Virus record (IMG/VR): IMGVR_UViG_3300021256_000029
Coordinates: 1 to 42,263 of that record
Strand: one strand, 5' to 3'
DNA: 42,263 nucleotides
From: a virus
Shown here: positions 1-42,263 of the stretch, in pieces
Layout: each line of letters begins with the position of its first letter
How positions within the stretch are numbered: the first letter of the stretch is position 1
The notes under the pieces: model-generated
The model's input: the letters and a program-made list of their open reading frames with translations, nothing else
Databases searched by the model: none
What the model was told of the DNA's origin: nothing
Translations under genes and position numbers: made by a program

Positions 1-127
1 ACGCAATTTGGACAACGTGCGGGTATTGTTCAAAATCCGTGTCCCAATTCCACGAACGTTCCGGAATCCCGGTCGTTTCCGTGTCAAAAAATAATACATC
101 GTCAATTGTCATATCGTATCGCAATTT
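1..127. repeat. Exact 127-bp direct repeat of the other contig end (42137..42263); circular-assembly overlap
   Basis: Bases 1-127 are identical to 42137-42263. Both copies carry the 5' end of the DnaQ-like exonuclease gene (minus-strand ATG at 108-110 and 42246-42248). Unique genome length is about 42,136 bp. Confidence 0.95.
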
Positions 128-131
128 AGTG

Positions 132-242
132 TTACTTGGAATCAATGATGGCGCGGGTTCCGTTGGGCCTGTTCCCGTACAACGTACATCCGGAACCGGC
201 AATCGTGAAATCCACGTAATCGTTTTCGTTAATCTTTCGCAT
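132..242 (-). CDS. Hypothetical 36-aa protein (below the ORF-track cutoff)
   Basis: ATG at 240-242, 11 nt after the stop of 254..658. TAA at 132-134, 21 nt before the exonuclease ATG. Translates to MRKINENDYVDFTIAGSGCTLYGNRPNGTRAIIDSK. It fills a gap in a tightly packed operon. Confidence 0.3.
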   Translation of the reverse strand: MRKINENDYVDFTIAGSGCTLYGNRPNGTRAIIDSK

Positions 243-253
243 TTGGTTTTGTG

Positions 254-658
254 TTAAATGGTCCTTGGGTCCTCAATATACACGGAAAGGTTTTCGGCGG
301 CAAACTGTTTCAACCATTCCAAGAAATCGGAAAAGTCGGGTTTGGATATTTGCCGGGCTTCCAACAATCCGCCATAATCGTTATAACACGACCCGCATTG
401 TTGGCGCAACCACAAATCAACCTGTTTTTCGGTTTTGCGTTCGCCGGTTTCCAAAAGGGCCGTTTGGATGGTCGGGACAATGTAATTGAAATAATATGCC
501 AATTGCAATTCACTTGAACCCGGCGCGGCCGCTTCAAAACGGATAACCACGCGTTCGCCTTTGTGTTCCGCGCACCAAGCGTTTACACGGTCCATCGGAA
601 TACGCAACCGGCCATCGGTCCCAATCAATCCGGATTCGCTTATTTTTTGCGTTTTCAT
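254..658 (-). CDS. Hypothetical protein (weak NinB/Orf-like resemblance)
   Basis: 134 aa with an ATG start, 2 nt downstream of the preceding gene's stop. The C-terminal ...FSDFLEWLKQFAAENLSVYIEDP resembles the end of NinB/Orf recombination mediators only at motif level. Confidence 0.5.
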   Translation of the reverse strand: MKTQKISESGLIGTDGRLRIPMDRVNAWCAEHKGERVVIRFEAAAPGSSELQLAYYFNYIVPTIQTALLETGERKTEKQVDLWLRQQCGSCYNDYGGLLEARQISKPDFSDFLEWLKQFAAENLSVYIEDPRTI

Positions 659-660
659 CG

Positions 661-1077
661 TTAATTGGCGTTTGATTTCTTGGGGAACAATTCGGGTTCC
701 AATTCCGGGTATTCTTCAACCACGTATTGGGCCACGGTCAAATTGTACGCCTGTTGGCCGATTTGACGAATGTATTTGCGTTCGGCCGGATTCCGGGTTG
801 AACCACCGGCCACGACCTTTGCATATTCCACGGCCAAATCCTCAACGGACAAATCAACCAATTTGTCAATGACGTGGGCCGGTAATTTGTAACCCTTGGG
901 ACCGCCCAATTTGTGCATCGCTTGGTATGATGCAATGGCCGTTTTCCGGGTTTCCTTTTGTTCGGTCCAATACGCGGCCAAGTTTTCCAAGAATCGCGGC
1001 AACGCCACGACGTCGAAAATGGTTTTACCCTGTAACGCCTTGCAAGAACGAATCTTTTGTAATGTTTCCTTTTTCAT
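661..1077 (-). CDS. Hypothetical protein (138 aa)
   Basis: The track ORF 661..1116 starts at a non-ATG codon. The first ATG (1075-1077, MKKETLQKI...) lies just downstream of a hairpin at 1094-1127. Confidence 0.55.
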   Translation of the reverse strand: MKKETLQKIRSCKALQGKTIFDVVALPRFLENLAAYWTEQKETRKTAIASYQAMHKLGGPKGYKLPAHVIDKLVDLSVEDLAVEYAKVVAGGSTRNPAERKYIRQIGQQAYNLTVAQYVVEEYPELEPELFPKKSNAN

Positions 1078-1187
1078 TGTCTTTTGTATCAATAACCCGG
1101 GATTGTCCCAACCCACAACCCCGGGTTGATGTTGGTATTGTTAGAACCTTATCGAAACGACCGTATCAATATTTATTCGTGTTTATG

Positions 1188-2597
1188 TTAACGTTCCGTG
1201 TATTCTTCAACCAACATTTCGGTTTGGCCGCGTTGGACCTGTTCGATAAATCCTTGGAATCCGTTGCGTTTGGCAATGTCAATGATGGTTTCCAACCTCT
1301 TTGCACCAAGCGATTCGCCACGGGCAATTCGGAACACCTTAACGGTCGGGTTGGATGCGATAACAAGTTTGGCGGCGATTTCCATAATTTGGGAATCGGA
1401 AACTTTTCCCGGGACGAACGGAACGCCATTCAGTTCCAACCCGTCGTCCGTGAACGTCAAACCATCAATGGGTAATTTGGCCGTGGCAATCAGTTCGGCG
1501 CGTTCCTTGGCCAACGCATCAATGCGGGCGTCCATCTGTTCGGCCTTGGCCTTTACGTCGTCAAACTGTTGTTTCTTTTCTTTGTATTGCTCAACCAACG
1601 AATACTTTTTGTTATGGGCTTCCGCATTGGCCAACAGTTCCGGAACGTTGGTTTTTTCCGGGTTGTTCTGTTCATACTTGGCCAACCATTGTTCGGCGTT
1701 CGCCTTGCGGGTTTCCAAATCGGCCTTTTCGGCTTCAATGGCCGCAATATTTTCTTTCAACACGGAATCAATCTTGGTTATCGCGCCCGCCTGTTCGGCC
1801 ACGGCCTGTTCGTATGCGGCTTTCGCGGCCGCAACCTTATCGGCGTAAACCTTGCGGGTTTCGTCCGCCTTGGTCTTTTCCGCTTCAATGCGTCCGGGAA
1901 TGGCCGCAATCTGTTCGGTACGTTGCGCCAACATCGTGCGGACCGTCTTGGCCTTTTCAATCAACTTTGCGTTGGTTGACTGTTGTTCCATCAATCCGGT
2001 AACGTCAATGGGCGTGGCGTATTTCTCAATGTCGCCCGGTTCCATCCGGCCGGTAATTTGTGCAATCAGCGTGTCGAACGTCTTGACGTCACGGTTTACG
2101 CCGGTGCGTTCGGTTTTCAGTCCGGAAACCTCAACGTCAATTGCTTCGATACGTTCACGGACGGCCGGGGCCAACAGGGATTTAACAACGGCAATTTGCT
2201 TGCGGCGGCCATCGGCGGTTTCGGACCAACGGGAAAATTCCACGGCGTCGAAATCTTGGTATCCGAATATGCGTTGCAACATCGAAACGTTGTTGGTCGC
2301 CATACCGGTTGATTTCTGTTTGATGGTCAAAGTTCCACGGGGGTTGTTTTCCGTGAATGACAAAGAAACGTCAAATTCTTCGCCGTCGTCCCCGACAACC
2401 ATTTTGGCAAAGCCCTTGGACGCGCCGTTACGTAACACGTCGTCACGTTCGCCGGTCAATAATGCGCCAATGGCCTTTAACAACGTGGATTTACCCAATT
2501 CGTTGTCGCCCGTAACAAAATAGACATTGCCGGTAAATTCGGCGGAAAACTGTTCGATTACTTGAAAATTCAGTAATTCCAACTTTTTAATGTACAT
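1188..2597 (-). CDS. Rad50/SbcC-like SMC-family ATPase (469 aa)
   Basis: Walker A GDNELGKST at aa 30-38, then about 300 aa of coiled-coil-like KAE-rich sequence. The C-terminus has signature/Walker-B-like VSDSQ...VKVFRIARGESL. The ATG is embedded in the conserved GCGATACGATG motif. Confidence 0.7.
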   Translation of the reverse strand: MYIKKLELLNFQVIEQFSAEFTGNVYFVTGDNELGKSTLLKAIGALLTGERDDVLRNGASKGFAKMVVGDDGEEFDVSLSFTENNPRGTLTIKQKSTGMATNNVSMLQRIFGYQDFDAVEFSRWSETADGRRKQIAVVKSLLAPAVRERIEAIDVEVSGLKTERTGVNRDVKTFDTLIAQITGRMEPGDIEKYATPIDVTGLMEQQSTNAKLIEKAKTVRTMLAQRTEQIAAIPGRIEAEKTKADETRKVYADKVAAAKAAYEQAVAEQAGAITKIDSVLKENIAAIEAEKADLETRKANAEQWLAKYEQNNPEKTNVPELLANAEAHNKKYSLVEQYKEKKQQFDDVKAKAEQMDARIDALAKERAELIATAKLPIDGLTFTDDGLELNGVPFVPGKVSDSQIMEIAAKLVIASNPTVKVFRIARGESLGAKRLETIIDIAKRNGFQGFIEQVQRGQTEMLVEEYTER

Positions 2598-2644
2598 CGT
2601 ATCGCAATTTTTATTGGTCCGGCCGGAACCGGACCCGGGTTTAA

Positions 2645-3097
2645 CTATAACTTAAAATTGGCCATATCAAAGTAACCAACAATGGCCGATTTGCCGCAAT
2701 TCCACGCGTCCAAAATGACGCCATCCACACACGCGGTTTCGTGTCCCGCAACAGTAACAACGAATCGTCCGGCCGGGTGCGTTTCCGCAAATTCCAACAC
2801 GGTCATTCGCTTTTTACCCTTGACCGCCGGGCAATGGGTCCATTTCGCGCCGCCCTCAATCAACCATTTGCGGAATCCGGGGCCATCTTCCGGTAAGGAA
2901 TAATCGGCCCGTGCCTTTGCGGTCAAGAAATCAAACGATTCCAACCACGTACACGAAATTGCGTTGGCCAATGCGCGTACCGTGCAATCGGCAACATCCC
3001 ATTTGAAACCACGTTTTAACGCCCAACGCGGGTTCGGGTTTTCAATCCGGAAATGTGGACCGGATTTGTAACAACGTTCGAATGTTTGTGCATCCAT
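2645..3097 (-). CDS. Hypothetical protein, possible papain-like cysteine peptidase (150 aa)
   Basis: The track ORF 2645..3193 runs through tRNA-Leu. The first ATG clear of the tRNA is 3095-3097 (MDAQTFERCY...). Candidate Cys (VADCTVRALANA) and His (AGHETACVDG) motifs are present. Confidence 0.4.
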   Translation of the reverse strand: MDAQTFERCYKSGPHFRIENPNPRWALKRGFKWDVADCTVRALANAISCTWLESFDFLTAKARADYSLPEDGPGFRKWLIEGGAKWTHCPAVKGKKRMTVLEFAETHPAGRFVVTVAGHETACVDGVILDAWNCGKSAIVGYFDMANFKL

Positions 3098-3139
3098 AAA
3101 ACAATGTGTTAAGTTCCCGGGAAAACGCCCGGTCGTCTG

Positions 3140-3220
3140 TACCCCCGGCCGGAATCGAACCGGCACGCCATACGGCAATTGATTTTGAGCCAATCGCGGC
3201 TACCATTACGCCACGGGGGT
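3140..3220 (-). tRNA. tRNA-Leu: tRNA-Leu, anticodon CAA (reads TTG), type II with long variable arm
   Basis: The minus strand reads ACCCCCG-TG-GCGTAATGGTAGCCGCG-ATTGG-CTCAAAA-TCAAT-TGCCGTATGGCGT-GCCGG-TTCGATT-CCGGC-CGGGGGT-A. It has a 7-bp acceptor stem, a GG D-loop, a TTCGATT T-loop, a 13-nt variable arm and anticodon loop CU-CAA-AA. Confidence 0.85.
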
Positions 3221-3229
3221 ATGTCTTTG

Positions 3230-3300
3230 TTGCGCCGCCCCGATTCGAACGGGGAATACAAGTGCCAAAAACTTGGGTGTTACCATTACACCACGGCGCA
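3230..3300 (-). tRNA. tRNA-Gln: tRNA-Gln, anticodon TTG (reads CAA)
   Basis: The minus strand reads TGCGCCG-TG-GTGT-AATGGTA-ACAC-C-CAAGT-TTTTGGC-ACTTG-TATT-CCCCG-TTCGAAT-CGGGG-CGGCGCA-A (71 nt). The cloverleaf is canonical, with the U1:A72 pair typical of bacterial tRNA-Gln. Confidence 0.85.
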
Positions 3301-3306
3301 ATTCCA

Positions 3307-3495
3307 TTATCTTGAAATGGCGGACGCCGGAACACAAATCATTGTCCAAACTTTTCCGTCCTTTACATAATCAATTTCGTATTCATCTTTGAACGTGCAA
3401 AAGTTCACGTCGCAACGAACAATCGTGCCATTGATTTTGTTTCCGTCTTTCATCGTAACAACGACGTTTTCGCCTTTCGTAAATTCCTGTTTCAT
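3307..3495 (-). CDS. Hypothetical protein (62 aa), first gene of early operon 1
   Basis: ATG at 3493-3495 directly after early cassette 1. The stop lies 6 nt before tRNA-Gln. Confidence 0.6.
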   Translation of the reverse strand: MKQEFTKGENVVVTMKDGNKINGTIVRCDVNFCTFKDEYEIDYVKDGKVWTMICVPASAISR

Positions 3496-3586
3496 TGTCT
3501 TAACTCTTTAACCGGGAACCGGCCCGGGCCGTCGGAACAATCATCGTTCCGGGTACAAATGTAAGGATATTTTTTTAATTACCAAA
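3496..3586 (-). promoter_or_regulatory. Early promoter-leader cassette 1 (Bacteroidota sigma-A type promoter plus two-hairpin leader)
   Basis: Read on the minus strand:
- -33 TTTG at 3583-3586, a 19-nt spacer, then -7 TACATTTG at 3556-3563.
- Hairpin 1 GGAAC-GATGATT-GTTCC at 3534-3550.
- Hairpin 2 CCGGG-CCGGTT-CCCGG at 3512-3527, inside a 21-nt block identical in cassettes 1, 3 and 4.
- An A-rich leader, then ATG at 3495. Confidence 0.75.
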
Positions 3587-3605
3587 AGAAATACACAAAT
3601 TTTTA

Positions 3606-3806
3606 TCAAAAAAGTTTGGACCGGTCCACAATCCCGGGATTCCAACAGACGGAACCGGCGGCCAACGCCTGTTCAAACGCGGCGTCCGTGGCGGCGTGGC
3701 GGCCCAATTCGAACCAATGTTTGTATTTGGCCCGCTTAACCATTATACGGCAAATGCCGTTCGGGTCCCGGACAATGTGGGCGTCAACCTTTGTTTCCAT
3801 CGTCAT
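3606..3806 (-). CDS. Hypothetical protein (66 aa)
   Basis: The track ORF 3606..3875 overlaps the upstream gene. The ATG at 3804-3806 (MTMETKVDAH...) lies 10 nt after the upstream stop at 3817. Confidence 0.55.
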   Translation of the reverse strand: MTMETKVDAHIVRDPNGICRIMVKRAKYKHWFELGRHAATDAAFEQALAAGSVCWNPGIVDRSKLF

Positions 3807-3816
3807 TGTTCTTTGT

Positions 3817-4104
3817 TTAATCGCCGCCGGTTTCCTTATCCATCCGGCGCAACAACCGGCGTTGTTTCCGGTCATACTCTTTCATACAGGCATCCAACCC
3901 GTAAATAATCATCAATTGGCGAATCATCAAATGAACATCCGCGATTTCGGTAATAACCTTTTCCGGGGTTGTCCGGCCATCCTGTTCCCGTTCCAATTCG
4001 GTTATCAATTCGCCCATTTCTTCAATGGCCTTTCGCTTTTGGTGTTCCGCGCCGTAATGATGGACGGCCAACAACGGAACGGTCAACGGCTTTAACTCTT
4101 TCAT
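3817..4104 (-). CDS. MazG-like nucleotide pyrophosphohydrolase (95 aa)
   Basis: Small all-helical protein with EEMGELITELERE ... EIADVHLMIRQL, which matches the EExxE...ExxD metal-binding pattern of the MazG family. ATGA overlap with the upstream gene. Confidence 0.6.
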   Translation of the reverse strand: MKELKPLTVPLLAVHHYGAEHQKRKAIEEMGELITELEREQDGRTTPEKVITEIADVHLMIRQLMIIYGLDACMKEYDRKQRRLLRRMDKETGGD

Positions 4105-4280
4105 TGCTTCAATGCCAAATCCGGGTTATAATGATACCTTTTGCACGTTTCGTTTGGTCCACGTTTTGCGAAATTACGGGATGCGTGGCAATACGATTCG
4201 GGTTCAAAATTCCCGGTCTTTTCGTTGTACAATTGACCGGCAACGCGCCAATGGCGGCAATTCTTACATATCGGTTCCAT
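4101..4280 (-). CDS. Hypothetical Cys-rich (zinc-ribbon-like) protein, 59 aa (below track cutoff)
   Basis: Translated by hand: MEPICKNCRHWRVAGQLYNEKTGNFEPESYCHASRNFAKRGPNETCKRYHYNPDLALKQ. The ATG (4278-4280) follows the upstream TGA by 1 nt, and the stop overlaps the MazG ATG (ATGA). Confidence 0.6.
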   Translation of the reverse strand: MEPICKNCRHWRVAGQLYNEKTGNFEPESYCHASRNFAKRGPNETCKRYHYNPDLALKQ

Positions 4281-4281
4281 A

Positions 4282-4497
4282 TCAAAACAACCTTGGTGTT
4301 GGGTCCAACAAATGGGCGTTCAATGCGTCCAATTCCTTTTCCATCTGTTGCGCAATGTGCAACGCGTCAATATTACGCAACCGGAACCATCGGTTTTGAT
4401 TGTGGCGCAACGTGGCCACGAACCGGACATATTCGGCCGCCTGTTCCGGCGTTATTTTTTGCAAATTTTCGATTTGCGGGCATTTTAATTCTTCCAC
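4282..4497 (-). CDS. Hypothetical protein (71 aa, GTG start)
   Basis: The only in-frame start near the 5' end is GTG at 4495-4497. It lies 10 nt after the upstream stop. Confidence 0.5.
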   Translation of the reverse strand: MEELKCPQIENLQKITPEQAAEYVRFVATLRHNQNRWFRLRNIDALHIAQQMEKELDALNAHLLDPTPRLF

Positions 4498-4507
4498 GGG
4501 TAATTTA

Positions 4508-4792
4508 TCATTTTTTGTTTTTAATTCGTTTTACGGGCTTTTTTGTGGCCTTTCCGGGCGGGCGTCCTCTTTTACGCTTGGGTTGTGCGATTTCCGGGGC
4601 TTTCCGTGCGATTTTGGCCGATTTCTGTTCGATTTCGGCCGGTTTTTGTTCGATTGGATGGTTGCACCAAAAGAACGTCCCGGTTCCGGTCCTGTAAAAC
4701 CATTGGCATTTGCGGCAAATTGGCGAATCAATTTCGCATCCTTTGCCGAACGGGCAACCGCCGCCCATCAGCGTAAAAACCTTTGTTGGCAT
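4508..4792 (-). CDS. Cys-rich protein with AT-hook-like basic tail (94 aa)
   Basis: Two CxxC-type pairs (CPFGKGC...CRKC...C) are followed by a PAEI/SAEI/APEI repeat. The tail KRKRGRPPGKATKK has a GRP AT-hook core. Confidence 0.55.
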   Translation of the reverse strand: MPTKVFTLMGGGCPFGKGCEIDSPICRKCQWFYRTGTGTFFWCNHPIEQKPAEIEQKSAKIARKAPEIAQPKRKRGRPPGKATKKPVKRIKNKK

Positions 4793-4793
4793 A

Positions 4794-4967
4794 TCATTTC
4801 AAAATTGCGTTCAACTGTTCAATCGTCGTTACCTTTTCCGGCCATTCGTGCCAACCCACAATCAACGTCCCGTCCGGCTTCCATCCAATGCGCGGGTTAC
4901 TGAATCGAACCATTATCCCGGAACGTTCAACCCATCCTTGGGCCAACAGGTATTCACGCGTTATCAT
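4794..4967 (-). CDS. Hypothetical protein (57 aa)
   Basis: The track ORF 4794..5024 has a non-ATG start inside the HNH gene. The ATG at 4965-4967 (MITREYLL...) forms an ATGA overlap with the HNH stop. Confidence 0.5.
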   Translation of the reverse strand: MITREYLLAQGWVERSGIMVRFSNPRIGWKPDGTLIVGWHEWPEKVTTIEQLNAILK

Positions 4968-5443
4968 TCGCCAAGAAAAGTAAAGTGAAAACCTTTGTGT
5001 GCGGGCAATTCGCCACGGCAACATTTGGCAATGTGGGATGTGTCCAAATTCATTTTACGGGCCGCATCGGCGCAAGAATCAAACGTTTTCCCGGTTTCAA
5101 AGCAATATACGGGTTTTCCACGTTTTGCCGAACGTCGTTCAATACAAGAACCAAAATTGATGTTGTATTTTGCCGTACACCATTCCAAATTTTCGGCCCG
5201 GTTGTCCGTCTTGATTTCGTTTTTATGGTTGATTTGTGGCAACCCGTCCGGATTCGGAACAAATGCCAATGCAACCAACCGATGTATTTTGTAACGCTTG
5301 CGTTCAATACAAACTTGGTAATAACCCGTTTTTGTCTTTTCCGGCCTGTAAACACGAAACCCGTGTTTCAAAGTTGCGACACGGCCTTGGTCACTAACTT
5401 GGTAATAACCGGGCAAACCGGGTATTTCTTTCCACGTTTCCAT
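4964..5443 (-). CDS. HNH homing endonuclease (NUMOD4 + HNH + C-terminal HTH), 159 aa
   Basis: METWKEIPGLPGYYQVSDQGRV matches the NUMOD4 pattern. INHKNEIKTDNRAENLEW is an HNH_3 motif. FDSCADAARKMNLDTSHIAKCCRG looks like an IENR1/NUMOD1 HTH. The ATG at 5441-5443 follows the RuvC-like stop by 1 nt. Confidence 0.85.
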   Translation of the reverse strand: METWKEIPGLPGYYQVSDQGRVATLKHGFRVYRPEKTKTGYYQVCIERKRYKIHRLVALAFVPNPDGLPQINHKNEIKTDNRAENLEWCTAKYNINFGSCIERRSAKRGKPVYCFETGKTFDSCADAARKMNLDTSHIAKCCRGELPAHKGFHFTFLGE

Positions 5444-5444
5444 A

Positions 5445-6005
5445 TTAGAACAATTTTGCATATTCCCGGGCGGGCAAATTGCTTTTAACCCAATTGGGTT
5501 CATTGACCAACGCCCAACGTCCAAAGTGCATTATTAAAAGCGCATCAGCGTTCCACAATGTTACCTTAACGCCCGGGTAAAGTTTTGCGGCGTGTTCTTG
5601 GTAACGCTTTTTTCGGTCGGCCTTTTCTTCGTGGACGCCGCGAACGCGCAATTTCAACTTGGTTTGCCAACTTGCGGGATGGACCATTACATACGGAATC
5701 CCGGCGGTTTCGGCCAACGCTTTCAAGTGTTCAAAATTGGCCATCAACTTTTGAATCCTGTACATCTTTCCCATTGCGGCCCGTTCGCCCTGTACCATTA
5801 CGTCGTCCGGGCGGACCGACAATTTTTCCAAAAACACAATGGGTTTGTAATTCTCAACGTAATACGCAAAGAAATCCCGCAATTCGGTAATGTCCTTTGG
5901 CATTTTGGCAACCTTGGGATTTTGGCCGGGAATGAATATGGCAATGCCGCCATTGGCCCCGGGGTCAATCCCTATTACGCAATTTATTTTAATCTTTGCA
6001 TCCAT
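5445..6005 (-). CDS. RuvC-like Holliday junction resolvase (186 aa)
   Basis: Catalytic acidic motifs lie in the RuvC order: IGIDPGANGG, FLEK and NADALLI. Confidence 0.75.
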   Translation of the reverse strand: MDAKIKINCVIGIDPGANGGIAIFIPGQNPKVAKMPKDITELRDFFAYYVENYKPIVFLEKLSVRPDDVMVQGERAAMGKMYRIQKLMANFEHLKALAETAGIPYVMVHPASWQTKLKLRVRGVHEEKADRKKRYQEHAAKLYPGVKVTLWNADALLIMHFGRWALVNEPNWVKSNLPAREYAKLF

Positions 6006-6177
6006 CGTTTATTTCGTATTCTATAATAAATTCGGAACCGTTCGCAATGTTTTCAATATCTTTGGCCATTACTTTCACAATTTCAATGGCTTTTTTGAAA
6101 ACGAATAATTTGCCGTCTTTCTTTTTGCAAATATAACCGTTACACGCTTTTGTTATTATCAATTTATTCTTTTCCAT
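5989..6177 (-). CDS. Hypothetical protein (62 aa)
   Basis: ATG at 6175-6177 (MEKNKLIITK...) forms a TAATG overlap with the upstream stop. The longer track ORF start is non-ATG. Confidence 0.5.
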   Translation of the reverse strand: MEKNKLIITKACNGYICKKKDGKLFVFKKAIEIVKVMAKDIENIANGSEFIIEYEINDGCKD

Positions 6178-6398
6178 TACTTTCCACTTTTCAAAACCAC
6201 GAAACAATCCGTTTTCCTGTATTGGCGCGTCCACACGGTCAATTCGCCGTCGGGCGTATCAAATGTTGTCGCCCAACAATAATACATTTTCCCGTTTTCG
6301 CCCTTTGATATTTTGCCATCGGCGAAAACCCGGACAACGCAAGACAACGCAATTTCGGGTTTAATGTCGTCCCGTATTTCGATATGTATTTTCCCCAT
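6177..6398 (-). CDS. Hypothetical protein (73 aa)
   Basis: ATG start with a TGATG overlap to the upstream gene. Confidence 0.55.
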   Translation of the reverse strand: MGKIHIEIRDDIKPEIALSCVVRVFADGKISKGENGKMYYCWATTFDTPDGELTVWTRQYRKTDCFVVLKSGK

Positions 6399-7288
6399 CA
6401 GTCTAATTTGATATAATCCGTTATATTGATTCCATCGGCAACCATCTTGGCAAATGCGGCTTTCAACGCCTTTTTCCGGGCAATAGAAAACGCCCCGTGT
6501 TGCAATTCCGGCGCATCCGGTCCGGCCTGTTCCAATCGGCGCATATCGCCAACCATCCCACGGCGGGCCAATTGGTTAATCGTGCGTTGCAATATTTGCT
6601 TTTGTTCGTCAATAGTAACCACGATTTCCGGAGCCAATCCCGCATCCGTCAAAAGTTCGTAATATAACATTTCCCCAATCGGCGAAATATCCGGCATATA
6701 TCCGTTGGCCTTGAATTGTTCGAACGCGTTGATGCAATCTTGTTTTGTCCGGTTCCGCAATTCTTTGGCCTGTTCCGGGGTAATGGGCTTTTCCGGTTCC
6801 GGCGGCATTGCGTCGTTGGCCTTTTTCAAGACGGCCGCCCGTCTGTATTTGTATGCGTTCAATATCTTGCACACGTATTCGGCGTTGAATTGTTGGTAAT
6901 GGCCCCGGTCGGCTTGGCCGTCCCGGCCCTTGGGTAAATAATCGTCCAATTCCCCGGTAATGCTCATTTCAAAGGCCATTTTGAAATCCCGCATTGTCAA
7001 TCCGTCGTAATACCGTTTCAGTATTTCGGCAACGCGGACAACCAAATAACCGCGTTCGGATTCATCGGTTGCACGGTATCCCACATCCTTGGCAATCCAT
7101 TTCAACGCCTTGGCCAATTCAATGGACAATTCGTTGGCGTCGTATTCGGCAATGGTTTTGTCCGTGGATGCAAGAAACACGGAACGTTCGACCGGTCCCA
7201 ACGCATCCATTACGGCGGGAATCTTGGCCATTTCACGGCGGACAACAACCGCCGATTTGGGCTTGTATATTGTTACGCCTGTTTCCAT
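6398..7288 (-). CDS. Hypothetical protein (296 aa), replication-module associated
   Basis: ATG start 1 nt after the upstream stop. I recognised no diagnostic motif. It sits directly downstream of the putative initiator. Confidence 0.6.
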   Translation of the reverse strand: METGVTIYKPKSAVVVRREMAKIPAVMDALGPVERSVFLASTDKTIAEYDANELSIELAKALKWIAKDVGYRATDESERGYLVVRVAEILKRYYDGLTMRDFKMAFEMSITGELDDYLPKGRDGQADRGHYQQFNAEYVCKILNAYKYRRAAVLKKANDAMPPEPEKPITPEQAKELRNRTKQDCINAFEQFKANGYMPDISPIGEMLYYELLTDAGLAPEIVVTIDEQKQILQRTINQLARRGMVGDMRRLEQAGPDAPELQHGAFSIARKKALKAAFAKMVADGINITDYIKLD

Positions 7289-7289
7289 A

Positions 7290-8081
7290 TTATCGCGCCA
7301 TATCTTTCAAATATTCGATTGCATCCGGGGACAATGCGCCGCCGGGGTTCAACCGGTGCAATTTGCCCTTTTCCATATCGCCACGAATAAAGTTCCGGGC
7401 CGTCGCAATCCAATCTTTCATCTTTTTGCCCTTTTGGGCGGACCAATCGGCGACGGCGTGGTAATAATACACAATATCCACGTCGGCAAATTCCGGGGCC
7501 GTAAATTCGGCGGAAAATGCGTTGTAATCAGCGAACCGGGAATTTTCAAACAGACACGCGGCCGGTTCGGCGGTCCGGCGGGGCCGGGTTACTGTAATAG
7601 GAACAAAACCGGGGTCGGCCGGGAATAAACCGCCGTCGGCGGCTTTGTCTTTAATGCTTGAATCGGTAATGTTATAGTCTTTATTAACGCGGTCCGTTTT
7701 CGGACCAATTGCCGGTCCGTTTTCGGTCTGTTCTTGGTCCGTTTTCGGACTGTTAGACCGGATTTGTTCTTTTTCCTTTCCCCAATCGGCGCAACGGTTC
7801 GTGAACCGAACATATTTAACGCGTCCCAACTTGGTTAATTCAACAAATCCCATATCGGCCAATTCCGTAATGTTCTTGTAACAACGTTTGGCAACGCCGA
7901 ACAATAACGGGAAATCGTCGGCCATCTTTTCGTCCGAATATTGATACCAAACGAATCCATCAATGGCAACAGTCTTTGACCATATCGGCAACGTCATAAA
8001 CGCGGCCAACGTCGAAACCTGTACCAACGACAAATCGTTGACAATGGCAAATTCTTGGTCAATATTCAATGTGTACGTCAT
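7290..8081 (-). CDS. Putative winged-helix DNA-binding / replication initiator-like protein (263 aa)
   Basis: The track ORF starts at TTG 8192, inside a promoter. The first ATG is 8079-8081 (MTYTLNIDQEF...). The N-terminus has a wHTH-like segment (KNITELADMGFVELTKLGRVKYVRFT), followed by a low-complexity linker and a basic C-terminal domain. Confidence 0.4.
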   Translation of the reverse strand: MTYTLNIDQEFAIVNDLSLVQVSTLAAFMTLPIWSKTVAIDGFVWYQYSDEKMADDFPLLFGVAKRCYKNITELADMGFVELTKLGRVKYVRFTNRCADWGKEKEQIRSNSPKTDQEQTENGPAIGPKTDRVNKDYNITDSSIKDKAADGGLFPADPGFVPITVTRPRRTAEPAACLFENSRFADYNAFSAEFTAPEFADVDIVYYYHAVADWSAQKGKKMKDWIATARNFIRGDMEKGKLHRLNPGGALSPDAIEYLKDMAR

Positions 8082-8189
8082 AATCAAAAAAATTCCCGGC
8101 ATTTGGGCCACGACGCACCAAACACCGGGAATACTCGCAAAGGGTAGCGATAATTTCCAACCGTTGGTCGTGGGCAACGTTATTTGATG

Positions 8190-8197
8190 CAAAGATA
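8190..8197 (-). promoter_or_regulatory. -7 box TATCTTTG of a class-II promoter (GAAAAATAAC-TATCTTTG-CA)
   Basis: Matches the Bacteroidota TAnnTTTG element. The flanks are nearly identical to those of the boxes at 34339 and 14654. It lies about 100 nt upstream of ATG 8081. Confidence 0.5.
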
Positions 8198-8198
8198 G

Positions 8199-8912
8199 TT
8201 ATTTTTCTTTTCCCGGCAATAGTAATGACAAATTTTGTGTTGGCGCAATTGCTTTCCGGATTTCCTCAATACGTGTATCGTTGGCAACCAACGACACAAC
8301 AGGATACCGGGAATTGACGCCGGGTTTGTTACTCTTGGCAAACTGTACGGACAAATCGAACGCCGTTTGGCAAACCGTCCCGCGCATCATTTGGACGCCA
8401 TCGAACGAATTGCGTATATTTTTGATGGACGACGCCGCGCCCTTTGTGGAAAATTGCCATACGCCCACGACGCCACGGACGGCCGGGACAATGAACCGCA
8501 ACGTTAACGCCACGTCCCAATTGTCGGCCCCGCGCTTGGTCGGGTTCCGGGCGGTTATCTGTTCCATAATGTCCGGGTAATTGTCCACGGAATAAGGGGC
8601 GTATTTCTTGCCATCCCATATTTCGAACGTATGTCCGTCGCCACGGGCAACCAACGCCCCGGAATTGTCCCGGTATTCGTAACGTTCGTTGCAAACCTTT
8701 CCCGCATCGTCGGACGGGAATATGATGGTAATGGTTTGGGGCTTTTCGCCCAACGCTTGGGTAAACAATCCGGCGTATTTGCCGGTCGGCCGGAACCAAT
8801 CAATGGATGTTGGTAAACCCCGGTCGTTTTTCATACCGATATGCAACCGGCCAATTTCGGGTAATTCCAAGATTCCCACGCCCTGTTCGGGCCTAATAAT
8901 ACGTCCGCCCAT
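8199..8912 (-). CDS. Hypothetical protein (237 aa); candidate annealing/recombination partner of the adjacent exonuclease
   Basis: ATG 2 nt after the stop of the PD-(D/E)XK exonuclease gene. The functional suggestion rests only on exo-annealase synteny in phage recombination modules. Confidence 0.3.
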   Translation of the reverse strand: MGGRIIRPEQGVGILELPEIGRLHIGMKNDRGLPTSIDWFRPTGKYAGLFTQALGEKPQTITIIFPSDDAGKVCNERYEYRDNSGALVARGDGHTFEIWDGKKYAPYSVDNYPDIMEQITARNPTKRGADNWDVALTLRFIVPAVRGVVGVWQFSTKGAASSIKNIRNSFDGVQMMRGTVCQTAFDLSVQFAKSNKPGVNSRYPVVSLVANDTRIEEIRKAIAPTQNLSLLLPGKEK

Positions 8913-8914
8913 AA

Positions 8915-10180
8915 TTACAATTCCATTTCAGCGTTTAACAAATTGTCCTTTGCGGCCTGTTCCGCAATCTGTTCCGGCGTCGGTCCAACGGGCTTGGCGG
9001 GTTCCGGTTTCTTTTCCCACGGTAATTTTTCGTCATTTTCCGTTTTAACGGGCTTTTCCGGTTCGGACGGGGTATTTACCGGTTCGGTTGCTTTCGTCGC
9101 TTTTACGGCCCTTTTTGTGGCCTTTTTGGCCGGTTCCGCCTGTTGGCCCGGTTCCGGGGCGGCGGCCGCCTGTTTCGGGGCTTCCTTTGTGTCCGCCTTG
9201 GTGCGTATCAGTTCGGCCAACGATAACGTCAACAGGTTGTCCGCAATCTTTCCGTTATCCAAGTCAAGAACGCCACGAACGATTGTCAACGTGTTGTCCC
9301 GCTTTTCATCCTCAATCGCGGCCAATGCTAAAAGATACGGCAATTTCTTTGCGTTGACGGAATCCGTTTGGTCTTTCAAATTGTACGTGGGTTTGGTGCG
9401 CCAATCTTTCGGGGAAAAGTTAAACACGCGTTCAATCGGTTTGTCCTCAAAATTGACATTCCACATTTCCCGGTACAAATGCAACTGTAATTCGTGTTCT
9501 TCAAAAAACCCTTTGCGGCCGCTTTTGAAATCCACAATGGCCGTGAACGTCTTGGCCGTTTTGGGGTCCGTCATTACGCACGGCAAATCCAAACAACCGG
9601 CATACCGGAATTTGGGATGGACCAAACCGATTTCCACGGCCAACGGTTTCACGTTGTAATCCTTGACGAATTGAGCAAATGCCAAAACGTCCTTTCGGAC
9701 CTTAACCAACCATTGGGAAAACAGGGATTCCGGGACGTGTTCGCGTTCCATATACGCAAGCAATACGGACGGGACGTTATCAAAGTCGTAACGGCGGTTG
9801 ATAATCAGTTTTTCAAATTCGCCGTGCATAAACGTTCCGTATGCGGCGGCCAAATCCCGCTTTTCCGTGGAACCCTCTTTTCCATTGGTCAACATCCAAT
9901 CCAATAATGTTGGCGACATTGGCATTACCTGTTTCAAAAGCGTGGTAACGGACGGGTAAAATTCCGGCGTTCCATCGGCTTTGAATCGGTAATAATACCG
10001 GTATCCGTCGGAATTGAGTTGGAACACCCGGTACGGCGGTTCCTTTAACGCATCCGCGTTGAAATAGACGGCGCGGATTTCCTCAACGGTCATTCCCGGG
10101 AACACCTCTTGGGCCTTTTCCTGTTCCGGGGCCATCAATGCGGCCAACGCCGCGTCATTCTGTTTAATTTCTTTTTCCAT
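8915..10180 (-). CDS. PD-(D/E)XK (RecB/Cas4/lambda-Exo-like) exonuclease with low-complexity C-terminal tail (421 aa)
   Basis: Motifs appear in order: GTFMHGEFE, AGCLDL, IVDFKSG (D-x-K) and QLHLY (QxxxY). The last ~90 aa are P/K/A/E-rich. The ATG is embedded in GCGATACGATG. Confidence 0.7.
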   Translation of the reverse strand: MEKEIKQNDAALAALMAPEQEKAQEVFPGMTVEEIRAVYFNADALKEPPYRVFQLNSDGYRYYYRFKADGTPEFYPSVTTLLKQVMPMSPTLLDWMLTNGKEGSTEKRDLAAAYGTFMHGEFEKLIINRRYDFDNVPSVLLAYMEREHVPESLFSQWLVKVRKDVLAFAQFVKDYNVKPLAVEIGLVHPKFRYAGCLDLPCVMTDPKTAKTFTAIVDFKSGRKGFFEEHELQLHLYREMWNVNFEDKPIERVFNFSPKDWRTKPTYNLKDQTDSVNAKKLPYLLALAAIEDEKRDNTLTIVRGVLDLDNGKIADNLLTLSLAELIRTKADTKEAPKQAAAAPEPGQQAEPAKKATKRAVKATKATEPVNTPSEPEKPVKTENDEKLPWEKKPEPAKPVGPTPEQIAEQAAKDNLLNAEMEL

Positions 10181-10193
10181 CGTATCGCATTTT

Positions 10194-10367
10194 TTATTTC
10201 ATCCGGGCAAAACGGATATATTCACGCAAGAACATCCCGAACATTACGGACGCAAGAACGGCGACAACATAAATGGCGGGTTTCCAAAAGATACCGGCAA
10301 TTGCGCCGATAAGGACAACGGCCCAAACAATGGTCCAAAACAAATTCAATGTACTTTCGTATTTCAT
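10194..10367 (-). CDS. Small membrane protein, two predicted TM helices (57 aa)
   Basis: ATG at 10365-10367 (MKYESTL...), 4 nt after the upstream stop. Hydrophobic stretches LFWTIVWAVVLIGAIAGIF and AIYVVAVLASVMFGMF. Confidence 0.55.
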   Translation of the reverse strand: MKYESTLNLFWTIVWAVVLIGAIAGIFWKPAIYVVAVLASVMFGMFLREYIRFARMK

Positions 10368-10371
10368 AACC

Positions 10372-10602
10372 TTATTCGTTTGAAAGTCCAAACAGGAAAT
10401 CGGCCGTGCATCCGGTCATTTCGCAAATGATGTTGACCCAAGCGGGGTTGATTTTGTTGGTTTTCCCGTTACACAACGCGGTCATATTGACCTGTTGGGC
10501 GGCGGGTGCGGAATCGGGCCACAACTTGGCGGCAACGTCCTTTTTCAATACCTTTTTGCCCTGTTCTTTTGCGCGGGCAATCGCTTGTTCAATTCGCATC
10601 AT
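10372..10602 (-). CDS. XRE/Cro-like helix-turn-helix transcriptional regulator (76 aa)
   Basis: Size and pattern (KKDVAAKLWP....VNMTALCNGKT...W...ICEMTGCTADFLFGL) fit short XRE-family HTH proteins. ATGA overlap with the upstream gene. Confidence 0.55.
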   Translation of the reverse strand: MMRIEQAIARAKEQGKKVLKKDVAAKLWPDSAPAAQQVNMTALCNGKTNKINPAWVNIICEMTGCTADFLFGLSNE

Positions 10603-11039
10603 AATTCTTTTTCGCTTTTAATGGTTTTGCCACATTCGCGGCATTGGTAAATGTAATTGTCAATAACGTATGAATTGGGCGTGTAATAATCGCCATCATT
10701 CAATTCGTGGCCCTCTGTTTCGATAAACCGCAATTCCCCGCCGCAATGCGGGCAATCGCCATCCCCAAGAATAACAAGACGGCAAAACGCATCGAACACG
10801 TCACAATGGATTGCCCGACATTCGCCAAATAAGAACGTGGACAATCCGGCGCACACGTCGGAAACCAATTTGTCCCCGGTCGCCTTTATGACCGTCACGC
10901 CGTAATTGTCTTGCGTATCCTCAAACATACCGGAATCAATGAACCATTTGCAAAGTTCAACGGCCACGGTTTCGTTGGCAACGGGTGCGTCCATTGCGGC
11001 CGCAACCCTGTTCAAATTTTCGTCAATCTTGAATCGCAT
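10599..11039 (-). CDS. Hypothetical zinc-ribbon protein (146 aa)
   Basis: ATG at 11037-11039 (MRFKIDEN...). The C-terminus carries CPHCGG...CRECG. Confidence 0.5.
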   Translation of the reverse strand: MRFKIDENLNRVAAAMDAPVANETVAVELCKWFIDSGMFEDTQDNYGVTVIKATGDKLVSDVCAGLSTFLFGECRAIHCDVFDAFCRLVILGDGDCPHCGGELRFIETEGHELNDGDYYTPNSYVIDNYIYQCRECGKTIKSEKEL

Positions 11040-11070
11040 AATTGTTCCGGGAATCCGCCCGGGCGGGGTC

Positions 11071-11310
11071 TTATTCAAGTTCAATTCCGCAATAGGTGTA
11101 ATCTAATTCATTGTCATATTCGGCCGCGTCGAATTTAGGACCAAAGAAATTTTTGATTGCGGCAACGGCGTTTGTGTTGTTTCCCTCAATTTCAACAGTA
11201 AGATAAATTCCGCCTTTCTTACGTCCGGACAAAACGGTTACATCAACAGTCGTTCCGGCAATTGCCCCAATCTTGGCGTTCATCATCTGTTTCAAAATTT
11301 CTGTTCTCAT
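11071..11310 (-). CDS. Hypothetical protein (79 aa), first gene of early operon 2
   Basis: ATG directly after early cassette 2. Confidence 0.6.
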   Translation of the reverse strand: MRTEILKQMMNAKIGAIAGTTVDVTVLSGRKKGGIYLTVEIEGNNTNAVAAIKNFFGPKFDAAEYDNELDYTYCGIELE

Positions 11311-11402
11311 TGCTTTTTTGTTTTATCCCGGAACCCGCCGGGTCGGTTGGGTTGGTTCCTCAACCCGGGTACAAAGATAGGTATTATTTTCTAATTACCA
11401 AA
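11311..11402 (-). promoter_or_regulatory. Early promoter-leader cassette 2
   Basis: On the minus strand:
- -33 TTTG at 11399-11402, a 19-nt spacer, then -7 TATCTTTG at 11372-11379.
- Hairpin 1 GGGTTG-AGGAAC-CAACCC at 11349-11366.
- Hairpin 2 CCCGG-CGGGTT-CCGGG at 11327-11342, with its arms swapped relative to the other cassettes. Confidence 0.75.
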
Positions 11403-11570
11403 ATTTTTAACATAATTTTTTATAGTTGCACCCGGACAACCAACGACGCAAACTTAATTTTCACGAATTTTCGATTTAACGGCATTTCCCGGCAAAAACG
11501 ATAAGTTATACCACCCGGAACAGAAAAGCCCGGAAAACGGCTTAAAAACGGCCGTTCCGGGCGGGATACG

Positions 11571-11594
11571 AAAAACCCGGGGATTTGCCCGGGT
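11571..11594 (-). terminator. Intrinsic terminator after early operon 3
   Basis: The minus strand reads ACCCGGG-CAAATC-CCCGGG followed by TTTTT. It starts 6 nt after the stop at 11600. Confidence 0.7.
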
Positions 11595-11599
11595 GTTTC

Positions 11600-11905
11600 T
11601 TAATTCGTCGTTTCGGCGTTGATGTGTTTATGGATTAGTGTATAAACCGCCGTTATGGCCTGTTTGTTTTCGTTGTATTCCTGTTGGGTGCAATCGGCCA
11701 CAAAGTTTTCGAATTGCTTGTACAGGGCTTGCAACTGTTCCCGGCTCATTGTGTACCGGCGGCAACCGCTTTCGTCAACAAATCCCCGTTCATCTTCAAC
11801 AATCCGGATTCCCGGGTTTAAGATTTTGTTGGCCCTGTATTCGTCGGCCGTCATTTCAACAATCTTGGTTTTTCCTGTAACCGGGTGCGTCGTTTCAACT
11901 TTCAT
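11600..11905 (-). CDS. Hypothetical protein (101 aa)
   Basis: ATG at 11903-11905 (MKVETTHPV...), preceded by AATCCAAAAGCGATATG and by an 8-bp hairpin at 11923-11942. Confidence 0.55.
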   Translation of the reverse strand: MKVETTHPVTGKTKIVEMTADEYRANKILNPGIRIVEDERGFVDESGCRRYTMSREQLQALYKQFENFVADCTQQEYNENKQAITAVYTLIHKHINAETTN

Positions 11906-11950
11906 ATCGCTTTTGGATTGTGGGGGCCGGTTGCCCGGCCCCGGGTTCAA

Positions 11951-12220
11951 CTATTCGACAACCGTAATGATATGGGTAACGTCCATTGCTTTGCCACGGG
12001 TTCCGGGCTTTCCGGCGGACCGGTGCGCCCTCAATGTGAACACATCCCCGTTGCGGTCCAAATCGTAATCGTCGAATTTGCAAATGTCCATAAGAAACGT
12101 AATGCGTTGGGAAATCCACGTTTCGGCGTCCACGAACCCGCGATGGTTGGTTACTTTGCCGTTGTATATGGTTTGAACCTTGGATTTCATTGCGTATTTG
12201 GTGTTGATTGTGTATGCCAT
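11951..12220 (-). CDS. Hypothetical protein (89 aa)
   Basis: The track ORF 11951..12535 reads through cassette 3 and another gene. The ATG at 12218-12220 (MAYTINTKY...) follows a hairpin at 12237-12256. Confidence 0.55.
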   Translation of the reverse strand: MAYTINTKYAMKSKVQTIYNGKVTNHRGFVDAETWISQRITFLMDICKFDDYDLDRNGDVFTLRAHRSAGKPGTRGKAMDVTHIITVVE

Positions 12221-12264
12221 AATGATTGGGGTTTGTGGCCCGGGTTTCCCGGGGCCGTGTTTAA

Positions 12265-12447
12265 TTACTTTGAAAGTTGTGCAATCCGGCGTTCGATTTC
12301 CGAATGGAAATACGGGGTTGAATTTTTGAGAATTTCGTAATTGGCAATCGTTTCTTCCTTTGTATAGGATTTCCGGCCAAACATTTTTTTGTACATTTTG
12401 GTCACTTGCGTTTTTTTGTAAGTGGCCATTGATTGCGTTTGATACAT
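12265..12447 (-). CDS. Hypothetical basic protein (60 aa), first gene of early operon 3
   Basis: ATG directly after early cassette 3. Confidence 0.55.
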   Translation of the reverse strand: MYQTQSMATYKKTQVTKMYKKMFGRKSYTKEETIANYEILKNSTPYFHSEIERRIAQLSK

Positions 12448-12536
12448 TGCTTTGTTCTTTACCGGGAACCGGCCCGGGCCGTTGGGTTATTTCCTTAACC
12501 CGATACAAAGGTACAACAATTTTTCTAAAAACCAAA
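12448..12536 (-). promoter_or_regulatory. Early promoter-leader cassette 3
   Basis: On the minus strand:
- -33 TTTG at 12533-12536, a 19-nt spacer, then -7 TACCTTTG at 12506-12513.
- Hairpin 1 GGGTTA-AGGAAA-TAACCC at 12484-12501.
- Hairpin 2 CCGGG-CCGGTT-CCCGG at 12462-12477. Confidence 0.75.
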
Positions 12537-12609
12537 ACTTTTACTTTAATTTTGCGCGATTTTTCGAAAAAAGTTGCATTTTGCCGGAAAGAATACCGCC
12601 GAAACCCGG

Positions 12610-12617
12610 TATATTTG
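12610..12617 (+). promoter_or_regulatory. Plus-strand -7 box TATATTTG, divergent from cassette 3
   Basis: Exact TAnnTTTG match 28 nt upstream of the plus-strand ATG at 12645. I found no well-spaced -33 TTTG; the nearest is 26 nt upstream. Confidence 0.45.
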
Positions 12618-12644
12618 TATGCGTAACCATCAAACCAAACAGTT

Positions 12645-12788
12645 ATGCCCGTTCAAAAAGTCCCCGGCGGTTATCGTTTCGGTACAACCGGCAAAGTTTA
12701 TCCCACAAAAGCCCAAGCGGAACAACAGGCCCGCGCAATTTATGCGTCCGGGTATCGTGAAAAGCCCCAACAAAGCAAAAAGAAATAG
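12645..12788 (+). CDS. Hypothetical basic 47-aa protein; the only plus-strand gene
   Basis: Translates to MPVQKVPGGYRFGTTGKVYPTKAQAEQQARAIYASGYREKPQQSKKK. It has its own -7 box. It is followed by a hairpin (12788-12816) and a plus-strand intrinsic terminator (12871-12900). It is below the track cutoff. Confidence 0.5.
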   Translation: MPVQKVPGGYRFGTTGKVYPTKAQAEQQARAIYASGYREKPQQSKKK

Positions 12789-12830
12789 GGAATTTCGCCA
12801 ATCGGCGAATTTTCCCTATCTTTGTGGCGT

Positions 12831-12900
12831 CTTTTTACCCATCGTATCGCCTACCACGGTATTTTGACCGCCCCGCCGGGATTCGTCCGGGCGGGGTTTT
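12831..12900 (+). ncRNA. Candidate ~70-nt sRNA (or 3' UTR) carrying a seed antisense to the GCGATACGATG start-codon motif
   Basis: The -7 box TATCTTTG lies at 12817-12824. The seed CCCATCGTATCGCC lies at 12838-12851. The terminator CCCCGCCGGG-ATTCGT-CCGGGCGGGG-TTTT lies at 12871-12900. The 5' end is only estimated. Confidence 0.35.
12871..12900 (+). terminator. Intrinsic terminator with a plus-strand U-tract; the hairpin also abuts the stop of minus-strand gene 12899..13159
   Basis: A 10-bp GC stem with a 6-nt loop and a TTTT(AT) tail on the plus strand. On the minus strand the hairpin is followed by CGGTCAAAATA, which has no U-run. Confidence 0.7.
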
Positions 12901-13159
12901 ATAGAATTTGCGCACATTCATACGCATACCGTTCCCGATATGACCAATGGCACAACGCCATTATTCGGTTTTCTTCCTTTTGTGCCTGTATTTCATCCCA
13001 TACGGACCAACCCTTGGACGAATATGGAAACGGGTACGCCTTTTTGAACCGCCGCAATGATGTGTAACGCGGAAATGGTCGCAAACGGTCGGATTTTGGC
13101 GTTGTGGTTTGCGGACCGGAAACACAAACGGGTTTTAATTTTCTTGGTTTCTTTTTCAT
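12899..13159 (-). CDS. Hypothetical basic protein (86 aa)
   Basis: ATG at 13157-13159, preceded by AATCCAAACGCGATATG. It lies 12 nt after the upstream stop. Confidence 0.55.
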   Translation of the reverse strand: MKKKPRKLKPVCVSGPQTTTPKSDRLRPFPRYTSLRRFKKAYPFPYSSKGWSVWDEIQAQKEENRIMALCHWSYRERYAYECAQIL

Positions 13160-13171
13160 ATCGCGTTTGGA

Positions 13172-13723
13172 TTATCTGTTATGCGGATTCCGCGCCCGTA
13201 TCTGTTCCGCCAATTCCGGCCGATTCTTGCACATATAATCGTACACGTACAATTCCCCGTAAAAGCCGGTTTCCAATTGGTAACGGGCCATCGTTTCGGG
13301 GTCCAATTCGATGCAAGACGCGTACATTTCTTTCCGAACGTCCCGATGCAATGCCCGTTCAAATGTCGGGTCAATGTATTTGTCCCCAATCTTGACAAAC
13401 GCGTGTTCAATCGGCAACAGGCCGTAACAATACGCGTAACCCTCAACGTATTTTGTCGGTAAATCAAAATCCAATATAAAATACCATTGTTCGATTATCT
13501 GTATTAAATCGGCGGCGTTCTTGTAACACATTTTTTGTTGTGTCTTGTAACCGGCGTTTTTGAACAGGAATTGCAATTGTTCCGGCGTGAACACGTCCCG
13601 CATCGGCACACATTCAACCACCCGGGCGTCGTTTGCCTGTTGTTCAAACCACGCTTTTTGTTCCGGGTTCCAATCCAATGACGCCCGGGCGCGTAATTCT
13701 TCAATGATTGTGTTTGTTTCCAT
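13172..13723 (-). CDS. Hypothetical protein (183 aa), possible Cys-His-Asp fold
   Basis: ATG start. MCYKNAADL ... PIEHAFVKIGDKYIDPT could form a transglutaminase/papain-like triad. This is motif-level only. Confidence 0.5.
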   Translation of the reverse strand: METNTIIEELRARASLDWNPEQKAWFEQQANDARVVECVPMRDVFTPEQLQFLFKNAGYKTQQKMCYKNAADLIQIIEQWYFILDFDLPTKYVEGYAYCYGLLPIEHAFVKIGDKYIDPTFERALHRDVRKEMYASCIELDPETMARYQLETGFYGELYVYDYMCKNRPELAEQIRARNPHNR

Positions 13724-13898
13724 TTGTCTTTTTACGTTTTATCGGTTTCAGTAATCGCCCGGGCAACGCTTCGCACGGGGTCGCGGCCCAACAATACACG
13801 GTTTCGGAAATCGGCCGCCCGCTTTTCCGGTCCGCATAACAACGCCCATCCCGCCCGTATGAATGACGTTTGCAATGTTCGCATTGTTCCCGGGTCAT
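13701..13898 (-). CDS. Hypothetical Cys-rich basic protein (65 aa)
   Basis: ATGA overlap with the upstream gene. It overlaps the next gene by 23 nt. CEHCKR...C...C pattern. Confidence 0.45.
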   Translation of the reverse strand: MTREQCEHCKRHSYGRDGRCYADRKSGRPISETVYCWAATPCEALPGRLLKPIKRKKTNGNKHNH

Positions 13899-14095
13899 AT
13901 CAAATTTGGTGTTGTCTTTTTCCCGCCCATCTGTTCGGCCAATTCTTGAACCCGGGCGGCCTGTTCGTCCATCGAAATATTCTTGATGTAATTGGCGGTC
14001 ACGCGTTCGCCCTTGCGGCCGTATGCGTTCGTAAAGTGTTCAACGGTCACGTCCCAAAGCGTGTAAAACTTGGTTGTAAATCCAATCGTGTACAT
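13895..14095 (-). CDS. Hypothetical protein (66 aa)
   Basis: ATG at 14093-14095 (MYTIGFTTKF...), 13 nt after the upstream stop. The longer track start is non-ATG. Confidence 0.5.
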   Translation of the reverse strand: MYTIGFTTKFYTLWDVTVEHFTNAYGRKGERVTANYIKNISMDEQAARVQELAEQMGGKKTTPNLI

Positions 14096-14108
14096 AATCG
14101 CGGGGGAA

Positions 14109-14342
14109 TTAAGCAACGTAAAAGGAAATTTTGATACCACGGCGCAATTTGCAAACGCAAACGTCGGTCATATCGTTAAACGCACGGTCCAAAAGACGGT
14201 TGGTTAATTCAATGTCGCCGACCAAGCGGATAAGGCCGGACACGCCAACCAATGTGTTGATTTTGGAACCCTCATAAAGCCCGGAAACCTTGATTTTGTA
14301 ATTGCGGTTGATTTCCTTGGTGGTGTATTTTAACGTTGCCAT
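14109..14342 (-). CDS. Hypothetical protein (77 aa), first gene of early operon 4
   Basis: ATG at 14340-14342 (MATLKYTTKE...) directly after cassette 4. The track ORF start at 14396 lies inside the leader hairpins. Confidence 0.6.
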   Translation of the reverse strand: MATLKYTTKEINRNYKIKVSGLYEGSKINTLVGVSGLIRLVGDIELTNRLLDRAFNDMTDVCVCKLRRGIKISFYVA

Positions 14343-14435
14343 AACTGTTGTTGTTTGTTCCGGGAACCGGCCCGGGCCGTCGGGTTGTTTCATCAACCAC
14401 GGTACAAAGGTACAACAAAAAATTTAATTTCCAAA
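14343..14435 (-). promoter_or_regulatory. Early promoter-leader cassette 4
   Basis: On the minus strand:
- -33 TTTG at 14432-14435, a 19-nt spacer, then -7 TACCTTTG at 14405-14412.
- Hairpin 1 GGTTG-ATGAAA-CAACC at 14383-14398.
- Hairpin 2 CCGGG-CCGGTT-CCCGG at 14360-14375. Confidence 0.75.
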
Positions 14436-14581
14436 AGTTTTACCATAATTTTTACACAAAAAGTTAATTTTTCCGAAAATTCGTTTTAAGACACTTTTAC
14501 GGCACGGACAATAACTTGTACCACCCGGACCGGGAAACGCGCTAAAAATGGCCTAAAAATGCGAAATCCGGGATGGGACGG

Positions 14582-14612
14582 AAAAACCGGCCGCGTTTCG
14601 CAACGGGGCCGG
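14582..14612 (-). terminator. Intrinsic terminator at the end of the late region
   Basis: The minus strand reads CCGGCCCCG-TTGCGAAA-CGCGGCCGG followed by TTTTT. Confidence 0.7.
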
Positions 14613-14653
14613 TGTTAGTAGTAGTGACTATTCATTGGGTATTAAACCAATTG

Positions 14654-14661
14654 CAAAGATA
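14654..14661 (-). promoter_or_regulatory. -7 box TATCTTTG (GAAAAATAAACG-TATCTTTG-CA) immediately after the spanin-like stop
   Basis: Exact TAnnTTTG with class-II flanks. Only a hairpin and the terminator lie downstream. Confidence 0.35.
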
Positions 14662-14664
14662 CGT

Positions 14665-15288
14665 TTATTTTTCGATAACGATATATTCCAAACCTTTTAT
14701 GGAATTATGCGGCGATTTTGAAACGCAATCCAATTGGCGGTTCTTTACTTTGTTGGTCCGCCACAAAAACCCAAGAAAACGTTTATATTGGACCGTTTCG
14801 ACCAACAACAGGGAATCCCGGTGTTCCAACTTTCCCGTAAATTCGTCCCGTGTCAAAACTCCCGAAAAATCAAACCACGCGTCCCCGCAATGGACCGAAA
14901 CGGCCGGGATAGGTATGGAATCCCGGACAATGAACGTGTCCCGGGGCGCGGCCCGTAATTCAATGATGGTTTCCGATTGCGTCTTATTGATGGCGGCCAA
15001 ATCCCGGTTGCGGGCTTTCAACTGTTTTATCAATGCCGCATCGGCCGCCCGGAACCGTTCAAATTCCTTTACGGTCAATTCAAGCGATTGCACCCGGGCG
15101 GCGTTCAACGAATCCCGGACCCGGTACGTTTCCACGTCGGACAACAACGTTTCCGTGTTGTTCCGGTATTTGTCCCGTTCGGCGGACAACCTGTTAATGG
15201 TTCGGTCCGCCCATACAACCGATACAACCGTAATGGCCGCCGCAATAATAACGACGGCCAAGACGGCGAATTTAACCCACGTTTTCAT
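14665..15288 (-). CDS. Spanin-like / lysis-associated membrane-anchored coiled-coil protein (207 aa)
   Basis: ATG at 15286-15288 (MKTWVKFAVLAVVIIAAAITVV... is the N-terminal TM), then coiled-coil-like sequence. It is the last gene of the lysis cluster. TAATG overlap with the upstream gene. Confidence 0.45.
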   Translation of the reverse strand: MKTWVKFAVLAVVIIAAAITVVSVVWADRTINRLSAERDKYRNNTETLLSDVETYRVRDSLNAARVQSLELTVKEFERFRAADAALIKQLKARNRDLAAINKTQSETIIELRAAPRDTFIVRDSIPIPAVSVHCGDAWFDFSGVLTRDEFTGKLEHRDSLLLVETVQYKRFLGFLWRTNKVKNRQLDCVSKSPHNSIKGLEYIVIEK

Positions 15289-15656
15289 TATTCGGCGGGC
15301 GGGATTGAACCTTTGTCGGTCGAATTGTAGGCCCAACCGCTTTCCGTATGGTCATACGAAACGGTTTCAACCGTGGACGCATCGGTGTACGTCAAGCACA
15401 AACCGCCGTTTTCGGCGTCTTTGTACGAAACGACGTACAGGTGTTTTGCGGTTCCGGTTTTCTTGGCAACCTTTGCGCCGATTTCCAACGCGTCAAGTTG
15501 TGCGCCGGTCAACGCCGTAATGTCGTCAACCTCAATGGGCGTGGCGGCGGCCGCAAGGGCGGAAAGGATGGCGGGCAATGCGCCGCCCGCATCAACGGCG
15601 GACCCTTGGCCCGCAATCTTGGCGTTAATCAACGCCATAAGTTCGGATTGTGTCAT
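15288..15656 (-). CDS. Hypothetical protein (122 aa) with fibre-N-terminus-like start
   Basis: ATG start about 25 nt downstream of its own promoter. The N-terminus ELMALINAKIAGQGSAVDAGGALPAILSAL loosely parallels the fibre N-terminus ATLKAAIAAAIKQNGNNEITGNLLQQQLLAMVDSL. Confidence 0.5.
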   Translation of the reverse strand: MTQSELMALINAKIAGQGSAVDAGGALPAILSALAAAATPIEVDDITALTGAQLDALEIGAKVAKKTGTAKHLYVVSYKDAENGGLCLTYTDASTVETVSYDHTESGWAYNSTDKGSIPPAE

Positions 15657-15686
15657 AAGGCAATAGACGTTAAAGGTTTACGGATA

Positions 15687-15717
15687 CAAAGATATTAAAT
15701 TTTCGACGTCCGACAAA
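15687..15717 (-). promoter_or_regulatory. Internal promoter inside the lysis cluster
   Basis: On the minus strand, -33 TTTG lies at 15714-15717 (inside the amidase 3' end). After a 19-nt spacer, -7 TATCTTTG lies at 15687-15694. Confidence 0.55.
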
Positions 15718-16189
15718 TTGCAATTGGAAATTCGCTTTTTACGTCAAAACACGGACATTGTTTTATCCATTCGTTCCGGGATATTACGCCGTCCCCGTTT
15801 TTGTCCGGGCTTGCGTCCCGATGGCCGATTACCTCAACAATCGGGTATTCGTCCATCAACTTGTAAACAAGATTGGCCAACGCCAATTTTTGTTCCGGGG
15901 TCCGGGTATCGGCCGGGTTCCCGGACGCATCCAACCCGCCCACGTAACAAATGCCGATGGAATGTTTGTTGTACGCCACGCCGGACAATCCGGCCGTGTT
16001 GCAATGTGCGCCGTCCCTGTTCAACGGGCGGCCCACCTCAACCGCCCCGTCCAAGTCAATGACGTAATTATACCCAATACAGGCAAAGCCGCGTTCTTTG
16101 TGCCATTTATCAATATCGGCGGCCCGGACGTCTTGGCCCGCCCGGGTTGCCGAACAATGAATAACGATTGCATCAATTTTGTTCATCAT
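15695..16189 (-). CDS. N-acetylmuramoyl-L-alanine amidase (Amidase_2/PGRP, T7-lysozyme-like) endolysin
   Basis: IVIHCSAT, GYNYVIDLDG, GAHC...NKHSIGICYVGG and HRD... match the zinc-amidase endolysin pattern. 164 aa. Confidence 0.85.
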   Translation of the reverse strand: MMNKIDAIVIHCSATRAGQDVRAADIDKWHKERGFACIGYNYVIDLDGAVEVGRPLNRDGAHCNTAGLSGVAYNKHSIGICYVGGLDASGNPADTRTPEQKLALANLVYKLMDEYPIVEVIGHRDASPDKNGDGVISRNEWIKQCPCFDVKSEFPIAICRTSKI

Positions 16190-16532
16190 CTTTTTCGTTT
16201 GGGTCCCTGTAACCGCAACGGTTGCAACGCTTTTTCAAACGGTCATCGTTGGCAACATCAACAGGACATACAATATTGGGGTCCGTATATTTGTGTTTGC
16301 AAAAATGGGATTGCATAATAACGGACGATTTTTCGGCCGAATCCAACTTTTCCCGTTCATAATCCGCGTTTCTCTGTTCATAAAACTTTTTTTGTTCGGT
16401 CAAAAGTTCCATAAACATATCATACGGGGTTTTCTTTTTGTCAACCCGGGCTTTTATTACGGCCCAAAGACCGCCGCCGGTAATGACCCCGGCGGCAATC
16501 TTGGCCAATTCAATCCAAAAGTTTGTTTCCAT
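16173..16532 (-). CDS. Holin-like protein (119 aa, one N-terminal TM, charged C-terminus)
   Basis: The TM segment is FWIELAKIAAGVITGGGLWAVI. The gene sits immediately upstream of the endolysin and overlaps it by 17 nt. Confidence 0.4.
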   Translation of the reverse strand: METNFWIELAKIAAGVITGGGLWAVIKARVDKKKTPYDMFMELLTEQKKFYEQRNADYEREKLDSAEKSSVIMQSHFCKHKYTDPNIVCPVDVANDDRLKKRCNRCGYRDPNEKDDEQN

Positions 16533-16534
16533 AC

Positions 16535-18820
16535 TTACAAACCGAAATAGTATTTAACACAATCGTCTGTTCCGCCAACGTAAAGTTGTCCGGCGTTCCG
16601 CTTGGCAATACAATATTCAATAATCGCCGCAATCTTGTTCAAACTGAATACCGACGTATCGCCGTCCACCAAGTCCGCCGCGTGACCGTAAAACGTCATA
16701 ATTTGGTCGTTGGTTATGGAATCGTCAATGTATTCTTCGATTTCCGCCAATGTGTGGGATTGCATCGAATAACGGTGCAAATCGCACGGGTCTTGGTTTC
16801 GTCCGTTTGCCGTCGGGCTTGACGTTCCCGATGTGAACGCGTATGCGTGGAACAACTTTAATATCGGCATAAATTCGGCGGCCATTGACGACGACGGCGC
16901 GACAAATCCATTACATACCATTCCCGCGCCCTGTATGCGGTACAATGCGGTTTGTATTGCGGCCATTGCGGTTTGATATGTATAATTTGTTGTGTCGTAA
17001 ATTGTCCCGTTAATACTGTGGTTCATAATTTGGAACCCTTTTCGTTGATAACCAACATAACGCGGGCCGTGTTCCAAAATATTGCTTTCGCTTGCAATAA
17101 AAGCAAATGCGCACGTTAGTTTATAAGTTTCAAATAACGCAACAATTTGCGAATCCTTTGCGGGAATATCGTCAAATTGGAAAGACACACACGGCAATTT
17201 CGTTTTTGGATATAACTTGATTGGCGAATATGCCGGTTTGCCATATTCGTTAATATCCTTTATTTGGTCCGTTAAACTTATAAGACCTAAATAAGAATAA
17301 TTTTGCAAGTTGGCGTATCTATTTTCAATTCCGCCGGCGCAAGACAAACGCATATAATACGCGCCATCCGGAACAGTAAAGACCGCAACGCCCGAACTCT
17401 CGTTTTGGTAATATTGATTATGATACACTTTGTCTGCATCATAAAAACAAATTGCCGCATTTGAATTTTGTCGCGTGTTTGTTAAAAATTGTTGGCCCGG
17501 CGCACACGGGAAAAATCCGGTTGCGGTATATGTGGCGTGTCCTGTTAGTTGTCCGCTTGATTTATCAATGAAGCCGGAAAGGGAAAAATCAGAATCGACA
17601 ATATTATAAAAACCGGGTTCCCCGAGTTTAATTATGTCGGGGAAATTAACCGTATTCGGGTCCGTGGAAATTACCTTATTGTTAATTAAAATCCCGTCCC
17701 CGGCCGTATATTCATCCGCCGCATCCATATAACAGGGACCGGCAAAAACATATTCCGGATTTGTGTTTAATGCGTTAAACACATAACCATATATTCCGGC
17801 AATTCCCAATACTGACGAATCAATTAACGCGACAACACGTTTTCCGGAAACCGTCACATCCAAAGAAAATTCGAATGTTCTTTGGTCCAATTGTACATTG
17901 TAATAAAAAACTTGCACCCAATCGTTTGAACCACGTTGTTCGGAAATTCTAAGGTTAAAAACAGTTGCCGAAACCCAAAAAACGTAAACGGTATGTTTTT
18001 TTGTTGCATCGAATCCGTACAATTTAACGGTTTTGAAAATGTTATAAAGTTCGCGCCGTGTACCCTCAACGTACCCGCCAAAATCAATTACGTTATCAAT
18101 ATTTGCGTCACTCTCGTTCGCATATTTTTCCCATACGTCGCTTGTTTGCAATTCCGGAATATCTTGCAACGATTTATATTCGGTTATAAGTTTAGCAAAC
18201 CGGCCCTCCAAACTGTTTGTTGTGCTTATAATCATATAAAACGCACCGGATGGAACCGTTATTGTTTGCATTATGTCAATATTTATTCCGGAAATAAATG
18301 TTTTATTTTCGTTATAAAAACAAATTCCAACGTCCAATACGGCCCGAAGATATGAAAAAAATTGTTCCCCGGGAAAAACCGGGATATAATCGGAACGGGA
18401 AAAATTTACATTTTCAACAACTTGACCACTTGATTTGCTAACATACGAACCGGATATTGTTGCATAATATTTCGCCGTTTTGATGTTTGATATATCGGCG
18501 TCTTGTTTTAATGTTAGCGATTCAACGTTAATTGACCACGCGCCATTATATGAAAAAACGCCAATTTGCCCGTATCCAACCGTCGCTGAATTAAAATTTG
18601 GATATTGTCCCGGCTTAATTGCAATATAGAATACATTTTGGTCGGGCGTTCCCGGATTTGTGCTTGGCGTTGCAACACCGGCGAATTGGAAACCGGCGAC
18701 GCCCAAAGAATCAACCATTGCCAACAACTGTTGTTGTAACAAATTGCCGGTAATTTCATTGTTCCCGTTTTGCTTTATTGCGGCGGCAATGGCCGCTTTC
18801 AATGTTGCGTAATTTGCCAT
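16535..18820 (-). CDS. Tail fibre / receptor-binding protein with duplicated beta-sandwich-like domain and C-terminal polysaccharide-deacetylase (NodB/CE4)-like domain
   Basis: The ATG lies at 18818-18820 (MANYATLKAAI...); the track start at 18829 is TTG. Two paralogous ~88-aa segments lie at 18188-18445 and 17306-17572. The C-terminal part (16538-17197) has SFQFDD, MNHS, FVAPSS and TFYGHA in NodB-motif order. Confidence 0.6.
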   Translation of the reverse strand: MANYATLKAAIAAAIKQNGNNEITGNLLQQQLLAMVDSLGVAGFQFAGVATPSTNPGTPDQNVFYIAIKPGQYPNFNSATVGYGQIGVFSYNGAWSINVESLTLKQDADISNIKTAKYYATISGSYVSKSSGQVVENVNFSRSDYIPVFPGEQFFSYLRAVLDVGICFYNENKTFISGINIDIMQTITVPSGAFYMIISTTNSLEGRFAKLITEYKSLQDIPELQTSDVWEKYANESDANIDNVIDFGGYVEGTRRELYNIFKTVKLYGFDATKKHTVYVFWVSATVFNLRISEQRGSNDWVQVFYYNVQLDQRTFEFSLDVTVSGKRVVALIDSSVLGIAGIYGYVFNALNTNPEYVFAGPCYMDAADEYTAGDGILINNKVISTDPNTVNFPDIIKLGEPGFYNIVDSDFSLSGFIDKSSGQLTGHATYTATGFFPCAPGQQFLTNTRQNSNAAICFYDADKVYHNQYYQNESSGVAVFTVPDGAYYMRLSCAGGIENRYANLQNYSYLGLISLTDQIKDINEYGKPAYSPIKLYPKTKLPCVSFQFDDIPAKDSQIVALFETYKLTCAFAFIASESNILEHGPRYVGYQRKGFQIMNHSINGTIYDTTNYTYQTAMAAIQTALYRIQGAGMVCNGFVAPSSSMAAEFMPILKLFHAYAFTSGTSSPTANGRNQDPCDLHRYSMQSHTLAEIEEYIDDSITNDQIMTFYGHAADLVDGDTSVFSLNKIAAIIEYCIAKRNAGQLYVGGTDDCVKYYFGL

Positions 18821-18829
18821 AATATTCAA

Positions 18830-19702
18830 TTATTGGTTGTTAAAATCGTTGTTGAAATCGTTGTTAAAATCGCCGCCCGTTGGTTGGATGTATCCACGGC
18901 CGATTTTCTTGGCCACGGTCGCCGTGTCAAATTCGGCTTCCACGGCGGCCACGTCGCCATTATCTTCCCAATCGGGCGTAATTAAGAACGTGTCAAGATT
19001 GTAAATTTGTCCGTTCTTTTCGATGTGTGCGTAATCGGCCATCCGTATAAACCGCATTACATCCAACAGGTATTCGGACGCAAGGAACGAAAACCGGTAA
19101 TGTTTTTCGGAAATCTGTTTAATCGGGAAAAAGTAACCATCCCGGGTTTCGCCCTCTTCTTCAAACGGGTATTCCGGTTTTGCAATGTCCGCTTGCAAAT
19201 ACAACACATTGCGGAATTGCGTACCACCCGCATATTTGTAAACAATCGTTCCGGCGTCCATTGCGAAATCCTCATTGTCCCACCAAACGATTTTCAAATA
19301 TGGTTCAATGTCGTTTACAACCGTAAACATTTCGGAATGCCACGTTTGGGTTCCGTCCGAAATCGTGGCGTAATATTGGCCATTGGCAAATTGCGTGAAC
19401 ACGGGCGTTTGACCGCCGAACACGATTACATCATACCCAAGCGACGCGAACGGTTTAATGGAAATTCCGGCGTCCCGGATTGCTTGCGTAAAGTCCCCAA
19501 CCAACACGCCCGTTTTGGTATAAACACGGAATGATGTAATGGTTGTTCCGGCCCGATGGGTACGCAAGATTTGGAACGGCAACATAAACATTGCCGGGGT
19601 AAACAACGGGTAAATCCTGTTGTAAACCCACCATTTACGGGCGTTCTGTTGCTCAATGGATGTGTACCACGGCAATACGGATAAATTGTTATTCGGTATC
19701 AT
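18830..19702 (-). CDS. Tail tip/baseplate-associated structural protein (290 aa)
   Basis: ATG start. It lies between the large tail-tip protein and the fibre, and its stop abuts the fibre gene. No diagnostic motif found. Confidence 0.45.
   Translation of the reverse strand: MIPNNNLSVLPWYTSIEQQNARKWWVYNRIYPLFTPAMFMLPFQILRTHRAGTTITSFRVYTKTGVLVGDFTQAIRDAGISIKPFASLGYDVIVFGGQTPVFTQFANGQYYATISDGTQTWHSEMFTVVNDIEPYLKIVWWDNEDFAMDAGTIVYKYAGGTQFRNVLYLQADIAKPEYPFEEEGETRDGYFFPIKQISEKHYRFSFLASEYLLDVMRFIRMADYAHIEKNGQIYNLDTFLITPDWEDNGDVAAVEAEFDTATVAKKIGRGYIQPTGGDFNNDFNNDFNNQ
18836..18871. repeat. 3 x 12-bp tandem repeat (encodes DFNN-DFNN-DFNN at a protein C-terminus)
   Basis: The plus strand reads gttgttaaaatc / gttgttgaaatc / gttgttaaaatc. 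Confidence 0.9.
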
Positions 19703-21854
19703 ACTTTAACGTCGTGTTTGCGTTCCTTGACGACAAATTTACGGACATTTTTTGAATTGTCCCGTTGCCAAGTCCCGTTTTAATTAAATTGAACATATCC
19801 GGTTCCGTCAAGACCGGGAATTTGATGGTTTGGGTTTTCAACTTTTTAATACCACGTACCAATTGTTCAACGCCGTTTATTTCCACATTCCACGCTGGCA
19901 TATCAAACATATAATACCGTTGCAAGAACATAAACGAAACCCACGCATTTTGCAAGATATGGTCCGTTCCATCAAAGTCAAAATTAACATACGGCAATTT
20001 GTATTCGCCGCCCGTTAATTGTGCCGCCAACAAAACAAATCCATCCTTTGAAACGGCCCCGGGATTTAACAAGATATAATCCACGTCGGACGTGAATTGC
20101 GACACATCAATTTGTTCGATGTTGTCCGGGTTGACATACTTGGAAATAATGTCAATCGGGTATCCGTCGAAAAGTTCCGTAACGTCGTCCATCCAACCGA
20201 ATTGATAACGGGCCGCCATTTCCGGTTTGTCAAATTCGTATTGGTTCCGGGCATACGCCCACGGTTTCCCGTTCCGGGTTACAACCTGTTGCGTCAAGTC
20301 AATTCCAACAACAGGTTGGCCCGTATATGTTCCGCCACGCATAAAATACGATATATGTTCGATGCGGAACCGGTTTTGTTCATCAATGAACCAATAACAA
20401 CGGAAACAGTCGCGCAACATATCCGTAACGCGCTTTAATGTTATTGGGGCCTTTTGGGCCGGTTGGTCATAACCCGACGAAATAAGGTTGGATTTTGGCG
20501 TAATAAACAATCGTTGGTCAATATCTGTAATTGGGTTGGTATCATACAGGAATTGGGAATAATCCGTTGTTCCGTCGTGCGTAATTCCCGGCGCAATCTT
20601 TGCCAACAAAACAGATATAACGGACCAAATCGGGAACGCGTCTTTTAACGTGTATTCCTTGCGCCAATATTGTTCCGTCAACCAATCGAAAGCGTCAAAA
20701 ACAAACCACAAAGATATTCGGCCCCAAGCGGAACGGGCTATTGGGTACGCATCGCCAACGCCAACGCTTGCGGGTATTCCGGAATCATAATATAATCCCG
20801 GTTGATATATTCCCCATTTGGTTGGCGTCGTTGTAAGATAGTCGGAAAACCAAATTGTATTCGGGAAATAGTAACCAATAACACGGGAATAATTGCGGTT
20901 GTTTTCCACAATATCGTTTTCCGGGTCTATTGGATACGTATTCAATCCCATTGCCGAATCAACGTCACACACATAACGCGCAAAAACCGACATATCGTGT
21001 ATATAAATAGTTACAACACCCGTTGCGCCCGAACCCTCAACGGGCGACAAAACAACAGTGTATGGGATATTTCCAATTGACGCGTAAGTTTTATAATACC
21101 ACAATACAGGGTTTTCCCCCGTTCTTTTTAATGAAAATTTCCAAAAAGAACCGGTTTCCGGGTCGGATTCATTATAATTTATAATCAACGTAAAACCACC
21201 ACCCGTTAAAGACGTATCAAAACCGGACGGGTCCGTTGCGGTCAATATGTCGGGCAATTGCGGGGTCGTTGTTCCGGAAATTTCGCCAATACGCAGTGTT
21301 TTATTTTTCGAAAAATGGTATGTGTTTTCCAATTCGCTTTCATTGTCCACGGCTTCACATTCTTGTTCCCACCACATACCGGAAAGGAAACAACCGATAA
21401 CCGTTTGGCCCGGGACGTAAACTTGAATCATCGGCCGTTTATCCAACTTGACGGGTTGGATTACCGGGGCCAAATCAATCAAATTGTATTCCTTATCCAT
21501 ACCGGCCAAAACCGCGTTGTAACGGTCGTTGACGTTCGGCGTTACAATCGCGGTTTGGTCGTCCTCATTAAATTTGCAATCAGTTTTCCAAAATTGCCCG
21601 GACCAATAGACGGCCCACGTTTGGCCGCCATCGTATGAAATAGAAATTACAACGTCCAATTGCGTGTCGAACGCCTTTGACCGAATAAACAAGTAATCGT
21701 CTTTTTGGAACGTCAATTTGCCGGAAAATTTGCCCCGGTAAAATTCTTGGTTCTGTTCCAACGCGTAATCAATCGCCAAATCGTCCTTATACACGGGGAA
21801 CGCTTGGCGGGTATCATTTCCGGCGGAAAGTTGAAATTTGTAAATCGGGTTCAT
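19689..21854 (-). CDS. Large tail-tip protein (Dit/Tal-like by position), 721 aa
   Basis: It is the first gene after the tape measure, starting 4 nt after the tape-measure stop. The call is by position only. Confidence 0.45.
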   Translation of the reverse strand: MNPIYKFQLSAGNDTRQAFPVYKDDLAIDYALEQNQEFYRGKFSGKLTFQKDDYLFIRSKAFDTQLDVVISISYDGGQTWAVYWSGQFWKTDCKFNEDDQTAIVTPNVNDRYNAVLAGMDKEYNLIDLAPVIQPVKLDKRPMIQVYVPGQTVIGCFLSGMWWEQECEAVDNESELENTYHFSKNKTLRIGEISGTTTPQLPDILTATDPSGFDTSLTGGGFTLIINYNESDPETGSFWKFSLKRTGENPVLWYYKTYASIGNIPYTVVLSPVEGSGATGVVTIYIHDMSVFARYVCDVDSAMGLNTYPIDPENDIVENNRNYSRVIGYYFPNTIWFSDYLTTTPTKWGIYQPGLYYDSGIPASVGVGDAYPIARSAWGRISLWFVFDAFDWLTEQYWRKEYTLKDAFPIWSVISVLLAKIAPGITHDGTTDYSQFLYDTNPITDIDQRLFITPKSNLISSGYDQPAQKAPITLKRVTDMLRDCFRCYWFIDEQNRFRIEHISYFMRGGTYTGQPVVGIDLTQQVVTRNGKPWAYARNQYEFDKPEMAARYQFGWMDDVTELFDGYPIDIISKYVNPDNIEQIDVSQFTSDVDYILLNPGAVSKDGFVLLAAQLTGGEYKLPYVNFDFDGTDHILQNAWVSFMFLQRYYMFDMPAWNVEINGVEQLVRGIKKLKTQTIKFPVLTEPDMFNLIKTGLGNGTIQKMSVNLSSRNANTTLKYDTE

Positions 21855-21858
21855 CTTG

Positions 21859-24800
21859 TTAATTCTTGTAAATCTTGCGGGTCAAATTCTTGTACCGAAT
21901 AACGGTGTTTCCTTGGCCGTCCACGTATTGGGTGCGGTCGCCCTGTTCGCGGATTGCGGCAACGTCCTTTTCAAGCCCGGAAACGTCCGTATTCCCGCCG
22001 CCAACCAACCCGACGGCATAACCGCCCATTGCGGCGTTTGCGCGTTGGTATTTGTCCGCAAACGTACCATCGTTGAACGCATTTATTACATCCGGAATCA
22101 AATGGCCGTAACGGCGGGAATTGCGCTTGTTAATGACGGCAAAGTATTCGCCGCCCTCTGCCCGGCGTCGGGTTCCATCCGGCTTTGTTCCCAAGTCAAT
22201 GTCGTGGCCGCTTGCGTGGGAACCGCCTTGCAACAATTCAACCGTACCTTGGCCGTACTGTTCCGTTTGCCCGGCAACTTGGGCGGCCTTAATCTTGGCA
22301 AATGCAAAGGAACCCCACATTGTTACCAATGCGGCGGTGGCCAATGCCGGGCCGACAACAGGAATACCGGACAACGACGACCAAATGTTCGCCGATGCAG
22401 TAATAAGGGATGACGCTTGCGTAATGGTATCAATGGCCAATTGGGCCTTTTGGGCTTTTTGCTTTTCCTTTATGGCCGAATCTTGGTTTTTCTTTGCCAA
22501 TTCTAATTCCTTTTGCGCGGTCGTTACCTCATTGGCATAACCGGCGTTGCGGGCTTCAATTTCGGCGTCCAAAGTCTTTTGCGCCGCATCCACTTGGGCG
22601 TTGGCCGCGTTTAATGCCGCATCGGCGGCGGCGTTCCAAGAATCAACGATTGACGAAATGGATTCTTTTACGGAATCAATGGCCGTGTTCAATGCGCTTT
22701 GTTGGTCGCCGTCCAAACCAATTCCCATAAGTTCATACAAATTGTTGTATGGCAATTTCTTGGTTTCCTTTTCAATGGCCGCAATCGTGTTTTGGATGGT
22801 CTTGCGTTCGGTTTCGGTCATTTTGTAACCGGCGGCCGCATCCAATTCCAATATCTTTTGCAACCGTTCGCGTTCCATACGCAATTGAAATTCGGTTTTT
22901 TGGCGTTCGTTGGCATCCAACAAAGCAAATTCCGATGTCGCCAATTCCTGTTGCGCATCCAACAACATCAACGCCCGCTTGGACGTTAATTCGGTCGTTT
23001 GCTTCAATATGATGGCGTCCCATTTCTTGTTAATGTCCGCTTCATTTTGGCGTACATCGGCGGCCAATTGGGCGTTTTGTGCCAATTCAATGTCACGTTG
23101 CTTTTTCAACAACTCAATGGACAAATCAACCTGTTCTTGGGACCCCTCACGCGTGGCGTCCAATTGCAATTGAATCCGGGCCGCGTCGGCGTTCAATTGG
23201 TCAACGGTTATTTGTTCATTCAATTTTGCAAGTTCCTTGCGGTATTGGTCGCCCAAAAGGACCAATTGGTTGTACATTTCCGCAATTTCGGTTTCGGTCA
23301 AATCCCGTTGCGTGGCAATGGCGGTCGTCAAATCCTCAATTTGGCGTTCGTACCCAACGCGCAACGTGGTACGTTCCTTTTCGGCCCCGTCGTCCATCAA
23401 CGCAATTTCCACGTCTTGGGTTTCACGGCGGGCGGCCAAATCCCGGGCCGCAAAAGCGTTTTGCAAATCTTGCAAATCTTGGTTGTACTTTTCTTGAATG
23501 GCCATTATTTGGTCATTCAAAGCCCGGCGGGCCTTTACAGTCAAATTGGTTTCGGTCCTTAACCGGGTTTGAATGTCTTGGATTTGGCGTTGGGCGTTCG
23601 CCCTCAATTGGGCGGATTCGCGCTTGTAAGAATCGTTTATTAACGCAATGCGGGCGTCTTGCGACGAACGCAACACGTCCAATTCAGTCTTGGCAATATC
23701 TTGGGATTCCTTGCGGCGTTGGGCTAACTGTACGGCCCGGTCCGTGGAAATTTGTGCACCCTCTGTTTGCAAGTCAACGGCGATTTGAACGGAACGGCCG
23801 TAATTGTCAATTTGGCCTTGGACGGCTTCAATTGCTTTGTCAATCTTGGTGTTCTCAACCTTTCCGTCCAAGTCAACATCCACGCGCAAACGATTCTTTC
23901 CGGCGGCTTGGGCCTGTTGCAATTCCAAAAGCGTTTTTTGCAATTGCTCAACCTTGGCGCGGTTCGCTTCCAATCCGGCAACCTGTTCGCCGTATATTTC
24001 CATTTGTTTGTCGTGGGCTTTGACGCGTTCGTTGTAAATTTCATCTTCCAACGCCCGGGTTTCGGATATGGACGCGTTGCGGGCCTTGGCCACATCCAAT
24101 TCGTTTTGCAACGTTTGGATTCGTTCGTTATTGGCCCGGGTTTCCGATGCGGCCAATTGTTCCATATAATCCAATTGGGCGGCCAACGCTTTGTTCAATT
24201 TGGTTTGTTCCTTGGCGGCCCGGTTGGCCCCGGCGGCGAACGCAACCAATGCGCCAACAACAGTTATCAACGCAATTGCCAACAGGACATACGGGTTGGC
24301 GGCGGCAACGGCGTTGAATATGCGTTGCGCAACCGTGGCCCCGGCCGTGGCGGCGGTGTTCTTGGCCTTGGCCGCCGTATCCAATTGTTCGGCCTTGGTT
24401 GCCGCCTTGGTTTGCAATATGCGAATACCCGTCATTAGGTTGGATTCCTTTTGCAATGCGTTTTGAACGGCGGTCAATCCGGAAACGATACCCACGGCCG
24501 CGCCCAAATTCTTTTGTGCATCCGTGGCCGTTTCCGATGTTTGGCCCATCAACGCCATTGTTCCGGTAACGGCGGACATTCCGCCCGATGCGGCGGACGC
24601 CGCGCCCATCGTCGCATCCAATTGTTGTGTGTCGGACGACATATTTTTAACCTCTGTTTGAGCGTCGGCCATTGCGTCCTTTAATTCGGCGGCCCGGGCG
24701 GCCATCGTTTGGTATTCTTCCGAATTGGTTTCGCCTTGGGTTTTCAACAACGCCATTTGTTGAATCAACGACGTTAATTCCATTTTCAAACCCTTGGCCG

Positions 24801-25347
24801 CATCGGCATAATTACCCACGTTCAACGTGTGTTTTCCGGTCGCTTCCTGTAACCGCTTCATTTCCTCATAAATGGCGGCGGTTTCCTGTTCCAATGCGCG
24901 GCCCGCTTCCGTCCCGGAACGTTCGGCGGCGGACATTTCGTTAAGACGAATTTTGTTCAACCGGTATTGGGCGGACAATCTGTTATATGAACCCTCAACC
25001 GACGTATTTATTTGGGTAATCAGTTTGTCAATTTGGGCCGATTCCTTTTTGGCGGCGGCGGCTTCCGCAAACGCTTGGGTTGCTTTCCATTGGGCGGTCG
25101 TGACGTCACGATATTCGGTAACCAATTTGTCGGATTGTTCGGTTGCCAATTGGATGGCCTTGCGTTGTTCTTCGCTTGCGCCGGATACGTTTTGCATACC
25201 CTTTGCAATTTCGGCGGCCGCGCCCTGTATTTTTTGTTTTGCCCCGTCGTACTTGGTAATCAATTCGTCCAATTGGTCCATCAAATTGGTTATCGAATCG
25301 TCCGGCGTAATCAAATCGCGGTAATAAATTGGGTTCGGATTGTCCAT
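21859..25347 (-). CDS. Tape measure protein (1162 aa)
   Basis: Very long Q/A/E/L-rich coiled-coil sequence. Internal hydrophobic segments include AANPYVLLAIALITVVGALVAFAAG. It sits in the canonical position after the chaperone-like gene. Confidence 0.85.
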   Translation of the reverse strand: MDNPNPIYYRDLITPDDSITNLMDQLDELITKYDGAKQKIQGAAAEIAKGMQNVSGASEEQRKAIQLATEQSDKLVTEYRDVTTAQWKATQAFAEAAAAKKESAQIDKLITQINTSVEGSYNRLSAQYRLNKIRLNEMSAAERSGTEAGRALEQETAAIYEEMKRLQEATGKHTLNVGNYADAAKGLKMELTSLIQQMALLKTQGETNSEEYQTMAARAAELKDAMADAQTEVKNMSSDTQQLDATMGAASAASGGMSAVTGTMALMGQTSETATDAQKNLGAAVGIVSGLTAVQNALQKESNLMTGIRILQTKAATKAEQLDTAAKAKNTAATAGATVAQRIFNAVAAANPYVLLAIALITVVGALVAFAAGANRAAKEQTKLNKALAAQLDYMEQLAASETRANNERIQTLQNELDVAKARNASISETRALEDEIYNERVKAHDKQMEIYGEQVAGLEANRAKVEQLQKTLLELQQAQAAGKNRLRVDVDLDGKVENTKIDKAIEAVQGQIDNYGRSVQIAVDLQTEGAQISTDRAVQLAQRRKESQDIAKTELDVLRSSQDARIALINDSYKRESAQLRANAQRQIQDIQTRLRTETNLTVKARRALNDQIMAIQEKYNQDLQDLQNAFAARDLAARRETQDVEIALMDDGAEKERTTLRVGYERQIEDLTTAIATQRDLTETEIAEMYNQLVLLGDQYRKELAKLNEQITVDQLNADAARIQLQLDATREGSQEQVDLSIELLKKQRDIELAQNAQLAADVRQNEADINKKWDAIILKQTTELTSKRALMLLDAQQELATSEFALLDANERQKTEFQLRMERERLQKILELDAAAGYKMTETERKTIQNTIAAIEKETKKLPYNNLYELMGIGLDGDQQSALNTAIDSVKESISSIVDSWNAAADAALNAANAQVDAAQKTLDAEIEARNAGYANEVTTAQKELELAKKNQDSAIKEKQKAQKAQLAIDTITQASSLITASANIWSSLSGIPVVGPALATAALVTMWGSFAFAKIKAAQVAGQTEQYGQGTVELLQGGSHASGHDIDLGTKPDGTRRRAEGGEYFAVINKRNSRRYGHLIPDVINAFNDGTFADKYQRANAAMGGYAVGLVGGGNTDVSGLEKDVAAIREQGDRTQYVDGQGNTVIRYKNLTRKIYKN

Positions 25348-25421
25348 AATAGTTATTTTCGTTAAAAATCCGTTTTAACGGCGTTTTGTTTCTCAAATGA
25401 TAAATTACACGTCCCGGGTCG

Positions 25422-26207
25422 TTATCGCTTAAATTTGGCCCGTTTTTGCGCCTTTTCCGCCTGTTTCGCCCTTTCCTTGACAAAATCGAACGCATTGTAA
25501 AATTCCAAAACGGAATATTTCTTGGGTTCGACGTGCAATTGTTCCGACAAAACCAAACAAAGGTTTTCAAATTGGCGGTCAAACTGTATTTCCACGCCAT
25601 CGGAACCGGTAAACATTTTCGGGTTGGAATAGGTAATTAACGCCGTCGTCAATTTGTCCACGATTTCCGCACCCGCCGGGTCGTCAACCCCCGCCACAAT
25701 CCCATTCAAGATTTCCAACGTTCGTTTGCGCAAAATGTCGTAATATTCTTTCACGTCCGAATCGTTGAAAAGGGCCGGGAAATACAATGTTAATTCCCCG
25801 TCAATTTTTTTTTTGACCGCTTCCAATTGGGCGGTCAATTCGCTTTCGGGAACGTCGTTCAACTTTTCCGTAATGGCGGCCAACGCATCGTCCCCAATGT
25901 CGGTGCAATCTTGGCCATCAATCTTTGTTACCAACGCGGCAAACGCCCGGTGTTTTGGATTGACGCCCGATTGAATCAAAAACACGCATTGGCGCATATT
26001 TTCCAATTCCTGTTGTGCCTGTTCGGGTTTCCCGGCCATAAGGAACCGGCGTGTTTTTTCAATGCGTTGGTCGAACGCGGTAATGTCGGAACCAATGCCC
26101 GCATCAATCAACAATAACTTTTGGTATTTGTGAAAACGCACAATCGGCAATTCTTCGATTGTGTCGTAAAATTCCACGGTGTGTTTTCCAATCTTTGCCG
26201 TTACCAT
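25422..26207 (-). CDS. Putative tail assembly chaperone (261 aa; by position)
   Basis: The ATG at 26205-26207 (MVTAKIGKHTV...) gives a 7-nt overlap (ATGGTAA) with the upstream gene. It lies directly upstream of the tape measure. It contains an A10 run (25805-25814). Confidence 0.4.
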   Translation of the reverse strand: MVTAKIGKHTVEFYDTIEELPIVRFHKYQKLLLIDAGIGSDITAFDQRIEKTRRFLMAGKPEQAQQELENMRQCVFLIQSGVNPKHRAFAALVTKIDGQDCTDIGDDALAAITEKLNDVPESELTAQLEAVKKKIDGELTLYFPALFNDSDVKEYYDILRKRTLEILNGIVAGVDDPAGAEIVDKLTTALITYSNPKMFTGSDGVEIQFDRQFENLCLVLSEQLHVEPKKYSVLEFYNAFDFVKERAKQAEKAQKRAKFKR

Positions 26208-26470
26208 AATTCCCGGGTTATCAGCGTTGAACAAATCGGCGCGGCCAACAATATCCAATGGCCGGTTGCCACGCACAAAGTTAGCGAAATTATGACGCAT
26301 ACCCACCACGAACAACAGAATTTGCAATTAAACAGTTGTTCGAAAAAGTCATTTGGCGCGTGGACCTGTAACCATTCCAACCAATGCCATTTCGTGGCCA
26401 ATGCCAACAGGAACGCGGCCGCCAATGCGACGACCGCAACCCAACATACAAATTCGCTTATTCCACACAT
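26201..26470 (-). CDS. Cys-rich three-TM membrane protein, DUF1360-like
   Basis: Hydrophobic segments flank EQLFNCKFCCSWWVCVI. This resembles the (L)LxCxWCxxxW core I associate with DUF1360 membrane proteins. 89 aa. Confidence 0.4.
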   Translation of the reverse strand: MCGISEFVCWVAVVALAAAFLLALATKWHWLEWLQVHAPNDFFEQLFNCKFCCSWWVCVIISLTLCVATGHWILLAAPICSTLITRELW

Positions 26471-27051
26471 AATTCGGCAAATTCCAAAAGCCCGTCAAAC
26501 CGGAACCCGGCGAACGGGTGCATTAAAAATTGGTTGTCAATTTCGGTCAACGTATAACCCCGGTAAATATTTTCGCAACGTTCGTATATTTTGTTGATGG
26601 CAATACGGCCGTCGCTTAAATGCCAACCGGCGCGGCCATTCAAGACGCGCAAAATGTCGGCTTTCAACTTTTCCGTGTTGCGGTTATCCGGGGCGTTGTA
26701 AACCCGGGTCAAGTCAAACCAAACAATCAGTCCGAACGGGGCTTTGATTTCACGCGCCCACGGCCCGGCGTCAATGGTTTGGGGGTCCTCAATTTCAAAG
26801 AATGAAAAATTGCCAATCTTGGAATCCGGGGAAACCTCTAAATAATCATTCGGCCCGTGGCCGTTCCATCCGCCGCAATAAACGTTCGGGGTAATTATGC
26901 GTTTCCCGTTCAACATCTTTGTAAGACGTTGGGACCGGCCAAACGCCACGTCCAACCACGGGATATTTTCAACCAATCCGGTTTGAATTTCGCCAATGAT
27001 GCGGTCCAACATTACCGGGTTTTGGATTATGGGTGCGTTGTTAGTTGCCAT
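26458..27051 (-). CDS. Tail/neck structural protein (197 aa; by position)
   Basis: ATG start with an 11-nt overlap to the upstream gene. It lies within the head-to-tail block. Confidence 0.4.
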   Translation of the reverse strand: MATNNAPIIQNPVMLDRIIGEIQTGLVENIPWLDVAFGRSQRLTKMLNGKRIITPNVYCGGWNGHGPNDYLEVSPDSKIGNFSFFEIEDPQTIDAGPWAREIKAPFGLIVWFDLTRVYNAPDNRNTEKLKADILRVLNGRAGWHLSDGRIAINKIYERCENIYRGYTLTEIDNQFLMHPFAGFRFDGLLEFAELCVE

Positions 27052-27622
27052 AAAGTCGTGTTCTTAATTCGTCCATCAATTCGTTGTATGCGCCACGTTC
27101 GACAAATACGACCATCCAATTGGCCATCATTAAACCGAACGTCGAAACGCCGTATTTTGCAATGATTCCTTTGGAATACCCGGTTGTCCCGACGATTCCA
27201 ACGGCGTCCGCGTCAAACTGTACGCCCAATTCGTCGTGAAAACGGCCATTGATATACAGGTTGGGCGCATCCGGGTTGCGTTGGGCCGAATACGGGTAAT
27301 TTATGCCCGCTTCTTTCCAAGCGGAATAACGTTTGGCCGATTCGACCGTGTAAAAATATCCAGACGGTTTCAAATCTTCGGAATAATACGGGCGTATGTC
27401 TTGACCATTGGACGCCAAACCGGCGAACAACTGTTGTTTTTGCAAATCCAAAATGTCGTCCGGGTGTTTAATGACGACGTTACGGACCAATTCGCCGGTC
27501 TGTAACCCATCATTAACGCCCGCAACGCGGGTCCGCAAGTCGTTCAATATTCCCATATCCTGTTTTTGGCCGTTTTCCGGCGATTTCCGGGCGTTTCGTT
27601 CAAAAGACGGGTAATTTATCAT
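27041..27622 (-). CDS. Head-tail joining/neck protein (193 aa; by position)
   Basis: The ATG at 27620-27622 lies about 36 nt downstream of a -7 box. An alternative ATG at 27554-27556 is possible. Confidence 0.4.
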   Translation of the reverse strand: MINYPSFERNARKSPENGQKQDMGILNDLRTRVAGVNDGLQTGELVRNVVIKHPDDILDLQKQQLFAGLASNGQDIRPYYSEDLKPSGYFYTVESAKRYSAWKEAGINYPYSAQRNPDAPNLYINGRFHDELGVQFDADAVGIVGTTGYSKGIIAKYGVSTFGLMMANWMVVFVERGAYNELMDELRTRLYGN

Positions 27623-27657
27623 TTCGAACGGGAACGCCCGTTATACGCCATTTCTTG

Positions 27658-27665
27658 CAAAATTA
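27658..27665 (-). promoter_or_regulatory. -7 box TAATTTTG directly after the stop of 27667..28983
   Basis: Exact TAnnTTTG, followed by hairpin AACGGG-CGTT-CCCGTT and then ATG 27622. Confidence 0.35.
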
Positions 27666-27666
27666 A

Positions 27667-28983
27667 CTATACCGTGCGATATTTGACGCCGTGGTTGTTG
27701 CATTGCAAACAAATCCGGTCCAATCCACGGGTATCCAAAGACAAAGCCCGGTACGCCTGTTTCAGTTCATAACCCAACCCGGTTGCCCGTCCTTGGGGTG
27801 CGCCGTCAAGTTCATACAACAGTTCGTCACGCGTGACGTTCACTTGGTTGCGGTTCACGCGAACGTCCGGGTTCATTGCGATTGTACGCAATACGTTGGC
27901 GGCAACCTGTTTTTGTATGACCGTGGCGAATATTTGCCGTTGGGAAATGATGAAATCGGTTAAATCGCAACCAACCGATATTTCCACGTTCATTCCGTAA
28001 TTCATCGTGTTGGTATAACCGATTTGGCCAATATCGAACATTCCCGGGTATTCGGCAAAGTCCAACGGGGCGTGAATCCCGAACGGGGAAACCTGTAAAT
28101 ACTTGGTCATTTGCCGCCAAGATTCAATCGAACCGCCAAGACACGTTTGGCACGGTTCCACGGACCAATCCTTGGAAACGTTCAACGCTTGCATCCCGGC
28201 GGGCAAATCGTTTTGGTTATAGCAAAGGAACCACGCGCCGCCGGAATCGTTTCCGTTGCCATCAGTCCCGGGGATATACGGCAAATATATGGGTTCTTCC
28301 GGGGTAAACCATTGGAACCCGCCTTTGGTGTTGGTAAATTCCAATTCAATTGTTTTCATCGGCGCAACTTGGGACGAATGGAACAAATACAACTTTACCT
28401 TTCCGGTCGCGCCAACCATTTGCAAACCGATTCGTTCAATTTTCGTGGTAACGCCCATCGAACGGACCGGGACGATTTCAAACCCGACAATCTTTCCGGT
28501 CGGGTCAATAGTGGCGGCCAATCGGGCGGCCCCGTCAAAGAACGTGCGACGTTCCAACAAATTCTTGGTTTCCTGTTGCAATTGCTTTTCTTGGATGTAT
28601 TGTTGGACCGCCGTGTTGATTCCGTTAATGGTCAAATGGCGCACAAAGTCGGAAAGACTGTTATACGGTTCCCAATCGGAATTTCCGTCGGCCGGTTCGG
28701 AACCGGCGTTGTCGGCCAATGCAATCCACACAACGCCGTTGTGCTTTACCTTTGCCCCGGCCTTATACGACACATCGTTTTTCCATTGGGGGTATTTGTA
28801 CAAATAATCGTCCGGCATAATCGCCCGGACATTGGCCAACGTAACAAGCGGGTGCGCACCTTGGAACGTCAACCCGCTTTCACTTTGGCACAACGCATCG
28901 TCAATTTGGTTTTGTGGGTTGTAATCCTGTTGCCAACCGACAACAGGCAACAACGCCGTTTGTATGTCTTGCAATCGTACCAT
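27667..28983 (-). CDS. Virion protein with CBM5/12-like carbohydrate-binding insert (438 aa)
   Basis: It lies immediately downstream of the major capsid gene and its terminator. Residues 67-107 (WKNDVSYKAGAKVKHNGVVWIALADNAGSEPADGNSDWEPY) fit the W-x4-Y-x2-G-x2-V-x2-NG-x2-[YW]-x-A...P...W chitin-binding type-3 pattern. Confidence 0.45.
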   Translation of the reverse strand: MVRLQDIQTALLPVVGWQQDYNPQNQIDDALCQSESGLTFQGAHPLVTLANVRAIMPDDYLYKYPQWKNDVSYKAGAKVKHNGVVWIALADNAGSEPADGNSDWEPYNSLSDFVRHLTINGINTAVQQYIQEKQLQQETKNLLERRTFFDGAARLAATIDPTGKIVGFEIVPVRSMGVTTKIERIGLQMVGATGKVKLYLFHSSQVAPMKTIELEFTNTKGGFQWFTPEEPIYLPYIPGTDGNGNDSGGAWFLCYNQNDLPAGMQALNVSKDWSVEPCQTCLGGSIESWRQMTKYLQVSPFGIHAPLDFAEYPGMFDIGQIGYTNTMNYGMNVEISVGCDLTDFIISQRQIFATVIQKQVAANVLRTIAMNPDVRVNRNQVNVTRDELLYELDGAPQGRATGLGYELKQAYRALSLDTRGLDRICLQCNNHGVKYRTV

Positions 28984-29005
28984 TTTGTTTTCCTGTTCTA
29001 AAATG

Positions 29006-29040
29006 AAAAACGGGGACGGGGTTGTTGTGACCCGTCCCCG
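29006..29040 (-). terminator. Strong intrinsic terminator after the major capsid gene
   Basis: The minus strand reads CGGGGACGGG-TCACAACAAC-CCCGTCCCCG followed by TTTTT. It lies 31 nt after the capsid stop. Confidence 0.75.
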
Positions 29041-29071
29041 CGTTAATGGTTGGTTTTAGTCCGTTCCCGTA

Positions 29072-30187
29072 TTACTGTACGGCTTGGGTATAAACCGGAT
29101 TGGTTTGGCCGTTCACGACCTCAACGGGCGCGGCAAAAGGATTGGCCGTGCCGGGCGTTGCAACCTCAACTTTGATGATGGGATTGGCAACGGTGGTGGG
29201 GTCGGAATTGTACGCAACCAAAAAGGCCACGTCAACGGAAAATCCGAAATACTCTTTGACGTTGCAAACCATATCGGCGGATGCGGCCCCGGCGATTGTG
29301 GATTGGTCGCCAACGGCGGTGTAATAGTGGGAACCCACGGGCAAATCAATGTACGGCAAACGTACAACGTCCCATTCGTGGAAATTGGCGCGGGTGCGGC
29401 TCAACGCTTCGCGGTCAACACGGGTCAACACGCCAACGTTGCCATCGGCAACAATGTAACCGGTTGCGAACACGCCGGAACCGTTCACAATGTTGTTGGT
29501 GTAATGGAACACTTTGTTGTCGTATTCCAAACGCTTGTTGACGTCGTTGTAAATGTCGTGTTCGGCCATCTTGCGTACCAATGAATCGAACCCAGCCCCG
29601 CCGATAACGTGCAACATTTCGGGGTATGCGTTGGCCCTCATCATTGCGTTCATATCGGCCAAAAATTCCATTCGTGCGTTCCACGGGATTTGGACGGAAT
29701 TGGAAACGACGTTGTAATACAACGCATCCTTGAACACTTGGGTTTTGTTCGCTTCCAATGCGGCGATTGCCTGTACATCCATTGCGGTTGCAAGGGCGCG
29801 GCAAACCTTTTCCATCTTGCGGGCAAAGTCGTGTTCGTAGGAAATTTCGTTGTTCCTGTACAATTGGGGAACCATCGTGAACCCAACGGCCAACGTTACC
29901 CAATTGACGGTGTACAACGCGGACGTGTTTTCGTCGTCGGCAATGACGCACGAACGGACGTTGGAAACGGTCACGTCGCCATCGTAATTGATAACGGGGA
30001 TTTGCACGGTGTTGCCGATGGATTCAAAGGCACGGTCGCGCAAGTTGGGGTTGATGATGGAATTGGCGGCGTTGGTTTGCTCAATGAAGAAATCCAATGC
30101 GCCGTATTCCAACGGGCGGGCCATATTACGGTCAAATTCCGGATTTTCGACACGCCAATTTTGCAAACGGGTTGCTACAAGTGACAT
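29072..30187 (-). CDS. Major capsid protein (371 aa)
   Basis: It follows the scaffold-like gene and is followed by a strong terminator. Size and composition fit an HK97-fold capsid protein. The call is by position; no diagnostic motif was seen. Confidence 0.65.
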   Translation of the reverse strand: MSLVATRLQNWRVENPEFDRNMARPLEYGALDFFIEQTNAANSIINPNLRDRAFESIGNTVQIPVINYDGDVTVSNVRSCVIADDENTSALYTVNWVTLAVGFTMVPQLYRNNEISYEHDFARKMEKVCRALATAMDVQAIAALEANKTQVFKDALYYNVVSNSVQIPWNARMEFLADMNAMMRANAYPEMLHVIGGAGFDSLVRKMAEHDIYNDVNKRLEYDNKVFHYTNNIVNGSGVFATGYIVADGNVGVLTRVDREALSRTRANFHEWDVVRLPYIDLPVGSHYYTAVGDQSTIAGAASADMVCNVKEYFGFSVDVAFLVAYNSDPTTVANPIIKVEVATPGTANPFAAPVEVVNGQTNPVYTQAVQ

Positions 30188-30258
30188 AATGCAAAAGTTT
30201 TAATTGTTAATGTTTTTGCCGGATTGACCCTTTACCCGGTGTTGTTGTTTCTGTTGGT

Positions 30259-31212
30259 TTAACGAATCGGCAACGCCTTTAACACATCGTGGTTTTCTTT
30301 CCACGCGGCCGCCATTGCGTCGTTAAATTCCTTGGACCCATTGACCAATCCGCGTTCCATCAGTTGTTTTGCAATGATTTCGTGGGCTTGGTCTTGGGAT
30401 GTTGCCCCGGAAATATCCACGGTCTTGGAACCGCCGCCGTTTCCACCTTGGCCGCCTTGGGAACCGGCCCCGGTTTGTTTGCGGCCGTCCTCAATAACAC
30501 CCATCGTTTTGAGTTCGGCGGAAACAAGTTCGGCGGCCGTGAACGGACGCAAGTTGTTTTCCGGGTTTCGTTTCGGCGTACCGTTTTCCATAAACGCCAA
30601 TACTTTGCCGCCGTTTCCGTCGTCAATGTATTCGGGGTTCATTCCCTTTACCTTTTCGACGGCCTGTTGTAACAGGACGGACGTAACAGACGCGGGCAAA
30701 TCGGCCTTGAATTTGATTCCGGCGGTTGCCTTGGCAAATTCGCCGTCAATCTTGGTCATAAACATTGCTTTGGCGTGTTCGGCCTTGGCATTGTCATATT
30801 CGGTTTTCAAATCGCCGTATTGCTTGGTTACGTTTGCCAAATCGGCCTTGGCCTGTTCCAATGCACGTTTGGTTTCCGCATCCGCGCCGCCCTTGGCAAT
30901 AACAGATTCCAAACGGGATTTCTCTTTTTCCAATTCGGAAACCTTGGTTTGCAATTCGGCGGCGTTACCCGCTTGGCCTTTGATTTCGCCAATAACACGT
31001 TTGGCGTAATCATACGTTTTTTCGGCCCCGTTCTTGGCGATACCGGACGCGGCCAAAATGTCCGCATCCAACCCGCCGTAAATTTCGCCGGTCTTTTGAC
31101 CAATAACGGCGGTTTCGTCGTTCTTGGACATTTCGACAATCGCGGTTTTCTGTTCATCCGTCAAGCCGGACAACGCGGCGTTGGCGTTCAATAATTCGGT
31201 TGTAAGTGCCAT
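30259..31212 (-). CDS. Scaffolding protein (317 aa)
   Basis: Helical/coiled-coil K/E/A-rich sequence with a G/Q-rich linker. It lies between the portal and capsid genes. Confidence 0.55.
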   Translation of the reverse strand: MALTTELLNANAALSGLTDEQKTAIVEMSKNDETAVIGQKTGEIYGGLDADILAASGIAKNGAEKTYDYAKRVIGEIKGQAGNAAELQTKVSELEKEKSRLESVIAKGGADAETKRALEQAKADLANVTKQYGDLKTEYDNAKAEHAKAMFMTKIDGEFAKATAGIKFKADLPASVTSVLLQQAVEKVKGMNPEYIDDGNGGKVLAFMENGTPKRNPENNLRPFTAAELVSAELKTMGVIEDGRKQTGAGSQGGQGGNGGGSKTVDISGATSQDQAHEIIAKQLMERGLVNGSKEFNDAMAAAWKENHDVLKALPIR

Positions 31213-31273
31213 AATTCTTTCCCTTTGAATTTTTGGTTAATGTCGTTTTACTTTTTCGTTTCGCCCGGGACGG

Positions 31274-31720
31274 TTACTTTTCGGATTCAGTCTTGGCGGG
31301 GCGTCCCGGTTTCTTTGGTTCGGCCTGTTCGCCGGTTCCGGCTTGCATCTTTGCAAGTTCCTTGGCCACGGCGGCCGCAACGGCGGCGTCAAACCTTTCT
31401 TGTTCGGCCTTGGCCTTGGCGGCTTCCGCTTCGGCCTTTTCTTTTTCGGCCTTTTCGGCCTGTTCTTTCAACCACACGTTCGGGTCGTGCAAGATGGTCA
31501 CGGTGTAACCCTGTTTGCGCAAACTGTTCGCAACGTGGGCTTCGAAAATCTTTTTGCCGAATTTTTGCACCCGGGGCCGGGAAATACGCTTGCCGGTTTT
31601 CGGGTCGAATTGCACGACCTCAATAACGGCGTGGTAGTCCTTTTCTTCGCCCTTGGGGACAATGTAATTTTCGGCGGTCAACTTTTCAATCGGGGTATCG
31701 CGCCCGTCTTTTGTAATCAT
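31274..31720 (-). CDS. Hypothetical head-module protein with AEK-repeat and AT-hook-like tail (148 aa)
   Basis: ATG start. The C-terminus reads KEQAEKAEKEKAEAEAAKAKAEQ...EPKKPGRPAKTESEK. Confidence 0.5.
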   Translation of the reverse strand: MITKDGRDTPIEKLTAENYIVPKGEEKDYHAVIEVVQFDPKTGKRISRPRVQKFGKKIFEAHVANSLRKQGYTVTILHDPNVWLKEQAEKAEKEKAEAEAAKAKAEQERFDAAVAAAVAKELAKMQAGTGEQAEPKKPGRPAKTESEK

Positions 31721-31739
31721 ACGTCTTTACGGTATTTGG

Positions 31740-33482
31740 TTAAACATTGGCCGGTTCGGGTTTCTGTTCATCGGCATATTTCCGAAATTCGGCCGTAATA
31801 ATTTCAATCTTTCGTTTGTACGGTATCGCTTCGCCGAAATCCAAAATGTTGGTGTTTTCACGTTCGAATCGGCGTACAAAATTAGGAAAGTTTAATTTAA
31901 TGCGCAAATCCTGTTCGGAAACCAACTTTTTGTCAAACAGTTCGGAAACCTCTTGGCGGGACAAATGCCGGAATGGTTCAAGTTCCGACAAAACCAACAT
32001 TCGGCGCAATTGCATCGGGTCGTTCCTGTATTCCGTTTCGATGATTTGGCGTTGCATCATATCCAATTCGGATTCGGACGCGCCCGCATCCTTGGCGGCT
32101 TTGTAACGCTTGCGCAATTCATCGGGGGAATACAAGTAAAATTCGGTTCCGTAATTGATGTTTGCGGAAATGAAATAACGACCATAACGCAAATGACAAA
32201 TGGTTGCATCAACCCATTGTTGCGCGGCTTCAAATCCTTTTTTAACACGATTCAAAACCGTGGTTACGCTTTCAAAGTTGGCCATTACCTGTTGTTCGTT
32301 GAACGCATCCCGGTTCGTTACGATTTCATCTTGACCGACAACGGCCGTAATGATTTCTTCGCGCAACCGCTTTTGTTCCCCAACGTTGTAATCCAACGCG
32401 TTGCGGTCAACGGTCAATAGTTGAACCGGGTTCCGCAAATCGGGTTGGTTTTCTTCGGCGTTCGGTACGGGAATTTCAACAAAGGACCCGGCCCCGATAA
32501 TACGTTTGTTGCCACATTTCGGGCAACGCAACAGTAATCCGGCCATATCCAAACGGTAATGTCCTTGTTTATCCCGCAAAAAACCGCCGTCGCAATAATC
32601 GCCGTTTTCGGCGTTGGTAAAATCGCAACTTTGTTCGTAACCGGACAAAATGGGATATGCGCCCATTAAATCCAATTGACGCTTGGAAATGTGGAAAAAT
32701 TCGAACCAATCCAACGATTCAAGAACGGCGGACAACGGGGACGCCTTTACGTCCGGTTCGTCCAACGAAATGGGTTCATTCCAAAAGAACCGCGCCGGGC
32801 AATAACCCAAATCGTGCGGGGCTTCAACCTTTGGCATACCGTCAATTGTTCCGGTGTGCTTTTTGTCGTCCCAAACACGGTATGTTTCATCGTCCAATAC
32901 AACGATTTCGTCACGACGGCGGAAAACAATATATTTCATTTGTCCCGTGGTCGGGTCCGCTTTGTACGTAATTACGTCGTCAATCGGCAACCAATAAAAA
33001 TACGGTTCCGGCAATTCGGTTTTCTGTTCCCGGGGTACGTCAACGATTAGAACGGAATTGATTTCGGATTTGAAAAATTCCCATCCCTTGGTTGACCATA
33101 CGTTGGGTTCATCCAACTTGGTTAATCTGTATTGTTCCCAATCGTCCCGTTGGGCCGTGTTAACGAATTGGTAATTGAACGCGGGGTTGCGCCCGTCGAA
33201 TATGCGGGAAAGTTTGTCAAAGCACACATCCGTTATCTCATTGGTTTTGATGGGATAACGGAATAGTGCTTTGAACAAAACAAATTTGTCGTGCGGCAAG
33301 ATATTTTCGACCATTGCCAAAAATTGGGTCAATGGCAAAGAAATGTACGGTGCATTGAAAGACGTAACGCGTTTGACCGTGTGAAATTTGATGCGCATTT
33401 GATGCAATTTCGCACGGCTCAATGTCGCGGACCTCTTATTTTCCGCAATCTTTTCTTTTATCTTGGCGACGTCGTAACCCAT
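31740..33482 (-). CDS. Portal protein (580 aa)
   Basis: Its size and its position between the terminase and the scaffold/capsid genes support the call. By position only. Confidence 0.6.
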   Translation of the reverse strand: MGYDVAKIKEKIAENKRSATLSRAKLHQMRIKFHTVKRVTSFNAPYISLPLTQFLAMVENILPHDKFVLFKALFRYPIKTNEITDVCFDKLSRIFDGRNPAFNYQFVNTAQRDDWEQYRLTKLDEPNVWSTKGWEFFKSEINSVLIVDVPREQKTELPEPYFYWLPIDDVITYKADPTTGQMKYIVFRRRDEIVVLDDETYRVWDDKKHTGTIDGMPKVEAPHDLGYCPARFFWNEPISLDEPDVKASPLSAVLESLDWFEFFHISKRQLDLMGAYPILSGYEQSCDFTNAENGDYCDGGFLRDKQGHYRLDMAGLLLRCPKCGNKRIIGAGSFVEIPVPNAEENQPDLRNPVQLLTVDRNALDYNVGEQKRLREEIITAVVGQDEIVTNRDAFNEQQVMANFESVTTVLNRVKKGFEAAQQWVDATICHLRYGRYFISANINYGTEFYLYSPDELRKRYKAAKDAGASESELDMMQRQIIETEYRNDPMQLRRMLVLSELEPFRHLSRQEVSELFDKKLVSEQDLRIKLNFPNFVRRFERENTNILDFGEAIPYKRKIEIITAEFRKYADEQKPEPANV

Positions 33483-33627
33483 TGTTCACAAATTCGAATT
33501 TTGAATTTTCCGGCAAATGCCATCCGCCATTGTTCGGCATCCTCAACAACCGTTCGGCGTGGGAAATTTCAAATTCCCGGGTAACGTCATTTGCCATCAA
33601 CGTTACCGTGGTTGTCTTGGCGTTCAT
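33436..33627 (-). CDS. Hypothetical protein (63 aa)
   Basis: ATG 2 nt after the upstream stop. Its 3' end overlaps the portal start by 47 nt. Confidence 0.4.
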   Translation of the reverse strand: MNAKTTTVTLMANDVTREFEISHAERLLRMPNNGGWHLPENSKFEFVNNGLRRRQDKRKDCGK

Positions 33628-33629
33628 AA

Positions 33630-34280
33630 CTATTCGGATGCGGGGACCAAATCGGTCAACGGGTTAAAGTCGGTAGGAACGACAATTGCCAAGTCGTCGG
33701 AATAGTTGTCGGGATATTGCCAAGAAATGGCGTTGGAATCCTTGGCGTCGAAATTCCCGTGAATCTTGGAACCGATGAACAATGCACGAATGGGAATCGG
33801 CAAATAATCGCCGGTGGTTTCGCCCTTTATGGCTTCAATCTTTCCGTTTTCGTCGAACAGGAAAACGCCAAGATTACCGGCGGCGGCTTCGCATTGCAAT
33901 TCTTTCATCGTCTTAATGACGGATTGGGGGATGGAACGCAAGGAACCATCAAATTGAACGGGGTTGCCGCCCAACACTTGGGGAATACCGCCCAAATCGT
34001 CGTTTCCGCCGGACGTCATACGGGCGTCGCCGCCGGAATCAGCGGGCGAATTGATGTACGGGGATACCACGATTTTGGAACCGTTGGCGGCGGCCAACAA
34101 TGCGGTCCAAGACGCTTTCAACAGGATGGACGCGGCGGTGGTAAACTTGTTTACGGTTCCGTCGGCTTGACGCAAGCGTTGGAACGCAACTTTTTGAATT
34201 TGGCCGAAATTTTCCGGGCAAACAACGTTGGGAATGGTTGCGATTGCGGCGGCGGCCGGGCATTGACAAATTAGTGACAT
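33630..34280 (-). CDS. Putative major tail (tube)-like structural protein (216 aa)
   Basis: It has its own class-II promoter and a ~60-nt leader. The composition is beta-rich with G/S/N/D. No other tube candidate was recognised. It lies unusually between terL and the portal. Confidence 0.35.
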   Translation of the reverse strand: MSLICQCPAAAAIATIPNVVCPENFGQIQKVAFQRLRQADGTVNKFTTAASILLKASWTALLAAANGSKIVVSPYINSPADSGGDARMTSGGNDDLGGIPQVLGGNPVQFDGSLRSIPQSVIKTMKELQCEAAAGNLGVFLFDENGKIEAIKGETTGDYLPIPIRALFIGSKIHGNFDAKDSNAISWQYPDNYSDDLAIVVPTDFNPLTDLVPASE

Positions 34281-34338
34281 AATGGTTTAATGTTTAATTG
34301 TTGATGTTTTACGGCTTACCCTTGGCCGCTTTCATCGG

Positions 34339-34346
34339 CAAATGTA
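34339..34346 (-). promoter_or_regulatory. -7 box TACATTTG of a class-II promoter (GAAAAATAAC-TACATTTG-CC)
   Basis: Exact TAnnTTTG. The 10 nt upstream are identical to those of the box at 8190. Confidence 0.5.
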
Positions 34347-34446
34347 GTTATTTTTCTTGAAAATCGCGTTATTTCGCTTCGAAAACAAAATAAGTGTAAT
34401 TCCTTGGATTTTTAGTTTGATGCGCTAAAAACGCCCGAAAATGGCT

Positions 34447-35991
34447 TTAATGGACGCGAACGCCACGGTTGGCCGCGTTGTACGGCCGCGTGTTGCCATC
34501 GGCAATTTCTTTTTCATATATTCCGGTCAATCCGTCCGCGTCGTCGTCGTGTTCGTTGGCGTCAAACCGGCGCATAAATCCCGTTAAATGTTTGTGCATT
34601 TTCGGGTATCGCGTTTCCCATCCGAACGGCATAATGATATGTTGATTGACAAATGGCGCATTAGTAACAATCCGGGATTCCTTGTTGTCGCCTTGGTAAA
34701 ACGGCACGGTCAACGCCCGCACCTTTTTTTTCACGGTCTTTTCGAATTGTGCGCCGCCACTATTCGATTCAATCCACGCTTTTTGTACGTTGTTGGTATT
34801 TATCAGCCGGGGAACGGTCACGGTCGTAATCTCTGTTGATTCGTCCGTATATTCAATATCCGTTATCAGCGCAAACAACAATGGTTCCATCCGGTGTTTC
34901 GCTTCATTCCAAATTTGGTTTTCGGACCGGTATATGTCATAAGACGCCGCAAACAAAAAGTCGTCGCCCTCATCGGCAACGTCAACGTAACATCCGGAAC
35001 GGACGTATTGGCCCCAATCCTGTTTGTCAACCCACGTTTTGAACGGTTGATACAAAAACGCCGTGGCATCCCCGGGATTACCTTGGTACAAACATTGGAA
35101 ACCCAACGGGTCCAATTGCTTTTGTTGCAACAGACGTTCCAACGAATGGCGTTTGGCCCACAATGGTTGCCCGGCTTCGCGTTGGTCAATTTCCGTTGGT
35201 TGTCCTGTTTTGATTGCTTCAAAGTTGACCAATACCCACGCGCCCGACGGGATGTTGTCGAAATCGGACCATTTTTCCGCAAATACGACCTTTTCCGTTT
35301 CAATGATTTTGCCAATAATATCTTCCGGGTGCCAACGGGTAAACACAACCAATTGTTGGGAATCATTGTGCAAACGGGTTTGTGCAACTTTCGTGAACCA
35401 TTCCCACGCGGCCGTCCGGATTATCGGGGAATTTGCTTCGGCGGAATCTTTGTACAAATCATCGTAAATCATTACGTCCACGGTCTTGGACGTCAACGAA
35501 CCGCCACGACCCACGACGCGCAACGAACCGGTATGCCCGACGATTTCGAACACGTCCGAATTTCGCAAGTAATTGTTGGCAACCGTTACCACGTTGGAAC
35601 CGTTCAATTGCGTATCCGGGAAAATGGCCCGGTATTTATCCGAATCAATCAAACGTTGCACATCCCGGTTGAAATCCTTTGCAATCGTGGCCGCATACGA
35701 ACAAATGCAAAATTTCAAGTCCGGGAAATGGCCCAACATATCGGCGGGCAAAAACCGGCTTGAACCTTGGGATTTGCCGTGTTGCGGCGGGGCCTGTATG
35801 ATTAGTTTGCGAATCATACGTTTCACGAACATATCCAACACCCGGTAATATGCAACGTGAAATGGCGTTGGGTCAAAGTTCGGGTCCATATATTCGGCGA
35901 ACCACAACAGGTTGCGCCGTGCGCCCTCTTGTAAAAACAATTCCGGGTGTTCCGATAACGCCCGGGTTATTTGCATTGTATCAACGTCCAT
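34447..35991 (-). CDS. terL: Terminase large subunit (514 aa)
   Basis: The ATG lies at 35989-35991; the track start is TTG. Walker-A-like QAPPQHGKSQ and Walker-B-like VDVMIYDDLYKD are present, with a C-terminal nuclease-sized domain. Confidence 0.8.
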   Translation of the reverse strand: MDVDTMQITRALSEHPELFLQEGARRNLLWFAEYMDPNFDPTPFHVAYYRVLDMFVKRMIRKLIIQAPPQHGKSQGSSRFLPADMLGHFPDLKFCICSYAATIAKDFNRDVQRLIDSDKYRAIFPDTQLNGSNVVTVANNYLRNSDVFEIVGHTGSLRVVGRGGSLTSKTVDVMIYDDLYKDSAEANSPIIRTAAWEWFTKVAQTRLHNDSQQLVVFTRWHPEDIIGKIIETEKVVFAEKWSDFDNIPSGAWVLVNFEAIKTGQPTEIDQREAGQPLWAKRHSLERLLQQKQLDPLGFQCLYQGNPGDATAFLYQPFKTWVDKQDWGQYVRSGCYVDVADEGDDFLFAASYDIYRSENQIWNEAKHRMEPLLFALITDIEYTDESTEITTVTVPRLINTNNVQKAWIESNSGGAQFEKTVKKKVRALTVPFYQGDNKESRIVTNAPFVNQHIIMPFGWETRYPKMHKHLTGFMRRFDANEHDDDADGLTGIYEKEIADGNTRPYNAANRGVRVH

Positions 35992-35993
35992 AA

Positions 35994-36161
35994 TCAACTA
36001 TCAATCCCAATGTTTGAAACGTTCGGCCATCGTGCGTTCATAAATGCCGTTATTGATTCAACAACACGGTTGTATTGTTCATCGGTCAAATGGCCCAAAT
36101 GAATAATAATAACATCTTCGTTCGGGTCTTGCGGACCATCTGTTTTCACAAATCCGGCCAT
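35994..36161 (-). CDS. Hypothetical acidic protein, 55 aa (below track cutoff)
   Basis: Hand translation: MAGFVKTDGPQDPNEDVIIIHLGHLTDEQYNRVVESITAFMNARWPNVSNIGIDS. The ATG follows the upstream TAA by 1 nt, and its TGA lies 2 nt before the terL ATG. Confidence 0.45.
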   Translation of the reverse strand: MAGFVKTDGPQDPNEDVIIIHLGHLTDEQYNRVVESITAFMNARWPNVSNIGIDS

Positions 36162-36162
36162 C

Positions 36163-36276
36163 TTAAAAATGGATTTGCGGTATTACCCAACACACCCGCA
36201 ACACAAACACACACGCGCCAATAATCCCAATGACAATAATAACAATGTCTTTTGTTTCAAATTCGTTCTTTTTCAT
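36163..36276 (-). CDS. Hypothetical single-TM peptide, 37 aa (below track cutoff)
   Basis: Hand translation: MKKNEFETKDIVIIVIGIIGACVFVLRVCWVIPQIHF. The ATG lies 10 nt after the GNAT stop. Confidence 0.4.
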   Translation of the reverse strand: MKKNEFETKDIVIIVIGIIGACVFVLRVCWVIPQIHF

Positions 36277-36286
36277 ACCGCTTGAA

Positions 36287-36625
36287 TTATTCCAAATCAA
36301 ACGTTAAACCAACCATCCCATCGTCATACACGCATTGTTGCGTGAATCCGTGGCGTTTGTACCAATCAACAACCCATTGTTCCGGGTCGGCCCACAAACA
36401 CAACATTTTTGCACCCATTTCCCGGGCGTGTTGCTTGGATAATTCCAACAATTCATTACCCAATCCCATACGGCGCGACGATTCGCACACACTAACACCG
36501 GACAAATGCGCAACGGCCGGGTTTTCATCCTCAACGGAAACAGTACATAAGCCCCGGCCATCGGCAATTACAATTATGTCGCCACGGCCCCAACGCCAAT
36601 TGTTTTTATGAATAATAGCGGCCAT
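36287..36625 (-). CDS. GNAT-family N-acetyltransferase (112 aa)
   Basis: Acetyl-CoA-binding motif A: VSVCESSRRMGLGNELLELSKQHAREMGA. The size is that of a minimal GNAT. TAATG overlap with the terS stop. Confidence 0.65.
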   Translation of the reverse strand: MAAIIHKNNWRWGRGDIIVIADGRGLCTVSVEDENPAVAHLSGVSVCESSRRMGLGNELLELSKQHAREMGAKMLCLWADPEQWVVDWYKRHGFTQQCVYDDGMVGLTFDLE

Positions 36626-37185
36626 TATTTTCCATTGATTGCGTCAATAACCTTTGCCAACAAATCATCCGGGACGTTGGCCAATGATATGTTCGATTTG
36701 GTTTCGGTTTCAATCTTTCCGGACAATTCGTTATTAACACGGTTTTGCCAATGTTCCGGGTCCCTGTTGCATAACGCAAAGATAATGGCCGTTGGATTCG
36801 GGGCCGCCTTTTTGTGGACAACCTTTTTTTTGACCTCAACCATTTTTCCCGCTTTATTCAATGCGTGTTCGGTCGTGGTTTCGTCCCATTCGTACCCGTT
36901 TACCAACTCAATCAACGAACGTTTACAGTCAACGACCAATTGGGAATCATACCATTGTTGGTAATCCTGTTCGGCCTTTTTAACCCGGTCCGCAAAATCC
37001 GCATCGTTCGCCAAATGGGAATAAAACGCCGTTTTGCCAACCCTTGCGGCCGTAAACGCATCTTTGTACGATTTCCCGGCGGCAATGGCCTTGCACATAA
37101 TTTCCACTTTGGTATCGGTCCATTGTGGTTTGCGGCCTTTTTTCTTGGGTTCGGCCTGTTCGATTGTCCCATTATCTTTTGCCAT
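36625..37185 (-). CDS. terS: Terminase small subunit (186 aa)
   Basis: The N-terminus has an HTH-like segment (KVEIMCKAIAAGKSYKDAFTAARVGKTAFYSHL). AIIFALCNRDPEHWQN resembles the conserved small-terminase segment. It is the first gene after the late promoter. Confidence 0.65.
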   Translation of the reverse strand: MAKDNGTIEQAEPKKKGRKPQWTDTKVEIMCKAIAAGKSYKDAFTAARVGKTAFYSHLANDADFADRVKKAEQDYQQWYDSQLVVDCKRSLIELVNGYEWDETTTEHALNKAGKMVEVKKKVVHKKAAPNPTAIIFALCNRDPEHWQNRVNNELSGKIETETKSNISLANVPDDLLAKVIDAINGK

Positions 37186-37201
37186 AACTCAATTGTTTTT
37201 G

Positions 37202-37209
37202 CAAAGTTA
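37202..37209 (-). promoter_or_regulatory. -7 box TAACTTTG upstream of terS (late-region promoter candidate)
   Basis: GAAATTTCAC-TAACTTTG-CAAAAAC lies 16 nt before the terS ATG. It is preceded by a GC hairpin at 37234-37256. Confidence 0.5.
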
Positions 37210-37263
37210 GTGAAATTTCAAAATACGACGAATCCCGGGCGTCAATGCGTCCGGGGTTTGTCC

Positions 37264-37446
37264 TTACATTTCCCGGCTTTTCCCGGGCTTTTTATTGGGC
37301 AATATGGAAATACACGCCGATTGATTCTTGTTTACGGGTTTGCCGTCCATTTCGCAATACGTCTGTTGCCAAAAAATCATTCCCGGGCAACTTGTTCGCA
37401 TACGCATACAATCGCCGCATTTCAATTTGGTTAAATCTGTTTCCAT
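37264..37446 (-). CDS. Hypothetical Cys-rich protein (60 aa)
   Basis: ATG at 37444-37446 (METDLTKLKCGDCMRMR...). It overlaps the upstream gene by 16 nt. Confidence 0.45.
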   Translation of the reverse strand: METDLTKLKCGDCMRMRTSCPGMIFWQQTYCEMDGKPVNKNQSACISILPNKKPGKSREM

Positions 37447-37772
37447 TGCTTCAATCGTTCCTTTACTTGTTCCAACGTCCAACAATCCGGGTTTGCTTTA
37501 CAGAATTTCAAGAATCCATCCCGGCCCAATTTCCGGTAAATCGGCAAAACGTCGGTACGGACCAAATCGGCTGGTTCCCCGGGTTCAATCGCCTTTTCGC
37601 GTCCGGCCTTTTCCGCATCCCGGGAACATTCGAAAATGTCTTTGCCGTCTTTGTTACAAATGACATAATCGTATTTCCCCAAATGGATGCGGCCGGTATA
37701 TCGGGCAATGGACAAATGGGAATTGGCCCAAAAGGATTCCGACATTGCCAACGGTAATTGTTCGTGTTTCAT
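37431..37772 (-). CDS. Hypothetical protein (113 aa)
   Basis: ATG start with an ATGA overlap to the upstream gene. Confidence 0.55.
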   Translation of the reverse strand: MKHEQLPLAMSESFWANSHLSIARYTGRIHLGKYDYVICNKDGKDIFECSRDAEKAGREKAIEPGEPADLVRTDVLPIYRKLGRDGFLKFCKANPDCWTLEQVKERLKQWKQI

Positions 37773-38236
37773 TTCCGGGTTCCTTTTTCTTTTTTCATTT
37801 GTTCAATCAGCGCATCAACCCGGTTTTGAAATTCATTCAAACAGTCGTCGCACCAAACGTTTCCGGCGTCGTCCTCATTGCCATTTTCGTCAAGTTCAAC
37901 GGCCTTTCCGCAAATGCAACATTTTGTTTCCGGTTCGACCTTGGGAATAAACGCCGCATCCTTGCACGGTTCGGAATAAAAACGGATTCGGACCCACAAA
38001 CATTCCCGTTCCGGGTCGTCGTGTATTTCAATTAGTCGTTCCCCGGCGCGGCCCTCTATTGCATCCCACAACGCCATAATAAATTGCGGGTCGTTGTGGT
38101 TCTTGTATGATGGTTCGATAAAGTAATGGTCGCCGCCGTTCTTGGGTTCACATTCAACCCCGGTCAACGATTCGACCATATTACACAATTGCGCGTCAAA
38201 CGCGTTCAACTTGGTTTTCCAATATTCTTGTTCCAT
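37769..38236 (-). CDS. Hypothetical protein with C-terminal zinc-ribbon-like CCxC...CxxC (155 aa)
   Basis: ATG at 38234-38236 (MEQEYWKTKL...), 1 nt after the upstream stop. Confidence 0.5.
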   Translation of the reverse strand: MEQEYWKTKLNAFDAQLCNMVESLTGVECEPKNGGDHYFIEPSYKNHNDPQFIMALWDAIEGRAGERLIEIHDDPERECLWVRIRFYSEPCKDAAFIPKVEPETKCCICGKAVELDENGNEDDAGNVWCDDCLNEFQNRVDALIEQMKKEKGTRK

Positions 38237-38237
38237 A

Positions 38238-38423
38238 TTATTCCACGGTTTCGCCAATTGATTCAAACAACGCTTTCATATCGTCGTCGTCCCCGGAAAC
38301 GGAAACGCGGGCGGTATCTTGACCGGCCACGGCAATATTCAAGACGGCGCAATTAAAGTCATTGGCCGTATTTTGGATTTTAACCGCCTTTTCAATAGGC
38401 AACAAAACGGTTTTGTGTATCAT
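38238..38423 (-). CDS. Hypothetical acidic protein (61 aa)
   Basis: ATG at 38421-38423 (MIHKTVLL...) forms an ATGA overlap with the ASCH gene stop. Confidence 0.5.
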   Translation of the reverse strand: MIHKTVLLPIEKAVKIQNTANDFNCAVLNIAVAGQDTARVSVSGDDDDMKALFESIGETVE

Positions 38424-38929
38424 TTCAAATTGATTTTCTTTTGTACCATATCCCACCCATCGGGACCCAATGCCACGTTGCGCGGGTATTCTGTAATATC
38501 GTCTTTCGGGACAATGATGTTATACAACCCCAATTGGCCCTTAATAGGCATTTCCACAACCCGGCGCGGGTTCCGCATCAACCATCCGTAACCCTTGCGC
38601 GGGCGGTCTTTTTCCGGGATGCAAGTTGCGGCCCAATCGTCGGCCGTGAATTGTTCGACGGGCTTTGTGTCATACAATTCGACAAACCCACACGTAACGC
38701 CCGCCATCCGGCCGGGCAAATTGTTCGGTTTCGCCGATGAACATATTAACAAGTCGCCGCGATACGATATGTTCCGGGTTCGTACCTCAATCGTTTTTTC
38801 CGCGTGGTATTCCCCGGATTCATCCCGGAACACAACACGCGTCAACAAATCCGCATACGGTTGTTTTACCGTTAACGCCTTGAACACGTCGTGTTGGTCC
38901 GGGTTGTAATCCTTTTTGTCTATTTGCAT
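38420..38929 (-). CDS. ASCH (PUA-like) domain protein (169 aa)
   Basis: ALTVKQPYADLL...KTIEVRTRNISYRGDLLIC matches the ASCH domain N-terminal pattern. Confidence 0.6.
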   Translation of the reverse strand: MQIDKKDYNPDQHDVFKALTVKQPYADLLTRVVFRDESGEYHAEKTIEVRTRNISYRGDLLICSSAKPNNLPGRMAGVTCGFVELYDTKPVEQFTADDWAATCIPEKDRPRKGYGWLMRNPRRVVEMPIKGQLGLYNIIVPKDDITEYPRNVALGPDGWDMVQKKINLK

Positions 38930-38940
38930 AACCGTTCAAT

Positions 38941-39351
38941 TTATACCGGCATATCGTCGTTGGTGTTATATCCGCCGCCGGGCGTGTAATCCGGGGCCGG
39001 GGCCGGGGCCTGTTCGGGCTTTTTGCCGCCCAACAATTCCATTTCGTCCACAATGATTTCCGTAATGTAACGGGTTTGTCCGGCGTTGTCTTGGTATGAA
39101 CGGGTGCGGACCTTTCCCACAATCAAAAGCGGGGTTCCCTTTTTGACGTACTGTTGGCATACGCCCGCCAATCCGGATTGTTTGACAACGATATTGTGCC
39201 AATCGGTCACATCGGGAATTTCTTTGCCGTCCCGGGTCGTAAACCCGCGTTCGGTCGTTGCCAATGTAAATTGCGCAACCTTTCCGCCATTTTGGAAATC
39301 GGTAATGGTCGGGTCTTGGCCAACGTTACCTTTCAAAAAACACTTGTTCAT
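38941..39351 (-). CDS. ssb: Single-stranded DNA-binding protein (136 aa)
   Basis: OB-fold SSB pattern (NKCFLKGNVGQDP...FTLATTE...TDWHNIVV...YVKKGTPLLIVGKVRTRSY). This is followed by a P/G-rich linker and the acidic tip NDDMPV. Confidence 0.85.
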   Translation of the reverse strand: MNKCFLKGNVGQDPTITDFQNGGKVAQFTLATTERGFTTRDGKEIPDVTDWHNIVVKQSGLAGVCQQYVKKGTPLLIVGKVRTRSYQDNAGQTRYITEIIVDEMELLGGKKPEQAPAPAPDYTPGGGYNTNDDMPV

Positions 39352-39395
39352 ATTGTAAAGTTTTTGTCAAAATTTCATTAAATTTTACCATTCTT

Positions 39396-39713
39396 TCAAT
39401 CGTCGAATCGTGCGCCCTGTAACAAATACCGGCGTTTGTAATCAGTCCATCCGGCGGCATTGTTCAAATTTTCCCGGTCGCCCTCTCTTACAAACTCAAC
39501 CCATACCCCGGAAATCCCTTGGTCAACAATCCGAACCAACCGGCCAACAAAGTATTTCCGGAACCGGTAATATTCGCATTGTTCGTTTATGGCCAACACC
39601 CGTTTTGTGTTCTTTGGATGCGGCGTTTTCGGTGCGCGGCCGTTCCGCTTGAAATTGGCTTTGGCAAAATCCTTGCGGATTGACCGGCGCACCAATTCGT
39701 TGTAATCTTTCAT
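39396..39713 (-). CDS. Hypothetical basic protein (105 aa)
   Basis: ATG start with an ATGA overlap to the upstream gene. Confidence 0.55.
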   Translation of the reverse strand: MKDYNELVRRSIRKDFAKANFKRNGRAPKTPHPKNTKRVLAINEQCEYYRFRKYFVGRLVRIVDQGISGVWVEFVREGDRENLNNAAGWTDYKRRYLLQGARFDD

Positions 39714-39961
39714 TCCGGGTCGTATGGTTCGGGTTTATCCACGGAAACCAACACGGGTTGCAATGGTTGTCCAAACGTCAACAAAGATACGAAAATAACG
39801 CCGGTTTCCTGTACGCGTTTCAGTTCATCCGGGGATAACGCCCAACAGGTGTTTATTTGGCCCGTTTGGGGCTTTCCCACGCGTTCGGCGGGCAACGGTT
39901 GGTATTCCGGTTGTTCCGCCCCAAAAACGACGTTTACGCCGTCAAATTTAATCGGTTCCAT
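39710..39961 (-). CDS. Hypothetical protein (83 aa)
   Basis: ATG start with a 14-nt overlap to the upstream gene. Confidence 0.5.
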   Translation of the reverse strand: MEPIKFDGVNVVFGAEQPEYQPLPAERVGKPQTGQINTCWALSPDELKRVQETGVIFVSLLTFGQPLQPVLVSVDKPEPYDPE

Positions 39962-40139
39962 ACTGAATTGTTATTGTTATTGGTTTCTTTGCTTTCAACG
40001 CAGGTGCAATCAACGGCCAAATCATTTCTTCCAATTCCGCGCCCACGTCGTTTGCATTGCGGCAAATCTTGATTACGCGGCCATTGTCGAACGCAAACGT
40101 TCCATCCGGTTCCGGGTAAATTTCCGCCTTACTTTGCAT
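39948..40139 (-). CDS. Hypothetical protein (63 aa)
   Basis: ATG start with an 11-nt overlap to the upstream gene. Confidence 0.5.
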   Translation of the reverse strand: MQSKAEIYPEPDGTFAFDNGRVIKICRNANDVGAELEEMIWPLIAPALKAKKPITITIQYGTD

Positions 40140-40557
40140 TTTTGTATTCGCGTTTTAACTGTTCGATGGTCAACAGGTTTTGCCGGTATATCCGCATATT
40201 TTCGCGGTCGCCATTTTCCCAACGGTTGTGCATTTCGAAACAAAGGATGTTGACGTTTCGCGGGTCGTGTGCCATTTCCGGGTGTGCCCCGCGTGTCATT
40301 ATGTGCGAAATGTACGTGGCCGAATATTGGCGCAAAGGCCGCATCGTTTCCGAACATATATGCGGGTAATGGTCCCAACAAAACCGGTAAAATCGTTCGT
40401 TTTCGGCCGGGGTATGGCCTGTTCCGAACAATTCCCGTTGTATTGATACCCGCAAATTGATTTCAACCGCAAACCGGCGGTCAATCAACGGTTCGTATCC
40501 ACGTTGGCGGGCGTAATCGTACAATTCCCGGGTATCAATTACAATCGGTTCCATCAT
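40129..40557 (-). CDS. HNH/His-Me-finger-like nuclease (NinG/Rap-like?), 142 aa
   Basis: CSETMRPL...YISHIMTRGAHPEMAHDPRNVNILCFEMHNRWENG resembles a Cys...H...N...C..H finger. TAATG overlap with the upstream gene. Confidence 0.4.
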   Translation of the reverse strand: MMEPIVIDTRELYDYARQRGYEPLIDRRFAVEINLRVSIQRELFGTGHTPAENERFYRFCWDHYPHICSETMRPLRQYSATYISHIMTRGAHPEMAHDPRNVNILCFEMHNRWENGDRENMRIYRQNLLTIEQLKREYKNAK

Positions 40558-41186
40558 TACATTTCGGGCATATCGTCGCCGGTTCCGTCATTGGCGGCCG
40601 TTCCGGATTCCCCGGCCGGGGCCTGTTCGCCGTTGTCGCCGAACAATGATAATTGGGCCTGTTTCCCGTTGAACAAAAATTGGTAAACCTCTGTTTTGAT
40701 TGCTTCCACAATCTTTTCCAATTCTTCTTCAAACCCGAACGAAATTGTGGCCATCTTAATACGCGGGGTATTGATGCACGTTTTTAGGCCGTTGGGGGTT
40801 TCGAACACGGCGGTAATGACAACGCCGGTGTTGTCGTCGGTTCCGGACCAAGACACGCCGCGAACATCAATTTTTGCAATCAGTTCATCGGCAAATGCAC
40901 GGGCCAACATCTTTTTGGATTCGGGCAATTTCATTTCGTCGGAATCCAAGAACGTCAAAAATGACGTAATGTTGAACACGCGGCCCACAATCGGGCGCAA
41001 ATCCTCAAACAGTCCGCGCAAATCCGGGTGGATGTCACGGGAAACGTTTGCGTGGTAATCAGTCACGGACGGTTCGCCGCCCACGGTTTCCGTCACTTGG
41101 TAATCGGCTTGCAACCCGCCGTTGGGGTTCAACTTGACCTTGGAAAGATTGTAATTTTTTTCGGTCGGAATGGTCTTTTGTTCCAT
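40557..41186 (-). CDS. Hypothetical protein with consensus beta-clamp-binding motif QLSLF and SSB-like acidic C-terminus (209 aa)
   Basis: QLSLF lies at aa 178-182 (40641-40655, CAA TTA TCA TTG TTC). The C-terminal tail reads ...GESGTAANDGTGDDMPEM. The ATG is preceded by AATACGATG. Confidence 0.6.
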   Translation of the reverse strand: MEQKTIPTEKNYNLSKVKLNPNGGLQADYQVTETVGGEPSVTDYHANVSRDIHPDLRGLFEDLRPIVGRVFNITSFLTFLDSDEMKLPESKKMLARAFADELIAKIDVRGVSWSGTDDNTGVVITAVFETPNGLKTCINTPRIKMATISFGFEEELEKIVEAIKTEVYQFLFNGKQAQLSLFGDNGEQAPAGESGTAANDGTGDDMPEM

Positions 41187-41191
41187 CGTAT

Positions 41192-41404
41192 TTATTTTTG
41201 TTCGGTTTCCGGTTCCGCCGGAACGGGGTTTAATACGCCAACGGCGATTTCAACCAATTTGTGTAAATCCTCAACAATTGCAAGTTCGGCCGGGTTGGCC
41301 TTGGCCTTGCGTTGATGCGCCAACCAATTCTTGGTGTATTCAAGATAAAAACTTGGCGTGTTGTGGAACGAAATGGTTTGTTCCTGTTTTTGTTCTTTGC
41401 TCAT
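41192..41404 (-). CDS. Hypothetical protein (70 aa)
   Basis: ATG at 41402-41404 (MSKEQKQEQ...), 1 nt after the exonuclease stop. The longer track start is non-ATG. Confidence 0.5.
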   Translation of the reverse strand: MSKEQKQEQTISFHNTPSFYLEYTKNWLAHQRKAKANPAELAIVEDLHKLVEIAVGVLNPVPAEPETEQK

Positions 41405-41405
41405 A

Positions 41406-42248
41406 TTAAAATTCGTTTGCATCCAACAGTTCGGCGGCAAAGCCCGTTATTTTTGCCGAATTTTCGATTTCCGGGGCTTTCGCCGCTTGGACGGGTAATT
41501 TATCATTTTCGGTTTTTGCGTCCAAATTTGAGCCGTTTCCGGGCTTTCCCGGGGATGCGCCAAATTTTTGAGCCGCATCGGCCGCGATTTGGGCGGCGGT
41601 TGTGCTTTCCGGCGCGGGCTTGGCCTGTTCATCCGGGTATTCTTTCACTTTCAGTTCAACCAATCCCAATTCCAAGATAATCGGCAAACACTTGGCAACG
41701 GCCTTTACATCTTCCAACGCATCGTGCGCGGGGAATGTTTCGCCGGGGAAACAACGGGAATACAGTTCGGAAAGATTCGGGAATTTCAACCGGCCGTTGG
41801 CCATCCGGGCGTCAACCCATTTCATCGTCGGGCGCATCGTGTCAATTCGCTTTCCTTTGTACAAAGCGTTTTCCACGTCGTTGGCGTCGTAATATTCCCG
41901 GCCAAGTTCCCGCAAGATATTTGCTTTGATTATGGACGTGTCGAAATGGATGTTGTGGCCGCAAATCAATCCGGCGTCGTGACAATCCTGTATGAACATA
42001 TCCACAACAGACGCGAACGGTTCCCCGTGTTCCAATGCGTATTCCGTGGTTATACCGTGGACGTCAACGGTTTCTTGCGGGATTTCCCACCCATCCGGGC
42101 GGATTATGTGCGTTTCAACCTTGCACCCGTGTAACCACGCAATTTGGACAACGTGCGGGTATTGTTCAAAATCCGTGTCCCAATTCCACGAACGTTCCGG
42201 AATCCCGGTCGTTTCCGTGTCAAAAAATAATACATCGTCAATTGTCAT
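41406..42248 (-). CDS. DnaQ-like DEDDh 3'-5' exonuclease with ~90-aa low-complexity C-terminal extension (280 aa)
   Basis: Exo I FFDTETTG, Exo II GHNIHFD and Exo III HDALEDV. The ATG at 42246-42248 is preceded by GCGATACGAT. Confidence 0.8.
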   Translation of the reverse strand: MTIDDVLFFDTETTGIPERSWNWDTDFEQYPHVVQIAWLHGCKVETHIIRPDGWEIPQETVDVHGITTEYALEHGEPFASVVDMFIQDCHDAGLICGHNIHFDTSIIKANILRELGREYYDANDVENALYKGKRIDTMRPTMKWVDARMANGRLKFPNLSELYSRCFPGETFPAHDALEDVKAVAKCLPIILELGLVELKVKEYPDEQAKPAPESTTAAQIAADAAQKFGASPGKPGNGSNLDAKTENDKLPVQAAKAPEIENSAKITGFAAELLDANEF

Positions 42249-42263
42249 ATCGTATCGCAATTT
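42137..42263. repeat. Second copy of the 127-bp terminal overlap
   Basis: Identical to 1-127. Confidence 0.95.

Follow-up and report, generated by a model that had tools for sequence, protein, structure and literature searches.

The dinucleotide pair AG/CT is depleted throughout the window, by which we mean the whole stretch of 42,263 nt analyzed here, a complete 42-kb phage genome: symmetrised rho*(AG/CT) is 0.28 over positions 1..42263. The observation is confirmed as real and extreme, about three quarters of AG/CT dinucleotides having been lost in this genome and in its whole lineage. The deficit is a fixation bias, that is, selection, and no hypermutable dinucleotide is involved. With a probability of about one half, we read it as an adaptive lineage trait maintained by selection, apparently an escape from a loose bipartite target of the Type I/IIB kind, for an enzyme that we infer from geometry alone.

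On the plus strand, AG occurs 449 times (0.20) and CT 1027 times (0.33). As a preliminary description of the sequence had claimed, depletion is genome-wide: it is uniform, with all 1-kb windows within 0.17-0.43, it is seen in all three codon phases, and non-coding DNA is equally affected (AG 0.22, CT 0.33). The hand counts in that description were correct within one (recount of AG/CT in three segments: 6/11, 9/13 and 15/13). Trinucleotide observed/expected ratios (O/E) are 0.07 for TAG/CTA, 0.08 for GAG/CTC, 0.21 for CAG/CTG and 0.74 for AAG/CTT. Surviving cases are indeed mostly AAG/CTT, but this surplus comes from Lys codons and from forced K/E/Q|G junctions; where the site is free, avoidance of C|TT is as strong as in the remaining contexts. 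AA/TT is over-represented (1.59). CG is abundant as an arithmetic by-product of AG/CT removal, which alone predicts 1.49 (observed, 1.57). The statement that no GC or CpG effect is at work holds. TCGA, reported as abundant, is instead under-represented (n = 99). TAG is scarce, as had been noted, and stop trinucleotides overall reach 0.54-0.55 of the expected number on either strand, which explains the long shadow open reading frames. Two genes bear on that description:

41406..42260, minus strand: DnaQ-like 3'-5' exonuclease gene, with no sense-strand GAG
16535..18829, minus strand: tail-fibre-like gene, conserved in relatives at the N-terminus only, with GC down to 0.39-0.43

The reported absence of CTC from the exonuclease gene was reproduced (plus strand, 41406-42248: 0 against 16.7 expected). 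Later acquisition of the fibre segment found no support: the O/E of 0.39 at 17101-17700 lies at the 92nd-93rd percentile and is no outlier, other windows reaching 0.52. Over the tail-fibre-like gene (16535..18829), AG/CT O/E is 0.26-0.39, inside the genome's range, and gives no sign of recent import from a non-depleted source.

Codon choice was assessed with two controls, one encoding the same proteins with uniform synonymous codons, the other permuting positions with the codon usage of the phage preserved. The sense strand holds 887 AG and 371 CT, against 2404 and 1729 in the first control and 1361 ± 17 and 955 ± 17 in the second. The proteome imposes a minimum of 515 AG+CT (1258 observed), and about 79% of the AG/CT avoidable at unchanged proteins have been removed. 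Once forced AGs are subtracted, the window keeps 372 avoidable AG and 371 CT. Codon shifts run from AGR to CGN and from NCT to NCG, NCC or NCA. The two tRNAs already described are present and match the forced codons:

3139..3220, minus strand: tRNA-Leu (anticodon CAA), reading TTG, the CT-free Leu codon (71% of Leu codons)
3229..3300, minus strand: tRNA-Gln (anticodon UUG), reading CAA, the AG-free Gln codon (82% of Gln codons)

Relatives add Lys-UUU and Arg-ACG. Every one of the four clade tRNAs reads AG/CT-free synonyms, and the codons read (TTG, CAA, AAA, CGN) are those over-used relative to non-depleted phages.

The depletion is a trait of one siphovirus clade (rho* 0.27-0.57), the 'Paboviridae'-like PDS1/BKO1-3/AS73P1/TCUEAP2 lineage of Bacteroidota siphoviruses, whose hosts are Bacteroides, Parabacteroides, Alistipes and Elizabethkingia. 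The same depletion was looked for in hosts and is absent from them: over 68 bacterial loci, most of them Bacteroidales chromosome contigs, rho*(AG/CT) has a median of 0.92, and host chromosomes of Bacteroides, Phocaeicola, Parabacteroides, Prevotella and Dysgonomonas, including rumen MAGs, lie at 0.85-1.05. Non-clade phages on the same host species are not depleted either (PD482P1 0.92, B40-8 0.92, BF695P3 0.95). PD482P1 lives on the same host species and has most replication genes in common with the clade, yet does not avoid AG/CT; no gene for anti-restriction or DNA modification that could account for its exemption was found in this phage. One 65-aa N-terminal domain of unknown function is the only gene element that every depleted genome has and the non-depleted relatives lack. 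The annotation of BKO1-3 includes a Lar-like restriction-alleviation protein.

Substitutions were compared within seven pairs of close genomes. AG/CT creation is suppressed, with ratios of 0.28 (CI 0.22-0.34) and 0.20 (0.14-0.25), and destruction is raised (2.64 and 3.22); relative to control changes, creation of AG or CT is fixed 3.6-5 times less and destruction about 3 times more. A one-parameter fixation model predicts creation/destruction ratios of 0.26/2.5 and 0.18/3.0. At single sites, selection is weak (S about 2-3), in contrast to GATC, which is lost completely.

Genome-wide (1..42263), the window avoids [AG|GA] followed by [CT|TC] at an A-to-T distance of 7-10. This arrangement, directional and clade-specific, places a G-flanked adenine on each strand, the two lying 7-10 bp or about one helical turn apart. 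Target density is 4.8/kb in the window and 2-5/kb in the clade, whereas non-depleted phages and host chromosomes have 28-47/kb; 165 targets were counted against 785 ± 26 in codon shuffles. In the window, the gapped pairs GA(N8)TC, GA(N9)TC and GA(N6)TC stand at 4/216, 8/216 and 14/216, HaeIV-type sites at 0/41 (34/41 in PD482P1), and AG(N4-6)CT occurs only twice:

128..136, plus strand: first surviving AG(N4-6)CT pair, AGTGTTACT, intergenic
14620..14629, plus strand: second surviving AG(N4-6)CT pair, AGTAGTGACT, intergenic

The five complete clade genomes (5/5) all avoid identical gapped pairs; none of PD482P1, B40-8 and BF503P2 does. Pair O/E is 0.02-0.18 at d = 7-10 only, and an offset scan confines the effect to +7..+10 and -7..-10. 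Known Type IIB sites of the avoided class (sequences from PMC3883493) are at about zero in the clade. In a conditional test, A|G in TCUEAP2 falls from 0.382 without a partner (baseline 0.426) to 0.067 when any T is there and to 0.013 when the T is C-flanked; the corresponding values are 0.124/0.037/0.011 in isolates and 0.024/0.015/0.008 in the window subclade. TCUEAP2 thus avoids sense-strand AG only when a partner T is present, while the window avoids it almost unconditionally. Depletion and pair avoidance co-vary over 43 genomes (Spearman 0.77, p=1e-9), and depletion is always accompanied by directional adenine-pair avoidance. The Croceibacter phage P2559Y, which has a different replication module, avoids AG(N6)CT regardless of flanks (13/83); four-base bipartite targets therefore exist in Bacteroidota.

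Classical restriction-site avoidance is found in the same genome. GATC and CATG are both at 0 in the window (95.5 ± 7 and 95 expected), at least 21 six-bp palindromes are at 0, as are 16 of the 16 that contain AG/CT, CTNAG occurs once, and neither CTAG nor AGCT is present; the remaining palindromes occur at normal or raised frequency. Such palindromes (CTAG, AGCT, CTGCAG and others) had been listed as sites that the AG/CT loss removes. They are absent, but cannot cause a context-free dinucleotide loss, and depletion is tracked instead by the adenine pair 7-10 bp apart. GATC is at 0 in gut members of the clade and at 139 in TCUEAP2. Whereas classical avoidance (GATC, CATG) varies with the host, the AG/CT signal is constant across hosts of two orders, a constancy that is easier to explain by a phage-intrinsic factor.

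Under the reading that we favor, the target would be the layout common to restriction systems that are bipartite and methylate adenine, Type I and Type IIB, in a class that would also hold BplI (GAGN5CTC), FalI (AAGN5CTT), HaeIV (GAYN5RTC), AloI, PpiI, BsaXI and Bsp24I. Half-sites of Type IIB systems may measure only 2 bp, and two sites are required by most of the enzymes (PMC1892151). The partner of an AG half-site would be very loose, any T at +7 to +10, as found in about two thirds of random contexts, so that the sole workable escape may be to delete AG/CT itself. GA would require a TC or CT partner; pair avoidance would then suffice, and GA/TC could remain where we find it, at 0.81. Sense AG is probably forced in part by Lys, Glu and Gln codons ahead of G-initial codons, on an A-rich sense strand, which may be why sense CT is purged hardest. 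In the window's subclade, avoidance would have spread to nearly every AG/CT, possibly as spacer or partner specificities changed among hosts, or through two-site enzymes, for which cost may depend on site density. The shift to TTG, CAA, AAA and CGN would be offset by phage tRNAs for exactly those codons. Against the restriction reading, about 200 strict targets (4.8/kb) are left in the window, and an equally loose cutter would still cut. The window subclade avoids AG/CT about 10-fold even without a partner, and TCUEAP2 avoids sense CT 4.7-fold without an upstream A; avoidance of pairs thus does not suffice by itself. PD482P1, moreover, shows no avoidance on the same host species, and the constancy of the signal across hosts and the weakness of per-site selection also count against this reading.

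We may also hypothesize, although this is rather unlikely, that the phage avoids the targets of its own low-specificity DNA-acting protein, with a G-flanked adenine as half-site: either a nuclease or nickase directed at host DNA, or a DNA-binding dimer from the replication, recombination or packaging machinery. Having no protective modification, the phage would keep few targets of its own, and self and host would be told apart by target density. In support, both signals follow the phage clade over hosts of two orders and several habitats, where host-specific site avoidance varies, and the number of targets per kb is 10-20 times higher in host chromosomes than in the phage. Among viral enzymes, a specificity of 2-3 bases is seen in chlorovirus Nt.CviQII (R^AG) and M.CviQII (AG) and T4 endonuclease IV (TC on ssDNA). 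Besides a RuvC-like protein, a PHROG-298 exonuclease and the DnaQ-like exonuclease, the clade's nucleases comprise:

40129-40557: HNH nuclease
4964-5524: I-HmuI-like HNH

However, PD482P1 has the same nucleases and replication module without avoidance, P2559Y avoids AG(N6)CT with a different replication module, depleted genomes share no gene of their own bar the 65-aa domain, and some 200 targets remain in the window. Pressure at the RNA or single-strand level on CU (and AG) of the transcript or the displaced strand, by an endoribonuclease, a toxin that modifies RNA or ssDNA, or an effect on translation, appears improbable. Dinucleotide-specific defences of this kind exist, such as CmdT (GA in mRNA) and DarT (TNTC-type ssDNA motifs), and all genes lie on one strand. 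Sense CT is the most uniformly depleted element (0.19-0.25 over the clade, against 0.33 to 0.62 for sense AG), sense TC is lower than GA, sense CT is avoided without a partner in TCUEAP2, and at free sites of the isolates and TCUEAP2 sense CTG is about 0 and sense CAG 7-19%. Yet AG and CT are mutual reverse complements, their avoidable numbers in the window are equal (372 and 371), and the orientation asymmetry is reversed there (S 3.5 for AG, 3.1 for CT); a directional A...T partner one helical turn away is duplex geometry, and PD482P1, on the same host species, is unaffected.

A fixation bias without organismal selection, through mismatch repair or gene conversion biased in the manner of VSP repair or gBGC during frequent recombination, is quite improbable. 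It would yield creation and destruction rates mathematically identical to those of selection, and the clade's recombination module is rich (exonuclease, Gp3-like protein, RuvC, SMC/SbcC-like ATPase, NinB-like protein). But all six mismatch types are biased toward AG/CT removal, and we know of no repair enzyme with this property; dependence on a partner base 7-10 bp away is foreign to mismatch repair, PD482P1 carries the same module without the bias, and the phage tRNAs point to a long-standing, costly and compensated codon shift. Mutational decay of a hypermutable dinucleotide is very improbable. For large DNA viruses of invertebrates, CpT/ApG depletion has been proposed to arise from methylation of the C in CpT and its deamination to TpT (PMC4219779); their triad of CT down, CG up and TT up is matched here, AA/TT excess included. 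Hypermutability nevertheless predicts no change in AG/CT creation, which is 3.6-5 times under control rates, and 359 and 235 differences where 99 and 46 are observed; the bias is alike over all six mutational paths, transversions being as biased as transitions, the shifts from AGR to CGN and from NCT to NCG/NCC/NCA require changes other than C to T, and the CG excess is arithmetic. Of the two origins proposed in the preliminary description, anti-restriction-type selection thus fits better, and an unusual mutational history is contradicted, since AG/CT creation is suppressed via every path. Copying of host dinucleotide and codon usage, finally, is next to impossible: PDS1 and its host do agree in GC content (PMC10773633), but host chromosomes at 0.85-1.05, and P. 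distasonis and B. fragilis phages outside the clade at 0.92-0.95, refute it for all sampled host genera.

Among known systems, avoidance of Type IIP palindromes by phages is likewise selection-driven and achieved by synonymous choices, and is present in extreme form in the window; it removes specific 4-6-mers fully and shifts with the host, whereas AG/CT loss is dinucleotide-level, context-free, weak per site (S about 2-3) and conserved across hosts. Phage tRNAs are known to compensate gaps in host codon usage, and those of the clade do read over-used codons; here, however, the skew is driven by neither GC nor expression, a nucleotide-level constraint forces codon choice, and all four tRNA species serve codon families with an AG/CT-containing alternative. 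Vertebrate CpG depletion (rho about 0.2-0.25) is a dinucleotide-level signature of comparable magnitude that also reshapes codon usage, but it is mutational, by 5mC deamination, whereas here AG/CT creation is held down and the bias extends to every mutational path. Large DNA viruses of invertebrates show the identical triad, with translational selection not involved (Upadhyay et al. 2014, PMC4219779); they are eukaryotic viruses with much smaller TpT and CpG shifts (mean TpT O/E 1.17, against 1.59 here), and their pattern was attributed to host CpT methylation/deamination, without a known mechanism, whereas here mutation is excluded and the CG excess arithmetic. Strand-bias evasion of Type III, ISP and MANTIS systems resembles our case in its asymmetric motif, its co-oriented genome and the harder purging of sense CT in most members; T7 has 36/36 EcoP15I sites in one orientation (PMC3874151), and MANTIS motifs are strand-biased in phage genomes (bioRxiv 10.64898/2026.09.23.753747). 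In our clade, avoidance at free sites extends to either orientation, the asymmetry is reversed in the window, and the partner is fixed at 7-10 bp instead of lying at any distance. Type I/IIB targets (BcgI, BplI, FalI, HaeIV and others) share the design of the avoided configuration, with an adenine half-site and a T, the opposite-strand adenine, 7-10 bp downstream in one direction only; the likeness is one of geometry alone, and the clade avoids the whole class, down to 2+2 or 2+1 specified bases, and not one specificity of 5-7 bp.

The symmetrised dinucleotide odds ratio of AG/CT, rho*(AG/CT), is 0.28 in the window, whose plus strand carries 449 AG and 1027 CT. The preliminary description had noticed this depletion from hand counts, which a recount found right to within one; the deficit is in fact stronger than was claimed. 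TAG/CTA and GAG/CTC are the lowest trinucleotides (observed/expected ratio, O/E, 0.07 and 0.08), followed by CAG/CTG (0.21), with AAG/CTT at 0.74. Each 1-kb window shows the deficit (rho* 0.17-0.43), as do the three codon phases (AG 0.19/0.45/0.30, CT 0.29/0.17/0.17) and the 3.6 kb of non-coding DNA (sense CT 0.23, sense AG 0.33). With proteins fixed and synonymous codons used uniformly, 2404 AG and 1729 CT are expected on the sense strand, and a codon-position shuffle with the phage's own codon usage gives 1361±17 and 955±17; the observed counts are 887 and 371. The window proteome could be encoded with as few as 515 AG+CT, all of them AG at Lys, Glu or Gln before a G-initial codon. Since 1258 are observed, about 79% of the avoidable AG/CT has been removed. 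A higher density at 17101-17700 had been read as consistent with later acquisition of the fibre; recent import of this gene is not supported.

16535..18829, minus strand: tail-fibre-like gene

Positions 1-127 are identical to 42137-42263 (127 bp). The contig is a complete, circularly closed genome of about 42,136 bp with a terminal 127-bp assembly overlap, and closure places the exonuclease gene of the right end next to the left-end genes. Portal, capsid, terminase, tape-measure and recombination genes are present, nearly all on the minus strand. Each strand has 0.54-0.55 of the stop trinucleotides expected (TAG 66 and 36); this scarcity accounts for the 119 ORFs of at least 100 amino acids, many of which are antisense shadows.

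The closest isolates are Bacteroides phage BKO1-3, Alistipes phage AS73P1, Parabacteroides phages PDS1 and PD491P1, and Bacteroides phage C1_85S2P, with Elizabethkingia phage TCUEAP2 as a more distant relative. We use 'clade' for the AG/CT-depleted siphoviruses of Bacteroidota: PDS1, BKO1-3, AS73P1, TCUEAP2, the window subclade and uncultured kin. In the four isolates measured rho*(AG/CT) is 0.40-0.49, and it spans 0.27-0.57 over uncultured relatives. Structurally related phages outside the clade lack the deficit (B40-8 0.92, BF695P3 0.95, BF503P2 1.07, P2559Y 0.77). Hosts lack it too: the median is 0.92, against 0.28 for the phage, in 68 bacterial loci, mostly chromosome contigs and including Bacteroides, Phocaeicola, Parabacteroides, Prevotella, Dysgonomonas and rumen MAGs. 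Phage PD482P1 also stands at 0.92 although its host species is that of PDS1. The preliminary description had allowed that an equally depleted host might explain the pattern; with hosts and a same-host phage at these values, that explanation fails, and host mimicry is rejected. The only depleted loci among bacterial records are phage-sized contigs of the same clade, mis-binned into MAGs. These contigs (L028, L030, L033-L037, L080 and L082) sit under the labels Enterousia, Alphaproteobacteria, Eubacteriales, Acutalibacteraceae, Bacteroidaceae and Dysgonomonas, and several come from sheep colon or rectum. Their odd composition probably misleads binning, and the MAG labels should not be taken as hosts.

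Four-fold sites in conserved context were compared within seven independent pairs of closely related genomes that share 90-97% nucleotide identity. Relative to control contexts, A before G is created at 0.28x (CI 0.22-0.34) and destroyed at 2.64x, and C before T is created at 0.20x and destroyed at 3.22x. The corresponding creation/destruction values from a fixation-bias model with one parameter are 0.26/2.5 and 0.18/3.0. A hypermutable dinucleotide, of the methylation-deamination type, would leave creation normal and predicts 359 and 235 differences, against 99 and 46 seen; with creation at 0.20-0.28x and no single mutation type dominant, this model is ruled out. The direction of bias is the same in each of the six mutational paths, whether transition or transversion, so the bias follows the resulting state and not the type of mutation. 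The AG/CT depletion is kept by selection, not mutation, and the unusual mutational history offered earlier as one possible cause is excluded. Selection at each site is modest (S about 2-3), whereas GATC and CATG are wholly removed.

The avoided unit is the dinucleotide itself. Every context is avoided when free: NNA followed by G stands at 0.9-2.4% whichever base comes next (baseline 25%) and C followed by TT at 5.6% (baseline 47%). GAG and CAG, however, are back at baseline (39-45%) where Glu or Gln precedes G and AG is unavoidable. Lys-AAG is the only codon held back at unavoidable AG (22-43%), presumably by translation. An exemption of AAG/CTT is rejected: C before TT is avoided 8-fold, and GAG and CAG before G are at baseline where AG is forced. 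A sum of palindromic CT..AG sites is likewise insufficient, as 16 of the 64 six-bp palindromes contain AG/CT and free-site avoidance is uniform over flanks. Under a maximum-entropy model with an AG/CT penalty only, CG should stand at 1.49 and GA/TC at 0.87; the observed values are 1.57 and 0.81. This makes the CG excess a by-product, and it is rejected as a separate signal. The same model gives AA/TT 1.12 where 1.59 is observed, an excess it does not account for. At free codon-boundary sites, sense CTG is nearly gone in isolates (0.6%) and in TCUEAP2 (0/84), while sense CAG there is at 7-19%, so that this avoidance is strand-specific; the window subclade lacks it and has CTC as the rarest form.

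Codon usage shifts strongly with the deficit. In the window TTG makes up 71% of Leu codons and CAA 82% of those for Gln, while AGR accounts for 6% of Arg and GCT for 2% of Ala. Non-depleted relatives encode 42-55% of Leu with CTN and 46-64% of Arg with AGR. Ahead of bases other than G, CAG makes up 9% of Gln in the window and 34-50% in those relatives, and CTN 17% of Leu against 42-55%. The clade carries the following tRNA genes (L004, L006 and L011 are close relatives of the window, and L009 is another clade member).

Gln-UUG and Leu-CAA: window, L004, L006, L009, L011
Lys-UUU, third beside Gln-UUG and Leu-CAA: L004, 963-1271; L006, 1070-1314
Arg-ACG, third beside Gln-UUG and Leu-CAA: L011, 44-418
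Gln-UUG: AS73P1

The third tRNA of L004, L006 and L011 was either lost from the window or never there. Every one of these tRNAs reads an AG/CT-free synonym; the match between tRNAs and codons proposed for the window's two genes is therefore supported, and the Lys-UUU and Arg-ACG genes of relatives extend it. In the non-depleted relatives ARAGORN returned no standard tRNA, and a single call of undetermined type in P2559Y.

Avoidance extends to gapped pairs. GA(N6-9)TC, AG(N5-8)TC, AG(N4-7)CT, AG(N5-7)GT and GA(N6-7)TG are avoided in all five complete clade genomes, and none of them in PD482P1, B40-8 or BF503P2. A G-flanked A (AG/GA) followed by a C-flanked T (CT/TC) has an O/E of 0.02-0.18 when A and T are 7-10 nt apart, and about 1 at other distances; we call this pair the target. 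For AG the O/E with T in any context as partner is 0.34-0.65, and adenines with no G neighbour have no effect in the distance scan. Avoidance is directional, occurring only with A upstream of T (TC(N)kGA is flat), and an assumption-free offset scan finds an effect only at +7 to +10 (AG...T) and -7 to -10 (A...CT). A frequent nickase acting by nick proximity is rejected: AG(N1-3)CT is mildly low and AG(N4-6)CT about 0, a distance dependence that is not monotonic.

Share of A at four-fold sites preceding G, according to the bases 7-10 nt downstream (baseline: sites preceding non-G)
TCUEAP2: baseline 0.426; no T 0.382; any other T 0.067; C-flanked T 0.013
Isolates BKO1-3, AS73P1, PDS1: baseline 0.307; no T 0.124; any other T 0.037; C-flanked T 0.011
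Window subclade: baseline 0.239; no T 0.024; any other T 0.015; C-flanked T 0.008

In TCUEAP2 the value without T is near baseline, so sense-strand AG avoidance there is wholly conditional on the partner; sense CT is avoided in this phage even without an upstream A. In the window subclade AG avoidance hardly depends on a partner. Dinucleotide depletion and pair avoidance are correlated over 43 genomes and loci (Spearman 0.77, p=1e-9), and pair avoidance is absent from every non-depleted phage and host chromosome among them. Clade genomes carry 2-5 targets per kb, compared with 28-47 elsewhere; host chromosome loci have them at normal frequency (pair O/E 0.87-1.00, 44-47 per kb). The window's coding DNA has 165 targets against 785±26 in codon shuffles, and about 200 strict targets persist in the window. 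Four-base bipartite motifs lacking AG/CT are also nearly eliminated there: GA(N6)TC 14/216 (observed/expected), GA(N8)TC 4/216 and GA(N9)TC 8/216, with GA(N7)TC only mildly low; all four spacings are low in isolates and TCUEAP2. GGNCC and GANTC are about 0 in isolates.

A factor intrinsic to the phage, for instance a phage-encoded low-specificity nuclease, might drive both AG/CT and pair avoidance. The signal is conserved across host orders and GATC and CATG avoidance is not, which favors such a factor; however, no clade-specific gene accounts for the trait, and PD482P1 (L025, OP172814) has the same replication module without it. The replication module is accordingly rejected as the cause, as are radical-SAM, glycosylase and methyltransferase genes, which the window lacks and only some clade members carry. 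One sequence element alone is common to every depleted genome and missing from every non-depleted one: an N-terminal domain of about 65 residues, shared by otherwise different proteins. It offers no functional lead.

Window 37769-38266, minus strand: gene whose first ~65 residues form this domain
Homologues: PDS1 gp39 (MazG-like), AS73P1_00042, BKO1-3 gp47, TCUEAP2 39569-40153
Window 4964-5524, minus strand: I-HmuI-like HNH homing endonuclease with NUMOD4, HNH_3 and NUMOD-like domains

The last of these genes is found among complete relatives only in BKO1-3 (34% identity) and is thus probably a mobile insertion. Biased gene conversion and a pressure at the RNA or ssDNA level are further rival explanations of the AG/CT loss. 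PD482P1 has structural and replication genes in common with the depleted clade, and a host species in common with PDS1. It avoids no restriction site (GATC 275/198, CTAG 120/130) and no gapped pair, and must escape restriction by some other route; a Pfam search of its specific proteins found no DNA-modification genes.

The avoided pairs are arranged like Type I and Type IIB restriction targets, with one adenine on each strand at a separation of 7-10 bp and in one direction. The sites of BplI (GAGN5CTC), FalI (AAGN5CTT), HaeIV (GAYN5RTC), AloI (GAACN6TCC), PpiI (GAACN5CTC), BsaXI (ACN5CTCC) and Bsp24I (GACN6TGG) [PMC3883493] are of exactly the form avoided by the clade. Type IIB sites of this form are essentially missing from it (HaeIV-type, 0/41 in the window against 34/41 in PD482P1), whereas sites of BaeI and CspCI, which lie outside this class, do occur or are enriched. 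CspCI-type CAAN5GTGG is 2-3x over-represented clade-wide (window 14/4.9) and at or below expectation in non-depleted relatives, an excess that may be a side effect of CAA/TTG enrichment. Half-sites of Type IIB enzymes go down to 2 bp, and most such enzymes must bridge two sites [PMC1892151], so that cleavage depends on site density. By analogy, we infer that selection acts on a Type I/IIB-like class of bipartite targets. The anti-restriction reading of the preliminary description thus holds in part, narrowed from broad site loss to this specific pair. In the Croceibacter phage P2559Y (L026, NC_023614), of a different lineage with near-normal AG/CT, AG(N6)CT is specifically missing (13 per strand where 83 are expected), irrespective of the flanking bases on the inner or outer side. 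This suggests a restriction specificity with four defined bases only, and hence that four-base bipartite targets may be real in Bacteroidota.

An AG half-site would accept almost any T as partner, a condition met in about two-thirds of random contexts; deleting AG/CT itself would then be the sole practical escape. GA would require a TC/CT partner, so that avoiding the pair would suffice and GA/TC could remain as frequent as it is. An A-rich sense strand with forced AGs would leave sense CT more exposed than sense AG, which fits the AG/CT strand asymmetry of most members. We may hypothesize, with a probability of roughly one in four, that the lineage escapes a whole architectural class of nucleases by deleting their minimal shared half-site, AG/CT, or else that an undescribed system, of Bacteroidota or phage-encoded, reads two G-flanked adenines one helical turn apart and tells self from non-self by target density. 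Such discrimination, if true, would parallel in prokaryotes the sensing of CpG density by ZAP or TLR9.

In the literature we found no earlier report of AG/CT depletion in any phage, and papers on PDS1 mention neither dinucleotides nor restriction; here AG/CT is depleted to the level of vertebrate CpG, yet maintained by selection. On the anti-restriction reading, defense evasion can reshape composition, codon usage and tRNA complement genome-wide, beyond the loss of a few sites. G-flanked adenine pairs 7-10 bp apart provide a concrete, testable target, and suggest that Bacteroidota of the gut, the rumen and the environment have bipartite restriction activities of low specificity yet to be described. 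In practice, k-mer-based host prediction would mis-assign these phages, abundant stop-poor shadow ORFs are a hazard for gene calling, and the avoidance bears on the design of engineered or therapeutic Bacteroides phages.

Several known systems resemble parts of this pattern. As in classical restriction-site avoidance, specific short palindromes in the window fall far below composition- and codon-aware nulls. GATC and CATG are absent against 95.5±7.3 and 94.8±6.8 expected (expectations range over about 95-118 and 95-176), as are AGCT, CTAG, GGTGA/TCACC and GTGAT/ATCAC. At least 21 independent six-bp palindromes are at zero, including TTTAAA (0/49.5), CGCGCG (0/31), CCGCGG (0/30), ATTAAT, GAATTC, GCGCGC, GGCGCC and GGGCCC; 54% of palindromic 6-mers have an O/E below 0.1 against 6% of non-palindromic ones. 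CAATTG, CGGCCG, TTGCAA and CCCGGG are about 2x enriched. Classical avoidance varies with the host, which is true here of GATC (0 in gut and rumen members, 139/91 in TCUEAP2) and CATG (0 only in the window subclade), but not of AG/CT and the adenine pairs, which are avoided clade-wide. Orientation-dependent avoidance has precedents in T7 with EcoP15I [PMC3874151] and in MANTIS [bioRxiv 10.64898/2026.09.23.753747]. Type III-like evasion by strand bias differs from the clade, where both orientations are avoided at free sites (A before G 2.3-25x, C before T 6-12x) and the orientation asymmetry reverses in the window. The clade's tRNAs are akin to compensatory phage tRNAs, with anticodons matching the codons enriched relative to non-depleted relatives. 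Finally, large DNA viruses of invertebrates show low CT with high CG and TT, ascribed to CpT methylation [PMC4219779]. The window shares this triad (CT/AG 0.28, CG 1.57, TT/AA 1.59), non-coding DNA included. Since a CpG excess follows arithmetically from CpT loss, the signature of baculovirus-like viruses is open to re-reading; the pattern alone is common to both groups, and their hosts and its cause differ.

Follow-up and report, generated by a model that had tools for sequence, protein, structure and literature searches.

About one tenth of viral genomes have lost restriction sites completely or nearly so, and site elimination is seen typically in dsDNA phages that are not temperate and for the sites of orthodox Type II systems (Rusinov et al. 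2018; PMC6286503). In the phages of that survey the host systems were known. The cultured phages closest to the subject of this study, namely PDS1 (Parabacteroides), BKO1-3 (Bacteroides) and AS73P1 (Alistipes), also show such losses: they contain no GATC and no CTAG, 0-5 copies of AGCT and depleted AG/CT, lack 40-47 of the 64 six-base palindromes, and are devoid of GGCC and CGCG while keeping CATG (51-68 copies). The paper describing PDS1 makes no mention of restriction or of GATC content, and our literature search returned no earlier report of such a purge in Bacteroides or Parabacteroides phages. B40-8, another Bacteroides siphovirus, avoids GGCC, CGCG and CTAG but keeps GATC (126 copies against 146 expected) and has an annotated Dam-family N6-adenine methyltransferase, so being protected by modification instead of avoidance. 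From the rumen, phage F4 of Streptococcus bovis reportedly has a genome without GATC (Styriak, Pristas and Javorsky 2000, ‘Lack of GATC sites’, as cited in PMC7113391).

The DNA analysed here (the window, 42,263 nucleotides in all) comes from the metagenome of sheep rumen and is the near-complete genome of a siphovirus that is uncultured; its exact portal protein is also encoded on the ENA scaffold SHIW14-1_SAMN02144230 (42,346 nt) and in GenBank AUXO01. The features on which our comparisons rest, found by PHROG and Pfam matching, are:

1..42263, no strand: whole window, near-complete phage genome with zero GATC, CATG, AGCT and CTAG
1188..2597, minus strand: AAA/SMC-like ATPase of the replication-recombination module (Pfam AAA_15, AAA_23, AAA_29)
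4964..5524, minus strand: HNH/NUMOD4 homing-type endonuclease (PHROG 59, E = 3e-46; PADLOC homing endonuclease, E = 2e-22)
8199-8912, minus strand: Gp3-like protein of the replication-recombination module (Pfam; with the exonuclease below it gives the pair PF18897 + PF12705)
8915-10180, minus strand: PD-(D/E)XK exonuclease of the replication-recombination module (Pfam; second member of that pair)
15695..16189, minus strand: N-acetylmuramoyl-L-alanine amidase, the endolysin (PHROG 822, E = 1e-56; Pfam Amidase_2)
21859..25347, minus strand: tail tape-measure protein (PHROG 20660, E = 9e-179)
29072..30187, minus strand: virion structural protein (PHROG 7231, E = 7e-123), counterpart of the PDS1 gene annotated as major capsid protein
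31740..33482, minus strand: portal protein, our marker for relatives (PHROG 7376, E = 3e-194)
34447..35997, minus strand: terminase large subunit (PHROG 38, E = 1e-73)
38941..39351, minus strand: single-strand DNA-binding protein (PHROG 44, E = 3e-36; Pfam SSB)
40129..40557, minus strand: second HNH endonuclease (PHROG 144, E = 2e-9)
41406..42260, minus strand: RNase_T-type 3'-5' exonuclease (Pfam RNase_T)

The terminase large subunit identifies a tailed phage, and PHROG matches and gene maps show that its portal, terminase, capsid and tape-measure genes have homologues, arranged alike, in the B40-8/PDS1 group of Bacteroidota siphoviruses, to which the window belongs. Its portal protein is 66-67% identical to those of PDS1, BKO1-3 and AS73P1, which also share its gene order, and 49% identical to that of B40-8, a Bacteroidales siphovirus of the same wider family with the same structural module. 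The window showed no detectable integrase or repressor family, which makes a virulent lifestyle probable; as host, one of the Bacteroidales is most likely, perhaps one of the Prevotellaceae. A search for the portal in GTDB was rejected as a guide to the host, as its 26 loci lay in taxonomically inconsistent MAGs (labelled Enterousia, Acutalibacteraceae, Alphaproteobacteria, Elusimicrobiaceae, Prevotella and others) and are best read as mis-binned free phage contigs. The window thus resembles the phages of the 2018 survey (PMC6286503) in having fully eliminated an orthodox Type II palindrome without a detected integrase or repressor, but there the host systems were known, whereas here avoidance is read from the phage sequence. 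It also resembles F4, reportedly a rumen phage without GATC, although F4 is an unrelated phage of a Gram-positive host.

An earlier note on this DNA had claimed that GATC is absent throughout, and our regex count over the whole window agrees: there are 0 GATC in 42,263 nt, on both strands since the word is a palindrome, and joining the two ends, should the genome be circular (...ATCGCAATTT running into ACGCAATTTG...), adds none. The note's expectation of about 150 sites holds as a base-composition figure (we obtain 162) but not once composition is modelled more closely, when only about 100 are expected (105 under a first-order and 97 under a second-order Markov model). Permuting synonymous codons within each gene, 300 times, gave 96.8 ± 7.9 GATC with a minimum of 75. 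The word is therefore significantly rarer than either composition-aware or coding-aware expectation, the Poisson probability of a zero count being about 1e-42. Words that overlap or resemble it are common, as had been said: GATT occurs 206 times, GATG 92, GATA 97, CGAT 122 and ATCG 254.

The loss of GATC is not a special case; it is one of some 45 words purged from this genome. A survey of palindromes found CATG, AGCT and CTAG also at zero and 41 of the 64 six-base palindromes missing; several asymmetric 5- and 6-mers are gone as well, and GGAG, GCAG, CCAG and CGAG are reduced to 3-5 copies where 86-160 would be expected. Such breadth, with four 4-mers, 41/64 hexamer palindromes and asymmetric words lost together, is unusual beside the phages surveyed in PMC6286503. 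The purge is not the same as in the closest cultured relatives either, which retain the CATG that the window has lost and have lost the GGCC and CGCG that it retains (373 and 184 copies). Among its absent words are TTTAAA, GASTC, GAATTC and CCGCGG. GATC, TTTAAA and GASTC are among the methylation motifs that rumen microbes have in common (PMC13519090), and the absence of all three from the window speaks for the restriction reading proposed below.

When 25 kb were compared with the phage collection by megablast, the single match was one of 91 nt to PDS1 in the tape-measure gene, and relatives were therefore sought by protein search. With the portal as query, tblastn matched 76 phage records, in 75 of which the match spanned 80% or more of the protein, and 257 portal relatives were found in IMG/VR; the AAA/SMC-like ATPase was a further marker, with which replication modules of relatives were retrieved. 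GATC state was scored for 72 portal-bearing relatives, of which 51 are purged of the word and 21 are not, and on their portal tree it has changed at least 10 times. Six contigs with portals 98-99% identical to that of the window have 0 GATC (L004, L006, L049, L084, L115 and L116); these are independent contigs, from other IMG/VR samples and a GenBank MAG. Elsewhere in the group other words have gone: the PDS1 clade lacks GGCC and CGCG, L050 and L059 lack CCGG, and TCGA is missing from L034, L069 and L108. Among phages with 80-99% protein identity, GATC, CATG, GGCC, CGCG, CCGG and TCGA each flip between absence and a normal count. The purge pattern thus differs between lineages, whose hosts are known for the cultured phages only; such lineage-specific word loss is predicted by a host-specific selective agent, and not by a mutational bias of the whole clade. 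Some lineages are intermediate (27 GATC of 72 expected in L015, 25 of 48 in L065). Mosaic recombination was considered as a cause of intermediate counts and rejected, the sites being evenly spread along the locus in L015, L045, L046, L065 and L069; only TCGA in L036 has a mosaic look.

How the sites were lost can be seen at the positions where GATC-bearing relatives have the word (40-70 per comparison), at which the window has one-base variants such as AATC, GGTC, GATT and GAAC. About two thirds of these replacements are synonymous, which indicates avoidance at the level of DNA; the genetic code always allows GATC to be avoided by choice of synonymous codon. The sites are also being kept out. 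Between the window and its closest relatives, at 3.4-5.0% divergence, a neutral simulation (the same substitutions placed at random, with codon-position constraints ignored) expects 13-21 new GATC, and 0 are present; at 16-21% divergence random placement expects 48-58. Since new sites should have arisen and none have, purifying selection against GATC is ongoing and not a relic.

The window does not appear to protect itself by modification. No DNA methyltransferase or DNA-modification family was found in it by Pfam, on 55 non-structural ORFs, or in PHROGs scans, nor did the methyltransferases of relatives find a match there by tblastn, and hence no gene for self-methylation or hypermodification was found. 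In BKO1-3, unlike the window, there are an annotated methyltransferase and a Lar-like protein; the methyltransferase, gp4, lies near gp2 (the counterpart of the window's RNase_T exonuclease) with one small gene between, and tblastn finds no gp4 homologue in the window. Some relatives that keep GATC do have modification genes: L119 (104 GATC against 77 expected) has a gene for a Type II N6/N4 methyltransferase, and its sister L120 (98 against 66) has a Mom-family protein and a PAPS-reductase/DndC-like protein. A rule that GATC is kept wherever a methyltransferase is present is only partly true, however, since GATC-free L127 and L130 carry ParB-methyltransferase fusions and another N6/N4 methyltransferase, and the GATC-keepers L124, L125, L132 and L133 have no recognisable methyltransferase in the portion available; these four may infect hosts without a GATC system. 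Comparison of the L119 enzyme with solved structures matched beta-class N6/N4 enzymes (CcrM, M.MboIIA, M.PvuII and DpnA), but the matches span conserved motifs only, shared by enzymes of many specificities, so that no specificity can be assigned. The B40-8 protein gp19, annotated ‘DNA methyltransferase’, and its homologue at 6696-7427 in L116, the nearest relative of the window, lack a Pfam methyltransferase domain and were left out of the tally.

We propose that the window records passive evasion of GATC-cutting Type II restriction (MboI/DpnII/Sau3AI-like), probably in Bacteroidales hosts, and consider this reading likely to be correct. A phage without its own DNA methyltransferase would escape such enzymes by offering them no target; a genome that gained a GATC would be cut on entry into a strain with such a system and would give no progeny. 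Because GATC-bearing genomes would leave no progeny, sites would be lost, for the most part by synonymous one-base substitutions, and would stay excluded. CATG and some 40 further short words would have gone by this process too, and loss of so many words fits a phage population that meets many restriction systems across its host strains. That a restriction endonuclease is what selects against GATC, and the class to which it belongs, are both inferred. All of the testable predictions of restriction-driven site avoidance were borne out, and the earlier note's suggestion of such avoidance is supported by the codon controls, the synonymous changes, the maintenance of the GATC-free state, the switching between lineages and the lack of a detected methyltransferase. 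Support for a matching host enzyme is indirect: an active MboI-like GATC system is described in Prevotella intermedia, in a paper that also cites, for rumen P. bryantii, a methyltransferase whose target is the cytosine in GATC (PMC5608340), and GATC is methylated in the rumen (PMC13519090).

Alternatively, cutting may depend on methylation, through a DpnI-like Type IIM or a Type IV endonuclease: one host would mark the phage at GATC with orphan Dam-like methyltransferases, and in the next an enzyme attacking G6mATC would cut it, so that losing the site avoids the marking. Orphan GATC methyltransferases and adenine-methylated GATC are described in Prevotella (PMC5608340), rumen microbes have GATC in common as a methylation motif (PMC13519090), and a deficit of GATC against expectation was seen in every one of 46 phages with hosts that encode the corresponding GATC (Type IIM) endonucleases (PMC6286503); the codon shuffles, replacements, divergence simulation and portal tree would fit this mechanism equally well as classical restriction. 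We nevertheless regard it as unlikely. Adenine modification is protective under classical restriction but harmful under a methyl-directed one, and it is the GATC-keepers that tend to carry adenine-modifying genes (the Dam-like enzyme of B40-8, the N6/N4 methyltransferase of L119 and Mom of L120). Moreover the some 40 other lost words include classical Type II targets such as GAATTC, TTTAAA and CCGCGG, for which one common mechanism is simpler, and the survey itself puts its weak Type IIM signal mainly down to overlapping orthodox systems (PMC6286503).

That the phage lost the site to protect itself from a GATC-specific nuclease of its own, used to degrade host DNA, is suggested by its two HNH endonucleases (4964-5524 and 40129-40557), but appears very improbable: the first matches NUMOD4/HNH_3 homing-endonuclease families and the second HNH-endonuclease PHROGs only, neither resembles a Type II restriction enzyme, and some 45 unrelated lost words and the lineage-specific switching would be left unexplained. 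Still less credible is that composition, codon usage, amino-acid content or a bias in mutation produced the absence incidentally, without selection on the word. The dinucleotide and codon usage of the window is very unusual, GA being somewhat under-represented (observed/expected 0.62), but models that preserve trinucleotides, or both the protein sequences and the codon usage, still expect about 97 GATC, 2,071 one-mismatch neighbours of the word are present, and the lack of new sites at 3.4-5.0% divergence contradicts this reading. Close relatives of similar composition (L011-L013, L022 and L030) carry GATC at expectation. The AG/CT depletion of the window, from which the earlier note held the GATC loss to be independent, does indeed occur without it and vice versa: L011-L013 are depleted in AG/CT with GATC at expectation, and L050, L059 and L066 have normal AG/CT yet 0 GATC. 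An assembly, library or design artefact, for which we found no supporting evidence, can be dismissed as the least probable of all, given that the GATC-free state recurs where other samples were assembled independently with other pipelines, and in three cultured, separately sequenced phages.

A GATC-free phage alone is textbook restriction avoidance, and what we describe is most likely this well-known evasion trick in an unusually extreme, many-site form. More tentatively, and with doubt, we suggest a fast-switching purge of many motifs across an uncultured rumen phage clade, in which the set of missing words would be a fingerprint of the restriction repertoire of host strains, and the near-minimal content of AG/CT, together with the loss of SSAG/CTSS (the GGAG, GCAG, CCAG and CGAG counts given above), would reflect a defence that reads an unusually short, non-palindromic word, one not known to match any restriction specificity. 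As PDS1, BKO1-3 and AS73P1 are cultured and share the trait, direct tests are possible.

The value of the finding lies in the clade, whose members, close relatives from rumen and gut, number in the hundreds; in it words switch between absent and normal, and some lineages use methyltransferases or Mom in place of avoidance. This is a natural experiment in which the rates of loss and regain of restriction targets could be measured. Phage sequence alone could reveal the restriction repertoires of uncultured hosts, and the clade could also guide the choice or design of cloning and transformation strategies for rumen Bacteroidales.

GATC is absent from the window, as the earlier note had claimed: a sequence count across its 42,263 nt gives zero, and none would arise at a circular junction. 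The note's expectation of about 150 sites is close to that from base composition alone (162), but overshoots by a factor of about 1.5 when composition is properly modelled, first- and second-order Markov models giving 105 and 97. When synonymous codons were permuted inside each of the 64 called genes (94% of the length; proteins and per-gene codon usage preserved), 300 shuffles held 96.8 ± 7.9 GATC, the lowest 75, and the Poisson probability of finding none is ~1e-42. Neighbouring words are common, as that note had also remarked (GATT 206, ATCG 254, AATC 381; 2,071 one-mismatch words in total).

Nearly all window genes lie on the minus strand, and PHROG and Pfam matches give these identities:

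34447-35997, terminase large subunit
31740-33482, portal
21859-25347, tape-measure protein
15695-16189, amidase
36287-36625 (-), GNAT-family acetyltransferase ORF of 112 aa (Pfam Acetyltransf_1, E = 3e-8), flanked by the small and the large terminase gene
window, head proteins
window, SSB
window, two exonucleases
window, SMC-like ATPase
window, Holliday-junction resolvase
window, two HNH endonucleases

No integrase or repressor families were found among these matches. Two long ORFs overlap on opposite strands, 14573-15520 (+) and 14665-15336 (-), and only the latter matches a family (DUF6549, E = 1e-34). The plus-strand ORF, 315 aa long, is probably spurious: depletion of TAG/CTA makes stop codons rare on that strand.

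The window portal shares 66-67% identity with its counterparts in the cultured phages PDS1 (Parabacteroides), BKO1-3 (Bacteroides) and AS73P1 (Alistipes), 61% with that of an Elizabethkingia phage and 49% with the B40-8/B124-14 group. An identical portal protein occurs on ENA scaffold SHIW14-1_SAMN02144230 (42,346 nt) and in GenBank AUXO01, which we take to be the sheep-rumen metagenomes of Shi et al. 2014. Because of this portal kinship with PDS1-type phages and the rumen scaffolds, the host probably belongs to the rumen Bacteroidales. We infer this host, because MAG bins with relatives bear conflicting taxon labels: phage-length contigs of the clade (42-48 kb; L084-L109, GTDB genome contigs) lie inside MAGs labelled Enterousia, Acutalibacteraceae, Alphaproteobacteria, Elusimicrobiaceae, Propionibacterium and others, labels that we rejected as host evidence, as they almost certainly reflect binning contamination. 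The window end (42254-42263, …CGCAATTT) repeats its start (1-10, ACGCAATTTG…), and the ENA scaffold exceeds the window by 83 nt, which suggests a circular assembly or a trimmed terminal repeat.

PDS1, BKO1-3 and AS73P1 likewise hold no GATC, against 76-87 expected in each. We retrieved further loci around the portal gene (80 from IMG/VR, 26 from GTDB genome assemblies) and compared 72 loci that span 9 kb or more and match the portal over nearly its full length. GATC is purged (below 8% of its expected count) in 51 of the 72 and not in the other 21, and Fitch parsimony on a neighbour-joining portal tree requires at least 10 changes of state. Three loci with portals 91-93% identical (L011-L013) keep GATC close to expectation (46/62, 66/90 and 77/81, observed/expected), and some lineages have intermediate counts with evenly spread sites (27/72 in L015). 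GATC loss is thus a trait of the clade, yet a labile one.

Aligned with six GATC-bearing relatives, the window shows 40-70 positions per comparison at which it differs from the relative's GATC by a single base (AATC, GGTC, GATT and GAAC among others), and roughly two in three of the differences are synonymous. Its closest relatives, also free of GATC, diverge by 3.4-5.0%, and random placement of the same number and kinds of substitutions creates 13-21 GATC (in a simulation that ignores codon-position constraints, although the margin is large), whereas none is observed; therefore, removal of new sites is ongoing. For GATC-free relatives at 16-21% divergence, 48-58 would be expected at random.

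The purge extends well beyond GATC. CATG is at 0 against 109 (second-order Markov) or 92 ± 7 (codon shuffles), and is purged in 38 of the 72 loci, the window among them. On the portal tree its state switches at least 10 times, and the cultured phages of the PDS1 clade retain it. The palindrome counts that the earlier note had proposed alongside that of GATC show 41 of 64 hexamers missing, in a binary pattern of zero or expectation: CCGCGG, GGCGCC, GAATTC, CGTACG, CGCGCG, TTTAAA, ATTAAT and GGGCCC are at 0 and GCCGGC at 1, while CGGCCG, CAATTG, TTGCAA and CCCGGG are at or above expectation. Against codon shuffles, GASTC (0/24), GCWGC (0/41), CCWGG (0/34), CTNAG (1/21), RGCGCY (0/28), GGYRCC (1/40), GTMKAC (0/17), GGTGA (0/42), GTGAT (0/43), CCTTC (0/69), ACTGG (0/34), GTCTC (0/20) and GAAGAC (0/23) are purged. 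An unbiased screen against codon-preserving shuffles found 45 non-nested purged words of 4-6 nt, including the asymmetric GGTGA, GTGAT, CCTTC, ACTTC, GAAGAC, GTCTC and GCCACC. Methylation motifs common across the rumen microbiome are reported to include GATC, TTTAAA, GASTC and GCGC (PMC13519090); the window lacks the first three and retains GCGC (147 vs 163).

Other tetramers are similarly all-or-none in other lineages. GGCC and CGCG, retained in the window, are purged in the PDS1 clade; the cultured phages PDS1, BKO1-3, AS73P1 and TCUEAP2 have 0-3 copies, and the more distant Bacteroides phage B40-8 is strongly depleted in both (4/53 and 6/67). CTAG is purged or nearly so in these five phages (L001-L003, L112, L113). 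CCGG is purged in L050 and L059 and depleted in L040-L042, and TCGA is purged in L034, L069 and L108. In L036, all 8 TCGA lie in the last ~5 kb (L036:17000-21313), suggesting that a module was brought in by recombination from a lineage in which this word is not avoided.

AG and CT are depleted in the window (observed/expected 0.20 and 0.33), and its coding DNA holds 1,375 AG+CT where synonymous choice allows 553-9,671, near the floor imposed by the proteins. The non-palindromic SSAG/CTSS tetramers (GGAG, GCAG, CCAG, CGAG) are nearly gone, at 3-5 against 86-160. That GATC loss is independent of this depletion, as the first reading held, is seen among relatives (L004-L135), whose AG/CT ratios of 0.27-1.18 are unrelated to GATC status: L050, L059 and L066 lack GATC at normal AG/CT, and L011-L013 have GATC with AG/CT at ~0.5. 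Some words exceed codon-shuffle expectation (CCGG 525 vs 387 ± 10, GGCC 373 vs 261, CCCGGG 58 vs 32, CGGCCG 64 vs 39), which may be a side effect of codon choice avoiding C|T and A|G codon junctions.

No DNA methyltransferase or base-modifying enzyme appears among the 19 Pfam families matched in 55 scanned non-structural ORFs of the window, or in its PHROGs scans, and tblastn found no homologues there of the BKO1-3 and B40-8 methyltransferases. B40-8, unlike the window, keeps GATC (126/146) and has an annotated Dam-family adenine methyltransferase. Two sister loci, L119 and L120, carry 104 and 98 GATC against 77 and 66 expected, with CCGG depleted in both, and encode different modification genes at similar replication-module positions:

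L119:3557-4705, Type II N6/N4 methyltransferase
L120:2305-3126 and 4910-5584, PAPS-reductase/DndC-like protein and Mom-family protein

The link between GATC retention and methyltransferase presence is imperfect: the GATC-free L127 and L130 carry ParB-methyltransferase fusions and another N6/N4 enzyme. The closest full-length relative, L116 (44,003-nt contig, portal 99% identical), has two ORFs without counterpart in the window (L116:6696-7427 and L116:330-884), one of them 54% identical to B40-8 gp19, a protein that carries the annotation 'DNA methyltransferase' but has no Pfam methyltransferase domain.

Classical restriction avoidance is the best-supported explanation of the GATC loss: host strains would possess Type II endonucleases cutting GATC, unmethylated, site-bearing phage DNA would be cut at entry, and genomes without the site would outcompete the rest. 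Three points from the literature support it. Non-temperate dsDNA phages have frequently eliminated their orthodox Type II sites (PMC6286503). An active MboI-like GATC system is present in Prevotella intermedia, and the same source cites, for rumen P. bryantii, a methyltransferase whose target is the GATC cytosine (PMC5608340). Finally, going by a title cited in PMC7113391, a GATC-free rumen phage was described in 2000. The main rival, also raised in the earlier note, is methyl-directed (DpnI-like) restriction following passage through Dam-positive hosts; we consider it unlikely, as it agrees less well with both the adenine-modifying genes of GATC-keeping relatives and the disappearance, in parallel, of many classical Type II targets. 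Specific results contradict each of the other readings, namely composition, mutation bias, a phage-encoded nuclease and artefact.

Restriction-site avoidance, GATC-free phages included, is already established. In the PDS1 paper it goes unmentioned for the PDS1 group, and our literature searches yielded no previous account of the purge in such phages. What adds interest here is the breadth of the purge and its fast, lineage-specific switching among relatives.

Follow-up and report, generated by a model that had tools for sequence, protein, structure and literature searches.

The conserved element at the head of the early transcripts of this virus is a 21-nt H-type RNA pseudoknot, of which the "hairpin 2" described in an earlier sequence-only reading forms one stem. 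Judged by comparison among phages, this pseudoknot and not the promoter is the conserved, portable unit. We tentatively regard it as a cis-acting leader module capping a short unstructured ribosome-landing leader (probability roughly 0.42), through which mRNA stability or translation would be affected.

In the window, the whole 42,263-nt stretch of viral DNA analyzed here (IMG/VR record IMGVR_UViG_3300021256_000029), the four minus-strand cassettes located by the sequence-only reading were all confirmed. In each, a promoter is followed by a first hairpin (HP1) and a conserved GC block, after which an A-rich spacer leads to the ATG of a small gene; the first genes, described as encoding 60-79 aa, have 77, 60, 79 and 62 aa. 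The proposed promoter, with -33 TTTG and 19 nt ahead of TAnnTTTG-TA (TTTG-N19-TAnnTTTGTA), was counted six times in the window versus 0.05 expected, and the cassettes account for four of the six. By their motif, TTTG-N19-TAnnTTTG, these are Bacteroidota-type promoters, in agreement with the published consensus (PMC7366714). The 21-nt block said to be identical in three cassettes has three exact window copies versus 0 expected. The features of the window are:

14403..14435, minus strand: cassette 4 promoter (-33 TTTG, 19 nt, -7 TACCTTTG, then TA), consensus PMC7366714
14381..14401, minus strand: cassette 4 HP1 (CGTGGTTG / CAACCCG), predicted 5'-terminal hairpin of the transcript
14360..14380, minus strand: cassette 4 pseudoknot core ACGGCCCGGGCCGGTTCCCGG; 17-nt A-rich spacer; ATG 14342
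14342-14109, minus strand: cassette 4 first gene, 77 aa
12504..12536, minus strand: cassette 3 promoter
12484..12501, minus strand: cassette 3 HP1 (GGGTTA / TAACCC)
12462..12482, minus strand: cassette 3 pseudoknot core; 14-nt spacer; ATG 12447, 60-aa gene
11575..11594, minus strand: intrinsic-terminator-like hairpin and U tract, closing the cassette-3 unit ahead of the cassette-2 promoter
11370..11402, minus strand: cassette 2 promoter
11349..11366, minus strand: cassette 2 HP1 (GGGTTG / CAACCC)
11327..11347, minus strand: cassette 2 pseudoknot core ACCGACCCGGCGGGTTCCGGG; 16-nt spacer; ATG 11310, 79-aa gene
11047..11067, minus strand: promoter-less internal pseudoknot CCCGCCCGGGCGGATTCCCGG
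3618..3634, minus strand: terminator-like hairpin and U tract, closing the cassette-2 unit immediately ahead of the cassette-1 promoter
3554..3586, minus strand: cassette 1 promoter
3533..3551, minus strand: cassette 1 HP1 (CGGAAC(GA) / (TT)GTTCCG)
3512..3532, minus strand: cassette 1 pseudoknot core; 16-nt spacer; ATG 3495, 62-aa gene
3300-3229, minus strand: tRNA-Gln(ttg), within the cassette-1 operon
3220-3139, minus strand: tRNA-Leu(caa), within the cassette-1 operon
3117..3137, minus strand: post-tRNA pseudoknot GACGACCGGGCGTTTTCCCGG, 2:13 = A:U; 19-nt spacer; ATG 3097, 150-aa gene
41209..41226, minus strand: possible degenerate seventh copy (CCG-tt-CCGG-CGG-aa-CCGG), S2 only 4 bp, low confidence

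The fold comprises stem S1 (positions 2-4 with 11-13) and stem S2 (6-10 with 17-21), with a loop 1 of 1 nt and a loop 3 of N-U-U; only five core nucleotides are unpaired, among which positions 5 and 14 vary freely. Covariation in a larger set of homologues, a kind of check suggested by the sequence-only reading, supported both stems. Across all 75 unique cores, pairing reached 88.5% versus 75.7% after shuffling and the covariation score 0.289 versus 0.087; none of 500 shuffles attained either value, and slid registers scored lower. The 53 unique cores filtered on context alone gave 93.2% versus 77.9% and 0.343 versus 0.085 (0/500 shuffles), with covariation present in both S1 and S2. Two-sided changes were found at 2:13 (CG/AU), 3:12 (CG/GC/UA), 4:11 (GC/CG), 7:20 (CG/GC) and 8:19 (GC/CG/UA), of which 3:12 and 8:19 covary independently and were both unconstrained in the collection scan. 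Scanning 1.34 Mb with a position-independent PWM returned 247 matches of at least 16 bits versus 17 in shuffles. The folding energy of the window leaders is not significant by itself (z -1.05 to +0.01); ViennaRNA does not score pseudoknots, and nested-only leader energies are unremarkable. The structural case is carried by covariation, on which we count the fold as established; in principle, the two stems might be alternative folds that do not form simultaneously. G:U pairs (8 cells) versus A:C (6 cells) gave no strand-specific signal. Positions G9, G10, C17, C18 and U15-U16 are nearly invariant across cores, which is partly ascertainment by the search patterns.

For cassette 2 an "arm swap" had been proposed. 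The change is indeed compensatory, but it is a single flip of pair 8:19 from G:C to C:G and not an exchange of whole arms. Pair 3:12, in the helix overlooked before, has also flipped in a compensatory way (G:C to C:G), and the remaining difference from the other cassettes is the unpaired position 5.

HP1 is a sequence-variable hairpin that is real beyond the window. As had been claimed, its pairing is kept despite sequence change: 52 unique related leaders have a median folding z of -2.7, with 31 of the 52 below -2, and carry 25 distinct 5' arms. The compensatory changes in HP1 and hairpin 2 thus uphold the idea that an RNA structure is under selection at the 5' ends of early transcripts. HP1 is missing in 19/90 promoter-linked contexts and in the examined post-tRNA and post-stop copies, and would be an optional promoter-linked stem-loop at the 5' terminus, additional to the pseudoknot.

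The element had been described from the four promoter cassettes but is not confined to them: the window contains six copies, possibly a seventh, and two lack a promoter. The copy at 11067-11047 starts 3 nt past the stop codon that closes the 79-aa gene, and 7 nt separate its end from ATG 11039, which opens a 146-aa gene homologous to PDS1 gp11; PDS1 gp11 is arranged in the same way. Copies thus recur within operons, two of them 295 nt apart in PDS1 and at 11347 and 11067 in the window. The copy at 3137-3117 begins 2 nt past the tRNA-Leu 3' end. The sequence at 41226-41209, with ATG 41186 lying 22 nt downstream, is possibly a degenerate copy (low confidence); the homologous gene in PDS1 (16028) and AS73P1 (25213) has longer-L1 copies upstream at the matching position.

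Among 145 unique contexts, 71 have a promoter and HP1, 19 a promoter without HP1, 11 lie directly after a tRNA, starting 2-5 nt beyond its 3' end, and 44 are internal or other. In all classes the gap between pseudoknot and ATG peaks at 14-22 nt (class medians 15-19 nt), and a gap of only 7 nt occurs in five unique contexts. The 12 nt downstream of the core are 54-74% A with few G, and the 6 nt upstream are rich in A/C with few G. In Ent1 and L084 the core begins 6-7 nt past the -10 box, which places it at the transcript 5' end. In B. thetaiotaomicron, the 5' UTR of most mRNAs measures 23 nt (median 32 nt), and these mRNAs rely on upstream A residues, not on a Shine-Dalgarno (SD) sequence (PMC7366714), so the pseudoknot occupies roughly the place at which a usual mRNA would start. 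SD-using phages retain an ordinary SD between pseudoknot and ATG. The pseudoknot keeps a single strict orientation relative to genes, with asymmetric loops, and is confined to the non-structural genome arm, and in these phages no structural or late gene has it, even where intergenic gaps exist. It is independent of the gene that follows: the proteins encoded behind it form 49 unrelated clusters (median length 74 aa), an integrase among them, 11 cassette clusters each precede more than one protein family, and 17/49 families are preceded by more than one cassette.

The spread crosses phyla. Apart from the gut-bacteria phage of the window and the cultured phages PDS1, C1_85S2P and AS73P1, the pseudoknot occurs in hundreds of other phages, Salmonella phages included. 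In 361 records of Guernseyvirinae (mainly Salmonella and Escherichia phages), a single copy lies at the 5' end of the mRNA for a ssDNA-binding protein (SSB) of the gp2.5/Enc34 type (PF10991 E = 3.7e-13, phrog_112 E = 1e-40), at a spacing of ~27-35 nt, and the 14-22-nt spacing is hence not universal. At E < 1e-3, Ent1 has no protein in common with either the window or PDS1. The pseudoknot had no match in Rfam, and no earlier description of it was found in the literature.

Each cassette reads as a host-type (sigma-ABfr) promoter, a 5'-terminal HP1, the pseudoknot, a 14-19-nt A-rich G-poor spacer and the start codon. The pseudoknot would act post-transcriptionally and in cis on the mRNA, as the structured 5' boundary of an early translation unit. 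It may protect the ribosome-landing leader from 5'-end-dependent decay, irrespective of whether that end arises by transcription initiation, tRNA excision or intercistronic cleavage. It may also keep upstream RNA from pairing with the A-rich initiation region, so that a gene would be expressed whenever recombination places it behind the module. Several observations fit this leader cap less well. HP1, where present, precedes the pseudoknot and could alone protect the 5' end, and post-stop internal copies need a putative endonucleolytic cut to become 5'-proximal. With a 7-nt gap the fold would lie inside the 30S footprint, which looks like repression rather than protection, and the Guernseyvirinae spacing differs. 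The near-invariant bases are not obviously explained by pure structure, and neither the G:U versus A:C counts nor the nested energies add a signal.

An unlikely contender is a translational operator modelled on T4 gp32, which acts likewise on its own gene 32 mRNA: a protein that binds single-stranded nucleic acid, for example the phage SSB, would nucleate on the pseudoknot, spread over the adjacent unstructured A-rich spacer and block the start codon, giving feedback or temporal shut-off of early genes. The Guernseyvirinae copy ahead of the SSB gene fits this, as do the layout shared with the T4 operator (PMC3014915), the repressive look of copies with 7-nt spacing and the pseudoknot heading the SSB-containing operon of PDS1, AS73P1 and probably the window. 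However, the SSB of the Bacteroidales phages belongs to another family, PF00436, its gene is not itself pseudoknot-led, and the lack of proteins common to Ent1 and the window, the 49 unrelated led families and a 14-22-nt spacer that fits only two or three gp32-sized monomers speak against it.

The tight gap to the ATG in all context classes could instead reflect a translation enhancer, which we consider rather unlikely. The fold would touch a part of the 30S subunit that is universal (platform, S1 or mRNA exit side) and recruit or position ribosomes, mattering most in Bacteroidota, where SD pairing is unused. It is found wherever a start is uncoupled from translation upstream, also behind stop codons and tRNAs, spans phyla without a common phage protein, and has nearly invariant junction bases and U15-U16. 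Yet an enhancer would not be expected to be missing from structural and late genes, to leave an ordinary SD in place or to tolerate the Guernseyvirinae spacing, and informal inspection found no rRNA complementarity conserved across variants.

It is doubtful that the fold is a processing signal, which a host endoribonuclease would recognize or beside which it would cut, dividing early polycistronic RNA into units, as at T7 early-region RNase III sites or in tRNA "punctuation". Its leader and intercistronic sites, the recurrent adjacency to tRNA genes, themselves processing sites, the A-rich single-stranded sequence directly upstream and the RNase E cut ~4 nt upstream of the T4 gene 32 pseudoknot agree with this. 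Beside a tRNA, however, such a signal would be redundant, and the fold is not followed by CCA or any other tRNA-like 3' feature. A coaxial stack of HP1, S1 and S2 has at most ~14 bp, which is short for RNase III and weakens this reading. Computationally it is indistinguishable from stabilization, with which it is compatible.

The put-like processive antiterminator proposed by the sequence-only reading, in which nascent two-hairpin RNA would bind elongating RNA polymerase and confer terminator resistance, is very improbable. In all four cassettes two stem-loops directly follow an early promoter, with terminator-like hairpins further downstream, but HP1 is missing from some promoter-linked contexts and from the examined post-tRNA and post-stop copies, promoter-less copies exist, operons carry several copies down to 295 nt apart, spacing is fixed to start codons and not promoters, Rfam gives no match, and the only convincing coding-strand intrinsic terminators, 11594-11575 and 3634-3618, both lie at operon ends immediately before the next promoter as ordinary unit boundaries. 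There is very little to recommend a minimal ligand-sensing riboswitch setting early-gene translation by host physiology: the compact H-type pseudoknot in 5' UTRs, its near-invariant junction and loop-3 bases and its conservation across phyla would suit one, but the few unpaired nucleotides partly vary freely, SD and start codon are both unsequestered, leaving no expression platform, downstream genes share no metabolic theme, and no Rfam riboswitch matches. A DNA-level site, either protein operator or cruciform, is scarcely credible: the perfect 12-bp palindrome CGGCCCGGGCCG is indeed present in three window cassettes shortly past the promoter, and the G:U versus A:C counts are compatible with a double-stranded reading, but it is restricted to the G3/C5/C12 variant (its extra pair 5:10 is unpaired in 41/53 cores) and thus not conserved, one genome holds mutually "compensated" variants that a single sequence-specific protein would not tolerate, copies without promoters exist, and strict orientation with asymmetric loops is unexpected for a symmetric operator.

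Overall, the observation made in the sequence-only reading was confirmed and its interpretation partly supported; its fallbacks, a 5' stabilizer or a processing site, are viable and fit better than its put-like element or operator. The cis-acting leader module favored here finds its closest likeness in the T4 gene 32 leader, which combines a pseudoknot, an unstructured A/U-rich leader and very stable transcripts and is processed by RNase E ~4 nt upstream of the pseudoknot (PMC3014915).

The window carries the genome, of about 42 kb, of a siphovirus of gut or rumen Bacteroidales, in which nearly all genes lie on the minus strand. The genome encodes a tape-measure protein with 55% identity to those of Parabacteroides phages PDS1 and PD491P1 and Bacteroides phage C1_85S2P, and its gene order is syntenic with that of PDS1.

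Arrangement of genes in the window
About 36 kb down to 15.7 kb: structural and lysis genes
14.4 kb down to 1 and on from 42.3 kb down to about 37 kb: non-structural arm, with genes for replication and recombination and small genes without assigned function

The non-structural arm is called early by analogy only. By synteny with PDS1, the window ends (1-660 and 41406-42263) fall between a NinB-like gene (254-658) and a DNA polymerase gene (41406-42248), and the genome appears to be complete and circularly permuted. The PDS1 annotation had suggested a phage sigma factor for late genes, an assumption that was dropped: no homologue of PDS1 gp43 ("RNA polymerase sigma factor") was detected in the window, and the ORF directly upstream of the terminase large-subunit gene (36625-37185, minus strand) matches small-terminase PHROGs.

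Four promoter-leader cassettes, located exactly by the sequence-only reading, lie in the non-structural arm.

Leader cassettes of the window
3496-3586, minus strand: cassette 1
11311-11402, minus strand: cassette 2
12448-12536, minus strand: cassette 3
14343-14435, minus strand: cassette 4

Each consists of a promoter, a hairpin of variable sequence (HP1), a 21-nt core, an A-rich spacer and an ATG. The other elements of that description also held: the promoter pattern TTTG-N19-TAnnTTTGTA has six matches in the window against 0.05 expected, four of them being the cassettes, the 21-nt block is present in three exact copies with none expected, and the first genes are small (77, 60, 79 and 62 aa). 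Promoter elements recognized by the Bacteroidota sigma-ABfr are spaced by about 19 nt. All four cassettes fit TTTG-N19-TAnnTTTG, the sigma-ABfr consensus consisting of a -7 TAnnTTTG and a -33 TTTG (PMC7366714), and their promoters are predicted to be of this type; the same Bacteroidota motif is found upstream of 90 related copies of the core. In each cassette the promoter precedes both HP1 and the core, neither of which has a U tract, and terminator-like hairpins, separate from these leader structures, precede two of the cassettes. The two remaining promoter matches have neither HP1 nor core: one (15685-15717, minus strand) is upstream of a lysis-region ORF at 15656, and the other (31875-31908, minus strand) is inside or next to the portal gene. 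Directly upstream of the first cassette along the minus strand is a gene (14665-15288, minus strand) that is kept in PDS1 (stretch L001, 1047-1661), C1_85S2P and BKO1-3. Its annotation in those phages as "ribosomal large subunit pseudouridine synthase B" looks unsupported, since searches against Pfam and PHROGs returned only DUF6549 and phrog_14010, neither with an assigned function; the plus-strand ORF overlapping it (14573-15520) is probably spurious.

The structure of the core emerges from its variation. The block of cassette 2 differs from that of the other three at five positions, namely 3, 5, 8, 12 and 19. The change at positions 8 and 19 had been interpreted as a compensatory swap of the arms of a second hairpin; the compensation was borne out, and the supposed exchange of arms proved to be a flip of this single base pair. 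Positions 3 and 12 represent a second compensatory flip, in a helix that joins the 5' flank (positions 2-4) to the hairpin loop (positions 11-13), and position 5 is unpaired. As judged from these pairings, the core is an H-type pseudoknot composed of stem S1 (2-4 with 11-13), a 1-nt loop 1 (position 5), stem S2 (6-10 with 17-21) directly adjoining the S1 partner strand, and a 3-nt loop 3 (positions 14-16), loop lengths that are presumably feasible for stems of 3 and 5 bp under the usual steric rules of pseudoknot geometry. The two interleaved helices, with no base between them, both covary and would stack coaxially. Nested folding returns the two hairpins originally proposed, at energies not better than those of shuffles (z from -1.05 to +0.01), and folding energy was therefore dropped as evidence.

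A search of IMG/VR for the exact block returned 23 stretches, all with the same architecture, and a degenerate scan with positions 3, 5, 8, 12 and 19 left free returned more than 118. Among the latter, in promoter or start-codon context, 3:12 and 8:19 covary independently, the observed states being G:C and C:G, plus two U:G cases at 3:12, and the state of 3:12 does not predict that of 8:19. A structure-only scan recovered copies outside the reach of the selecting pattern, in which 2:13 is A:U, 4:11 is C:G and S2 reads CGGGG/CCCCG, CGCGG/CCGCG or TGCGG/CCGCA. To avoid circularity, a position-independent weight matrix was built, which gave 247 matches of at least 16 bits over 1.34 Mb, compared with 17 in shuffles. 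In an unfiltered set of 75 unique cores, 88.5% of cells are paired, compared with 75.7% in shuffles, and the covariation score is 0.289, compared with 0.087; neither value was reached in any of 500 shuffles, and every slid register scored lower. A set of 53 cores, filtered on context, never on pairing, and supplemented with variants from Salmonella phages and Porticoccaceae, gave 93.2% versus 77.9% and 0.343 versus 0.085, again with 0 of 500 shuffles, counts that are not to be read as probabilities. The compensatory covariation first noticed among the cassettes survives, in both sets, the alignment of more homologues, metagenomic relatives included. Of the eight pairs, five showed changes on both sides. 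Because the patterns used to recruit many of the loci fix several positions, the near-invariance of C6, G9, G10, C11, U15, U16, C17, C18 and G21 is partly built in, and a strand test comparing G:U with A:C was uninformative (8 versus 6). Overall, we estimate a probability of roughly 0.85-0.9 that this element is a selected RNA pseudoknot tied to the starts of early genes.

HP1 is a real hairpin of free sequence, but it is optional. The earlier description of it as structurally kept and variable in sequence agrees with 52 unique promoter-to-pseudoknot leaders, for which the median folding z is -2.7, with 31 below -2 and 25 distinct 5' arms. It begins 3-5 nt past the -7 box, where transcription would be expected to start or right beside that point, and 0-1 nt separate its end from the pseudoknot. 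HP1 is missing in 19 of 90 promoter-linked contexts, as well as in the post-tRNA and post-stop copies examined.

The pseudoknot is tied to start codons, not to promoters. The window has six canonical copies, four of which belong to the cassettes; the other two, and a possible seventh, are as follows:

Pseudoknot copies of the window outside the cassettes
11067-11047, minus strand: promoter-less copy, starts 3 nt past the stop codon of the first gene of cassette 2, its end 7 nt short of the following ATG
3137-3117, minus strand: post-tRNA copy, starts 2 nt past tRNA-Leu(caa) and ends 19 nt before an ATG
41226-41209, minus strand: possible seventh copy, degenerate

Copies in related sequences were also sorted by context.

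Contexts of the pseudoknot (145 unique credible contexts)
Bacteroidota promoter and HP1 upstream: 71 copies
Bacteroidota promoter without HP1 upstream: 19 copies
Directly after a tRNA: 11 copies
Internal, after a stop codon, or behind another promoter type: 44 copies

Spacings between pseudoknot and ATG are most frequent at 14-22 nt, and each context class has its median within 15-19 nt. The spacer (+1 to +12) is 54-74% A and G-poor, the 6 nt upstream of the core are A/C-rich and G-poor, and spacers are unpaired in most minimum-free-energy folds. In the window, PDS1, C1_85S2P and AS73P1, every canonical copy is on the coding strand, within the non-structural arm. PDS1 has two copies only 295 nt apart, and the window copies at 11347 and 11067 share one operon. 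In PDS1 (L001), the annotated starts of gp5 (1886-2203) and gp11 (4430-5050) place pseudoknots (1911-1931 and 4588-4608) within coding sequence; the ATGs at about 1952 and about 4616 are the more likely true starts, since they fit the usual spacing and the window homologues. A recurrent variant found after stop codons (ACCGGGGCGTCGGTTTCCCGGCGTCCC; ACCGGGGGCGGGTTCCCGTCC) falls outside the standard register and occurs in three related stretches (L034, L036 and L107), about 20 nt upstream of an ATG, and in AS73P1 (L253) at 21499. It can be drawn with S1 as ACC/GGU and S2 as GGGCG/CGUCC and may represent a second sequence family of the same topology.

The order tRNA, pseudoknot, gene recurs in at least 11 related contexts. 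In the window, tRNA-Gln(ttg) and tRNA-Leu(caa) (3139-3300, minus strand) lie within the cassette-1 operon, between its small first gene and a pseudoknot-led gene. This 62-aa first gene (3307-3495, minus strand) has a weak match to Sm/LSM (PF01423, E = 0.0017, below cutoff), has no PHROG and was not found in PDS1. An LSM-like identity was not retained, the single-sequence AlphaFold model being all-beta but too poor to use (pLDDT 55); the product could be a small RNA-binding beta-barrel encoded near tRNAs and A-rich leaders.

Genes led by the pseudoknot encode small proteins, of median length 74 aa, which form 49 unrelated clusters. Signs of shuffling emerge between leaders and genes: each of 11 cassette clusters (at most 4 mismatches over 66 nt) is joined to between two and four unrelated first genes, and more than one cassette is found ahead of 17 of the 49 gene families. 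One example is cassette 2 of the window, which is common to the related stretches L011 and L016, yet leads three different genes. In the examples inspected among shuffled cassettes, similarity stops at the 3' end of the pseudoknot or at most about 10 nt past it.

The element is not confined to phages of Bacteroidales. Several viral and MAG contigs have the same core between a sigma70-type promoter and a Shine-Dalgarno sequence, and in a Porticoccaceae contig pair 8:19 is U:A. Among cultured phages, the core was found in 361 records of Guernseyvirinae, 318 of them Salmonella and 34 Escherichia, with 4 entered as Kagunavirus and a few others; the window's own core variant is absent from the cultured-phage collection. 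Salmonella phage vB_SenS-Ent1 (Ent1) has one canonical copy, arranged as TTGACA, 17 nt, TATATT, 7 nt and then ACTGACCGGGCAGCTTCCCGG, with 3:12 as U:A; since the core begins 7 nt past TATATT, the fold would be at the 5' end of the transcript. A comparison of Jerseyvirus, Kagunavirus and Cornellvirus shows a core that is constant except for loop 1 and the first loop-3 base, in a leader that otherwise diverges. The gene led by the pseudoknot in Guernseyvirinae encodes a gp2.5/Enc34-type single-stranded DNA-binding protein (SSB), which is gp38 in Ent1; in the window, PDS1 and AS73P1 the pseudoknot leads other gene families and the SSB is of PF00436, and none of the other non-Bacteroidota led genes checked is an SSB. 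No protein of the complete Ent1 genome was found again in the window or in PDS1, and none was common to the Bacteroidales phages and the non-Bacteroidota contigs with sigma70/Shine-Dalgarno context. No canonical copy was found in phage B40-8, an Elizabethkingia phage keeps the S2 hairpin only, a Xanthomonas/Xylella phage match was judged to be due to chance, and the Ent1 leader has no match in E. coli genomes. A scan of bacterial genomes gave 120 matches, most of them chance occurrences in high-GC coding sequence, with about 25 credible. Two Casimicrobiaceae genomes contain a perfect core 28 nt upstream of a cspA-like cold-shock gene (stretches L186, 4505-4525, plus strand, and L179, 3385-3405, minus strand), which may mean that cells also use the fold, or may be due to chance, the DNA being 69% GC. 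In three non-Bacteroidota stretches (L169, L103 and L055), a small protein family (N-terminus M.YRIYLR..., about 90-150 aa), which also matches stretch L158, is encoded one gene downstream of the pseudoknot-led gene, and L055 has two pseudoknot-led genes in tandem. Unrelated to the pseudoknot, several strong inverted repeats were noted in Ent1 (L257) at 38186-38290, in a 1-kb gene-free gap between gp45 and gp46.

Given that these phages and contigs have no protein in common and that their SSB families differ, a dedicated phage partner is unlikely; on present sequence comparisons, the fold would either act alone or meet a universal host machine. Two features recur at the positions of the pseudoknot: the proximity of an RNA 5' end, real or likely (at a transcription start, a site of tRNA 3' processing or a gap between cistrons), and, next, a short A-rich leader without structure, about as long as a typical Bacteroides 5' UTR. 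In B. thetaiotaomicron, most mRNAs have a 23-nt 5' UTR, and upstream A residues correlate with translation efficiency (PMC7366714). By analogy with the T4 gene 32 leader, the counterpart that is documented best, we tentatively favour a cis-acting leader module that would cap and insulate the ribosome-landing region, guarding it against 5'-end-dependent decay and against pairing with upstream RNA. Both kinds of protection would also explain why the module travels with shuffled genes.

Other modes of action are less well placed. A gene-32-like operator, at which the fold nucleates a repressor that binds single-stranded nucleic acid, would fit the SSB link in Guernseyvirinae and the copies with 7-nt spacing, but the SSB families differ between phage groups and the led genes are diverse, which makes this operator unlikely. 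Somewhat lower still is the likelihood of an enhancer that recruits ribosomes, and a small chance is given to an RNA processing signal, which is compatible with the capping model. The put-like antiterminator originally proposed, an RNA that would bind RNA polymerase and so suppress terminators further along, conflicts with the presence of several copies per operon, of copies without a promoter and of a spacing fixed to start codons; furthermore, convincing terminators (11594-11575 and 3634-3618) occur only at unit ends, immediately before the next promoter, and HP1 is not constant, so that antitermination is highly improbable. A riboswitch is rated marginally below it, and a DNA operator on the 12-bp palindrome of the block is the least probable of all, since the pair that completes the palindrome, 5:10, is unpaired in 41 of the 53 cores, and the palindrome is not a conserved feature.

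Early phage genes decide the success of an infection, Bacteroidota do without Shine-Dalgarno-led initiation, and early expression in phages of gut Bacteroidales has barely been described. One small, covariation-supported fold stands ahead of dozens of unrelated early genes and moves with them, and it is found again at the 5' end of an SSB mRNA in phages of Salmonella and E. coli. Such a spread points to a general answer to a problem of expression, be it message survival, ribosome access or timed shut-off. It is conceivable, though doubtful, that the element represents a new class of ultra-compact (21-nt) pseudoknots, found at the 5' boundary of early cistrons in phages of at least two bacterial phyla, that acts through a universal host machine, as the lack of a common phage protein would suggest. 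It might then be a nuclease-blocking, cap-like 5' structure, the bacterial counterpart of exoribonuclease-resistant viral RNAs, or a structured element that recruits ribosomes in place of, or in addition to, Shine-Dalgarno pairing, and its perfect conservation would make it the recombination joint for swapping early genes between phages. These possibilities can be tested directly, since tractable hosts are in culture, namely Salmonella and E. coli for Jerseyvirus and Kagunavirus, and Parabacteroides for phiPDS1. In addition, the pseudoknot can serve to mark true start codons (PDS1 gp5 and gp11 appear to be mis-started), to flag the early transcription units of uncultured phage genomes, and as a candidate compact leader part in Bacteroides expression design.

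Compared with known systems, the element most resembles the T4 gene 32 leader in its proposed function, SAS/ESAS in layout and PeSL in evolution, and it is a member of none of them. The pseudoknot of T2 and T4 measures about 30-36 nt, whereas the present fold has 21. In T4, it lies about 67 nt upstream of the gene 32 AUG, and RNase E processing occurs at -71, about 4 nt upstream of the pseudoknot (PMC3014915). Both are H-type pseudoknots with coaxial stems (the stacking being inferred here) in a phage mRNA leader, both are followed by an unstructured stretch up to the ribosome-binding site (A-rich here, A/U-rich in T4), and in Guernseyvirinae a phage SSB gene is likewise downstream. However, no sequence relationship is evident, Rfam scans having given no match at the cassettes; the spacer is 14-22 nt instead of about 40 nt; 6-7 copies per genome precede unrelated genes instead of a single autoregulated gene; and the SSB gene of the window is not led by the pseudoknot, which, in addition, crosses bacterial phyla.

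The SAS of Cluster K mycobacteriophages are short repeats of one orientation, directly before the start codons of non-structural genes only, of varied families; about half carry an additional upstream inverted repeat (ESAS), and a role in translation is suspected (PMC3203893). The ESAS inverted repeat is comparable to HP1. SAS, however, has a linear 13-bp consensus, GGGATAGGAGCCC, with a Shine-Dalgarno core, is located 3-7 bp from the start and occurs in one phage cluster, with no covarying fold reported (PMC3203893), whereas the present element differs in sequence, covaries as a pseudoknot, lies 14-22 nt from the start and occurs across phyla. The PeSL of T4-type phages are small repeated cassettes of early promoter and stem-loop among small non-essential genes; their copies recombine, shuffling gene modules, and their stem-loops are effective transcription terminators (PMC2839356). 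The signature of modular shuffling is also seen in the present cassettes, whose structures, unlike those of PeSL, follow the promoter, within the transcript leader and without a U tract, and whose core also occurs without a promoter.

Like the put RNAs of HK022 and nut (boxA/boxB) of lambda, the element is a structured nascent RNA encoded downstream of early promoters, and nutR, too, is found directly past the stop codon of a first gene. Put and nut, however, are present once per early operon, placed with respect to the promoter and in no fixed relation to start codons, put being a pair of stem-loops of about 70 nt, both of them constant, whereas here a 21-nt pseudoknot core adjoins start codons in many copies per genome. 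Stabilisers of mRNA that form a 5'-terminal stem-loop, such as the E. coli ompA leader, and the RNase III sites of the T7 early region are RNA structures, in leaders or between cistrons, that determine where the mRNAs of highly expressed genes end and how long they last; they are simple hairpins without sequence conserved across phyla, in contrast to the specific pseudoknot with nearly invariant junction bases described here.

A scan of the whole window with Rfam 15 at gathering thresholds returned only two tRNAs, and a scan of 11250-14500 at E <= 10 gave no match at the cassettes, including to the preQ1-I, SAM-II and guanidine-III families, a negative result that is weak, since very short pseudoknots score poorly in covariance models. 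Literature searches retrieved no paper containing the core sequence and no description of the element, and the phiPDS1 paper does not mention it. Given the differences in sequence and size from the T4, SAS and PeSL elements, together with these searches, the element is judged to be new among cis-acting structured phage mRNA leaders, and, should it act through a universal host machine, it would constitute a new class of RNA element.
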